The notes below the pieces were generated by a model. That model made no database searches and was not told the origin of the DNA. It saw only the letters and a list, made by a program, of their open reading frames with translations. The translations under genes and the position numbers were made by a program. Source: Sulfolobus acidocaldarius DSM 639 (GTDB lineage Archaea > Thermoproteota > Thermoprotei_A > Sulfolobales > Sulfolobaceae). Taken from it: a stretch of 32,000 bases of DNA. The stretch is taken from positions 1,830,001 to 1,862,000 of the forward strand of contig NC_007181.1 in NCBI RefSeq assembly GCF_000012285.1. Reading direction: 5' to 3'. Shown in pieces: positions 1 to 32,000 of this stretch (positions within the stretch are counted from its first letter, which is position 1; every line of letters begins with the position of its first letter).

Positions 1-102
1 AAACAAACCAGATGAATCCCAAAAGGGATTGAAAGTCCGGGGTCTTTGGATTATAGTCCATGCTGAACTTATCCTTGAATGTATCCCAAAAAGAATTGAA
101 AG
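1..102 (+). CRISPR. Trailer end of a CRISPR array: one intact repeat, one 42-nt spacer and a degenerate terminal repeat
   Basis: A 25-nt repeat GATGAATCCCAAAAGGGATTGAAAG lies at 11-35 and ends in the ATTGAAAG handle typical of Sulfolobales repeats. The spacer is 36-77. A degenerate copy AATGTATCCCAAAAAGAATTGAAAG lies at 78-102 (4 mismatches). Bases 1-10 are the tail of a preceding spacer, so the array continues to the left of the window. Confidence 0.85.
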
Positions 103-317
103 AACACGATCGTGTTCGACGTTCCTAGTAAGTTATGATTAATCCATAAACTGATTGAAGAAATGCTGATTGACATACCTGAGGAATATGACGAGAGCTA
201 GCATAGAGAGTAATGAAGTGTTAACTCATTCCTAACCCTCCTTGATTCTGTATATTTCCAACAAATACGTTTTAATCTTAAACATGATGAGAAGTGTGGG
301 GCTCCGCAATACAAAAG

Positions 318-1517
318 TCACCACATATATGACCTAATGAGAAGTAAGACCAGATTGAAGACATGGACACCTCTAACATTCAACCTCTTCAAGTATTCAC
401 CCCTAGTCTCCCTGTTCTTGTCCAACACGTAGTCGATAACCCTGCTGAACCTCATCCTCAATACCCCCTTATCGTGGACCCAGCACTTGTATAAGACATC
501 GTAAAACTTCTCAGTCTGAGGCAACGGGATTAGAAGGACTTTGTGATCCATGAAGTCCCCGACCCTCTCTTCAGGTACATACACCATGGGGTAAATGAAG
601 TTCTTGTTCAATTCCTTGATCACCCCAGTGTCTATTTCGCCTAGAACACAGGAGTTAGGTCGATTGATCAAGAGGGGAGACCTCCAGTTATTCTCACTGA
701 GCCTCAGGACTTCCCTGATCTTGCTCAGTTGAAAGCGGTATGAGGACTCAGCGCTTATCTGAGAAAATACAACTTTCTTTTCATTACCGTAACTGGAGGC
801 TAACCTCAGGAGACCTAAGATTTCGTCCTCTGTACCATAAGAGAGCAGGTCATCCGATATCAGGTTAAGGTAGTTGTGGTACCTTGACTGGACCTCTAAC
901 TCTGCCTCAACCACCTCTAGGGGTATCTTCCTGTCCTTTCTCTTTACCTCCACTTCTGCATTCGAAGAGGGTCTCCTGATGGCTACGAAATTCTTCGCCC
1001 TCTCCCCATACACTACCTTAGGTAGATTATCGCTACCCTCTCTAAGCAGTTTGGGCAATGTCTCCTCAGCCTCCCCCATTAGTACAGTATCGACCCACTC
1101 TGGAGTGTTGAGTGAAAACTCCCATGAACCAGGACCACCCACTATTACCTTGAAGTCATACCTATCCTTTAGCCTTGAGACTCTCCTTGATAGTTCCTGG
1201 AATGCGTGGAAGACGTAGGGCGGTTCTCCAAATATCTCAGAGAGCTTTGCAGAGACTTCAGTCTGATTTAAGGGGTCATTGACGTAAATCCCCAACACTT
1301 TGTCTGTCCTCAAGTATCTCTCTATCCTGTGAGGTGGGACAACGACACCGTTGACTAAGCTCTCTATTTTTCTCAAGCCATATGGAGGGTATTTACTCCC
1401 GGGGAAGAAGTCAGGTATGAGCCTCAGGGGGAGGGAGGGTAAGGAGTGGTAGGTTGCCTCGTCTGAGGTAAGGATCACACTATACTCTAGTGCGAGGAGG
1501 TATAAATTCTTCATCAC
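318..1517 (-). CDS. B12-binding/radical-SAM-like domain protein lacking the CxxxCxxC cluster motif; function unknown
   Basis: 399-aa ORF with no competing frame. The N-terminal half has the layout I associate with class-B radical SAM enzymes (PPYGLRKIES..., KVIVGGPGSW, VLMGEAEETLPKLL). Where the RGC-x3-C-x2-C segment should be, the sequence reads AIRRPSSNAEVEVKRKD with no Cys. The whole protein has only two Cys. GTG at 1517 or ATG at 1514 are the possible starts. Confidence 0.5.
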   Translation of the reverse strand: MMKNLYLLALEYSVILTSDEATYHSLPSLPLRLIPDFFPGSKYPPYGLRKIESLVNGVVVPPHRIERYLRTDKVLGIYVNDPLNQTEVSAKLSEIFGEPPYVFHAFQELSRRVSRLKDRYDFKVIVGGPGSWEFSLNTPEWVDTVLMGEAEETLPKLLREGSDNLPKVVYGERAKNFVAIRRPSSNAEVEVKRKDRKIPLEVVEAELEVQSRYHNYLNLISDDLLSYGTEDEILGLLRLASSYGNEKKVVFSQISAESSYRFQLSKIREVLRLSENNWRSPLLINRPNSCVLGEIDTGVIKELNKNFIYPMVYVPEERVGDFMDHKVLLIPLPQTEKFYDVLYKCWVHDKGVLRMRFSRVIDYVLDKNRETRGEYLKRLNVRGVHVFNLVLLLIRSYMW

Positions 1518-1597
1518 AGCCCTCTACGGTCTAAGTTGGAAAAAGTCAGGGGATCAGAGGGTTTGGAAAAGCCCACAGCCCTCTATAGTGTAAGTCG

Positions 1598-1612
1598 AAA
1601 AAGCTTATTACT
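1598..1612 (+). promoter_or_regulatory. Putative BRE/TATA element for the polyphosphate operon
   Basis: AAAGCTTATTAC is centred about 28 nt upstream of the ATG at 1633, which matches the spacing for leaderless Sulfolobales transcripts. Confidence 0.3.
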
Positions 1613-1632
1613 TTAGAGAACAATTATACATT

Positions 1633-2109
1633 ATGATAAATTTAATCATAGTTAGGCACGGGGAGGCTGAGCCCCAGGTAGACGGTACCGACGATAAGGA
1701 CAGGAAACTCATAAAGAAGGGTATAAAGCAGATGAAGAGAGTTGCGTCATTACTTGACCAGATGGACTACACAATTGACAGGTATCTGACCAGTACTTTG
1801 ATGAGGGCTTACCAGAGTGCCGAAGTCATATTAGACGAGTTAGGGGAGGACCAGGGCAAGATAGAGACCCTTAATGAGCTCAACCCTGACAGGGACCCAA
1901 TTGAGTTCATAAACAGGCTGAAAGACCTGGACAACATAAGTATCCTAGTTGTGGGACATGAGCCTTTTCTCTCCCACTTGATAAAGAGCCTGTGTGGGGG
2001 TAATGTTGAGATGAAGAAGGGTGCCCTTGCCGTTGTGGAGTACGACTCCAAGGAGGGTAAAGGGCAGTTGAAGTTACTACTTAACCAGAAGGTAATGAAG
2101 TTGATGTGA
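1633..2109 (+). CDS. sixA: SixA-type phosphohistidine phosphatase (histidine phosphatase superfamily)
   Basis: N-terminal IIVRHGEAEP (RHG catalytic motif) and a later VVGHEPFLSHL (second catalytic His). The 158-aa size is typical of SixA. Its stop TGA directly abuts the ATG of the next gene (2107-2112 TGAATG). Confidence 0.8.
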   Translation: MINLIIVRHGEAEPQVDGTDDKDRKLIKKGIKQMKRVASLLDQMDYTIDRYLTSTLMRAYQSAEVILDELGEDQGKIETLNELNPDRDPIEFINRLKDLDNISILVVGHEPFLSHLIKSLCGGNVEMKKGALAVVEYDSKEGKGQLKLLLNQKVMKLM

Positions 2110-3345
2110 ATGCGATATGCGGTAATAGACACGGGTTACAACTCCACAAGGCTGTGTATTTACGACCTTTTCCCAAACCAGACTTTCAGGATTTTAGGCT
2201 CCCAGAAGTCTTTCTTGAGACTTGGAGAGGGGGTGAAGGAGGGCTCCCCCATTTCCCCTGACAGGGTAAACGAAGCTGAGAAGGTCTTCAAGTCATTTAG
2301 GGCAATACTCAACAAGAAGGGTATAAAGGACGTAAAACTAGTGGGGACAAGTGCTTTCAGGTATGCCTCCAACGGCAACCAGGTGGCTGAACTACTGTCA
2401 GAGATTATTGGGGTTAAAATGAGAGTCCTCACAGGGGAAGAAGAGGGGGAGATGTCTGCCGTAGGTGTACTGAACACTCTCCCTGTGGACTCAGGGGCAA
2501 TGTTTGACCTTGGAGGAGGGTCACTTGAAGTGGTCTACTTTGACTCTAGGCAAGTTAAGGAGGTCTACCACTTTGACCTTGGGGCACTGAAGTTAGCTAG
2601 AGAGCTGAAAGACGAGAGTGAGTTGAGAAAGAGGATAAGGAGTGAGCTCTCGGTGTTAAAACCCATAAAGGGAGTGCTTGTCGGTTCAGGGGGGAATATA
2701 AGGGCAATAGCGAAGATGGACGCTAGAGTTTCAGCCTTTCCACTTAAGTCCATCCACGGTTACGTGATAAAGACAAAACAGATAGGCAAGTACTCCAAGG
2801 TGTTAATGAACCTCGACCCTGAGGAGAGGGAGAACTTACCTGGGATAGGTAAGGAGAGGTCATACACAGTGCACACAGCCTCAGTTGTCATTGAGGAGTT
2901 AGGTAACGCGTTGGACAGTCCGACCATCATGATCTCCTCCTTTGGTCTGAGGGAAGGTGTACTAATGGAGAGAGTCTTTGACAACCCCAGGGAGAGGTGG
3001 TTGGAGTCAATAGCCTACTGGTTTAATGTTGACCCGCCGTGGGAGTTATACAACTACTTCAATGACCAGTACATGAAGGTGGCGTCGTACATATCAGGTA
3101 TAATGAGGATGACAGGGTTTCTGGACCCATACGAGATGTGCCACAAATTCACTAAGTACGCTGTGGTGCCCGGGTTTACTGCAAGTGAGATGGTCATGAT
3201 GTCCCTCCTGTGTAAAGCCTCCACTGGGGAGTTGAAGAAAAAGAGTTTAGGCTCACTGAAGAGTGTCACAAACAAGTCTGAAGTCCTGAAGAAGGGGAAG
3301 GAGATAAGGAGGGTAGTAGAGTCGTCAGTGGCTGGTGTGCTATGA
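2110..3345 (+). CDS. ppx: Exopolyphosphatase, Ppx/GppA family
   Basis: [19 protein letters not shown] (ASKHA phosphate-1 motif, compare AxIDxGSNSxRL), DLGGGSLEV (phosphate-2) and GSGGNIRA. The 411-aa length is similar to the characterised Sulfolobus PPX. Confidence 0.9.
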
Positions 3346-3983
3346 AGGGTATTCTCATAGCCTTTGAGGGGATAGACGGTTCGGGTAAGTCAAGTCAGGC
3401 TTCCCTCCTCAAGAGCTGGTTGTCAAAGAGGAGGTATACCTTCATAACCGAGTGGAACTCATCTGAGTGGATCCACGACATCATAAAGGAGGCTAAGAAG
3501 AAGAACTTACTGACCCCACTGACATTTAGCCTAATCCACGCGACTGACTTTGCCGACAGGTATGAGAAGTACATACTACCAATGTTAAAGTGTGGGTTTG
3601 TTGTAATAGCTGACAGGTACATATACACTGCCTATGCAAGGGACAGTGTGAGGGGGGTCGACATCGAGTGGGTCAAGAAGCTATACTCCTTTGCTGTCAA
3701 ACCTGACATCACTTTTTACATAAGGGTTCCATCTGAGGTGGCACTGAAGAGGTTGAAGAGCTCAAGGAGACAGATCAAGCCAACAGAGGCTGGGGCTGAT
3801 GTATTCCCTAACCTTACCCCTGAGGAGGGCTTCATAAAGTACCAGTCGTCTATCATAGAAGTCTACGACAGGATAGCTGAGGAGAACAACTTTGTTGTTG
3901 TTGACGGCACAAAGGACCCAAGACAAGTACAGAGTGAGATAAGAGGTAAGGTGATGGAGTTATGGAGAAGGGAAGGATTATAG
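3342..3983 (+). CDS. Thymidylate-kinase-like P-loop kinase, paralogue 1 (candidate catalytic subunit of a crenarchaeal polyphosphate kinase)
   Basis: [15 protein letters not shown]-loop and [13 protein letters not shown] (DRY motif of the dTMP kinase family). It has a 4-nt ATGA overlap with ppx and sits directly beside ppx. Confidence 0.8.
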
Positions 3984-4594
3984 CAATAGAGGGTATAATG
4001 AGTTCAGGTAAGACCACCCACGTTCAGAGCTTGAGGGACTACCTGGAGGACAGGGGATATGTGGTTACAACTATAGGTATACAGTCGTCAAAGCTCATGG
4101 CGGACGCTATTGCCAGTGTGAAGAGGGACATTGTGTTCCAGAGGAGGACACTGTTCTTAGCCTATGTAACTGACCTAGCAGACCAGACGGAGAATTTAGT
4201 GAAGCCCTCACTGGACTCAGGTTTTATTGTCATAGCTGATGGTTATGTCCTGACACTGGAGGCTTGGGCTCTGACCAGGAGACTGGAGAGGGAGTGGGTC
4301 GAGGGGGTACTCTCCATGCTGCCTAAGGCGTCTCTCTCAATTTCCCTGATATCGCCCCCCACAGAGATAATGAGGAGGATCATAAAGAGGAAGGGGTTTC
4401 TTGACCCGCTGAGTGAGAGCGTTGACCTCAACGTGAAGGAAGACACGTTTTTGGCGTATAAGAAATACGTGAAGGAGTTTCAGAGTCACTTGAAGTCGAT
4501 CTCCCCAAATGTCCTAGTTACTAAAAACAACGTGAATGAAGTTAACAGGGAGATAGAGAGGTTAGTGAGGGAGGAGCTGAAAATTGACGCCTGA
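3962..4594 (+). CDS. Thymidylate-kinase-like P-loop protein, paralogue 2 (DRY motif degenerate; candidate non-catalytic or regulatory partner)
   Basis: [16 protein letters not shown]-loop. The position equivalent to DRY reads [13 protein letters not shown], so the Arg is lost. It overlaps paralogue 1 by 22 nt. Confidence 0.75.
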
Positions 4595-5204
4595 AAGGTA
4601 TGCCAACGCCCACCTCATTAAGTTCCTCCTCATAACAGGTATATCTCAGGAGGATATACACGACGCTAGGGTGGAGCTCAGAAAGTACTTGACCATAGCC
4701 AGGACAACGTATAAGTTACATAACAACCCTGAGTGCGTGTTAAGGGCGAGTAAGTTGATGAAGAGGCTTGGGAAAATAAGGGACATGGACATCTTAGCCT
4801 GTGTCAGGAGTGATAGCAGAGACAAGCTAGCTAGGGAGACTGTGAGTATGTTTCAAGTCATGAGGAAGTACCTGCTCCCAAGACTTTACGGTAGCAGACT
4901 CCTAGTTGCGGAGAGGATCTACAACGACTACAGGAGGTTGAAGGAGGAGGTGGAGTTTCACTCTATTAGGAAGATAGTGAGGGAAGTGAGGTTCCTAGTG
5001 GAGAGCCTTGACCTGAGCTCAGATGTGTTGAAGGACATATCCCAGGAAATGGGAAGTATGAGGGACAGATATCTGTTTGACACCGTATGTTTAGGAAAAG
5101 ATGGTGGGTTTAATGAGGAGAGGGTGAAGGAGCTTAAGGAAAGAGCTTTGGAGGAGATCGTGGAGAAACTGAGACTGACTAACTTTAAGCACTTGAAAGT
5201 ATGA
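4584..5204 (+). CDS. CHAD-domain protein (polyphosphate-granule associated family)
   Basis: Alpha-helical protein with the repeated His/Arg motifs of CHAD: DIHDARVELRKYLTIAR, LGKIRDMDIL, FHSIRKIVREVRFLVESL, MGSMRDRYL. A TTG start overlaps the upstream gene by 11 nt. Confidence 0.7.
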   Translation: MTPERYANAHLIKFLLITGISQEDIHDARVELRKYLTIARTTYKLHNNPECVLRASKLMKRLGKIRDMDILACVRSDSRDKLARETVSMFQVMRKYLLPRLYGSRLLVAERIYNDYRRLKEEVEFHSIRKIVREVRFLVESLDLSSDVLKDISQEMGSMRDRYLFDTVCLGKDGGFNEERVKELKERALEEIVEKLRLTNFKHLKV

Positions 5205-5545
5205 CCAATTGGAGTGTAGTGGCTAAAGAGGTTAGAAGAGAAAAATTAGTCTGAGGTTACAGTCATGTCATCATACTTTTACGTTTTGATATCGCCCGTG
5301 TAAACTAGGATACTTTTTTGTTCACATCGGACGTAGTGTGGAAAAATTTGAAGCAGTTAGACTGATTCTTATACACACCTCTCATGAATTTAATGCACAA
5401 CATATTAAGCATGTACCAATAGGGTCAGTCCTAGAGCCACTCTCCCTTGACATAAACAGGGCTAATCCTAAGTGAACTGGATCATCTGCTGAATGGTAAA
5501 AATTTTAATTAACAGGAACAAATAATATAATTAATAGGTTGTTAG

Positions 5546-5902
5546 ATGCCAAGGGCTCAATTCTTTACGACAAAAGGTAAGAAATTGCATACATTGTACC
5601 TCATAAACTACGTAATGACCCTATTCATCACGGGTTATCTTGTAATAACCTTCAAATCCCTCTTACCTCTCGTGATTGTGGTAGAGCTAGTTCCGTGGAT
5701 ATTTATATTTAGATATAGTGGTGATTACGTGATTGTGAGCGAGAAGGGGTTAAAGTACAATGATGCTAAGATACCTCTCCTAGAGATCGAAGGTGTGAAG
5801 GTGATGAGCGGTAAAGACGGGACAGGAGACATAAAGATAGTGTGGAAAGAGGGCTGTATACTTTTTCATTGTCACAAAAATCTTTTTATAGTCATTTATT
5901 GA
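5546..5902 (+). CDS. Small membrane protein (two predicted TM helices plus a short soluble domain). The C-terminus is probably altered by the adjacent IS insertion.
   Basis: 118-aa ORF with hydrophobic stretches LYLINYVMTLFITGYLVITF and LLPLVIVVELVPWIFIF. The last ~15 codons (CILFHCHKNLFIVIY) run into the promoter region of the IS607 tnpA. I recognised no homology. Confidence 0.4.
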   Translation: MPRAQFFTTKGKKLHTLYLINYVMTLFITGYLVITFKSLLPLVIVVELVPWIFIFRYSGDYVIVSEKGLKYNDAKIPLLEIEGVKVMSGKDGTGDIKIVWKEGCILFHCHKNLFIVIY

Positions 5903-5912
5903 AACATTACTC

Positions 5913-6542
5913 GTGGAAAAACTACTGAGACCTAAGGAAGTCTGCCAAACTCTAGGCATAAGTTATAGGACTTTGTTGAGGTGGATTGATCAAGGTAAGA
6001 TAAAGGCTGTTAAGACTGAGGGTGGTATTTATAGGATACCTTACAGTGAAGTCGAGAGGATTTTAAAGAATAAGATAACTAACGAAGTTAGAGCAGTCAT
6101 TTACGCTAGGGTATCATCATCAGACCAAAAAAGTGATTTAGATAGGCAGATAGAATACCTGACAAACTATTGCTTGGCAAAGGGATATAAGGTAGTCGAT
6201 ACATTAAGTGACATATCAAGTGGTTTAAACACTAAGAGGAAGAACTTGTTAAAACTCTTCCAGCTAGTCAAAGAAGGAAAGGTTGATGTTGTAGTTATAA
6301 CTTACAAGGATAGGCTTACTAGGTTTGGGTTCGAGTACCTAGAGTACTTCTTCCAACAGTTTGGTGTTAGGGTAGAAGTCGTACTGGGTGAAGAGCCAAA
6401 GGATGCGTACCAAGAGCTTGTAGAGGACTTGTTATCAATAGTTACAAGCTTTGCTGGTAAACTTTACGGTATAAGGAGTCATAAGAAGACGTTGCTGAGA
6501 GAAGGTGTAAAAAAGTTGATAGGTGAGTTAAGTGAAAAGTGA
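5913..6542 (+). CDS. tnpA: IS607-family transposase TnpA (MerR-like HTH + serine recombinase/resolvase domain)
   Basis: N-terminal HTH LLRPKEVCQTLGISYRTLLRWIDQGKI followed by AVIYARVSSSDQKSDLDRQ (catalytic Ser motif of serine recombinases). Confidence 0.9.
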   Translation: MEKLLRPKEVCQTLGISYRTLLRWIDQGKIKAVKTEGGIYRIPYSEVERILKNKITNEVRAVIYARVSSSDQKSDLDRQIEYLTNYCLAKGYKVVDTLSDISSGLNTKRKNLLKLFQLVKEGKVDVVVITYKDRLTRFGFEYLEYFFQQFGVRVEVVLGEEPKDAYQELVEDLLSIVTSFAGKLYGIRSHKKTLLREGVKKLIGELSEK

Positions 6543-7788
6543 TGATCACCTAGTTAGGACTGTAATGTTAAGCCTTAAAGTCAACTCAGAAGTTTATACA
6601 AGGCTCAAGGAGGTTGAGGAGGAGTATAAGCAAATACTTGAGGACGCCATAGATTACGGTTTAAGGAATAACATAAAGTCGTTTACAAGGCTTAAGGCCG
6701 GTATCTATAGGCAAGAAAGGGCTAGACACCCCTCTCTACCATCTCATTACATCTACACAGCTTGTGAAGACGCTAGTGCTAGGTTAAAGAGCTTTATGAG
6801 GAGGAAAAAGGAAGGAAAAACGTACACTGACAAGCCTGAACTTAGAAATGTTACTGTCCACCTAGACGACCACTTGTGGAGGTTTTCCCTAGGCGAAGTT
6901 AGGATTGCTACAAGAAAGGGTTGGGTGTCATTAAAGCCATTCTTCACTAAACTGTTCTGGAAGTACTACAATAAAGGTTGGGCTCTAGCTAGCGAGTCCT
7001 CTTTCAAACTGTGTAAAGGAAACGTGGTTAAGCTTTACCCAGTCTTTAAGAAACCATTACCAAAGCCTTACGACGTCAAGGGCTTCATACCAGTTGACTT
7101 AAACGAGGACAATGTTTCCTTACTGCTAGACGGCAAACCTTTACTGGTAGAGACTAGTGTTAAGAAGATTACTTTAGGTTATGCTTACAAGAGGAAGAGG
7201 ATTAGTGAGGGTAGGTCTACGAAGGATAGGGATGTTAAGAGGGCTTTGAAGAGCTTGAAAGAGAGGTTTAAGAAATTGGACATTCGTAGAAAGTTGGCTA
7301 AGCTGATTGTCACTGAGGCTTTGAGAGAGGGTAAGGGTATAGTGCTAGAAGACTTACCTAAAAATACTCCAGAGAAGATGGTTCAAGACATTAAGGACAA
7401 ACAGCTGAGGGACAGGATTTACAAGTCTGCTTTTGCATCTCTGAAAAATGCTATCGTAGAGAAGGCTAAGGAGTTTGGTGTACCTGTTTTACTAGTTAAC
7501 CCTGCTTATACTTCCTCTGTTTGTCCAATACATGAGTGTAAAATCATTTACCCACCCGATGGGAGCTCTGCTCCAAGGGTGGGCATGTGTGAGAAGGGTA
7601 GAGAGGAGTGGCATAGGGATGTAGTAGCGTTATACAACCTCTTAAAGAAGGCTGGTTATGTGAGCCCAATGCCGTTGGGCTCGAAGGAGTCCCATGACCC
7701 ACTCACCGTAAGATTAGGTGAGTGGTTGAGGGCTAAGTCCCTACACTTGACCTTGAATGTCAATAGAATGATGGGAATGACAGTGTAG
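6532..7788 (+). CDS. tnpB: TnpB/OrfB RNA-guided endonuclease (IS200/IS605-IS607 accessory protein)
   Basis: RuvC-like motifs are present: FIPVDLNEDN (D), GIVLEDLPKN (E) and EEWHRDVVALYNL (D). A Zn-finger-like CPIHEC...MCEKG...H lies between them. It has an 11-nt overlap with tnpA. Confidence 0.9.
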   Translation: MKSDDHLVRTVMLSLKVNSEVYTRLKEVEEEYKQILEDAIDYGLRNNIKSFTRLKAGIYRQERARHPSLPSHYIYTACEDASARLKSFMRRKKEGKTYTDKPELRNVTVHLDDHLWRFSLGEVRIATRKGWVSLKPFFTKLFWKYYNKGWALASESSFKLCKGNVVKLYPVFKKPLPKPYDVKGFIPVDLNEDNVSLLLDGKPLLVETSVKKITLGYAYKRKRISEGRSTKDRDVKRALKSLKERFKKLDIRRKLAKLIVTEALREGKGIVLEDLPKNTPEKMVQDIKDKQLRDRIYKSAFASLKNAIVEKAKEFGVPVLLVNPAYTSSVCPIHECKIIYPPDGSSAPRVGMCEKGREEWHRDVVALYNLLKKAGYVSPMPLGSKESHDPLTVRLGEWLRAKSLHLTLNVNRMMGMTV

Positions 7789-7860
7789 GGACAAACGGGA
7801 ATTGCTCATAAGGGACGTCATAGGGGTAAGAGATTTAGCCCAGACAATTGACAGGTTTAA
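7690..7860 (+). ncRNA. Predicted TnpB omega-RNA (reRNA) scaffold overlapping the tnpB 3' end; extent approximate
   Basis: A perfect 9-bp hairpin: CCACTCACC at 7699-7707 pairs with GGTGAGTGG at 7717-7725. An 11-bp long-range helix: GTCCCTACACT at 7737-7747 pairs with AGTGTAGGGAC at 7782-7792 and encloses the stop codon. An outer 7-bp helix: GGGCTAA at 7730-7736 pairs with TTAGCCC at 7835-7841. Nested helices at this position match the known omega-RNA placement. Confidence 0.35.
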
Positions 7861-8016
7861 ATGGAATGTAATGAGTTCTAGAGTGTAAGTTAAAAGTCTC
7901 ATAATATCTTTCAGATAAAACAACCTTCTTTTATCTCAAGTCCTATCAGATATTAGAATGCCCACTAAAGAGAGTTTAATTCTCAGGGTCTCTATCTATA
8001 GAGTCTCCAATTGAGA

Positions 8017-8490
8017 CTAGTCACTTCCACCGAGAGTATTCACAAGACTCTCGATGTACCTGTGGATCTTAAAACCACCTATTACTCCAGCACCTATCAT
8101 AGGTATAACGAGAATATAGGATAGTGTCTTAGATACTCCTAGGATATGGATGAAGGTATACAGTGTAAATATTAGAATGACTAAAATAAACATGACATAG
8201 GGAATTAGGTAAGCTGTCCTTAACATTAGTCTCACATAATATCTTAGAGATCTATAACCTAGTCCCTCTACATTGTTAAGCACTCTGTAAGCTTTAATAT
8301 ATTTATACTCTACATACCCCACCCATATGATGTCCATTATGCCAACAAATACCCTGTTTATGTACCCTACCATATAGAGAGGATCAGTTAGGACTAAAAT
8401 TGTTCCTAACAAAAGGTTAACTAGAGAGAAAATTAGTGATGTCCTTCTAGCTCTCTCAATGATCTCGGTTCCTGTATATTTCCCCTCCAC
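8017..8490 (-). CDS. Integral membrane protein, unknown function (about 4 TM helices)
   Basis: 157-aa ORF with several long hydrophobic segments (LIFSLVNLLLGTILVL, IPYVMFILVILIFTLYTFIHIL, YILVIPMIGAGVIGGF). I recognised no family. Confidence 0.5.
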   Translation of the reverse strand: MEGKYTGTEIIERARRTSLIFSLVNLLLGTILVLTDPLYMVGYINRVFVGIMDIIWVGYVEYKYIKAYRVLNNVEGLGYRSLRYYVRLMLRTAYLIPYVMFILVILIFTLYTFIHILGVSKTLSYILVIPMIGAGVIGGFKIHRYIESLVNTLGGSD

Positions 8491-8912
8491 ATATATTTAA
8501 TATGGTGATTATTTATTTAAGTCTTACCTAAATTATCCCCCCAATAAAGGGATCTAATAATTCCTTTGGGATATTGTCTATCTTTAAAGATACAGCTCAC
8601 TTAACAGTTCCTTAAAGTACTGCGTTAAACGAGCCTTATTGGTGATAATCTATGAAAGGTGTCTGTTTTGTCTCACCTAGAACTAAATTGTTTAACTTTC
8701 CTGTTGTCAAAGAAGAATATACGAAAAGCAAAATTTTACTCTAATTCTTTCTAGAAAGCAGGAGGAAAAGCTTACCTTAATTAACTGAGAAGTGACTGGA
8801 CAGGTTTACTTATGGTCTTCATAGGGATTCGTAGTATTGGAGGATGGAATTACAACACTTTCCTCTCGTAGGTGTTACTGTGAATAGTTAAAACTGTCAC
8901 CAAAATTTATTA

Positions 8913-8950
8913 ACTTCTAGGGGTAGAAGTTACTTCTAGGGGTAGAAGTT
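8913..8950 (+). repeat. Perfect 19-bp tandem duplication (ACTTCTAGGGGTAGAAGTT x2)
   Basis: Copy 1 is 8913-8931 and copy 2 is 8932-8950, identical base for base. The TTG start of the downstream ATPase gene (8949) is formed at the end of copy 2. Confidence 0.95.
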
Positions 8951-10031
8951 GCTTTTCGACCCAACTCCAAAGGACAACAGGGAGGACTTCTTTAATAGAG
9001 ATGAGGAGATAAACAGGGTCAGATCACTTTCCTCACCAATTACACTAGTTTTAGGACTCAGGAGAACAGGTAAATCCTCTATCATAAAGATAGCACTTAA
9101 CGAGTTATCTTTGCCATACATATACTTAGACCTGAGGAAATTCGAGGACAGGGCATACATCTCCTTTAAAGACCTCCTACTTGAGTTGGAGAGAGAAGTG
9201 AAAAAACTCACAAGGAAGTTCCCGTCACTAGTAGACTTCTTAAAGGGAGTTAAAGGGGTAAGTATAGCAGGAAACGAGGTGAGGTTTAACTGGGGAGTAA
9301 AAAATAGGTTAAACTTCAGTGACTTGTTGGAAACACTAAATGATTGGTCAAAGGACAGGGTCATTATAGCCTTTGATGAAGCCCAAGACCTGATAAACCT
9401 CAGGGGAGTAAACTTACTTTACCCATTGGCTTATACATTTGATAACCTCAAAAAGGTGAGAATAATAATGAGTGGAAGTGAGATGAGGTTACTCTACAGG
9501 TTTTTGGGAGTTGAAAACCCAAAGTCACCACTATTTGGGAGGGCAATGAATGAGGTCGAACTTAGACCCTTTGACCACGAGAAGAGCATAGAGTTTCTGA
9601 GGAGAGGCTTTAAGGAGGTGAATGTTGAGTTTAGGGAATATGAAAGGGTTTATGAAGAGCTGGGAGGAATACCAGGCTGGTTAACGTATTTTGGCTACTA
9701 CTTTATCCAGACAAGGAACTTAGAGGAGAGTATGGACAGAACGCTTGAGAGGGCTAAAGGGTTGGTGATGGAGGAGTTCAACAATTTCCTCTCTAAGAGG
9801 CTAATAGCTAAGGAGAGGTATATGGTAATAATGAAGAGAATAGCGAATGGCTGTAGTAGATGGAGCGAGATAAAGACCGCTGTGGAGATTCATGAGGGTA
9901 GAGAGATTAGCGACTCAGAGATCTATAACTACCTTAACAACCTGATGGACTCATCCTGGATAGTAAAGGACGAGGAGAAAAATGAATATTGTCCTGCTGA
10001 AAAGCTTATAGGTAGAGTGTTTAGGGTTTGA
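8949..10031 (+). CDS. 'Archaeal ATPase' family AAA+ protein (PF01637-like) with a C-terminal winged-helix (DUF234-like) region
   Basis: FFNRDEEINRV N-terminal motif, Walker A GLRRTGKSS, Walker B IIAFDEAQ, and a C-terminal YLNNLMDSSWIVK-type wHTH. An in-frame TAG at 8943-8945 fixes the start at TTG 8949. Confidence 0.85.
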   Translation: MLFDPTPKDNREDFFNRDEEINRVRSLSSPITLVLGLRRTGKSSIIKIALNELSLPYIYLDLRKFEDRAYISFKDLLLELEREVKKLTRKFPSLVDFLKGVKGVSIAGNEVRFNWGVKNRLNFSDLLETLNDWSKDRVIIAFDEAQDLINLRGVNLLYPLAYTFDNLKKVRIIMSGSEMRLLYRFLGVENPKSPLFGRAMNEVELRPFDHEKSIEFLRRGFKEVNVEFREYERVYEELGGIPGWLTYFGYYFIQTRNLEESMDRTLERAKGLVMEEFNNFLSKRLIAKERYMVIMKRIANGCSRWSEIKTAVEIHEGREISDSEIYNYLNNLMDSSWIVKDEEKNEYCPAEKLIGRVFRV

Positions 10032-10309
10032 GTAAAAGAGCGTGTAGCTCCTCAACGAATTTTCTTCCATTTTATTTGAACAAATTGCCACGTCTCACTC
10101 CTTTTGAAGAGATCAGTTCCAAGGAGCTCTAGTAAAGAGCGAATCTAATACCAATTTTCACGTGAGTATTTGTACAAAATAACGTGTAACCAACAGTCAC
10201 TCGGATCACTATACGCTTTATCAATATTACAGTGTGGTGAAACCCATTGCCTAAACCGCTAGTCCTCTCAAGAACATTTTTAATTCTTGAACACTATTAT
10301 ATTAGAGAA

Positions 10310-11509
10310 ATGAATACTAATGAAACTTCCAAAAATTATGACGAGATGGGTGAACAAAACCCCTCCCAGGATCAGGGTTACCTTTATCACTTTAACAGAG
10401 GTCTCGCTTACTTTAACCTGAATAATTACAGTGAGGCTATCAGGGAGTTCGATGAGGCTATCAGGCTTAACCCCTTCCACGCAGACAGTCATTACTACAA
10501 AGCCCTGTCCTTAATAGCTCTACAACGGAGTGGGAGTGTTAACGCAGGTATATCAGATTTGTATGAGAGGGCGATCCTGGAGTTTGATGAGGCTATAAAA
10601 ATAGACCCTAAGAACCCTGAGTACCACTATCAGAAAGGCTTGGCGTTAGAAATTTTAGGTAGACAGTACGAGGCTTTGCTGGAGTATCAAGACGCAATTA
10701 AGTTAAACCCCAGGAACCCTGAGTACTACTACAGGAAGGCTATTATCCTTCAGGACCAGGAGAAGTATGTTGACGCAATTGCTGAAGTAGATACTGCCAT
10801 CAGGCTAAACCCCAAGAATTCCACTTACTATTTTAGGAAAGCTCTTCTCCTGAAATCCATGGGCAAATTGAAAGAAGCCCTTGACCAATTGGACAAGGCT
10901 ATATCCCTCAACCCTCAGGTGGCTGAATATTATCATCAGAAGGGGTTAATATTAAAGGAGCTAAAGAGGTATGACGACGTCCTCAAGGACTATGATAATG
11001 CGATAAAGCTGAGCCCGAATAACCCTGAGTACCACTTCAGGAAGGGAGTCCTCTATTACGAGTTGGGAAAATACGAGAAGGCTGTAATGGAACTAGAGGA
11101 GAGCGTCAGGCTAAACCCGAATAACCCTGAGTACCATTACCAGTTAGGACTGGCTCTTTTCCACGTTATGATGTATGAGGACGCTGTGGAGGAGTTTGAT
11201 AAGGCTGTAAAGCTTGATCCACAAAACCCCCAATACTATTATTACAAGGGTAACGCATTAAAGGCTCTGTGGAAATATGACAAGGCAATAAAGGAGTACG
11301 ACAAGGCGATATCACTTAACCCCAATGACCCTCTGCCCCACTACCAGAAGGGTGTAGTGTTAAAGACACTGGGTAAGTATGAGGAGGCTATTGTGGAATT
11401 GGATGAAGCAATTAAGCTCAACCCAGATAACCAGCAATATAAGATATCCAGAGATGAGGTAGAGAAGACCTTAGAGGCTCTGCGTAAAATGAGGGGAAAG
11501 AGGAAATGA
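10310..11509 (+). CDS. All-TPR repeat protein (about 11 tandem 34-aa tetratricopeptide repeats)
   Basis: The motif A(I/V)xLNPxNPEYHYxKG recurs every 34 aa and is also visible at DNA level (AACCCTGAGTACCAC recurring). I prefer ATG 10310 (MNTNETSK) over the track start 10247 because TTTTTAA at 10275-10281 lies about 30 nt upstream of 10310. Confidence 0.85.
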   Translation: MNTNETSKNYDEMGEQNPSQDQGYLYHFNRGLAYFNLNNYSEAIREFDEAIRLNPFHADSHYYKALSLIALQRSGSVNAGISDLYERAILEFDEAIKIDPKNPEYHYQKGLALEILGRQYEALLEYQDAIKLNPRNPEYYYRKAIILQDQEKYVDAIAEVDTAIRLNPKNSTYYFRKALLLKSMGKLKEALDQLDKAISLNPQVAEYYHQKGLILKELKRYDDVLKDYDNAIKLSPNNPEYHFRKGVLYYELGKYEKAVMELEESVRLNPNNPEYHYQLGLALFHVMMYEDAVEEFDKAVKLDPQNPQYYYYKGNALKALWKYDKAIKEYDKAISLNPNDPLPHYQKGVVLKTLGKYEEAIVELDEAIKLNPDNQQYKISRDEVEKTLEALRKMRGKRK

Positions 11510-11967
11510 CGTATCCCCGTGTATAACAGGACGTTGGAAAATTTTCTTATTACGCTATTTAGTCTAAGAGTCTCTTGCGAGTAAGTTTCATGAATTAATA
11601 ATAATTTTCTACATAAATACGATATAAATTGTAAATAATTATATATTACTTTAATCGGTTAAAGAGTTAGAAATAAGGTAAGAAAGGTGTTAGTAAAACT
11701 CAACCACGTGAGTTTAATAATTACTTATATAGAGAAATATAAACTCCGTCTAACTAAATCCCACGATAACCTCCCTCCCTTACCTGACTAACATAACTAA
11801 AGAAAGATACTAAATTACATTTCCATGAAAGTCCTTCTTCTCCTCAGTTTTTATCAAAGGTTCACAATTTGAATAATAATTTTTAAATTCGACACATGAA
11901 AACTCTTCTCCTCATATTTATATTTAAATATAAAAATAGTGAAGCCACAAAATTAAAATGATTTTTA

Positions 11968-12891
11968 TTGGACGTTACTGTAGGTATTCCAACTTTAGGA
12001 AGAGATTCCCTTTACCCCCTGCTGAGAAAATTGAAGACATGGAAGGACGTAGAAATACTACTGGTGTACAAGGGAGAGGTGAAGACGAAGGACTATAACA
12101 GGGCAATAGAGCAAAAGGACGGGTATTACGAGGAGGCAATAAACATCATATTTAGGGAGTCCCACTCCTCAATCCTTCTCATAACTGATGATGACGCTAT
12201 ACCCTCTGACACGTGGATCCAAGACCACGTCTCATTTCATGAGAGGAATGAGAAAATAGGTGTAGCTTCAGGAGTAGTGGAGGGTAAGAAGTGGATAAAC
12301 TACCCCAACTTTACGTTTCAACTGTTCAAGGACACAGTCTACATGGAGGAATATGACCACAGGTTTAAGGACTACGTGGGATACTTAACCAAGACAGGTC
12401 TCTCAGTTGACAGGAGACCCCATGACTCAAAAGACCTAGAGAAGACCTTAGCCATAGCAGGGGTTAACATGAGCATCAAAAAGGAAGTGTACAGTAACCT
12501 GAGTGTGCCTGAATACAGCATTAGGGGAAGCTATAACGAGAGTCTTATTGCTATCGAGGGGATAAAGAGGGGATACCATTCAGCGATCTTCAACAGGGGT
12601 AAAGTAGTTCACACTGGTGAGGAGTCACTCTCCAGGACAGACCAAGAGTGGTTGACCAAATACCTAGCAGTGGAAAAGCACACCTTTCCATATGCTGTGA
12701 ACTTCTTCTTAAAGATAGACAGTAGACTACTGGAGGATTTCTCCAGGAGAGTTCAGGGAGAGGCTAAAACTGGTTTAGATTTAGCACTAAAGGGGATACT
12801 CCACAATATGGACCCCCACAGTTTCAGGGAGGAGCTGAGGAGTATCTACCTGAGATTGAAAGAGGAGGGTGAAAAACACCACAATCACTAA
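11968..12891 (+). CDS. Family 2 glycosyltransferase (GT-A fold)
   Basis: N-terminal VTVGIPTLGRDSLYPLL and the DxD-type LLITDDDAIPSDTWI. TTG start, preceded by a 450-bp very A/T-rich spacer. Confidence 0.7.
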   Translation: MDVTVGIPTLGRDSLYPLLRKLKTWKDVEILLVYKGEVKTKDYNRAIEQKDGYYEEAINIIFRESHSSILLITDDDAIPSDTWIQDHVSFHERNEKIGVASGVVEGKKWINYPNFTFQLFKDTVYMEEYDHRFKDYVGYLTKTGLSVDRRPHDSKDLEKTLAIAGVNMSIKKEVYSNLSVPEYSIRGSYNESLIAIEGIKRGYHSAIFNRGKVVHTGEESLSRTDQEWLTKYLAVEKHTFPYAVNFFLKIDSRLLEDFSRRVQGEAKTGLDLALKGILHNMDPHSFREELRSIYLRLKEEGEKHHNH

Positions 12892-12995
12892 GGAGTGTAT
12901 CCGTGATCGTTTAACCTGGGTTTGATCCACTGCTATTCCATCTAGTAACTCAACAGGCTATCTCACAATACCGCATTACACTGAGTGTAGTGCTA

Positions 12996-14063
12996 TTAAC
13001 CTGGTCTGTACTCATACCTCTGTATCTTAACTTTGTATAGAAGAAAAGAGAATATCCAGGCTAATGCGAATGACCCAATTATTATAATTCCTACATTTTC
13101 CCACCAGACGTCGGAGTTGATTGTGTCTATTAGACTCCAGAAAGGTCCGCTGAAGTTAAACTCTGACTGTAGTAGTCCGAGTATCTCCAGGGTACCCACA
13201 AGAAAGGCTACAATGATGGAGATAAGCGTCATACTAAGGTTATACCACACCTTTCGTAGGGGATTTCCTAGGAAAGCCCACTTATAAGCACCGTTCATGA
13301 AGAGCCCATCTGTAGTATCCACAAGTGTCATTCCAGCAGTGAAGAGGAGAGGATAGACTAAGAGGTACCACAAAGGGACTTTGGAGAAAAGTACTGCAGA
13401 GCTCGCGCTTATCGCTAGTAGGGCTGTCTCTGTTGCTGTGTCAAAGCCTAGACCGAATAGGAAACCTATAACATAAAGGTGGTACTGGCTGTCCACAATC
13501 TTGAATAGTTTGCCGAAAAATCTGTTCATGAACCCTCTTCTGAGTAAGACCTCGTTCAGTTTTCCCTCATCTAATTTACCGCTTTTAACCTGTTTAAAGA
13601 TCCCGTAAATCTCTAACACAACCAGGAAGTTAAGAAAACCTATGATGTAAAGGAAAAATCCACTTATTAAAGTGCTTAGGGTGGAGCTAATGCTCTGAAT
13701 AGAGCTTATGTTGTCCAACAGCCTACTAGATAGCATGATCACGAGGGACAAGACAATAACTATCGTTGAGTGTCCCAACGAGAAGAATAGACCTGTAAAG
13801 GTAGAGGGTTTGTTCTCTTGCACCAGTTTCCTTGTTGTGTTGTCAATGGCTGCCAAGTGGTCTGCATCGACTGCGTGTCTTAGACCAAACACGTAAGCTA
13901 AGACACCTAGGGCAAATAAGGTCGTTGAGGAACCTCTGAAGACTATGCTACTGTTGAAAAACGATGATAGGGTATCTAGCCATATGAAGAGCACAGTAGT
14001 TATGACGAGCTCTAATATGAAGAAGAGGGACAGCTTGAGGAAGGGGGTATTTTTGTTTTGCAT
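12996..14063 (-). CDS. NiCoT (HoxN/NixA) family nickel/cobalt transporter
   Basis: Family signature RHAVDADHLAAIDNTTRKL plus FSLGHSTIV and a GFLFGLGFDTATE-type second motif; multi-TM. The start is set at ATG 14063 (MQNKNTPF) because AAAAATATATAT lies about 25-30 nt upstream. The 30-codon extension to 14153 in the ORF track overlaps the tnpB relic. Confidence 0.85.
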   Translation of the reverse strand: MQNKNTPFLKLSLFFILELVITTVLFIWLDTLSSFFNSSIVFRGSSTTLFALGVLAYVFGLRHAVDADHLAAIDNTTRKLVQENKPSTFTGLFFSLGHSTIVIVLSLVIMLSSRLLDNISSIQSISSTLSTLISGFFLYIIGFLNFLVVLEIYGIFKQVKSGKLDEGKLNEVLLRRGFMNRFFGKLFKIVDSQYHLYVIGFLFGLGFDTATETALLAISASSAVLFSKVPLWYLLVYPLLFTAGMTLVDTTDGLFMNGAYKWAFLGNPLRKVWYNLSMTLISIIVAFLVGTLEILGLLQSEFNFSGPFWSLIDTINSDVWWENVGIIIIGSFALAWIFSFLLYKVKIQRYEYRPG

Positions 14064-14141
14064 GAGGTATGGATAGCCTATCCAATATATATTTTTATGT
14101 TGAATTGGGGAAGTAAAGTGTCGAAGGTAATTGGTCGTTGA

Positions 14142-14610
14142 AAGGATAGACACCTCTACAGGAGGGCTAGGAGTATACTGGAGGACTCAGCCAAGAAGGT
14201 TGGTAAGTGGGTCGTTAATGTGACTAAATCACTACGTGTTAATACTATCTTGCTGGAGGACTTGAACAACGTGATAAACAGGGTTGAGAAACTACCAACA
14301 GGTTTTAGTGACAAGTCGTACTAAATACAGTACCATAGGATACAGTGCTGGGTCGAGTCTATGAAGTACGGTCTGAAAGTTGTCTTTGTTGACCACAAGT
14401 ATTCTTCAACGTGTTTCATTAAGTGTAATAAAGAGATGAGAGAGGTGTCTCAAGCACCATAAATGTGGAAACTGTGGTTATCAGGGTGACAGAGATATGA
14501 TTACAGTTGTGAATTTGTAGGGGAGGTGTTCTCTGAGCCTCTTAACACCCCGCTGTATGAGGGATATAGACCCGAACCGATGGGGGATCACTTAGGGAGG
14601 AGGTCAGTAG
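14142..14610 (+). pseudogene. 5'-truncated, disrupted tnpB (OrfB) relic
   Basis: Frame-hopping translation gives LYRRARSILEDSAKKVGKWVVN...TILLEDLNNVINRV (RuvC-II E), then a stop, then LKVVFVDHKYSSTC, then ..CGNCGYQGDRDMITVVNL (Zn finger + RuvC-III). There are at least two stops or frameshifts and no N-terminal ~230 codons. Confidence 0.75.
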
Positions 14611-14622
14611 TATATTTAAATA
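14611..14622 (+). promoter_or_regulatory. Putative TATA box of vapBC
   Basis: TATATTTAAATA is centred about 30 nt upstream of the ATG at 14646. Confidence 0.3.
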
Positions 14623-14645
14623 TCTGAATATCTAAGAATCTAAGT

Positions 14646-14897
14646 ATGAGAAAAACAGTAGTTACTTTTGATGATGACGTTTATGAGGCTATAGTGAACC
14701 TGTCAGTAAAGAAATATGGTAACACTAAGAACATCTCAAGAGTTGTAAATGAACTGCTGAGAAAAGAGCTCTCAAGGAGAAGAAAAGTGCGGAGTAATAG
14801 GGTTTCAATGAAGGTCAGTGTAAGAGTCCCTGGAGCAGAGACATTAAGTCCAGAGGAGATCGATAGGATTGCTGAAGAGGAAATTAGCGATAGTTGA
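14646..14897 (+). CDS. vapB: VapB-type antitoxin (ribbon-helix-helix/CopG-like)
   Basis: 83-aa protein. The N-terminus MRKTVVTFDDDVYEAIVNLS...ISRVVNELLRKEL fits an RHH fold. It overlaps the downstream PIN gene by 29 nt. Confidence 0.65.
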   Translation: MRKTVVTFDDDVYEAIVNLSVKKYGNTKNISRVVNELLRKELSRRRKVRSNRVSMKVSVRVPGAETLSPEEIDRIAEEEISDS

Positions 14898-15270
14898 CAC
14901 GAATGTCTTAATATTTGACTTTATTGAAGACTCACAGTATCATGATGTTAGCAGGAAGTTGTTGAATTCATTAGACAGAATGTTAATACTACCAAATATA
15001 CTGGTTGAGTTTATTCTAGTTTCAAGGAGATTGAAGATTAGAGACGAAGATATAAGGAGTAAGGTCGACGAAATACTCAAGAACAGTATTTTAGTAGGAG
15101 TAAAGAAGGAAGACATAAAAGAGGCCATAAGTTTAAGTTTAAAAGAGATAAATGACGCCATAATTGTTAGCGTTGCCAAAAGACTGAATTTGCCTATAAT
15201 TTCCCTCGATAGAGACGTAAAGGAATTGGGTAAGATTGCAGGAGTTATTGTTGTAGACAGACTAGACTAA
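14869..15270 (+). CDS. vapC: VapC PIN-domain toxin
   Basis: AIVDTNVLIFDF (first acidic PIN residue), a later acidic residue in ...NILVEFI..., and a C-terminal NDAIIVSVA...ISLDRD. 133 aa with a TTG start. Confidence 0.8.
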   Translation: MLKRKLAIVDTNVLIFDFIEDSQYHDVSRKLLNSLDRMLILPNILVEFILVSRRLKIRDEDIRSKVDEILKNSILVGVKKEDIKEAISLSLKEINDAIIVSVAKRLNLPIISLDRDVKELGKIAGVIVVDRLD

Positions 15271-15289
15271 TTTTTGTATATAATGCAAT

Positions 15290-15722
15290 AATTGGAATAC
15301 AACATTTTGGTGTTGATGTCGTAATAATAGACCCTTCCATTGGTGAGGTATTACCTCTGAATAGAGAATGCGAGATAGTGGTCGAATGCCCTAGTTTACT
15401 TAAAGTATATAGGAATAAAGAAGAGGAGAGCCGAAAATTATTCGTCAAAATTAATACCATTGAATATTTCAGAGCTTGGGGATTTAGGTTATATTGATGA
15501 CAAAGGTTACTTCTTTATTGAGATAGAATAAAGAGGATGATAAATAAAGAAGGGTATAAAGTATGGCCCACCAAGGTTGAAAATAAATTGTATCAACATC
15601 CAACTGTGTTGGAAGCTCGTGTAGTATCTACCCTAGAATCATGGAATTCGTTAAATATCTTCGTAAGAGTAGTTCTGGAAAAATATTATTGAGGATGTTA
15701 CAAGAGAAAGAAAGGGCTAGGT
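15290..15722 (+). pseudogene. Remnant of the C-terminal third of an AMP-forming acyl-CoA synthetase/ligase
   Basis: Three-frame reading gives GVDVVIIDPSIGEVLPLNRECEIVVECPSLLKVYRNKEEESRKLF, then a frameshift, then LGDLGYIDDKGYFFI, then a frameshift, then RIKRMINKEGYKVWPTKVENKLYQHPTVLEARVV, then a deletion, then MEFVKYLRKSSSGKILLRMLQE. These are hallmark ANL-superfamily motifs broken by at least 2 frameshifts, and the N-terminal two-thirds is absent. Confidence 0.75.
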
Positions 15723-16163
15723 AACTCTAGAACGTATACAGTTAATTATGTAATTAACGTTAGACTCAGCTATTTTTCTTATACTATTTTCTCCTAATAA
15801 TTTAGTTAAAAGCCCCATATCCATTTTAGCACTCCAAATTACTTTTGTGGATTTTTGCATTTCATATAGGTTAAGCGAAATGTTAATCTTTACGCTAACC
15901 CCTGCCGATCTTCCATTGCCGACTATCTCAATTTTCTCATTATCTTTGATTATTTTTGCATTTATATTGGCTGTAATTGTAGACATATGCGGAATATTAA
16001 AGCCACTGACATCTATCTTAAAAGTTGCACTTATCTCATTGTCTCCCTTAATCTCGTAACCTTGTAAGCTAGGTAGACATTCTGTAAACATTTTTGGTTC
16101 TGTGAAAAATTCCGATACTTTTGCCTTTACCATGTTTACCACAAACTCTCCGCTGATCTCCAT
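15717..16163 (-). CDS. CoxG-like/SRPBCC-fold protein co-transcribed with G3P dehydrogenase (candidate membrane anchor)
   Basis: About 148 aa. The pattern MEISGEFVVN...KVSEFFTEPKMFTECLPSL...ISATFKIDV is typical of the CoxG/SRPBCC family. ATG 16163 lies 1 nt after the G3PDH stop (TGAaATG). The track's TTG start at 16181 is less likely. Confidence 0.65.
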   Translation of the reverse strand: MEISGEFVVNMVKAKVSEFFTEPKMFTECLPSLQGYEIKGDNEISATFKIDVSGFNIPHMSTITANINAKIIKDNEKIEIVGNGRSAGVSVKINISLNLYEMQKSTKVIWSAKMDMGLLTKLLGENSIRKIAESNVNYIINCIRSRVT

Positions 16164-16164
16164 T

Positions 16165-17460
16165 TCATCTCCCTCTTGCAATTAATGATAACAGAAGATA
16201 TAAAACAGTTTTATATCTCTCTTCATCTAATGATCCTCTTCTCTCCATTACACTTTTTAAAAATATTTTTGATATTCCAATTTTTTCCAAATATTTTTCA
16301 AAATCTATTTCACTGGGAGAGATGAGTTTAGTCTCCTTAGTTTTGCTCTTTGCTCTTACTCCCAATTTCTCACTAACCAAATCTCCAACCTTTTCCCCTA
16401 CTAATCTTGAAGTGGTAAACTTACCTCCTATTATAGATATTAGACCAGATACCCCATCTTCTCTTTCATGATCTAATATTGTGAAATCTCTACTGGCTTT
16501 TCTACCGTCCTCACTAGTTCTCATTAAAGGTCTAACAGAAGCGTAGGTTCTAATAACTCTCGTTTTAGATAATTCAGGCACTAATTGAGATCCTTCTTTA
16601 ATTAACATCTTCACGTCTTCATCTGATATAGTAAAATTATCTGGGTCTTCAATTATAGTTGCCGTAGTACCCAATATTGAAGTATCTTGATATGGTACTA
16701 TTATATCTCCATCAGAAGGTGGCCTAAGTCTGTTTAGCACTGCGTTATTAACCTTTTTTCCAAACACTGCCATTATTCCAGCTGTAGGCAATATGGGAAT
16801 CTCTTCTAATCCTGCCATTGTAATGATTTTAAACGCCCAAGGTCCCGAGGTATTTATTATTATATCACTTTTTATTAGGTTCATTTGATTAGTAATTTTA
16901 TCGAAAACCTTTACACCTTTTATCGAATTTCCATCCCTAATAAATTCTGTTACCTCATTGTACGTCATAATTCTAGCCTTGTTTAGTGACCCCGTTACGG
17001 CTATGCTTGATAAAAGATCATAACCATATACTACCTTATCCGGAACCCAAATAGCTATTTTTAAGTCTTTATTCACATAAGGTTCTTCTTGTAAGACTTG
17101 ATTATTATCAACTATCTTATGCTCTATCCCTAATTTCTTTAGGGAAGAAAGAAACTTATCTAAAAATTCCAGGTCTTCTTTAGTAATACCTAAAAATAAC
17201 CCCCCTGTATCTCTTATAGCGTGAGGAGCTATTTTCGAAATTATATTGTTTTCTTGAATGCACTCCTTTGCTGACTCAGGATCTGTTACGGCGTACCTAG
17301 CACCACTATGTAAAAGTCCATGGAACCTACCAGAAGTTCCAGATCCAATGTCTCTCCTTTCAACCAGAGTTACATCAATACCTCTTAAAGCCAAGTCTAA
17401 GGCAGTAAATAGACCATTGGCTCCCCCACCTATTACTAGAACGCTTGTTTTTATTTCCAT
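16165..17460 (-). CDS. FAD-dependent glycerol-3-phosphate dehydrogenase (GlpA/GlpD family, short form)
   Basis: VLVIGGGANGLFTALDLALRGIDVTLVE (dinucleotide-binding motif) and GSGTSGRFHGLLHSGARYAV (G3PDH signature). At 431 aa it lacks the C-terminal extension of bacterial GlpA. It is divergent from glpK. Confidence 0.9.
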   Translation of the reverse strand: MEIKTSVLVIGGGANGLFTALDLALRGIDVTLVERRDIGSGTSGRFHGLLHSGARYAVTDPESAKECIQENNIISKIAPHAIRDTGGLFLGITKEDLEFLDKFLSSLKKLGIEHKIVDNNQVLQEEPYVNKDLKIAIWVPDKVVYGYDLLSSIAVTGSLNKARIMTYNEVTEFIRDGNSIKGVKVFDKITNQMNLIKSDIIINTSGPWAFKIITMAGLEEIPILPTAGIMAVFGKKVNNAVLNRLRPPSDGDIIVPYQDTSILGTTATIIEDPDNFTISDEDVKMLIKEGSQLVPELSKTRVIRTYASVRPLMRTSEDGRKASRDFTILDHEREDGVSGLISIIGGKFTTSRLVGEKVGDLVSEKLGVRAKSKTKETKLISPSEIDFEKYLEKIGISKIFLKSVMERRGSLDEERYKTVLYLLLSLIARGR

Positions 17461-17661
17461 AAAAAACTAATTTATATTTTACATTTAAATTTTATTGCCA
17501 GCAGCTATGTTTATTGTTTCCACTTTTCATACTGAATTTCACAATCTATGATTTTTCTACTATGAAATTTAAATGTTGCAGGGAGCCGGTTTAGAATTAC
17601 TATAATATAATAGTAAGAAGTAATAAAGAGTAAACATCAAATAATTATAAATTATATTTTT

Positions 17662-17680
17662 TACGAAAAATTTTTATATG
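17662..17680 (+). promoter_or_regulatory. Putative glpK-glpF promoter (TATA TTTTTATAT), contained in a 19-mer that recurs at 25800-25818
   Basis: TACGAAAAATTTTTATATG ends 24 nt before the ATG at 17704. An identical 19-mer lies at 25800-25818. Confidence 0.4.
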
Positions 17681-17703
17681 AAAATAGAAATGGATAAAAT
17701 GCT

Positions 17704-19197
17704 ATGGCTGAAAAATACGTGATAGCCATAGACGAGGGAACTACTAGTGCGAGAGCTATCGTTTTTGACAAGGAATTAAACATTCTAGGAATAGGGCAAA
17801 ACGAGTTTACTCAATACTATCCTCAACCGGGTTATGTAGAGCATAGTCCTGAGGAAATATGGCAAGCTCAGTTGTTAGCTATAAATAAAGCATTAGAGAA
17901 AGCTAAGATAGATCGAAACAATATTTTGAGTATAGGTATAACGAATCAAAGAGAGACTACAGTGATGTGGGATACTAGAACGGGGAAACCGATATATAAT
18001 GCTATTGTTTGGCAAGATAGGAGAACTGCCCCAATAACTGATTACCTTAAAGCTAACTATTTGAGGTTGATAAAGGATAGGACAGGTTTAGTGCCAGACC
18101 CATACTTTAGTGCATCTAAGATAAAGTGGATTTTAGATAATATACCTAATGCTAGAGAGAAGGCAGAAAAAGGGGAAATAAAGTTTGGAACTATAGATAC
18201 TTACTTAATATGGAAATTAACTAACGGTAAAGCTCATGTAACTGATTATTCAAACGCGTCTAGGACTATGCTATTTAATATAAGAAAATTAGAGTGGGAC
18301 AGAGAAATATTGGAAATACTTAACATACCCGAGGCTATTTTACCTGATGTAAAGCCTTCAAGCGAGATTTATGGTTACGCTGAGATTCTTAATTCTTCTA
18401 TACCTATATCAGGAGACGCTGGAGACCAACAGGCTGCGTTGTTTGGTCAAATAGCATTCAACCAAGGAGATGTGAAATGCACATATGGTACTGGTAGTTT
18501 CATTTTACTTAATACAGGGAGTAACTTAGTTTCCTCTAACGATCTGCTAACAACTATAGCATGGGGGGTAGGTAAAGGAATCACATATGCTTTAGAGGGC
18601 AGTATATTCATCACTGGGGCAGCTGTTCAATGGTTCAGAGATGGTCTTAGAGCTATAGATGTATCTGATGAAATAGAACCTTTAGCCGGTAGCGTTCCAG
18701 ATAATGGTGGGGTGTATTTCGTCCCTGCATTTACGGGATTAGGAGCACCATACTGGGACCCTTACGCAAGGGGACTAATAATAGGAATAACTAGGGGTAC
18801 TACTAAGGCTCACATTGCTAGAGCGATATTAGAATCGATGGCATATCAGACAATGGATGTGTTAGGAATAATGCAGAGGGACTCTGGGATAAAGATAGAC
18901 GCACTTAAGGTAGATGGTGGTGCCTCAAAGAACGACTTACTAATGCAATTTCAAGCTGACATACTTAAAATGAAAGTAGTAAGACCGAAGATTATGGAAA
19001 CGACTTCGATGGGAGTTGCGATGCTAGCAGGCTTAAGTGTAGGGTATTGGAACTCTATGGATGAGTTAAAACAGAAGTGGAAAATTGACCAGGTATTTGA
19101 ACCTAAGATGGATGATGAATATAGGGAAAAATTATATTCAGGATGGAAAGAAGCAGTGAGAAGAGCCTTAGGTTGGGCTAAGACTATTGGGGGTTGA
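17704..19197 (+). CDS. glpK: Glycerol kinase
   Basis: [54 protein letters not shown] and [19 protein letters not shown] together match FGGY-family GlpK throughout its 497 aa. Confidence 0.95.
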
Positions 19198-19203
19198 GAC
19201 AAA

Positions 19204-20085
19204 ATGGCATCGGAAGTTGTAAGGGATAGTTTGTGGAGGTATTTTGCTGAATTTGTGGGTACCTTTATCTTAATGCTCTTCGGTGATGGTGCAGTAGTAG
19301 CGTCCTTAGTAACTAACGGTACATCACCGGGTTATGGATTTATTATGATATCATGGGGATTCGGAGTTGTCTTAGCAATTTACGCTGTAGGTCCAATAAG
19401 TGGAGCTCATATAAATCCAAACGTTACGTTAGCTTTCGCAGTTACAAAAAGGATGAAGTGGAGAGATGTAATTCCCTATATATTGTTCCAAACGTTAGGA
19501 GCAGCTGCTGCAGCAGGAATATTACTAGCCTGGTGGGGTAGCATTATTACTAAAATGGATCCTCCACCCACTTTATATGCCCAAGTAGGAGCATCGTTTT
19601 TTACAGAATATCCAAATCCATCCTTCTGGGGTCAATATTGGCCTAAAGAATTACTGCTACCAAATTCAGCGAGCGGGACTTCACTGTTTTCTGAAGTTAA
19701 TCAAGTATTTCCGTTATGGATAGGTGCTTTCGCTGAATTGCTGATGACTTTCTTACTCTTATTGATAGTCTTAGCGGTTACTGACACTGATTCACCGTTT
19801 TTCAATCAAAGCTTAGCTCCATGGGCTATTGGTATAGGTTATGTGATGCCATTCTTATTGTTTGAGGCTCAACTAACGGGGGGTATGATAAATGAGGCCA
19901 GAAGCTGGGGACCAATGCTAGCCCTTTACTTATTTGGGTATAGAACTGGAGCGTTCAACTTTAGAGGGCAGTATTTCTTCGTCTATGGTATCCCAGATTT
20001 TATAGGAGGCATCTTAGGTGCTCTGTTCTGGGATTACGTATTGAAGCCATATCTTAAATATCTAAAAAGCAATAATAAAAAATAA
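19204..20085 (+). CDS. glpF: MIP-family aquaglyceroporin (glycerol uptake facilitator) with non-canonical NPA boxes
   Basis: AEFVGTFILMLFGDG, ISGAHINPNVTLAFA (box 1 NPN) and LTGGMINEARSWGPML (box 2 NEA). It lies 6 nt downstream of glpK. Confidence 0.85.
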   Translation: MASEVVRDSLWRYFAEFVGTFILMLFGDGAVVASLVTNGTSPGYGFIMISWGFGVVLAIYAVGPISGAHINPNVTLAFAVTKRMKWRDVIPYILFQTLGAAAAAGILLAWWGSIITKMDPPPTLYAQVGASFFTEYPNPSFWGQYWPKELLLPNSASGTSLFSEVNQVFPLWIGAFAELLMTFLLLLIVLAVTDTDSPFFNQSLAPWAIGIGYVMPFLLFEAQLTGGMINEARSWGPMLALYLFGYRTGAFNFRGQYFFVYGIPDFIGGILGALFWDYVLKPYLKYLKSNNKK

Positions 20086-20090
20086 AATAG

Positions 20091-20101
20091 TTTTTTATTT
20101 T
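20091..20101 (+). terminator. Oligo-T tract downstream of glpF
   Basis: TTTTTTATTTT begins 6 nt after the stop codon. Archaeal termination commonly uses such T-runs. Confidence 0.35.
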
Positions 20102-20245
20102 ACTCCAACAGGTGTCTCCACTAAAGACTTTTTACAATTTCCTTAAGGTTGAAAACTATAAACGTCGATAGACACATAGACCAAAATACTCTATATTTTA
20201 GATAACTTTTTAAATAAGTTTTGTAATTCTAATTTGGTCAATATA

Positions 20246-21289
20246 ATGTATAGGGTTTCTGAGAGAGATATATATCATTTAGCGATAGGTAGTTCAGTTT
20301 TAGGCTCCGGAGGAGGAGGTAATCCGTTTCTAGGATATGAAATATTAAAGACGAAAATGAAAGAACTCAATAAAGACGAGCTATATTATGAACAGGAAAT
20401 AGCTGATAATGATTTCATTATTGGAGTAGGAGGTATGGGATCTCCATTGGTAGGTATAGAAAAAATACCAGCTGGTACAGAATATTTTAAAGCCTATGAA
20501 TGTTTATCTAAATTTCTCAAGAGAGAAGCATCCAGGATAACATCAATAGAAATAGGTGGTATAAACTCTGTGGTACCATTTATTGCCTCGTTATTCGCCA
20601 ATAAGCCCTTAGTTGATGGTGATTTGGAGGGAAGAGCTTTTCCAGAACTTTATATGACTACTTCGCATTTTATCGGTATAAATGCTACGCCAATGTGCAT
20701 AGTAGATGAGAGGGGTAATCAAGTAATTTTAGACTCTGTTGATAACTACTATGCTGAAAAAATCGCTAGAAGTATAACTGTTAGATTTGGAGGAAGAGGT
20801 TATATTGCTATTTATCCTATGAATGGAGAGAGTTATATTAAAAGTGCAATACTAGGGAGTATTTCGCTTAGCATAGATATCGGTAAAATACTGAATAATG
20901 AAGGACTGGATTCCATGTTAGATTATGTTAAGGGTAGGATTCTCTTTCATGGAAAAGTTATAGATGTAAGAAGAACTAATTTGCCAGGTTTCAACTCAGC
21001 TATAGTAACGATTCAAGGTTTAGAGGAATACAAGGATTACATTGCTAAGTTATACGTTAAGAATGAATACTTATTATTTGAAGTCAATAATAATATTGTT
21101 TCAATTGCACCAAATATAATAAATCTTGTAGATTATAGAAATAAAATAATTACGTCAGATATGATTAAATACGGTATTAGGGTTAGAGTTATCGGAATTC
21201 CCGTTTCACCAAAATGGAGAGAAATAGGAGGAGAAGAGATAATTTCAAAAAATATATTAAATGAGTATAAAAAATTATTAAATCTTTAA
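20246..21289 (+). CDS. DUF917-family protein, paralogue 1
   Basis: Family hallmarks as I remember them: LGSGGGGNP, GGMGSPLVGIEKIP, IEIGGINS and DGDLEGRAFPEL. ATG 20246 is preferred because TTTTAAATA lies about 30 nt upstream. The 3' end overlaps the convergent gene by 12 nt. Confidence 0.8.
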   Translation: MYRVSERDIYHLAIGSSVLGSGGGGNPFLGYEILKTKMKELNKDELYYEQEIADNDFIIGVGGMGSPLVGIEKIPAGTEYFKAYECLSKFLKREASRITSIEIGGINSVVPFIASLFANKPLVDGDLEGRAFPELYMTTSHFIGINATPMCIVDERGNQVILDSVDNYYAEKIARSITVRFGGRGYIAIYPMNGESYIKSAILGSISLSIDIGKILNNEGLDSMLDYVKGRILFHGKVIDVRRTNLPGFNSAIVTIQGLEEYKDYIAKLYVKNEYLLFEVNNNIVSIAPNIINLVDYRNKIITSDMIKYGIRVRVIGIPVSPKWREIGGEEIISKNILNEYKKLLNL

Positions 21290-22822
21290 TTCTCCCACAA
21301 CCTTCACGCTTACCTTTATGGCATTACCCGGTAAATATGGCATTTGCAACTCCTCAATTTCCCTAACTTCTATCGATGTTTCAATAGCCCCAGCCGATAT
21401 CGCAGTCTTCTTAGCTTCCTCTATTAGTGATTTAATTGCAATATCTCTATTTGTCTGTTCATATGAGAAGGTTCTCTCTATCGTAGCCCCAACTTTAGTT
21501 AGTGTACATCCAATAGCATTAGCATACTGGGCATTTTTAGGAATTACCAACTTAGAAGAGCCTTTCAAAATTTCCGGCAGCATAATGCTTCCTCCTCCTA
21601 CTCCTATCACTATAACGTCTTCCTTAGAAGTTTTCATAATGTCTATGGCGTTCTCCCAGGATTCTACCATTTTATTGTAAATCTTTTTAAGGTATCCATC
21701 TAAGTATTTATTTCTTACAAGTTCTGGGTTAGATCCCTCAATCTTGATTCCCTTAACCACCATTGAAACGTCAGTAGTAGTAAAAGTATCTCCTCCCCAA
21801 GATAATCCTCTTTTGGTAAGCATGAAACCCACGCTCTCTGGCCCTATTTCTTCTCCTCTTATAATTGTCCCTCCACCTAATGCTAAAGTGTATATGTCTG
21901 GCATTCTAAAATTCGTTCTTATTCCGGCTATCTCAACTGGACTTGCTGATTCCCTTGGATATCCCTTATACAGAACTCCAACATTGGTTGTTGTGCCTCC
22001 GATATCCATAACAATAGCGTCTGTTATTCCCGTTAGTAAATGAGCTCCTCTTATACTATTTGAAACTGGTCCTGCTACTGTGAATATGGGAAACTTTTTA
22101 ATGAATTGTGCAGAAGCGATAGTACCATCATTCTGAGCAAAATAAAGTTCTACATTTTCTAAACCGAGCTTATGAAGAAGAGATTGTAAAATTTGTATTA
22201 AATTATTAAAAATGTTTAGGATTAATGAGTTAAGTATTGTAGCATTTTCCCTTTCTATAAGGCCAATACCTCCTATTTGATGTGACAACGTTATTGGTAC
22301 GCTTATTCCTTCCTTTAATAAAATATCCTTAACTCTGTTCTCGTGCTCTGGATTAACTATGGAAAATATTGATGTTATCGCTACACTATCAACTTTTCCA
22401 TTTATCTCACTAGCTATTTGATATATCTTGTTTTCATCGAGAGGTAGTATCTCTTCTCCAGTATATTCATGTCCTCCTCTTACTAAATGCACGCTAGTAA
22501 CAAAGGATCTGAGCCCTTCTGGCCACTCCATAAGAGGAGGAACGCCCTCTCCAGCAGGTAATCCTATCCTAATGACAGCTACTCTATTTAGCCTTTTAGC
22601 TTGATGTATCGCATTTAATCCATGAGTAGTCCCTATCATTAAAGCTTTAATTTCATTTTTCCTCTCACCAAGGTTTTTTATAACCTCAGTTATAGCGTTA
22701 AGTAATCCCTCTGTTAGATCTGGTGTGGTTTCTACTTTTGTAGCATATATTAAGTTTCTTCCTTCTAGTGCTACTGCGTCAGTGTGCGTACTACCTATAT
22801 CTACACCAATTTTTATAGCCAT
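21278..22822 (-). CDS. Hydantoinase/oxoprolinase-A-family protein, short form (HyuA-like ASKHA ATPase)
   Basis: MAIKIGVDIGSTHTDAV (phosphate-1), VMDIGGTTTNVG (phosphate-2) and GVGGGSIMLP. At 514 aa it is shorter than the canonical 680-aa HyuA also present in this window. Confidence 0.8.
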   Translation of the reverse strand: MAIKIGVDIGSTHTDAVALEGRNLIYATKVETTPDLTEGLLNAITEVIKNLGERKNEIKALMIGTTHGLNAIHQAKRLNRVAVIRIGLPAGEGVPPLMEWPEGLRSFVTSVHLVRGGHEYTGEEILPLDENKIYQIASEINGKVDSVAITSIFSIVNPEHENRVKDILLKEGISVPITLSHQIGGIGLIERENATILNSLILNIFNNLIQILQSLLHKLGLENVELYFAQNDGTIASAQFIKKFPIFTVAGPVSNSIRGAHLLTGITDAIVMDIGGTTTNVGVLYKGYPRESASPVEIAGIRTNFRMPDIYTLALGGGTIIRGEEIGPESVGFMLTKRGLSWGGDTFTTTDVSMVVKGIKIEGSNPELVRNKYLDGYLKKIYNKMVESWENAIDIMKTSKEDVIVIGVGGGSIMLPEILKGSSKLVIPKNAQYANAIGCTLTKVGATIERTFSYEQTNRDIAIKSLIEEAKKTAISAGAIETSIEVREIEELQMPYLPGNAIKVSVKVVGELKI

Positions 22823-23892
22823 GTTACATCATTCCTCTTCTCTATTGGTTCATAATCTATGTTGTAACCAAAAACTCTAGGTCCTATATATTTTAATGCC
22901 TCTTTTGTTCTGAGCCTTTCATGAGCGGGAATTCCTATTATCAAGACTTTCTGACCGTATTTGATCCTATCAGTTGTTATTGGTTTAAAGGTAAACATGT
23001 CTAAAACAGTTATCAGATCTGGAACTGAAACTAGCACATTATCTTCAAGAGTTGCAATCAAGAACTCATTCTGAAAATCTATTTTTAAGGATTTATTAGA
23101 ATACTCCTCCATTCCTTCTATTACAACAAACCCTCTCGAAAATCCCTTCTCTATTCTTCTGATAACGTCAATAACCTTTCCCTTAAACAATATTTTAGCT
23201 TTTAAGTAATCTAATACTTCATTGAACTTAATCTGATTTAACAATTCACCTATATGTAGCGCTAAAGATAACGTATCTAAGACTGCCGTTTTATTATACA
23301 TGTTTAACGTGGTTCCATAGAGGGATATATATGCTGCTCCGCCATATCTCAGAGTGATAACCCTAGCTATTTTTTCAGCCCATACACCATCTATTCCTTC
23401 TACTACCGAAACGTTTCCCCTCTCATCTAGAACTATTACTGGAGATGGATCTACTCCATAAAAATAAAACGTAGTCATCTGGAGTTCTGGAAACGCTCTT
23501 CCCATACCATCTCCATCCAATACTGGTAAGCCTAAAGCTGAAGCAACTATAAGAGGAATAGTTGAATTCACCCCACCTATTTCCAAAGGAGTAATGTATT
23601 CAACTTTTCTACCCGTAATTTCTGAGTATATTTTTAGTGCTTTATTAGCCTCATCTCCGCTCGGTATCTTCTCTATCATAACTATTGGAGCACCCATCAT
23701 AGCACTTCCGACCACTTGGGCGTTATTACTTTTGGCATTTCTTATCACTTCTACTGGTCCCCTTCTCTCTATAGCTCTCTTGAGCATTAAGCCTCCTATG
23801 TATGGATCTCCTCCCCCTCCAGTACCTAAGAAAGCAGCGCCAGTCACCAAATTATTTACGTCCGAAGACCTTATAGTATATGTTTCCATCAA
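22813..23892 (-). CDS. DUF917-family protein, paralogue 2
   Basis: LGTGGGGDP, MMGAPIVMIEKIP, LEIGGVNS and DGDGMGRAFPEL. It is roughly 40% identical by eye to paralogue 1 and overlaps the downstream HyuA-like gene by 10 nt. Confidence 0.8.
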   Translation of the reverse strand: MMETYTIRSSDVNNLVTGAAFLGTGGGGDPYIGGLMLKRAIERRGPVEVIRNAKSNNAQVVGSAMMGAPIVMIEKIPSGDEANKALKIYSEITGRKVEYITPLEIGGVNSTIPLIVASALGLPVLDGDGMGRAFPELQMTTFYFYGVDPSPVIVLDERGNVSVVEGIDGVWAEKIARVITLRYGGAAYISLYGTTLNMYNKTAVLDTLSLALHIGELLNQIKFNEVLDYLKAKILFKGKVIDVIRRIEKGFSRGFVVIEGMEEYSNKSLKIDFQNEFLIATLEDNVLVSVPDLITVLDMFTFKPITTDRIKYGQKVLIIGIPAHERLRTKEALKYIGPRVFGYNIDYEPIEKRNDVTWL

Positions 23893-23893
23893 T

Positions 23894-24283
23894 TTACACC
23901 TTTATTATTGAATATCCTTTTTTATATGCGAGATATAATAACGATGCTCCCCATATTGCTTGAATTATTGACATTAAGCTTTCTATAGCCACTATGAAAA
24001 TTGTTGTATATAGTATTGGAGCATAAATTATTGAGATGTAACCAAGTGCGAAGGAAACTATTAGCCATGAAAATTGAACTCCGGCTCTTGTCCTATCCTC
24101 TATGTTATTGTTTCTGAGATATCTTATAGCATCCCAAATACATAAAAATAGAATCAAAACTCCATATGTTAAATTATAAATTTTGACAAAATAAGCCACA
24201 TCTGCCATATATAGGCTAATGTATGCTATGCTTATTAAGAAATTTACTACTAAATAATATGTAAATAAATTGTTTACATTCAT
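23894..24283 (-). CDS. Small 4-TM membrane protein, unknown function, translationally coupled to the NCS1 permease
   Basis: 129 aa with four hydrophobic helices. Its ATG overlaps the permease stop (ATGA, 24280-24283), and it ends 1 nt before the DUF917 start. Confidence 0.55.
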   Translation of the reverse strand: MNVNNLFTYYLVVNFLISIAYISLYMADVAYFVKIYNLTYGVLILFLCIWDAIRYLRNNNIEDRTRAGVQFSWLIVSFALGYISIIYAPILYTTIFIVAIESLMSIIQAIWGASLLYLAYKKGYSIIKV

Positions 24284-25647
24284 GATAATCTCCCACCTTT
24301 ATAAGTGTAGGGTAAGATCTCTGGACTTTTCCCTAGTAATTCAAAAATGTAGTATATTAGAATATATGCTAAGAAACCTGTTATCAATGCGTTTATTGCA
24401 GGTATACCATATGGAACTATAAATCCTACTAGTGCACCCAATCCTAATGCTACTACACCAGCAATATTAAGATTATAGTAAGCGTTACCAGGTTTAAACT
24501 TATACCTTTCATGAGGGTCTTTAACTCCTTTTAAGTAACTTCTTACAATGAAGAAGTCAGCAATTACTATACCTCCCACAGGTGGAAGTATGTTTCCTAA
24601 TACGGTTATAAAATTTTCAAAGGGAGTTATAGATGAACCTGCGGTAAATCCTACATATGCTGCAACGGCGGTCCCTATTACACCATTAATCACTGATGCT
24701 AACTCTCTTCTCATCGGATATAAGTTAACAAGAGATAAAGATCCACTATATAGGTTATCTGTATTTATTATGAATTGACCAAATACTATAATCAGTAATA
24801 CACCAGCTCCCATACCTAATTCTAGCATAGCGTTAGTGACTAAATATGTACCAGTTACTAGAACCATTGCCACGCCGCCTAATATCAGGAAGGGATAGAG
24901 GAAAATTATGTGTGCTACCCAGGCTACACTAGCGTCTTTTGCGGTTTTACCAAATCTAGCTATGTCCGGGGATATTATAGTTCCTGCGCTATATAATCCT
25001 ACAGTGGCTGATATTCCGTCTAATAAACTCATATGTGATGTTGGTGCAGCAGACATGACAGCGGAAAATCCACCTTTTAATGCAATCACTATCGCAATAC
25101 CTATTGCAATTAACCATATATGAAATGGAATTGTAAAATAGCTTAAGAACGATAGCATTTTATATCCTATATACGTCATCACGATCATTATTATACCTCC
25201 CCAAATTGCTGCGAAACCAACCGAAAAGAAAGGATTATTGGGAAATATCTCATTCATAACTATACCAAATAGCCATGTCTCAACAGCATACCAACCAATT
25301 CCAGTAGTTACTGTAATTAACAAAAATCCAGCAATTTTTCCTCCCCATCTACCTAGAGGAAATCTCCATAATACGTAGGTCGAAAGTCCACTATATGCAC
25401 CTATGGAGGCAGCTAGCCCACCTAAGATTGTTAGCACTATAGTACCACCTAACACTGCTATTATTGCCTGACTGAATGTTAAACCATACCCTAATGCTCC
25501 TCCAGCCCATATTACAGCTATAGCACCATAAACAGAAGCAAACACTAAAAACATGTTATAGAATCCGTATCTGGACTGCTTAGGTACTTCTTCTAGTGAA
25601 TAATCATCAAATTTTGAAGTTTCCTCTTTACTTTTTTTTCCTTCCAT
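24280..25647 (-). CDS. NCS1-family permease (purine/cytosine/hydantoin/allantoin type, CodB-like)
   Basis: 455 aa and about 12 TM helices. It has the N-terminal EEVPKQSRYGFYNMFLVFAS...WAGGALG motif typical of the purine-cytosine permease family. Confidence 0.8.
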   Translation of the reverse strand: MEGKKSKEETSKFDDYSLEEVPKQSRYGFYNMFLVFASVYGAIAVIWAGGALGYGLTFSQAIIAVLGGTIVLTILGGLAASIGAYSGLSTYVLWRFPLGRWGGKIAGFLLITVTTGIGWYAVETWLFGIVMNEIFPNNPFFSVGFAAIWGGIIMIVMTYIGYKMLSFLSYFTIPFHIWLIAIGIAIVIALKGGFSAVMSAAPTSHMSLLDGISATVGLYSAGTIISPDIARFGKTAKDASVAWVAHIIFLYPFLILGGVAMVLVTGTYLVTNAMLELGMGAGVLLIIVFGQFIINTDNLYSGSLSLVNLYPMRRELASVINGVIGTAVAAYVGFTAGSSITPFENFITVLGNILPPVGGIVIADFFIVRSYLKGVKDPHERYKFKPGNAYYNLNIAGVVALGLGALVGFIVPYGIPAINALITGFLAYILIYYIFELLGKSPEILPYTYKGGRLS

Positions 25648-25836
25648 ACTCTAAGTTAACTTAGTAATAATAATAAATTTTTACATGTTATTTAAGGATA
25701 AATTTACTTTTCAAAATATTCAGTTATATGTAAGCCTTTGTTTCAAGGTTACCTTGCAATATCGAACTATGGAATAAAATCACTTTAGACTACTAGATAT
25801 ACGAAAAATTTTTATATGGGATGGGGCGAAATTTTT

Positions 25837-26316
25837 TCACTCTAGAATTGTAGCGCCCCACGCCTTATGGGATCTTATTGCAAAATTTATCTTGTAATCC
25901 ATCACAGCATCGTGATTGATTATAGTTAAAATCTCCTCCTTTAACTGAACTGGATCAGAATGAAAAACTCTTACCAGAAGATCCCATTCTCCTACATATT
26001 CAGATATCTCATAAATTAGTTCATTGGAAAGCAAAGACTTTATGTAGGTCTGTCTTAGTTCTTTTACATTCTTTAATTTCACAAGTACATCAGCATAAGG
26101 TACACCTAGATTTTGAAGAACTACAACTCCTATGACTTTCAGAATTTTCTTATTTTCTAATCTCAACCTTCTCATTCTAATAGTAGTTTTTGATAATCCT
26201 ATTTCTCTAGCTATCTTAGCATCTGAAGTGTTAGCGTTGTTATTCAATATTTTTAAAATCTTAATGTCCTTTTCATCAAGGTATTTAGAAAGTATATCTT
26301 CCCATTTTTTTGCCAT
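25837..26316 (-). CDS. Lrp/AsnC-family transcriptional regulator
   Basis: DEKDIKILKILNNNANTSDAKIAREIGLSKTTIRMRRLRLE (HTH) followed by a RAM-type C-terminal domain (ADVLVKLK...LLVRVFHSD). It is divergent from hyuA. Confidence 0.85.
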   Translation of the reverse strand: MAKKWEDILSKYLDEKDIKILKILNNNANTSDAKIAREIGLSKTTIRMRRLRLENKKILKVIGVVVLQNLGVPYADVLVKLKNVKELRQTYIKSLLSNELIYEISEYVGEWDLLVRVFHSDPVQLKEEILTIINHDAVMDYKINFAIRSHKAWGATILE

Positions 26317-26423
26317 TTCATGTCAACTATAATTTTTTAAAAATAAAAACCTTATACTCCTTGTTCTTTGAATGGATTTAGTAGTTCAAAAGACTATGTG
26401 TTATTAAACTTTAGAAAACAAAT

Positions 26424-26435
26424 CCTTAAATTTTT
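26424..26435 (+). promoter_or_regulatory. Putative hyuAB TATA box
   Basis: CCTTAAATTTTT is centred about 26 nt upstream of the ATG at 26455. Confidence 0.3.
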
Positions 26436-26454
26436 GTAGATATCCAATTAAATA

Positions 26455-28497
26455 ATGATAAGAATTGGAATAGACATAGGAGGCGCATTTACGGACTTGG
26501 TGTATTATGACCAGAGCAATGATGAGTTCGAGTGGATCAAAGTAGAGACTACTACGCAAGATCCTTCGATAGGCGTAATAAGAGCTGTAGATGAATCAAA
26601 AGTCGATTTGAAAAATGCAAACGAGATTATTCACGGTCAAACGTTAGCTATAAACACTATAATAGAGAGAAAGGGAGCTAAAGTAGGGCTTATTACTACG
26701 AAGGGATTTAGAGATATTCTTGAAATACAAAGAGCAAATAGGAGAGACATGTATAATTTCAAGTATAAGAAACCAGAATCATTTGTTCCAAGATATTTAA
26801 GAAGAGAAGTAAGTGAAAGGATATCGTCATCTGGAGAGATAATATCGCCTTTAAAGATTGAAGAATTAAAAATAGTGGTTAACGATCTTGTAAAAAAAGG
26901 TGTGGAATCTATTGCTGTCTCCCTCATAAACTCATATGTTAATTCTGCTCATGAATTAAAAGTAAAGGAATTATTAAAGGAAATTCTAGGGGATAGCGTT
27001 TTCATCAGTCTCTCGCATGAGATTACTAGAGAATGGGGAGAATATGAGAGAACAAATACAGTAGTGCTGAACGCCTATATTAAACCTAAGATGAACAACT
27101 ATTTGAGAAAGCTAAAAAAAGAGATAGATAAAAGAGGATTTAAAGGGAAATATTACGCTATGCTCTCGAACGGTGGGATGGCCACATTTGATTTCACTAT
27201 GGACTTTCCTATCACCACATTAGAATCCGGTCCAGTGGCAGGTATAATAGGGGCTATCGCAATAGGCGAGTTGGCTCATGAGAAAAACATCATAGGATTA
27301 GATGGGGGAAGTACTACTACTAAGGCCAGCCTCGTAGAGAACTTAATGCCTAATATTATAACTGATTATTATATTGAAAGGAATCCATATTCACCAGGCT
27401 ATCCTGTAAAAGTTCCTACAATAGATATTGTAGAGGTAGGAAATGGGGGTACCAGTATTGCATGGATCGACGAGATAGATAATCTCAAAGTAGGACCAAG
27501 GGCAGCTGGTTCATATCCTGGACCAGCTGCATATGGTAGAGGAGCAACTGAGCCGACTGTCACCGATGCATATATTCTCTCTGGGCTACTCAATCCTAAT
27601 GAGCTATTAGGAGGAAAATTGAAAGTGAGAAGAGACCTAGCAGAGAAAGCCATAAAAAGGATAGCAGATCACTATAAAATCTCTGTTGATGAAGCAGCTG
27701 AAGGCATAGTAAGATTAGCGAATAATAACGCGGTAAATGTAATAAGATTAGTTTCTGTTCAAAGAGGATATGACCCTAGAGACTTTGTTCTAATTGCATA
27801 TGGAGGTTCTGGACCAATGTTTGCTCCTTTCATAGCTGAAGAATTAGACTTAAAGAAAGTTATAGTACCTTTTGTACCACCTGGTGTGTTTTCTGCTTGG
27901 GGAATGCTAGTAGCCGATATTAGGCATGACTTAGTTAAAACTGAATTGGTTAGGATAGACAAGGAAGATGCCATCAATAAAATTAATAGTGTATTTGATG
28001 AATTGGAGAAAAAGATTTTGCAATTCTTTGCCTCAGAGGGATTTAATGCAAATGATGTCATGATATTTAGAGAAGCAGAAATGAGATATTATGGGCAATC
28101 ACATACAGTCAAGGTTAACGTTATGAACGGAGAATTAAGAGATAAAGAGATTGGTGAAATAATAAATAAATTCCACTTGCAACATGAGGCGACCTACTCC
28201 TTTAAATCGGCTAGTCCTATAGAAATCGTTAACTTCCGTGTATATGGAATAATTAGAGCAAAAAAGGTACCATTATTAAAGCGTAAACTAAACGGTAATA
28301 GTATTAAGGAAAGTACTAGAAACGTATTCATAAATGGCAAATACGAGGAGTTTAAAGTCTACGATAAGTCTACATTGTCTACAGACTGTAAAGTTCATGG
28401 TCCTGCTATATTAGAAGATCCAACATCAACGATAATAATACTTAAGGGACAAAGAGGGGAAATAGACGATTATGGTAATGTAATAATTACGAGGTGA
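26455..28497 (+). CDS. hyuA: Hydantoinase/oxoprolinase/acetone-carboxylase family, A (beta) subunit
   Basis: MIRIGIDIGGAFTDLV, TTKGFRDILEIQR, GLDGGSTTTKAS and IAYGGSGPMFAP. The 680-aa length is typical of HyuA. Confidence 0.85.
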   Translation: MIRIGIDIGGAFTDLVYYDQSNDEFEWIKVETTTQDPSIGVIRAVDESKVDLKNANEIIHGQTLAINTIIERKGAKVGLITTKGFRDILEIQRANRRDMYNFKYKKPESFVPRYLRREVSERISSSGEIISPLKIEELKIVVNDLVKKGVESIAVSLINSYVNSAHELKVKELLKEILGDSVFISLSHEITREWGEYERTNTVVLNAYIKPKMNNYLRKLKKEIDKRGFKGKYYAMLSNGGMATFDFTMDFPITTLESGPVAGIIGAIAIGELAHEKNIIGLDGGSTTTKASLVENLMPNIITDYYIERNPYSPGYPVKVPTIDIVEVGNGGTSIAWIDEIDNLKVGPRAAGSYPGPAAYGRGATEPTVTDAYILSGLLNPNELLGGKLKVRRDLAEKAIKRIADHYKISVDEAAEGIVRLANNNAVNVIRLVSVQRGYDPRDFVLIAYGGSGPMFAPFIAEELDLKKVIVPFVPPGVFSAWGMLVADIRHDLVKTELVRIDKEDAINKINSVFDELEKKILQFFASEGFNANDVMIFREAEMRYYGQSHTVKVNVMNGELRDKEIGEIINKFHLQHEATYSFKSASPIEIVNFRVYGIIRAKKVPLLKRKLNGNSIKESTRNVFINGKYEEFKVYDKSTLSTDCKVHGPAILEDPTSTIIILKGQRGEIDDYGNVIITR

Positions 28498-28502
28498 TAT
28501 GA

Positions 28503-30227
28503 ATGGATCAATTTACCTTAGAAATAATTAAGAACGGACTAATAGTAGCTTCTGAAGAAATGTTTTACGCTTTCGGTAGAACCGCCAGAAGTCCTGTAAT
28601 ATATGAAGTGTTAGATTTCGCTGTAGGTATAACTGATAAGTATGGTAGAGGTCTTGTGGTACAAGCTCCAGGTGTCCCAGGATTTTCTGGAGTGTTGGAT
28701 TTTACCATAAGGGAAGTAATGGCTAAGTGGAAAGATGAGATAAAACCTGGCGATATGATTGCTACTAATATACCATATGATGGTGGAACTCACTTAAACG
28801 ATGTAGCTCTGATAATGCCGATGTTTTATAAGGATATTCTCCTAGGCTTCATTGTTAATAAAGGACATTGGAGTGAAATAGGAGGAATGCATTTTGGGAG
28901 TTGGACGTCAGACGCTACCGAAATATATCAAGAAGGACTTCAGTTACCTTCCATAAAATTATTCATAGAAGGTAAACCCAATAGAGATGTAATTGACATT
29001 ATAAAGGCTAATTCCAGAATGCCTGATGCCACATTAGGGGACATGGATGCACAATTAGCATCAATGAGAGTAGCATACAGGAGAGTTCAGAGGTTGGTCA
29101 TGAAATATGGCGTTGATAACGTTTTAACGGCGATGGATAAGCTAATAGAAGATGGAGAGAGATTAAGTAAGTTGAGACTGAAGGAGCTACCTAAGGGTGT
29201 ATACGAGGCAGAAGATTACATAGACGATGATGGAATATCTGATAATCCAGTTTATGTGAAAGTAAAAGTTACCATTACTGAGGATAAATTTATAGCTGAC
29301 TTCACTGGAAGTTCTAGGCAGGTTAGAGGACCAATAAATTCTCCATTACCTGCAACAGTCTCTGCAGTGAGAGAAATATATATGGCAGTTACAGATCCTT
29401 ATGCTCCGCCTAATGCTGGGTATTTTAAACCTCTAGAAGTAATAGCTCCAGAGGGTAGTATATTTAATCCTAGTAGACCAGCTCCAACATCAACCTATTG
29501 GGAGTCGATGTCGTATGCTACAGATTTAATATGGAAAGCGTTAGCTCCTCACGTTAACGGAAGACTTCCAGCCGGACATTTCTTATCAATTCTCGCTACC
29601 ATACTAGGGGGTGTTAAGGAAGATGGAGAACCTTTTGCAATTGTGGAACCACAGCCTGGAGGATGGGGAGCAAGTAATAATTCCGATGGAGAAAGTGGAC
29701 TGGTAGCTAGTGGGGATGGAGAAACATATATAGCTTCAGCTGAAGTGTACGAAAAGAGGATGCCAATTCTAGTAGATAGATTGGAATTAAACGTTAGTGA
29801 TGGAACTGGTCATGGAAAATATAGAGGAGGATTTGGAATAATAAAGGACTACATCGTAATGAGTGAACAAGCTTACCTCACAGTTTCAATAGGGAGGTCA
29901 AAGTACCCTACATGGGGAGTTGAGGGTGGAATGAATGGGACGCCAAATTATTGTATGATATTTAAGAGAGGAGAAGAACCTAAGAGGATGAGAAAAGTAG
30001 CCTCATTATTGCTTTATAAAGGTGATAAAGTAAGTTTAAGAAGCGGAGGAGGTGGAGGTTGGGGTAATCCAGCGGAAAGAGATCCCAATCTGGTTTTAAA
30101 TGATGTACTCAACGAATATATTAGTGTAGAAGACGCTGAAAAGATCTATAAGGTAAAAATTAAGGAAACTAACGGAATCTATGAGATAGACTGGGAAGGA
30201 ACTAAGAAGATAAGGATTAACAAGTAA
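28503..30227 (+). CDS. hyuB: Hydantoinase/oxoprolinase family, B (alpha) subunit
   Basis: DQFTLEIIKNGLIVASEEM, YDGGTHLNDVALIMP, GDMDAQLASMRV and GGGGWGNPAERDP (conserved HyuB C-terminus). It lies 5 nt downstream of hyuA. Confidence 0.85.
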   Translation: MDQFTLEIIKNGLIVASEEMFYAFGRTARSPVIYEVLDFAVGITDKYGRGLVVQAPGVPGFSGVLDFTIREVMAKWKDEIKPGDMIATNIPYDGGTHLNDVALIMPMFYKDILLGFIVNKGHWSEIGGMHFGSWTSDATEIYQEGLQLPSIKLFIEGKPNRDVIDIIKANSRMPDATLGDMDAQLASMRVAYRRVQRLVMKYGVDNVLTAMDKLIEDGERLSKLRLKELPKGVYEAEDYIDDDGISDNPVYVKVKVTITEDKFIADFTGSSRQVRGPINSPLPATVSAVREIYMAVTDPYAPPNAGYFKPLEVIAPEGSIFNPSRPAPTSTYWESMSYATDLIWKALAPHVNGRLPAGHFLSILATILGGVKEDGEPFAIVEPQPGGWGASNNSDGESGLVASGDGETYIASAEVYEKRMPILVDRLELNVSDGTGHGKYRGGFGIIKDYIVMSEQAYLTVSIGRSKYPTWGVEGGMNGTPNYCMIFKRGEEPKRMRKVASLLLYKGDKVSLRSGGGGGWGNPAERDPNLVLNDVLNEYISVEDAEKIYKVKIKETNGIYEIDWEGTKKIRINK

Positions 30228-30699
30228 TTTTATTATATCATTATTATATAAATTGATATTTATGAAGAAAATAATTATTTTTATTTATTTTTTAGTTAAT
30301 TATATGTCTCATCATGTCCCAAGACGGCGAGTTGATTCAATTCCTTAATATGAATTGCAGGACTTATAGATTTTCCTCAAGTTTATTGACCCTTTTTCAT
30401 TTAAATCAAAGGTCACCGCCACGACATAACAGGAATTTACATGAATTGAGAAAGGAAAGTGAAAGGATTGATATATTTAGACTAGTTGAAGTATATTTTA
30501 GTAACAAAAGCCTACTCTCTTTCAAATTCTCAATTCTTTAAGTCTGAATAACAACTTAAACTTTTACGCTTTTTACCCTACAATAGATAGGTTAACCAGT
30601 TACCTAATACCATGAGTTAAAATGTAATGACGGTATTTTTATTTTGACATAAATTGAATTTCTTTGTATGTGAGAGCAAAACAAGTGTTTTTAGTTTGA

Positions 30700-31290
30700 G
30701 GGCGAGAAGTAGTTAGAGGGCGAGGAAACTTGAATAGGTTTTAGTTCCTTAACCTTACTTGATTGAGAAAACACTAGTATCCAGAAGCTTAAAGTTAACG
30801 AGCCTTGGCTACCATAAAACCTACAAGACGGTCAAAAATATTCCTCATAATAATTTACTCGAAAAATCTATCAACATGAGTTGGGATTTGGTCGTTGATT
30901 GTATATCAGTAAAACGTATCTCCGGTCTCTTAACTAATTACCCACTACCCTGAAGTTAATGAGCATTCATTTAACGTAGCTAGATAGTTCTCTAGACATC
31001 TTGCCTTCAATTATTTTTCCTAAGTGACGGTTTGCCTCTTGTCATTAGAGGCTCTGTTAAATTGAGGGCCTTTTACCTGGTTCGCCGATAGTGAATCTCG
31101 TAAACGTTAAATTGGTTTAGCCTCGAGGTAAAACCTATTCTCTGCATACAAATCCCTTAGTTCTCGTAACTCGGTCTCATACAAGTAGTCGAAGCCTAAA
31201 CAGGTCGTCTCTAATAACTTTTGCGTGAAAGGAAAAGTTAGCGAGAAACACAAGGTTTAATCAGCTTGAATCGAGCCTCAAGTGTATTTT
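30700..31290 (-). pseudogene. Possible decayed RAMP (Cas7-like) gene downstream of the intact type III gene
   Basis: No ORF longer than 75 aa. Minus-strand frame fragments read TLEARFKLIKPCVSR (31238-31285), LETTCLGFDYLYETELRELRDLYAENRFYLEAKPI, and PSCRFYGSQGSLTLSFW (30781-30831). The last resembles NCPVERLYGSEYFASALTISD of the neighbouring intact RAMP. The fragments occur in the same order as in that protein. Confidence 0.25.
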
Positions 31291-31363
31291 TGTGTATATC
31301 TTTATCTTACTTAAAACTATAAAAAACAAGTGGTCTTTGCAATAGAATTTTCCCTCTCTCCTC

Positions 31364-32000
31364 TCACTTTACCTGGGTCAATTTGTCCTGAAGGGGTGCG
31401 AATTTAGGTTGGTCATAAATGTCTTTAATTTCGGCGAACTGGCTTTCCTTCTGGTCTAACACCATTAAACCTATTCCCCTGGACTTCCCACCGCCGACGA
31501 ATGTGCCCACATTGACCATGAACTTTAAGGTCTTTAGCCATAATTCGCTCTGTCCTGCCTGTTTACTGTTTCCCTGACTACTGTCTCTCAATACCACATT
31601 GACGTCTATTTTATATACGTTGAGTATCTCCTCTGTGAAAAGGTGTCCCTCTAAATTCTTTTTATTCTTCCTGTCAATGACCACATGCGTCCTCTCCACT
31701 ATATCAGCCTGCCTTATAACACTATCTGAAATAGTTAAAGCAGAGGCAAAGTACTCACTTCCATATAACCTCTCCACAGGACAGTTCCACAGTAAATATA
31801 ACCTCACCATTTCTTTCCTGTCATTCGAATCCTCTAGTCCCTTACTCTTCAGTATTTTCTTAAACCTCATATCAAAGCAGTTTGAATTGAGGCAGCTTTC
31901 GATTTGTTTCAACTCGTTCTGATATCTACTCAGGTCCTCAACAGGGTGCTCCTCCATATGGTCTTTGTCGTTAACTATCATCTCACTCACTCTCCTGAAT
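31364..32000 (-). CDS. Type III CRISPR-associated RAMP protein (Cas7 group: Csm3/Cmr4/Csx7/Cmr6-like); the 5' end probably lies beyond the window
   Basis: CPVERLYGS...LTISD (RAMP C-x-x-x-LFG motif), THVVIDRKNKKNLEGHLFTEE (IDR...LF.E core) and a C-terminal Gly-rich loop VGGGKSRGIGL. The reading frame stays open to base 32000 upstream of the GTG at 31990, and the canonical N-terminal strand is not seen. Confidence 0.75.
   Translation of the reverse strand, partial: FRRVSEMIVNDKDHMEEHPVEDLSRYQNELKQIESCLNSNCFDMRFKKILKSKGLEDSNDRKEMVRLYLLWNCPVERLYGSEYFASALTISDSVIRQADIVERTHVVIDRKNKKNLEGHLFTEEILNVYKIDVNVVLRDSSQGNSKQAGQSELWLKTLKFMVNVGTFVGGGKSRGIGLMVLDQKESQFAEIKDIYDQPKFAPLQDKLTQVK

Follow-up and report, generated by a model that had tools for sequence, protein, structure and literature searches.

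The five genes that run in one direction through positions 1,633 to 5,204 of the stretch of Sulfolobus acidocaldarius DSM 639 DNA analysed here (the window, of 32,000 nucleotides, whose numbering is used throughout) raise the question of which polyphosphate (polyP) system they encode and why a SixA-type phosphatase and a CHAD-domain protein are found within it. A previous sequence-only reading described them as a translationally coupled polyP module and noted that the two thymidylate kinase (TMK)-like genes adjoining ppx had been assigned to a third family of polyphosphate kinases (PPK3).

Identity of the locus

It is virtually certain that this region is the experimentally characterised polyP operon of S. 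acidocaldarius, saci_2017-2021. By exact-sequence look-up, the five proteins match GenBank AAY81313-AAY81317, and 10,594 nt of the window are 100% identical to the S. acidocaldarius chromosome CP046615.1. Höfmann et al. (J Biol Chem 2026, PMC12995831; bioRxiv 10.1101/2024.08.28.610084) cloned AAY81315.1 (saci_2019) and AAY81316.1 (saci_2020) and showed them to be the catalytic and regulatory subunits of a heteromeric, reversible polyphosphate kinase, SaPPK3; the earlier gene assignments hold, that to PPK3 included, and the window is that very locus. According to the same work, available transcriptome data place sixA (saci_2017), ppx (saci_2018) and the CHAD gene (saci_2021) in an operon with the PPK3 genes, and the SixA-PPX-dTMPK-CHAD cluster of Sulfolobales had been drawn earlier (PMC10892726, Fig. 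2). The third and fourth open reading frames (ORFs) of this locus encode the cloned proteins. The five-gene operon, including sixA and the CHAD gene, is already published and its observation here is not new. The window and the SaPPK3 operon are identical in proteins, gene order and organism, with zero differences, and there is no evidence contradicting the identification.

Operon organisation and expression signals

All five genes lie on the forward strand: sixA (1633-2109, 158 aa), ppx (2110-3345, 411 aa), the gene of the catalytic subunit, cPPK3 (3342-3983, 213 aa), that of the regulatory subunit, rPPK3 (3962-4594, 210 aa), and the CHAD gene (4584-5204, 206 aa), which begins with TTG, a start that agrees with the N-termini of its homologues (MTPERYAN/MRPEEYAN). 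The ORF list and direct reading of the sequence confirmed the four junctions that had been described: TGA|ATG at 2107-2112 with a gap of 0 nt between sixA and ppx, ATGA at 3342-3345 with an overlap of 4 nt between ppx and cPPK3, and overlaps of 22 nt (3962-3983) between the two kinase subunits and of 11 nt (4584-4594) between rPPK3 and CHAD. Same-strand genes with zero intergenic gaps, an order conserved among species and one conserved upstream promoter element point to a single transcription unit, in which internal promoters may exist as well. A 399-aa ORF that lies upstream does not belong to the unit, because tblastn found no operon-adjacent counterpart of it in other genomes.

The TATA-like box noticed upstream of the first gene is present, and both box and spacing are conserved. 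The putative archaeal promoter (1596-1610, forward strand) consists of a purine-rich, BRE-like CGAAAAAG (1596-1603) followed by the TATA-like CTTATTA (1604-1610), which sits 29 nt 5′ of the sixA ATG. In seven of the eight aligned sequences (the window and six related loci), CTTATTA or CTTAAAT is found 29-30 nt 5′ of the start codon; the exception, locus L004, has another A/T-rich stretch at this position. With this spacing, the mRNA would have no leader or almost none, and the promoter would probably yield one leaderless message covering the five genes. Another candidate, TATAGTG at 1584-1590, was rejected as the true TATA box, since it lies at varying distances from the start codon in different species, whereas the spacing of CTTATTA is fixed. 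A scan for sigma-70 promoters and intrinsic terminators gave no more than was found in shuffled sequences, and these models are not applicable to archaea.

Translation of the later genes would proceed through stop-start coupling or gene overlap, aided by short Shine-Dalgarno-like elements (GGTG, GGTGAT and GGAGG). For instance, GGTG is found at 3334-3337, 4 nt 5′ of the cPPK3 ATG, and GGTGAT at 3950-3955, 6 nt 5′ of the rPPK3 ATG. Past the last stop codon, by 70-115 nt, there are T-rich tracts on the same strand (CTTTTAC, GTTTTG and CTTTTTTG, within 5276-5321) where GC falls from 0.48 to 0.35-0.39, and these are probably an oligo-T termination zone of the archaeal kind. As a separate observation, the S. 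acidocaldarius operon is a sharp GC-rich block (GC3 of about 0.60) within an AT-rich region of the genome.

Conservation of the cluster

Eight other Sulfolobales loci, in which the gaps at the junctions range from -26 to +12 nt, and one locus of the Thermoplasmatales show the same gene order with tight junctions; because of this recurrence among the Sulfolobales, the arrangement is not due to chance. A survey of gene neighbourhoods, which had been suggested as a check, showed that sixA and the CHAD gene are kept in every complete Sulfolobales locus as well as in the Thermoplasmatales one. The Sulfolobales clusters drawn in PMC10892726 (Fig. 2), as well as that of S. tokodaii (STK_15430), have the same five genes, order and tight junctions as the window. 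Within this order, cPPK3 is 68-81% identical to its counterparts, while CHAD is the least conserved of the five proteins (37-48%).

Bacterial clusters are more variable. In Nitrospira (CP060499.1) and Gemmatimonadota (JACCXV010000099.1), two TMK-like genes that overlap each other come after PPX, and the first of them has TEWNSS and DRY motifs. Unlike in the window, PPX is long there and includes an HD domain as well as domain III, DRY is intact in the second subunit but its Walker-A lysine is changed to arginine, SixA is convergent or absent, and CHAD is absent or represented by a divergent 585-aa gene. In particular, the Nitrospira locus has no CHAD gene, and its SixA gene is on the other strand; the Gemmatimonadota locus, which adjoins Pst transporter genes, lacks SixA. 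CHAD is also absent from another locus, L015. SixA and CHAD are, hence, not universal partners of PPK3, and in bacteria either can be absent from the cluster.

The two kinase subunits

The two TMK-like proteins had been read as P-loop kinases of the dTMP-kinase type, and the family match holds (Pfam Thymidylate_kin, 100 bits for ORF3 and 43.6 bits for ORF4). Public records label both proteins dTMP kinase, and ORF3 even exceeds the NCBIfam dTMP kinase cut-off (105.8 vs 83.25 bits), so it could be argued that these are ordinary dTMP kinases that happen to stand beside ppx, as the databases annotate. This explanation has practically no chance of being correct, as it is already refuted by published enzymology: Saci_2019 shows PPK activity and is activated by Saci_2020, neither has dTMP kinase activity, and the real dTMP kinase of S. 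acidocaldarius is encoded by a third gene, saci_0893 (PMC12995831). Comparison with two canonical bacterial tmk genes found in tmk-holB context (L009 and L010), which served only as negative controls, agrees with this. They outscore the window proteins on the TMK model, and their neighbours are unrelated, with none of the polyP genes. In alignment with them, the canonical dTMP-binding residues are not conserved in cPPK3, which has TEWNSS where TMKs have T(R/A)EPxG (TAEPTKG/TREPGGT in L009/L010).

cPPK3 (saci_2019, AAY81315.1) is an exact match to the cloned catalytic subunit and is closely related to S. tokodaii STK_15430 (PDB 2plr/5h70; E = 2.7e-106). Its P-loop, GIDGSGKS, and its DRY motif are invariant in nine orthologues. 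By contrast, rPPK3 (saci_2020, AAY81316.1), an exact match to the cloned regulatory and catalytically inactive subunit, finds its best PDB match in the homologue of cPPK3, with an E value of only 2.6e-18, and its DRX motif has lost the arginine and reads DGY, which is invariant in nine archaeal orthologues. The loss of this arginine was also reported with the alpha2-beta2 model of cPPK3/rPPK3 (PMC12995831). Consequently, the second protein is an inactive regulatory subunit and not a second kinase. According to the published work, the two proteins assemble into an alpha2-beta2 enzyme, a P-loop kinase of the thymidylate kinase superfamily with one active (DRY) and one inactive (DGY) type of subunit. 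The Walker-A lysine of rPPK3 is kept in S. acidocaldarius and in its nearest relative, a metagenome-assembled genome (L001), while seven other archaeal orthologues have arginine.

SaPPK3 reversibly interconverts ATP and polyP, but at a low ATP/ADP ratio it strongly favours the formation of ATP from polyP and ADP (PMC12995831). Because of this preference, buffering of energy and phosphate is a more fitting description of the module than synthesis; it had been proposed as one unit of synthesis, degradation and anchoring. A similar situation is known for the two-domain class II PPK2 (e.g., P. aeruginosa PA3455), where active and inactive P-loop kinase modules are also paired and the equilibrium is also towards polyP-dependent phosphorylation of nucleotides (PMC12995831), although that enzyme belongs to another P-loop family, is a single fused polypeptide and uses AMP instead of ADP.

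PPX, SixA and CHAD

PPX (saci_2018, AAY81314.1), an exact match, is a member of the Ppx/GppA family (Pfam PF02541, 141.4 bits vs a cut-off of 27), matches PDB exopolyphosphatases with E down to 6e-30, and has ASKHA phosphate-binding motifs (one starting DxGx, and GSGGN) that are invariant in eight orthologues. It falls below the cut-off of the NCBIfam "exopolyphosphatase only" model, TIGR03706 (221.1 vs 307 bits), which is still its best-scoring model, and its C-terminal 120 aa are unlike those of bacterial PPX. By homology, it would hydrolyse polyP to Pi. One strain carries a 141-bp inversion within ppx.

SixA (saci_2017, AAY81313.1), also an exact match, scores 52 bits with Pfam His_Phos_1 and exceeds the cut-off of the NCBIfam equivalog TIGR00249 (96.2 vs 74.5 bits), which places it in the same family as E. 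coli SixA (1ujb), one of its closest solved structures together with 3f2i. The catalytic Arg/His set is shared: R8, H9, R24, R58 and H109 align with the 1ujb residues and are invariant in seven orthologues, which suggests that the active site of this histidine phosphatase is functional. In E. coli, the targets of SixA are the phospho-histidines of HPt and NPr. We know of no two-component systems in Sulfolobales and, thus, the substrate of the archaeal enzyme must differ from that of E. coli. A literature search found no published assay for saci_2017.

The fifth protein (saci_2021, AAY81317.1; exact match) had been assigned to the CHAD family. On its own the sequence stays under the Pfam threshold (PF05235, 22.1 bits vs 25.6), but the assignment holds through the family and the fold. 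CHAD was matched by 17 of the 21 family members (best E = 7e-08). Single-sequence and profile searches against PDB sequences found no match, or none better than E = 0.018 (6qv7/3e0s), and a leucine-rich-repeat match was spurious, so a comparison of folds was needed. The AlphaFold2 model (pLDDT 95.2) is all-helical, and its top two Foldseek matches in the PDB are 6qva, a Chlorobium tepidum CHAD protein with polyP, and 6rn5 (PptA), with probability 1.00 and TM-scores of 0.50-0.53. They share with the window protein a helical bundle with repeated His/Arg motifs, although the latter is about 100 residues shorter (about 206 vs 283-310 aa), identity is 12-14% and the rmsd of the superposition is high. 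The HxxRxxxR motif occurs twice (H26/R29/R33 and H126/R129/R133), and H26, R29, R33, R66, R105, H126, R129, K130 and R133 are invariant. By homology, this short CHAD protein would bind polyP through its conserved His/Arg helices and probably tethers or presents the polymer. As cited in PMC10892726, Lorenzo-Orts et al. 2019 included SSO_1190, a CHAD protein of Sa. solfataricus, among those that they considered; our literature search found no study of polyP binding or granule localisation of saci_2021.

Why SixA and CHAD accompany the kinase

The presence of SixA and CHAD in the operon had been described as functionally unexplained, and the Discussion of PMC12995831 says likewise. It had also been suggested that a phospho-histidine, either a catalytic intermediate or a regulatory mark, is formed on PPK3 or a partner and removed by SixA, which would then be a direct switch of the kinase. 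Several observations favour this idea. The protein is a true member of the SixA family with an intact active site, and across Sulfolobales it is conserved above PPX (45-74% vs 38-65% identity; 31% vs 23% invariant positions). Its gene leads the operon in Sulfolobales and Thermoplasmatales and adjoins the Nitrospira cluster. In addition, the residue directly behind the P-loop, which is glutamine in cPPK3 and in canonical TMKs, is an invariant histidine (His20) in rPPK3, and cPPK3 carries invariant H45 and H66. Against it, P-loop kinases of the TMK family pass the phosphate directly, without a phospho-enzyme, and an intermediate of this kind is not expected. The recombinant pair is, moreover, active in both directions without SixA, and SixA/PhoE genes also neighbour PPK1 and PPK2 (PMC12995831), which means that the link between SixA and polyP predates PPK3. 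The PPK3 locus of Gemmatimonadota has no SixA, and its homologue has glutamine at the place of His20. A direct switch is, therefore, improbable, and the removal of an obligatory phospho-histidine intermediate of the kinase is probably not the role of SixA.

It has been proposed, from the resemblance between PPK3 and PPK1 neighbourhoods, that the kinase was replaced in situ (PMC12995831). If so, SixA, CHAD or both could be historical passengers from a PPK1-type cluster, co-transcribed and with no role specific to PPK3; the substrate of SixA, for example, may be a phospho-protein unrelated to polyP or a small phosphoester. The coming and going of the accessory genes (CHAD in two of the loci discussed above, SixA in another) and the low conservation of CHAD are consistent with this. 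Nevertheless, both genes have been kept, overlapping or abutting and with their catalytic or binding residues intact, wherever a complete Sulfolobales locus was found and in the one Thermoplasmatales locus, and this retention argues for continued selection within the unit, making passengers a doubtful, rather unlikely, explanation. Within the reading that we consider best for the locus as a whole, the characterised polyP operon, regulatory or housekeeping dephosphorylation tied to polyP turnover would be our best guess for SixA. Another reading, in which SixA would be a functional component of the PPK3 complex that strips a regulatory phosphate from a subunit or a polyP-associated protein, and so sets the direction or activity of the kinase while CHAD holds the polymer, seems unlikely to us. 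Candidate target sites would be His20 of the inactive rPPK3 or His45/His66 of cPPK3.

Biological significance

The locus is important because it resolves the long-standing lack of a polyphosphate kinase in Crenarchaeota, and this has been published for exactly this DNA. Like the authors of PMC12995831, we ask what keeps the SixA-type phosphatase and the short CHAD protein of thermoacidophilic archaea in tight translational coupling with PPX and PPK3. Comparative data sharpen this question slightly: PPX and the two kinase subunits are the invariant core, SixA is better conserved than PPX in Sulfolobales, and other lineages can lose either accessory gene. If SixA did prove to be a functional component of this complex, it would mean a phospho-histidine switch in an archaeon that, to our knowledge, has no two-component systems.

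Gene content and published work on the locus

Both the ORF listing and direct reading of the sequence place five ORFs on the + strand, namely sixA (1633-2109, 158 aa), ppx (2110-3345, 411 aa), cPPK3 (3342-3983, 213 aa), rPPK3 (3962-4594, 210 aa) and a CHAD gene (4584-5204, 206 aa), whose TTG start agrees with the N-termini of aligned homologues. These coordinates, as well as the four junctions (TGA directly followed by ATG at 2107-2112, ATGA at 3342-3345, and overlaps of 22 and 11 nt), agree with those of a previous sequence-only reading. An exact-sequence look-up identified the products as GenBank AAY81313.1-AAY81317.1 of Sulfolobus acidocaldarius, and the window is 100% identical over 10,594 nt to a region at ~2.05 Mb in chromosome CP046615.1.

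The operon is already known, as these very genes (saci_2017-2021) were studied by Höfmann et al. (J Biol Chem 2026, PMC12995831; a preprint exists) and the SixA-PPX-dTMP kinase-CHAD cluster of Sulfolobales had been drawn earlier (PMC10892726, Fig. 2). Höfmann et al. cloned saci_2019 (cPPK3, AAY81315.1) and saci_2020 (rPPK3, AAY81316.1), and showed that Saci_2019 produces polyP from ATP, while Saci_2020, inactive when alone, stimulates Saci_2019 if the two are combined 1:1. Both lack dTMP kinase activity, the actual dTMP kinase being that of saci_0893. The SaPPK3 complex is α2-β2 and reversible, with polyP + ADP to ATP as the preferred direction. According to the same authors, the operon sixA-ppx-two kinase genes-CHAD is confirmed by transcriptome data, and the roles of SixA and CHAD are left for future study. 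The sequence-only reading had stated correctly that the two TMK-like genes beside ppx constitute a third PPK family in S. acidocaldarius, and had likewise described the presence of SixA and CHAD as functionally unexplained. The operon observation is confirmed and its interpretation supported.

Conserved features of the five proteins

In profile searches, the two kinase-like proteins match Thymidylate_kin with 100 and 43.6 bits, and cPPK3 matches S. tokodaii STK_15430 (PDB 2plr/5h70) with E = 2.7e-106. An alignment with the orthologues of eight further Sulfolobales loci shows no variation in the cPPK3 P-loop (GSGK) or in its DRY motif; by contrast with the TAEPTKG and TREPGGT of two canonical bacterial TMKs (from a tmk-holB context) used for comparison, cPPK3 has TEWNSS at the equivalent position. 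In rPPK3, DGY is found in 9/9 sequences, which corresponds to the loss of the catalytic arginine described in PMC12995831, and the Walker-A lysine is replaced by arginine in seven of the nine; only S. acidocaldarius and the MAG closest to it have kept lysine. The signature of the inactive subunit varies by lineage: archaeal rPPK3 has DGY, with loss of the DRX arginine, whereas the bacterial second subunits in an alignment including a Nitrospira locus (L014), a Gemmatimonadota locus (L016), P0150 and P0168 retain DRY and carry a Walker-A Lys to Arg change (GVGRST or SSGRST).

The sixA product matches His_Phos_1 and the NCBIfam SixA equivalog (96.2 bits, cut-off 74.5), aligns with E. coli SixA (1ujb) and Nostoc Alr0221 (3f2i), and has invariant R8, H9, R24, R58 and H109 among its orthologues. 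PPX matches Ppx-GppA (141 bits) and solved exopolyphosphatases, and each of its ASKHA motifs is invariant in the orthologue alignment; in the profile search it falls under the strict NCBIfam exopolyphosphatase cut-off.

The CHAD assignment is the weakest of the operon, with a sub-threshold Pfam CHAD score of 22.1 bits (cut-off 25.6) in a single-sequence profile search. A profile-based search recovered 23 homologues, and 17 of the 21 aligned family members match Pfam CHAD. The AlphaFold2 model built on the family alignment is an all-helical bundle (pLDDT 95.2, pTM 0.91), and its best two PDB matches in Foldseek are 6qva, a Chlorobium CHAD domain with bound polyP, and 6rn5, the Streptomyces phosin PptA (probability 1.00 each, TM-score 0.50-0.53, with modest E-values of 3e-3 and 9e-3 and high rmsd). 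Two HxxRxxxR motifs (H26/R29/R33 and H126/R129/R133) are made up of invariant residues. From this family and model evidence, we accept the saci_2021 product as a short CHAD protein, of ~206 aa versus ~300 for solved CHAD domains. The gene assignments of the sequence-only reading are thus borne out, those of SixA, Ppx-GppA and the two Thymidylate_kin proteins by profile search and that of CHAD by family and fold.

Conservation and distribution

The order SixA-PPX-cPPK3-rPPK3-CHAD is retained in all eight other Sulfolobales loci (the contig of one, L007, ends before SixA), with junction gaps of -26 to +12 nt. Identity to the window proteins is 68-81% for cPPK3, 45-74% for SixA, 46-71% for rPPK3, 38-65% for PPX and 37-48% for CHAD.

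Four additional contexts came from an rPPK3 profile search and neighbourhood look-ups. A Thermoplasmatales MAG (L013, 260-kb contig JAJSLQ010000002.1) has the complete five-gene SixA-PPX-cPPK3-rPPK3-CHAD-like unit, with an identity to S. acidocaldarius of ~68% for cPPK3 and ~45% for rPPK3 (L013 and L007), which looks like a transfer between thermoacidophiles sharing a habitat. A related metagenomic contig has four genes, without CHAD; the Nitrospira genome has PPX-TMK-TMK and a convergent His_Phos_1 gene, without CHAD; and in the Gemmatimonadota contig PPX-TMK-TMK is accompanied by pst genes and a divergent CHAD gene of 585 aa, without SixA. As SixA or CHAD is variably missing, PPX and the two kinase subunits are the invariant core, and SixA and CHAD are recurrent accessories. 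The neighbourhood analysis of PMC12995831 agrees; the taxa given in the abstract of that paper are chiefly Sulfolobaceae, Nitrososphaeraceae and a small number of bacteria.

Predicted expression signals

A TATA-like box upstream of the first gene is CTTATTA (1604-1610, + strand), 29 nt before the sixA ATG and preceded by a purine-rich stretch. Six related loci have an identical or near-identical box 29-30 nt ahead of the start codon, L004 being the exception. By what is known of Sulfolobus promoters, a leaderless transcript is predicted for the operon. Shine-Dalgarno-like elements lie on the + strand ahead of the starts of cPPK3 (GGTG, 3334-3337), rPPK3 (GGTGAT, 3950-3955) and the CHAD gene (GGAGG, 4570-4574). 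None is found upstream of ppx, and we infer that its translation would depend on the abutment with sixA (TGA and ATG). T-rich tracts at 5276-5321 (+), a putative terminator zone, probably end the transcript.

A 29-nt direct repeat (1515-1543 and 1574-1602, CACAGCCCTCTA(CG/TA)GT(C/G)TAAGT..AAAA, 83% identity, 59-nt spacing) is a candidate regulator site. One of its copies extends into the start of a divergent upstream ORF, and the second is found immediately ahead of the sixA TATA-like box. The second copy contains TATAGTG, which L005, L006 and L008 share on the upstream side of the box and which reads TATAGAG in the closest relative.

Composition, strain variation and neighbouring elements

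The operon and the divergent ORF (318-1517, - strand, 399 aa) form a GC-rich block with sharp bounds (318-5204; GC 0.46-0.49, GC3 0.59-0.62), while GC3 is 0.23-0.34 for genes at 16-30 kb and intermediate (0.37-0.55) at 5.5-14 kb. The contrast is also found in the closest relative (operon GC 0.54, left flank 0.34), and this suggests lateral acquisition of the cassette; GC content is not mentioned in PMC12995831. The 399-aa ORF matches no Pfam family, scores far below threshold against an NCBIfam B12-binding/radical-SAM family (22.8 bits, cut-off 251) and is absent beside the operon in the other genomes compared.

In another S. acidocaldarius sequence (CP020360.1), an exact 141-bp inversion equivalent to window 2845-2985, bounded by a 6-nt inverted repeat (CCTGGG...CCCAGG), disrupts ppx, leaving ORFs of 252, 55 and 114 aa. 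Records of the 252-aa product exist for 3 contigs, and the inversion represents a natural ppx-null variant or else an artefact of assembly. In the window, a CRISPR repeat (11-35, - strand, Rfam CRISPR-DR25, 44.6 bits) and two degenerate copies (~80-104 and ~145-170) form a mini or remnant array; in CP020360.1, Pfam Csa1-matching genes lie farther upstream. About 700 nt past the operon there is an IS607-family element (ISC1913-like, 5913-7788), in which the gene of a serine recombinase (resolvase + HTH, 209 aa) overlaps that of a TnpB/Cas12f-like protein (418 aa); at 90% identity, the TnpB protein clusters with S. acidocaldarius sequences in a group of 24. A 19-nt tandem repeat (8913-8954, ACTTCTAGGGGTAGAAGTT, 2.2 copies, partly palindromic) lies just before an ATPase_2-family ORF (8949-10031).

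Possible role of SixA

The kinase and PPX parts of the module are accounted for by the published work. P-loop kinases of the TMK type transfer phosphate directly, and the phospho-His intermediate that had been suggested for the kinase is unlikely on these grounds. It is also argued against by the activity of the recombinant cPPK3/rPPK3 pair without SixA and the presence of SixA/PhoE genes beside PPK1 and PPK2 (PMC12995831), as well as by the SixA-less Gemmatimonadota locus. A regulatory phospho-His linked to SixA could be placed at rPPK3 His20, an invariant residue directly following the P-loop, at a position occupied by Gln in cPPK3 and TMKs, but we consider this improbable. That SixA is a passenger inherited from a PPK1-type cluster also seems doubtful. 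Most likely, SixA would be a polyP-linked phosphatase, a putative function supported by its strong conservation and by the locked junctions in thermoacidophiles. The remaining interest of this locus is the question of what SixA and CHAD do beside the PPX-kinase core, which has already been raised in the literature.

Follow-up and report, generated by a model that had tools for sequence, protein, structure and literature searches.

A metabolic island of probable Saccharolobus-like origin, apparently fused from two unlinked loci, in the chromosome of Sulfolobus acidocaldarius DSM 639

Chromosomal DNA that is not itself mobile is moved between Sulfolobales cells by exchange of the Ups-pili/Ced type, which is described as species-specific and homology-dependent. 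The block of DNA described here differs from this, in that it would have crossed genera and its joints are without flanking homology. It resembles the metabolic islands of the Sulfolobaceae in being an accessory catabolic set that is not found in the closest relative and is compositionally discordant with its neighbours, and in lying in the origin-distal zone with IS, toxin-antitoxin (TA), and CRISPR-Cas genes, origin-proximal regions being without mobile elements (PMC3091651). Unlike those islands, it has no integrase, tRNA, or att site, it appears to consist of two unlinked loci fused at microhomology, and its G+C content is that of the recipient mean, so that it would be missed by genome-wide G+C screens. 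Foreign chromosomal inserts crossing Sulfolobales species are also represented in S. acidocaldarius by integrated conjugative plasmids and the STIV provirus (PMC5554439). These are strain-variable and carry their own element genes, whereas the block holds only host-type metabolic genes; it does not coincide with any of the four large regions described as variable across 50 S. acidocaldarius strains (PMC5554439).

The window is the whole 32,000-nucleotide stretch analysed, positions 1,830,001 to 1,862,000 of NC_007181.1. The favoured reading, given a probability of roughly 85%, is that ~15283-30248 is a ~15-kb metabolic island imported by the DSM 639-type lineage from a Saccharolobus-like donor near Saccharolobus sp. 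A20. This would have happened after the split of the DSM 639-type lineage from the SUSAZ lineage, and would have placed two donor loci head to tail with their joint in an intergenic spacer, one locus being a module for glycerol uptake and catabolism and the other a cyclic-amide (hydantoinase/oxoprolinase-type) module of 8 genes. The insertion site, origin-distal and probably rearrangement-prone, would also have gathered a tnpB relic, a VapBC cassette, and a type III cas operon. The features are, from left to right:

323..14154, left flank, ancestral to the genus, collinear with S. acidocaldarius SUSAZ, very high GC3 (0.37-0.62)
1633-5204, polyphosphate (polyP) operon within the left flank (Pfam)
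5854..7775, plus strand, IS607-like insertion, outside the island, with serine resolvase (5913-6542) and TnpB (6532-7788)
12996-14153, minus strand, NiCoT, end of the left flank
14155..14608, plus strand, decayed 3' part of tnpB, beginning exactly at the end of SUSAZ homology
14646-14897, plus strand, VapB, forming an intact toxin-antitoxin pair with VapC
14869-15270, plus strand, VapC, PIN domain (Pfam), GC3 0.38
15283..20188, both strands, putative donor piece 1, matching an A20 locus and contig L048
15283-15722, plus strand, acyl-CoA synthetase pseudogene, 3' third only, frameshifted
15717-16181, minus strand, CoxG, COXG domain (Pfam)
16165-17460, minus strand, G3PDH, DAO domain (Pfam)
17704-19197, plus strand, glycerol kinase (GK), FGGY_N/C domains (Pfam)
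19204-20085, plus strand, GlpF, MIP domain (Pfam)
20183..20194, putative fusion point of the donor pieces, intergenic, after the stop codon of glpF and before the promoter of DUF917
20189..30248, both strands, putative donor piece 2, 8-gene DUF917/Hyu/NCS1/Lrp cluster (Pfam), comprising the next eight features
20234-21289, plus strand, DUF917
21278-22822, minus strand, short HyuA-like protein
22813-23892, minus strand, second DUF917
23894-24283, minus strand, small protein
24280-25647, minus strand, NCS1 permease
25837-26316, minus strand, Lrp/AsnC
26455-28497, plus strand, HyuA
28503-30227, plus strand, HyuB
30249..31363, AT-rich tract, 33.9% G+C, no ORF above 81 codons from stop to stop
31364-32125 (the window ends at 32000), minus strand, 3'-terminal RAMP gene, intact 253-aa ORF (Pfam RAMPs)

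A preliminary description had called 14610-30700 a low-G+C block on hand-counted lines, six of the seven counts being exact and the seventh, 1001-1060, being 28/60 and not 31/60. The drop against the neighbours is real: G+C is 35.6% for 14610-30700 and 35.9% for the refined block 15283-30248, against 42.8% for the left flank 323-14154 and 46.7% for 1-5200. The block is not low for the genome (2.226 Mb, mean G+C 36.7%), where it stands at the 30th percentile of 16-kb windows and is thus ordinary, while among 5-kb windows 1-5000 ranks in the top 0.3%, surpassed only by the rRNA operon. Mean GC3 per gene is 0.28 in the block (range 0.23-0.34; n=12), 0.53 in the left flank (n=14; p = 2e-5, Mann-Whitney), and 0.46 in the right flank (n=11; p = 6e-5). 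When 10 genes each side of every boundary were compared, the GC3 step ranked 2nd at the left edge and 13th at the right edge among 2015 gene boundaries. The codon contrast seen by eye, AAG/AGG/GAG on the left and AAA/AGA/GAA in the block, is reflected in fractions for the former codons that fall from 0.69/0.70/0.76 on the left to 0.39/0.28/0.38 in the block, the genome as a whole having 0.46/0.39/0.47.

The compositional outliers of this genome are the flanks, not the block, and that its G+C is typical of the genome means that the composition argument, on its own, points the wrong way. The G+C of the block fits the recipient mean as well as that of the donor, and from composition its origin is undecidable. 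The alternative raised in the preliminary description, that the block is native and its surroundings foreign, finds its evidence here: the flanks are the outliers in GC3 (0.40-0.62) and in intergenic G+C (0.36 vs 0.32), SUSAZ has nothing closely related to the right-hand cas operon, and the zone contains IS elements, TA pairs, and CRISPR. The flanks may be older acquisitions, though, without the block being native thereby, and it is 89-94% identical to another genus. The left flank, moreover, is syntenic in SUSAZ (G001), 323-14155 aligning at 85-91.6% nt with a pooled dS of 0.335 and the IS607-like unit (Pfam Resolvase and Cas12f1-like TNB domains) as the sole gap, whereas the block is not found there. 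This settles which side is native, and the reverse assignment is scarcely credible. The left flank, which also includes an archaeal ATPase, a TPR protein, and a GT2-like protein (Pfam), is ancestral to Sulfolobus, since it is collinear with this congener at such identity.

Neither donor piece was found in SUSAZ (100% complete, one contig), which has only a 65-70% paralogue set and a HyuB relative of only 35%, and from which GlpF is absent. The right-hand neighbour also differs in SUSAZ, so that there is no clean empty site.

Both pieces have close matches in A20. Piece 1 is 89% (89.2%) identical in nucleotides to A20 1191531-1196059 and 93.9% to the A20-like metagenome contig L048, with lower values for the synthetase fragment (78% and 87.8%), and its proteins are 86-96% identical to those of A20. 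Piece 2 matches A20 2524502-2534565 at 88.9% across 10,069 nt, with proteins 88-94% identical, and apart from weak Hyu-type and DUF917 similarities no second copy of its genes was found in the genome. A20 genes just outside the pieces have best matches here of only 30-85% aa, against 86-96% inside. Pooled dS between the block and A20 is 0.49, similar for both pieces; against L048 it is 0.185, below the 0.335 that separates this genome from SUSAZ in the left flank. With dN/dS of 0.03-0.16, the block genes appear to be under purifying selection. The nearest sampled relatives, A20 and L048, are still 6-11% nt away, which means that the true donor is unsampled and dating is relative only.

These matches support the earlier proposal of horizontal acquisition from a member of the Sulfolobales lower in G+C than the local flanks. 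The block is discordant in composition with adjacent DNA, was not found in SUSAZ though the left flank is conserved there, and resembles a distant lineage much more closely than the rest of the genome does. The GK tree is at odds with the species tree, the window GK and that of L048 forming with A20 one clade (100/99 support), while the native paralogue pairs with the SUSAZ GK on a separate long branch. The G+C step would reflect donor-like DNA (GC3 ~0.28) that sits in the recipient's most GC3-rich zone and has not yet drifted.

Direction is indicated by the synthetase fragment, the 'shattered' remnant of the preliminary description, which is genuine: 15291-15721 is frameshifted and is 60% identical in amino acids to residues 369-553 of the intact synthetase that this genome also encodes. 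In A20 and L048 the synthetase is intact beside CoxG, and a DNA match to it adjoins the glycerol cluster in G053 too; here the gene is cut at ~residue 369, frameshifted, and more diverged than the rest of the piece. That it is intact in the donor, with only a decayed 3' third here, fixes the direction of transfer of piece 1. Across the edge of the piece 1 segment, identity between L048 and A20 stays at a uniform 86-94%, and the glycerol segment is therefore at home in their lineage. Piece 2 was probably also transferred toward the DSM 639 lineage, although in a four-protein tree the window and A20 share a long branch that falls outside the compact core-Saccharolobus group, to which G045, of another genus, is nearer than A20 is.

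Had both clusters been old Sulfolobus genes, passed by an ancestor of S. acidocaldarius into the A20 lineage and lost by SUSAZ, that piece 2 tree, which does not nest the window and A20 within the donor genus, would be accommodated, as would the A20 flanks of the matching loci, which are not syntenic with the congener G019. The A20 polyP operon is also unusually near that of this genome (74%, vs 46% for the congener of A20), and exchange between the lineages may thus go both ways. A truncated, frameshifted synthetase tail cannot, however, yield the intact gene of A20 and L048, and the uniform divergence of these two across the segment edge also argues against this direction. DNA matching the block is present in 8/8 sampled species of the donor genus (glycerol genes 8/8, hydantoinase cluster 5/8) and in 1/2 Sulfolobus genomes. 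One fused island would have to be split into loci that are 1.3 Mb apart in A20, and block GC3 equals the background of A20 (G+C 34.8%; genes flanking the two loci GC3 0.25-0.35) and is below the local baseline of this genome (0.28 vs 0.37, p = 5e-7). Transfer out of Sulfolobus is very unlikely on these grounds.

The block, in the reading favoured here, would be made up of two donor loci that are not linked to each other, with the join at 20188|20189, a feature absent from the earlier reading. The match to L048 runs up to 20188 and the match to the A20 hydantoinase locus sets in at 20189, with microhomology of ~5-6 nt at the join, which suggests illegitimate end-joining at short microhomology; the fusion may have taken place in the donor itself, on a vehicle, or in the recipient. 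The two clusters are adjacent in none of the eight sampled species of the donor genus. The lack of linkage between the loci in all of the donor relatives sampled, and the uptake of VapBC, a tnpB element, and the cas operon at the same site, would fit two separate acquisitions at different times, abutting at an insertion hotspot. This is unlikely, as the pieces abut with no recipient sequence between them, have the same divergence from A20 (89.2% vs 88.9% nt), and overlap in their per-gene dS ranges.

At the left, the island edge is at ~15283, inside the synthetase fragment, and not at 14610 as previously placed. The truncated tnpB relic and the VapBC pair described there are both present, but are material separate from the island. 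Two consecutive frame fragments of the relic match the Cas12f1-like TNB model (E 0.011, 0.0011), and at the DNA level it matches a further copy in the same genome (G000:889831-890212) with 73% identity. The VapBC pair has its best DNA match (76%) in G002, of another genus, with none in A20 or SUSAZ, and would have a third origin.

No tRNA was found at the block, and no integrase or conjugation domain was detected by Pfam in 14155-31363, only metabolic, transport, and regulator domains being seen in the block. The two edges have no word longer than 11 nt in common, a length attained in 70% of shuffles, so att-like insertion, for which a search had been suggested, has neither direct repeats above chance nor a tRNA in its favour. 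No genes of an integrated conjugative plasmid or integrative element (integrase, conjugation ATPases, replication protein) were seen in or beside the block, the serine recombinase at 5913 being part of the IS607-like unit, 8 kb off. Nor is a composite transposon supported: the tnpB relic is on the left only, and the right tract has no transposase signal.

The pieces may have travelled on a conjugative plasmid or integrating element that entered at this site and has since decayed to the tnpB relic, VapBC, and the 1.1-kb tract. TA pairs and IS relics, which plasmids typically carry, are placed exactly at the left edge, and integrated plasmids and a Sulfolobales-shared virus are documented in this species (PMC5554439). 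Such a vehicle is doubtful, with no surviving integrase, att repeat, tRNA target, or conjugation gene, with the nearest DNA relative of VapBC in a third genus, and with the relic belonging to a tnpB family that is multi-copy in many Sulfolobaceae. For the imported island, the most likely route of entry would be as chromosomal fragments, or on a plasmid that captured them.

To the right, the 1.1-kb tract is ORF-free as described (30228-31363), and its elements at 30636-30749 and 30823-30899 recur in other intergenic places, with copies in G000, A20, and SUSAZ. The RAMP-like remnants reported within it are not supported: tblastn with the proteins of this genome, and with operon ORFs of this genome and its relatives, had no hits there, a RAMP profile (10 orthologues of the adjacent gene) scored at best -1.8 in six frames, equalled by 21% of shuffles, and no match came from Pfam on the fragments, nor a noteworthy one from Rfam. 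Nor is the suggested erosion of the type III operon seen, the terminal RAMP gene being intact and the spacer without detected cas remnants. The operon (III-D-like; NCBIfam matches to Csx7, Csm3, and Cas10 along it) runs to ~39.3 kb in window-equivalent coordinates; the nearest SUSAZ homologue of its terminal gene is 50% identical in amino acids and at a different locus. It lies on the right side only, 1633-5204 on the left being the polyP operon and not cas.

The gene set and divergent two-operon order of piece 1 are as in the published saci_2031-2034 type (Pfam), and from these and G+C, among others, we infer that its glycerol genes are that cluster. Glycerol is reported to induce saci_2031-2034, and growth on this substrate to require the GK of the cluster (PMC11962113); the island set would thus be the one that the cell actually uses. 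The GK/G3PDH/CoxG set saci_1117-1119 has been described as a paralogue of saci_2031-2033 (PMC11962113), and indeed has the same three enzyme families in a divergent arrangement, at 56-70% aa. This native set is shared with SUSAZ and is without GlpF, whereas the island genes group with those of A20 and L048. The island set includes the only GlpF of this genome, and is reported as essential on glycerol. The sequence comparisons suggest that the island genes are recent xenologues of the native set and not an old within-genome duplication.

Among the Crenarchaeota, S. acidocaldarius serves as the main genetic model, and its genome is usually called stable and mobile-element-poor. If one of its two 'paralogous' glycerol sets, characterised in 2025, is a recent import from another genus, this changes the reading of their redundancy, of their differing regulation, and of the distribution of glycerol use in the group. 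SUSAZ, with the native set only and no GlpF, is predicted to show little or no growth on glycerol. A foreign segment can match the genome-mean G+C, its signal here being only relative to an unusually GC3-rich neighbourhood, and the fused unlinked donor loci would provide defined joints for studies of illegitimate recombination in archaea. It may tentatively be suggested that machinery-free chromosomal DNA crosses genera in the Sulfolobales, and that fragments of two distant loci were co-imported and joined at microhomology, both to one another and to the recipient chromosome, in one event that gave S. acidocaldarius sensu stricto, but not SUSAZ, its growth on glycerol.

The lower-GC block had been read as a horizontal acquisition, and comparison with other genomes indicates that this reading is right. 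Its DNA is 89-94% identical to that of Sulfolobus/Saccharolobus sp. A20 (PMC5127849; genome of 2,688,317 bp, 34.8% GC) or of an A20-like metagenome contig (L048, JGI 3300029921), and is not found in the same-genus strain S. acidocaldarius SUSAZ. The block is a further example of an already known kind of event. It consists of two pieces, one with glycerol genes and one with a hydantoinase cluster, set among the following features.

1633-5204: polyphosphate operon (histidine phosphatase, PPX, two thymidylate-kinase-like, PPK3-subunit, genes, CHAD)
5854-7775 (genes 5913-7788): IS607-like element with serine resolvase and TnpB, an insertion without counterpart in the syntenic SUSAZ region
Between the IS607-like element and NiCoT: archaeal ATPase, TPR protein and GT2-like protein
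12996-14153, minus strand: NiCoT
14155-14608: tnpB relic
14646-15270: VapBC, best DNA match 76%, in a third genus
15283-15722: acyl-CoA synthetase tail
15717-20085: CoxG, G3PDH, GK, GlpF
20234-30227: DUF917, short HyuA-like, DUF917, small protein, NCS1 permease, Lrp, HyuA, HyuB
30228-31363: ORF-free tract of 1.1 kb
From 31364 to about 8 kb past the window, minus strand: type III (III-D-like) operon with Cas10 and several Csx7/Csm3-like RAMP genes

Within the first piece, 15629-20145 is 89% identical to G009:1191531-1196059 of the A20 genome, and the synthetase tail is 78% identical to the adjoining A20 DNA. L048, a contig of 12.8 kb that is collinear with A20 across 11.5 kb at about 90%, is 93.9% identical to 15629-20188. 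The second piece, 20189-30248, matches G009:2524502-2534565 at 88.9% over 10,069 nt, and the two A20 loci are 1.3 Mb apart. A20 genes inside the two pieces have best matches in this genome at 86-96% amino acid identity, while those just outside reach only 30-85%. The GK of the block is 95% identical to that of A20, but only 70% identical to the second copy in its own genome and to the single copy that SUSAZ has. In SUSAZ, which is 100% complete in one contig, there is only a paralogue set at 65-70%, the HyuB relative is only 35% identical and GlpF was not found.

Among 46 species representatives of the family, DNA matching the block is present at 67-75% identity in all eight species of the genus of A20. 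All eight have the glycerol genes and five have the hydantoinase cluster, but in none are the two side by side, and no contig with both pieces adjacent was found in the 46 representatives or in the protein-cluster contigs. A search with HyuB for related loci in genome contigs returned no Sulfolobaceae. The nearest relatives of HyuB (28503-30227) beyond that family are in Thermoplasmata-type MAGs and Acidiplasma, at 56-69% amino acid identity, and thermoacidophiles appear to pass the cluster among themselves.

For the glycerol piece, the sequence comparisons demonstrate transfer from an A20-like lineage into this genome. The synthetase adjoining CoxG is intact in A20 and L048 (550-552 aa), and DNA matching its tail adjoins the glycerol cluster in a further species of the genus (G053) too, whereas this genome keeps only the frameshifted 3' third. 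The tail is more diverged than the rest of the piece, with 78% versus 89% identity to A20 and 88% versus 94% to L048. Identity between L048 and A20 is uniform across the edge of the segment (86-94% per 500 nt), and the segment is therefore at home in that lineage. In the tree the window copy is nearer to L048 than to A20, which places it within that clade. In the case of the hydantoinase piece the same direction is inferred from its equal divergence from A20, its fusion to the glycerol piece, the failure to find it in SUSAZ and a GC3 equal to the A20 background. Neither a four-protein tree nor flank synteny settles the direction for this piece; the flanks of the A20 hydantoinase locus are not syntenic with those in another species of its genus (G019).

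At the left junction, around 15283, homology starts about 13 nt past the vapC stop, inside the donor synthetase gene at around residue 369. At the middle junction the L048 homology stops at 20188 and homology to the A20 hydantoinase locus starts at 20189. This joint is in the intergenic spacer, past the glpF stop and ahead of the DUF917 promoter, and some 5-6 nt of sequence are shared there. At the right junction homology stops 10-20 nt past the hyuB stop. The window contains no tRNA, no integrase or conjugation gene was found by Pfam in 14155-31363, and comparison of the edge zones for att-like direct or inverted repeats turned up none above the level of shuffled sequence. The island has no mobility functions of its own, its joints share no more than a few bases of homology, and it unites two unlinked donor loci. 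These features fit imported fragments that would have been end-joined, whether they came in directly or on a vehicle later lost to decay. The intercellular transfer step itself cannot be read from the sequence.

Pooled over the block, dS to A20 is 0.49 and dS to L048 is 0.185, and for the left flank the dS separating this genome from SUSAZ is 0.335. Assuming similar rates, these values would make the import more recent than the split from SUSAZ. The dN/dS of the block is 0.03-0.16, and its genes are therefore maintained. The island has probably reached fixation in the species sensu stricto, since the four large variable regions among 50 strains do not include it (PMC5554439) and protein look-ups return 58 contigs that carry the same DUF917 sequence, including one of 2,286,709 bp.

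The preliminary description also held that the import or a later rearrangement appeared to have eroded the distal end of the type III cas operon, leaving RAMP-like remnants in the ORF-free tract. This appears to be wrong. The last gene of the operon is intact, and four methods, one of them a profile search run with a shuffle control, found no RAMP or cas remnant in 30228-31363. One weak tblastn match in the tract (E 0.004, against a tiny database) is absent from that profile search. The motif-like fragment has on either side a short element (30636-30749 and 30823-30899) of which further copies occur in the intergenic DNA of this genome, A20 and SUSAZ. Copies of the first are at G000:1811025 and G000:1806484 in this genome, with several in A20 and SUSAZ, and there are at least 15 copies of the second in A20. 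The first was considered as a CRISPR leader and rejected, because none of its other copies borders an array; the second does not lie next to CRISPR arrays either. The tract and its two elements have no Rfam match of note, and internal repeats of the tract are trivial. Within the operon, at L050:7402-8706 (window-equivalent 37402-38706), the match of a 155-aa ORF to the Csx7 model is confined to the C-terminal half of the model, whereas the adjacent 278-aa ORF matches all of it. A split gene or a partial duplication could account for this.

The region 323-14155 is collinear with SUSAZ at 85-91.6% nucleotide identity, save for the IS607-like insertion. Past NiCoT, SUSAZ has a 9.5-kb DoxD/DsrE/TusA/sulfur-transporter cluster (L026:7849-17426) with no DNA match in this genome. 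At its other end in SUSAZ, the shared segment adjoins a homologue of G000:1871142 (window-equivalent 41142). These neighbours mean that 14155-41142, which includes the tnpB relic, VapBC, the island, the 1.1-kb tract and the cas operon, is missing at that SUSAZ site and that the shared 14 kb is inverted relative to its right-hand neighbour. The protein nearest in SUSAZ to the terminal RAMP protein of the operon is only 50% identical and is at a different locus. On this evidence, foreign modules of differing origins have collected at the locus.

The lower G+C of the block is a real step against its flanks, but genome-wide the block is ordinary, at the 30th percentile of 16-kb windows in this single contig of 2,225,959 bp and 36.7% GC, of which the window is G000:C1:1830001-1862000. 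GC is 35.6% in the block as first delimited (14610-30700) and 35.9% in 15283-30248, against 42.8% in the left flank (323-14154) and 46.7% in 1-5200; apart from the rRNA operon, no 5-kb stretch of the genome is richer in GC than the one that opens the window. On recount, six of the seven original hand counts on 60-nt lines were exact and one was wrong, and codon counts confirmed the codon preferences noted by eye between block and left flank. Most of the contrast comes from third codon positions, with GC3 of 0.23-0.34 in twelve block genes, 0.37-0.62 in fourteen left-flank genes and 0.40-0.52 in eleven right-flank genes. With ten genes taken on each side, the left edge is the 2nd and the right edge the 13th sharpest GC3 step among 2015 gene boundaries.

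In 20-kb bins, GC3 across the genome is two-layered. One layer is a smooth gradient with GC3 of 0.24-0.29 at its three minima, the replication origins (about 0-50 kb, 520-720 kb and 1.12-1.28 Mb), and 0.36-0.38 between them. This gradient looks like a codon-level effect, because intergenic GC does not track it (Spearman -0.07). There are also discrete islands with GC3 above 0.42 (0.42-0.53), at 400-440, 500-520, 1220-1240, 1300-1320, 1520-1540, 1640-1680 and 1740-1885 kb. Intergenic GC is raised in the three islands measured (0.36-0.38 versus 0.32), yet is independent of the gradient, which suggests that the islands have a compositional history of their own. The largest, at about 1.74-1.885 Mb, contains the window, CRISPR arrays and cas genes, and the block is a hole inside it, with GC3 below the origin-distal baseline too (0.28 versus 0.37, p = 5e-7). 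The left flank, though high in GC3, predates the split from SUSAZ.

The polyphosphate operon in this flank, which is not a cas operon, has the gene order of the published saci_2018-2020 (PMC12995831) and the highest GC3 of the whole genome (0.59-0.62). Its proteins are 93-99.5% identical in SUSAZ and 57-82% in A20. The PPX of A20 is 74% identical to the one here, that of its congener G019 only 46%, and the A20 operon has a GC3 above the A20 background. This hints that DNA also passed between these two lineages at an earlier time. Mini CRISPR arrays with a 25-nt repeat (Rfam CRISPR-DR25) are present at 11-102 in the window (2 copies), at G000:1825971-1826628 (11 copies) and at G000:1786371-1786584 (4 copies); the two large arrays (1.65 and 1.67 Mb) have a different repeat.

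An identical 19-mer is present at the glpK promoter (17662-17680) and in the lrp/permease spacer (25800-25818) of the block. It is kept at both unlinked A20 loci (0 and 1 mismatch) and in L048, and may be a promoter or operator element shared by both clusters in the donor. The hydantoinase piece looks like an uptake and ATP-dependent ring-opening pathway for some cyclic amide, and the island is the sole source in this genome of GlpF and of DUF917, NCS1 and Lrp genes of its type. The gene order of the glycerol piece is that of the published saci_2031-2034 cluster, with a G3PDH anchored by CoxG and strong induction on glycerol; of the two GK copies, only the one in this cluster is essential on glycerol (PMC11962113). 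That paper calls both sets paralogues, and transfer goes unmentioned. The import of the block bears usefully on the published physiology of the model organism S. acidocaldarius.

Follow-up and report, generated by a model that had tools for sequence, protein, structure and literature searches.

A short HyuA-like ATPase paired with DUF917 proteins in Sulfolobus acidocaldarius: a candidate ATP-dependent enzyme system

In a window of 32,000 nucleotides from Sulfolobus acidocaldarius DSM 639 (contig NC_007181.1, positions 1,830,001 to 1,862,000), a compact HyuA-type ATPase (sHyuA) is encoded between two DUF917 genes, and about half of our confidence goes to the reading that the three products (Saci_2035 to Saci_2037) constitute one enzyme system in which the ATPase acts together with the DUF917 proteins. 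The sHyuA-DUF917 pair is conserved, and often fused, in archaea, bacteria and eukaryotes, animals among them, and the literature searched contained no functional study of it. The two proteins probably form a physical complex. We infer ATP-coupled catalysis together with its chemistry and substrate, and the best guess for the reaction is that a small N-heterocycle, brought in by a CodB-type NCS1 permease, is activated with ATP and hydrolysed.

Gene order and junctions

The cluster occupies positions 20234-30227 of the window (Saci_2035 to Saci_2042). The open reading frames, junctions and domain calls made here by an earlier sequence-only reading were all borne out when the sequence was re-read and compared with Pfam, with eight of eight ORFs at the same coordinates and on the same strands:

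20234..21289, + strand: DUF917 'D' paralogue, Saci_2035 (Pfam S-Me-THD_N and S-Me-THD_C)
21278..22822, - strand: sHyuA, a short HyuA-like ASKHA ATPase, Saci_2036, 514 aa, last in a four-gene operon
22813..23892, - strand: DUF917 'U' paralogue, Saci_2037 (Pfam S-Me-THD_N and S-Me-THD_C)
23894..24283, - strand: small membrane protein, Saci_2038, 129 aa (hydrophobic segments)
24280..25647, - strand: CodB-type NCS1 permease, Saci_2039, 455 aa, first gene of the operon (Pfam Transp_cyt_pur)
25648..25836, no strand: NCS1 operon promoter region (sequence, palindrome scan)
25837..26316, - strand: Lrp/AsnC-type regulator, Saci_2040, 159 aa (Pfam HTH_AsnC-type)
26317..26454, no strand: divergent lrp/hyuA promoter region (sequence)
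26455..28497, + strand: canonical HyuA, Saci_2041, 680 aa (Pfam Hydant_A_N, Hydantoinase_A and Hydant_A_C)
28503..30227, + strand: canonical HyuB, Saci_2042, 574 aa (Pfam Hydantoinase_B, 563 bits)

The stop of the NCS1 gene and the start of the 129-aa ORF share an ATGA (24280-24283), through which Saci_2038 is predicted to be translationally coupled to the permease. A single base separates the TAA stop of the 129-aa ORF from the TTG-ATG of Saci_2037, which in turn overlaps the sHyuA gene by 10 nt (22813-22822). Saci_2035 and sHyuA converge, with 3' ends that overlap by 12 nt (21278-21289); this convergent overlap is kept in Saccharolobus and Acidianus, where it measures 26 nt. The likely start of Saci_2037 is ATG 23889, and its product matches an S. 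acidocaldarius DUF917 protein of 358 aa at NCBI with 100% identity. For Saci_2035 the likely start is ATG 20246, with a TATA-like TTTTTAAATAA 27-37 nt upstream of it. With these revised starts, the left edge of the cluster and the 1-nt gap before Saci_2037 each move by a few bases.

A palindrome scan of the region upstream of the NCS1 operon found a perfect 14-bp palindrome, CTAAGTTAACTTAG, at 25652-25665, and no shared operator with statistical support was found in the lrp/hyuA region (26317-26454). The regulator Saci_2040, whose residues 13-140 match a LysM-like NCBIfam model, reads with the NCS1 operon and divergently from hyuA.

The compact ATPase and the DUF917 paralogues

In Pfam, sHyuA consists of Hydant_A_N and a Hydantoinase_A domain that matches profile positions 1-175 of 291 only, with no match to Hydant_A_C. 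Its identity to the HyuA of the window (30%) is confined to residues 3-355, and its AF2 model (pLDDT 89) superposes along the entire length with HyuA subunits. The phosphate-1, phosphate-2 and adenosine motifs of the ASKHA fold are invariant, and size is narrowly constrained (511-543 aa in 80 genome loci).

Weak matches of sHyuA to BcrAD_BadFG, MutL/GlmL and CoA_E_activ (Pfam, NCBIfam), together with the HgdC-type activators and benzoyl-CoA reductase ATPase subunits that Foldseek lists at a TMq of about 0.3, would make sense if sHyuA used ATP to activate, chaperone or mature DUF917 rather than to phosphorylate a substrate, on the model of the ASKHA proteins that activate 2-hydroxyacyl-CoA dehydratases and benzoyl-CoA reductases, or of GlmL/MutL. 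Such a role is improbable, however, since the Foldseek matches to caprolactamase alpha and N-methylhydantoinase are far stronger (TMq 0.77-0.79, E-values 1e-24 to 1e-30), the HyuA-specific N-terminal domain is retained, sHyuA has no conserved Fe-S cysteine motif, and the permanent 1:1 fusions described below would be unusual for an activase that is independent of the catalytic cycle.

The 351-aa and 359-aa proteins both match S-Me-THD_N (PF06032, formerly DUF917) and S-Me-THD_C with E-values of 1e-43 to 1e-60. Pfam thus confirms the earlier assignments of these proteins to DUF917 and of the 514-aa protein to Hydantoinase_A, and its domain names bear out the InterPro relabelling of DUF917 as 'S-Me-THD-like' that the earlier reading mentioned. 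The description of DUF917 as essentially uncharacterised is outdated, NCBIfam having equivalog models for thiohydantoin desulfurase and S-methyl thiohydantoin desulfurase.

The two paralogues share 41% identity. The convergent D paralogue groups with the operonic downstream DUF917 of Thermoplasmata in 200 of 200 bootstraps, and the Actinobacteria copies D1, D2 and D3 are position-specific clades. Judged from these sequences, the archaeal module has two anciently diverged DUF917 proteins, an upstream, translationally coupled U and a D that is here inverted to a convergent position; membership of the convergent Saci_2035 in the module is supported. A single DUF917 per sHyuA suffices in Bacillota and in eukaryotic fusions. 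All DUF917 clades retain the GGGG loop, E74, K75, E104, N109, D126, D128, R132, E173, R177 and E276, and all family-invariant polar residues are intact in U and D, save for D292, which is N in the convergent D. The AF2 model of Saci_2037 (pLDDT 90) has 2o3i as its sole structural match. Structure comparison detected no fold similarity between DUF917 and HyuB, so any replacement of HyuB would be non-homologous. The invariant residues are acidic, Arg or Gly, with no His or Cys, and are no obvious fit to a Zn or Mn site like that of HyuB.

Distribution, gene context and a possible reaction

Among 80 genome loci spanning Bacillota, Actinomycetota, Chloroflexota, Proteobacteria and archaea, DUF917 abuts sHyuA in 77 and lies within the locus in all 80, whereas HyuB abuts sHyuA in none. 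The junctions mostly overlap by 1-8 nt, with gaps mainly of -4, -1 and -8 nt. In reverse, sHyuA is adjacent in 67 of 80 metagenomic DUF917 loci and nearby in one, and the other 12 are on contigs too short for judgement; all 68 informative loci have sHyuA and none lacks it. A search with a concatenated query found natural fusions in 98 of the best 149 representatives at 50% identity, 97 in the order sHyuA-DUF917 and one in the order DUF917-sHyuA, with HyuB fused to sHyuA in none of these 149. Pfam verified the fusion architecture, with an identical truncated Hydantoinase_A match. The hosts of fusions include Acanthaster, Haliotis, Naegleria, Willaertia, Anaeramoeba, Pelomyxa and Hyaloraphidium, with starfish, abalone and a fungus among them. 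The module occurs in all three domains of life and is not confined to thermoacidophiles. In C. difficile the genes CDR20291_1615-1617 (permease, DUF917, hydantoinase) change jointly in expression, and the permease, DUF917 and hydantoinase proteins of L. rhamnosus carry consecutive accessions.

Three independent lines of evidence, namely near-obligate adjacency in both directions, frequent fusions in both orders and conserved, position-specific paralogue clades, strongly support the view, first proposed from this one cluster, that sHyuA lacks HyuB as a partner and that its function is linked to DUF917 instead.

Fortuitous juxtaposition of functionally unrelated neighbours has a negligible probability and is effectively refuted by the comparative data (77/80 adjacency, 68/68 in reverse, 98 fusions, conserved paralogue order).

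The canonical pair has a different distribution. Saci_2041 scores 520 bits against NCBIfam caprolactamase alpha (cut-off 1000), and the closest solved relative of Saci_2042 is N-methylhydantoinase (262 bits). In Sulfolobales, Lrp-HyuAB and the module move as a single 8-gene island with differing flanks, and HyuAB is missing at 78 of 80 other module loci; thus, of the two parallel systems proposed earlier, linked as they are in Sulfolobales, the second is a lineage-specific add-on. A Brevibacillus locus (L017) has DUF917 immediately upstream of a full HyuA-HyuB pair, which together with the Sulfolobales island indicates that DUF917 can coexist with HyuB rather than take its place.

A caveat to the single-system reading is that operons and fusions also arise between enzymes of consecutive steps, which commonly fuse. 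DUF917 could be a hydrolase acting by itself, swapping a ring substituent as thiohydantoin desulfurases do, to yield a hydantoin or lactam, with sHyuA using ATP in a step of its own on that product or a precursor, HyuAB opening the ring in Sulfolobales, and co-localisation reflecting pathway coupling only. The naming of characterised family members as simple desulfurases in NCBIfam, the DUF917-HyuA-HyuB operon of L017 and the island linkage in Sulfolobales favour such a pathway, and characterised DUF917 enzymes are not known to need ATP, which counts against the single-system reading. This alternative is nevertheless rather unlikely, since every HyuA-type protein known to complete a reaction relies on a second catalytic subunit, sHyuA and DUF917 occur almost obligately together whichever of the two is searched from, 78 of the 80 loci lack HyuAB, and fusions in both orders, like the stoichiometry-preserving 1-8 nt overlaps, suggest subunits more than successive enzymes.

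Of 80 loci, 43 combine the module with an NCS1 permease, and Asp_Glu_race and AroM racemase-like genes recur around it, a context that resembles classical hyu clusters. Neither an N-carbamoyl-amino-acid amidohydrolase nor any other downstream enzyme is found repeatedly around the module, so the classical hydantoin-to-amino-acid route is not evident. Saci_2038 has about four hydrophobic segments and no Pfam or NCBIfam match; its homologues are found in Sulfolobales and at locus L006, and positional equivalents of 122-135 aa lie downstream of NCS1 in Caldivirga and Acidiplasma. The Lrp/AsnC-type regulator keeps its position in loci L006, L086 and L087. In Thermococcus an Lrp gene adjoins the module, as do PxpABC-type genes and an SSF transporter.

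These Thermococcus neighbours, the Lrp-type regulators, the absence of recurring dedicated downstream enzymes (as expected for a standard amino acid product) and the growth of S. acidocaldarius on pyroglutamate, with ATP-stimulated activity, would suit an additional 5-oxoprolinase or lactamase with a detoxifying role, acting on pyroglutamate or related lactams that arise spontaneously in hot, acidic conditions. This function has little probability, however: the proposed 5-oxoprolinase of S. acidocaldarius is another pair, Saci_0368/0369, induced on glutamate; mesophiles and animals commonly carry the module; and CodB-type NCS1 permeases are not known as pyroglutamate transporters.

In the single enzyme system that we prefer, a small N-heterocycle (hydantoin, imidazolone, lactam or pyrimidine-like) would be imported by the CodB-type permease and its small membrane partner. 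HyuA subunits phosphorylate the ring carbonyl in N-methylhydantoinase, 5-oxoprolinase and caprolactamase; sHyuA would phosphorylate the ring carbonyl (lactim oxygen) at the expense of ATP, and DUF917 would perform water addition-elimination at the activated sp2 carbon. Because characterised DUF917 relatives hydrolytically displace a sulfur leaving group from C2 of (S-methyl)thiohydantoins, DUF917 would, by analogy, take the place of HyuB, though its fold is unrelated. What the Lrp-type regulator senses is probably the substrate or a product that resembles an amino acid, and canonical HyuAB, an island addition in the Sulfolobales lineage, may cleave a further amide bond or open the ring of the product.

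Comparison with known systems

The HyuA/HyuB superfamily includes N-methylhydantoinase (EC 3.5.2.14), eukaryotic-type 5-oxoprolinase (EC 3.5.2.9), caprolactamase and acetone/acetophenone carboxylases. Like its members, sHyuA has Hydant_A_N and an ASKHA core with intact nucleotide motifs, and it matches the HyuA subunits of 6yra, 9h03, 5l9w and 5svb at TMq 0.72-0.79 and nucleotide-free 5svc at 0.65. Unlike HyuA, it lacks Hydant_A_C, is about 165 aa shorter and is never beside HyuB (0/80) or fused to it (0 of the best 149), its partner always being DUF917. Classical hyu clusters share with the module the NCS1 permease and racemase-like genes, and the Saci island also holds a canonical HyuAB pair.

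The thiohydantoin and S-methyl thiohydantoin desulfurases (NF058529, NF058532) act in the bacterial breakdown of ergothioneine and S-methyl-ergothioneine. They share the two-domain S-Me-THD_N/C architecture with the DUF917 proteins of the window over alignments of about 320 residues, and hydrolytic substitution at an N-flanked sp2 ring carbon is likely the common chemistry. In contrast, at 43-72 bits the window proteins fall far short of the 440-450 cut-offs, and thus are not desulfurase equivalogs; their pairing with an ATPase is obligate, and genes for ergothionase or thiourocanate hydratase are absent nearby. The sole solved DUF917 fold, CV_3147 of Chromobacterium violaceum (2o3i, from structural genomics), matches at TMq 0.81-0.82 with 25% identity and has the GGGG, E104 and DxDxxGR motifs in common with the window proteins.

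The cytosine permease CodB (7qoa) is the only solved relative of Saci_2039 and its closest in NCBIfam, but Saci_2039 is below the equivalog cut-off (188 bits against 326) and has a translationally coupled 129-aa membrane partner, which is not known for CodB. The prokaryotic 5-oxoprolinase PxpABC is unrelated in sequence to sHyuA or DUF917, but is a precedent for ATP-dependent lactam hydrolysis by parts that are not homologous to HyuAB.

Association of a short HyuA-like ATPase with DUF917 proteins

Published locus tags for the NCS1 gene (Saci_2039) and for HyuB (Saci_2042) place the eight-gene cluster at Saci_2035-2042, with the glycerol genes glpK and MIP directly upstream:

Saci_2035: DUF917-1, the convergent DUF917 paralogue, 351 aa from TTG 20234
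21278-22822, minus strand, Saci_2036: sHyuA, a short HyuA-like ATPase of the ASKHA type, 514 aa
Saci_2037: DUF917-2, the operonic DUF917 paralogue, 359 aa
Saci_2038: membrane protein, 129 aa
Saci_2039: NCS1 permease
Saci_2040: Lrp regulator
26455-30227, Saci_2041 and Saci_2042: HyuA (680 aa) and HyuB

The domain assignments of the sequence-only reading agree with the profile searches. In Pfam, sHyuA matches Hydant_A_N (135 bits) and Hydantoinase_A (86 bits, over the first 175 of 291 profile positions), and each DUF917 protein contains S-Me-THD_N (PF06032) and S-Me-THD_C (PF20906) at scores far above the cut-off of 27: 166 and 148 bits for DUF917-1, 185 and 203 bits for DUF917-2. Hydant_A_C (PF19278) has no Pfam match in sHyuA and scores 74 bits in the window's own HyuA, to which sHyuA is 30% identical and alignable over residues 3-355 only. 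The ASKHA motifs of sHyuA are kept through to the C-terminus, with D8-G10-T12-D15, D273-G275-G276 and G409-G411 invariant. An AF2 model of sHyuA (pLDDT 89) superposes over its full length on the HyuA subunits of caprolactamase, N-methylhydantoinase, acetophenone carboxylase and acetone carboxylase (TMq 0.72-0.79, with 0.77-0.79 at best, and 0.65 for the nucleotide-free structure 5svc); a reading in which this ATPase serves as an activase is improbable. The DUF917 model (pLDDT 90) has a single structural match, the structural-genomics protein 2o3i, which carries no annotation, and comparison of this model with known structures detected no likeness to HyuB.

The sequence-only reading had also noted that sHyuA has no HyuB partner and had suggested that DUF917 might take its place; as far as a partnership of sHyuA and DUF917 goes, this is borne out on a much larger scale. 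A scan of one genome per species turned up at least 556 relatives. In the 80 loci kept (Bacillota, Actinomycetota, Chloroflexota, Proteobacteria and archaea), DUF917 was present at every locus and abutted sHyuA in 77 of the 80, mainly with junctions of -4, -1 or -8 nt. HyuB was adjacent to sHyuA at none of these loci and present at two; NCS1 was present at 43. The reverse test, on 80 metagenomic DUF917 loci, found sHyuA adjacent in 67 and nearby in one, the other 12 lying on contigs too short to judge, so that sHyuA accompanies DUF917 in 68 of 68 informative loci. The module of sHyuA plus DUF917 recurs in distant archaea as DUF917-sHyuA with a 4-nt overlap in Caldivirga and as DUF917-sHyuA-DUF917 in Acidiplasma, both with NCS1 and a small ORF, and as DUF917-sHyuA-NCS1-racemase beside Lrp in Thermococcus. 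Incidental support comes from two unrelated papers: in C. difficile the expression of the genes for permease, DUF917 and hydantoinase shifts in concert, and in L. rhamnosus the three proteins have consecutive accessions.

Fusions provide a further line of evidence. Searching 1.84 billion cluster representatives with sHyuA and DUF917 concatenated as one query retrieved 1,169 representatives at E<=1e-30, across all three domains of life. Fusions ranked highest: the best 149 sequences include 98 of them (97 single chains in the order sHyuA to DUF917 and one in the reverse order), and HyuB occurs in none of the 149. Pfam confirms the fused architecture, including the same truncated Hydantoinase_A footprint as in sHyuA. 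Hosts include Anaeramoeba, Pelomyxa, Naegleria, Willaertia, Ancoracysta, the fungus Hyaloraphidium, the starfish Acanthaster and the abalone Haliotis, where the proteins carry no annotation other than 'hydantoinase' or 'uncharacterized'. The fusion is already on display in databases, for example in JGI protein names of the type 'N-methylhydantoinase A.../DUF917 family protein'. Four of the proteins retrieved by the concatenated query, P0261 (2715 aa), P0289 (3066 aa), P0308 (2540 aa) and P0255 (1451 aa), are very long fusions with large extra regions beyond sHyuA and DUF917.

Four independent lines (distant archaeal neighbourhoods, forward scan, reverse test and fusions) thus make it very probable that the functional partnership of sHyuA and DUF917 is real. 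That the two proteins are consecutive yet independent enzymes is unlikely, though it is the strongest of the rival readings. The catabolic route envisaged from the sequence for a thermoacidophile was too narrow in scope, since the module spans archaea, bacteria and eukaryotes.

Multiple DUF917 copies

DUF917-1 and DUF917-2 are 41% identical. In a neighbour-joining tree of 155 DUF917 sequences, DUF917-1 groups with the Thermoplasmata DUF917 proteins whose genes follow sHyuA within its operon, and with Saccharolobus and Acidianus copies added this downstream-type ('D') clade was recovered in 200 of 200 bootstraps. Because the clade joins the convergent Sulfolobus copy to the Thermoplasmata downstream copy, the ancestral order was U-sHyuA-D (U being the type of DUF917-2), D having become inverted in the Sulfolobus lineage; Saccharolobus and Acidianus conserve the overlap in which sHyuA and DUF917-1 converge. 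The D1, D2 and D3 copies of Actinobacteria separate into three clades according to position.

The number of DUF917 copies per run in the 80 genomic loci was one in 37, two in 28, three in 11, five in one and zero in three. A GGGG loop and the residues E74, K75, E104, N109, D126, D128, R132, E173, R177 and E276 are kept in all DUF917 clades and in both window paralogues, and by this conservation the extra copies look catalytically intact rather than degenerate. One copy is evidently sufficient in Bacillota and in the eukaryotic fusions, which have a single DUF917, and the two copies of the archaeal module suggest a hetero-oligomer. Two sHyuA-DUF917 pairs lie side by side, often flanking one NCS1 gene, in many of the compared genomes (loci L007 3615-6488; L008, L009, L017, L018, L043, L044, L051, L065 and L082); such paired modules in one genome suggest duplicates with different specificities.

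Gene layout, regulation and neighbourhood

All eight ORFs and their junctions are as the sequence-only reading described them, except that two start codons, those of DUF917-2 and DUF917-1, are probably shifted. Read from the sequence, the NCS1 stop and the start of the 129-aa ORF have a common ATGA, a single base separates the TAA of the 129-aa ORF from the TTG-ATG of DUF917-2, and the overlap between DUF917-2 and sHyuA is 10 nt long; that between the convergent genes sHyuA and DUF917-1 is 12 nt. The NCBI start of DUF917-2 is the ATG, giving 358 aa, and DUF917-2 and the 129-aa protein are each 100% identical to NCBI S. acidocaldarius proteins. For DUF917-1 the true start is probably ATG 20246 (347 aa) rather than TTG 20234, with a leaderless transcript from its own promoter, because a TATA-like TTTTTAAATAA lies 27-37 nt 5' of that ATG (window 20209-20246). 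A perfect 14-bp palindrome, CTAAGTTAACTTAG, at 25652-25665, 4 nt 5' of the NCS1 start codon and 3' of a TATA-like CCTTAAATAA, could act as an operator or form a hairpin in the 5' UTR. In a search for a shared operator of the Lrp regulator, k-mers were no more enriched in the 11 promoter regions taken from four syntenic loci than in shuffled sequence, and only positional footprints and one palindrome were seen. A sigma-70 promoter/terminator scan, a type not applicable to an archaeal host, gave fewer matches than shuffles.

The permease Saci_2039 matches Transp_cyt_pur in Pfam (68.9 vs a cut-off of 23.5) and scores 187.7 bits against the CodB equivalog, for which the cut-off is 326; CodB is its sole solved relative. 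A CodB-type permease suggests that the substrate is a small, planar N-heterocycle. In a chemostat study, Saci_2039 was upregulated under nutrient 'overfeed' (glutamate/glucose excess); the remaining locus tags of the cluster were not found in the supplements searched of that transcriptome paper. The 129-aa protein Saci_2038 has about four hydrophobic segments, in line with the four-TM protein predicted earlier, and sequence homologues were found in Sulfolobales and in L006, an archaeal MAG locus, only; its equation with the small ORFs of Caldivirga and Acidiplasma rests on position and weak similarity. The Lrp protein Saci_2040 has an AsnC-type HTH (47.6 bits, Pfam) and aligns with the NCBIfam LysM model over residues 13-140; a C-terminal ligand-binding (RAM) domain had no Pfam match at E<=0.01.

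HyuA and HyuB (26455-30227) possess all Pfam HyuA and HyuB domains and score 520 and 240 bits against the caprolactamase CapA and CapB equivalogs, whose cut-off is 1000 bits. The eight-gene layout is whole in Saccharolobus, Acidianus and L006 (61% identity) with differing flanks, which indicates that HyuAB-Lrp and the module move together in that lineage; outside it, HyuAB is generally absent. At a Brevibacillus fluminis locus that also has two sHyuA-DUF917 pairs (L017 17080-21554), one operon places a divergent DUF917 immediately upstream of a canonical HyuA-HyuB pair, which shows that DUF917 can occur together with full HyuAB.

Recurrent neighbours of the module include transporters (NCS1, Pot-like and Dpp-like ABC), regulators (PucR, sigma-54, TetR, MalT/LuxR and Lrp), racemase-like proteins (Asp_Glu_race, AroM), DUF1177, SDR and nitroreductase; no recurrent downstream catabolic gene was found in the neighbourhoods searched. 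Genes for DUF1177, AroM, Asp_Glu_race and nitroreductase-family proteins stand beside the module at L001 9569-11235, L005 11988-12743, L030 and six Clostridia loci (e.g. L039 5294-6082), and no solved relative of DUF1177 was found. A paper on cyclodipeptide oxidases reported DUF917, racemase and AroM genes as enriched around the oxidase genes, in agreement with the module neighbours, and speculated that DUF917 proteins are hydantoinases. These recurrent neighbours are hints of chiral cyclic-dipeptide-like or hydantoin-like substrates.

Elsewhere in the window, the following features were observed:

11-35, minus strand: CRISPR direct repeat (Rfam CRISPR-DR25, 44.6 bits vs a gathering score of 36), the window start being the edge of a CRISPR array
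2110-4594, plus strand: Ppx/GppA-family gene, then two thymidylate-kinase-like ORFs that overlap (the first of 213 aa, the second of 210 aa and only weakly matching), with G+C of 0.47-0.48, above the rest of the window
6532-7788, plus strand: 418-aa ORF with a Cas12f1-like TNB domain, probably the TnpB of an IS200/IS605-type element
31364-31990, minus strand: 208-aa ORF whose glycine-rich motif, GGGKSRGIG, recalls those of CRISPR RAMP proteins

Proposed chemistry and relation to known enzymes

HyuA/HyuB enzymes are the textbook solution where unreactive rings and ketones are to be opened or carboxylated at the expense of ATP. In N-methylhydantoinase, 5-oxoprolinase, caprolactamase and acetone carboxylase, the HyuA subunit is known to use ATP to phosphorylate a carbonyl or enol oxygen, and HyuB to bring the hydrolysis or carboxylation to completion. 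To judge from NCBIfam names, DUF917 relatives swap the C2 sulfur substituent of thiohydantoin for oxygen, which is an addition-elimination at an imidate-like carbon with a leaving group. By analogy, sHyuA would use ATP to equip a ring carbonyl with phosphate as the leaving group, and DUF917 would carry out water attack on the phosphate-activated carbon, so that an unrelated fold would take the functional slot of HyuB. This overall scheme is given an even chance of being correct, and the specific chemistry is put forward more tentatively. Equally tentative is the broader proposal of a universally distributed class of ATP-driven ring-transforming enzymes, in which DUF917 would non-homologously replace HyuB on a phosphorylated lactim and the archaeal form would be a heteromeric DUF917 pair.

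The module might instead be a second 5-oxoprolinase or a lactamase. S. acidocaldarius does grow on pyroglutamate; however, the published 5-oxoprolinase candidate of this species is a different pair, Saci_0368/0369, which weakens the 5-oxoprolinase reading, and this alternative as a whole has little probability. Under the preferred scheme of phosphorylation by sHyuA and water attack by DUF917, a second, equally widespread solution is indicated, in which the ATPase is kept and the catalytic partner is swapped for an unrelated fold, with single-chain versions in protists, fungi and marine animals.

A literature search on DUF917, thiohydantoin desulfurase and Saci_2033-2042 found incidental mentions and no functional study, and in the full-text literature searched no paper gave a substrate, assay, assigned function or discussion of the sHyuA-DUF917 pairing. 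S. acidocaldarius is genetically tractable and has all of this in a compact cluster, with a single transporter, a single regulator and three to five enzyme genes, which makes the question of what DUF917 does with an ATPase directly testable there. The answer would re-annotate many 'hydantoinase/oxoprolinase family' and 'DUF917' genes, including those of gut Firmicutes (C. difficile, L. rhamnosus). If the proposal is true, knowing the substrate would allow a function to be given to 'hydantoinase/DUF917' genes in their thousands and would possibly reveal a new route of nitrogen-heterocycle salvage or detoxification.

The two known systems nearest to the module each match it in part. Like the HyuAB ring hydrolases it is proposed to work in an ATP-dependent manner, but it differs from them in having neither a Hydant_A_C domain nor a HyuB partner. 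Its DUF917 proteins belong to the DUF917/S-Me-THD family, yet fall below the desulfurase equivalog cut-offs: the two window paralogues score 56.3 and 59.6 bits against thiohydantoin desulfurase (NF058529, cut-off 440 bits), and 43.1 and 72.4 bits against S-methyl thiohydantoin desulfurase (NF058532, cut-off 450 bits). A profile search of the PDB with a DUF917 alignment found no solved desulfurase structure. By these profile scores, the window pair are classed as family members that are not the (S-methyl) thiohydantoin desulfurases themselves.
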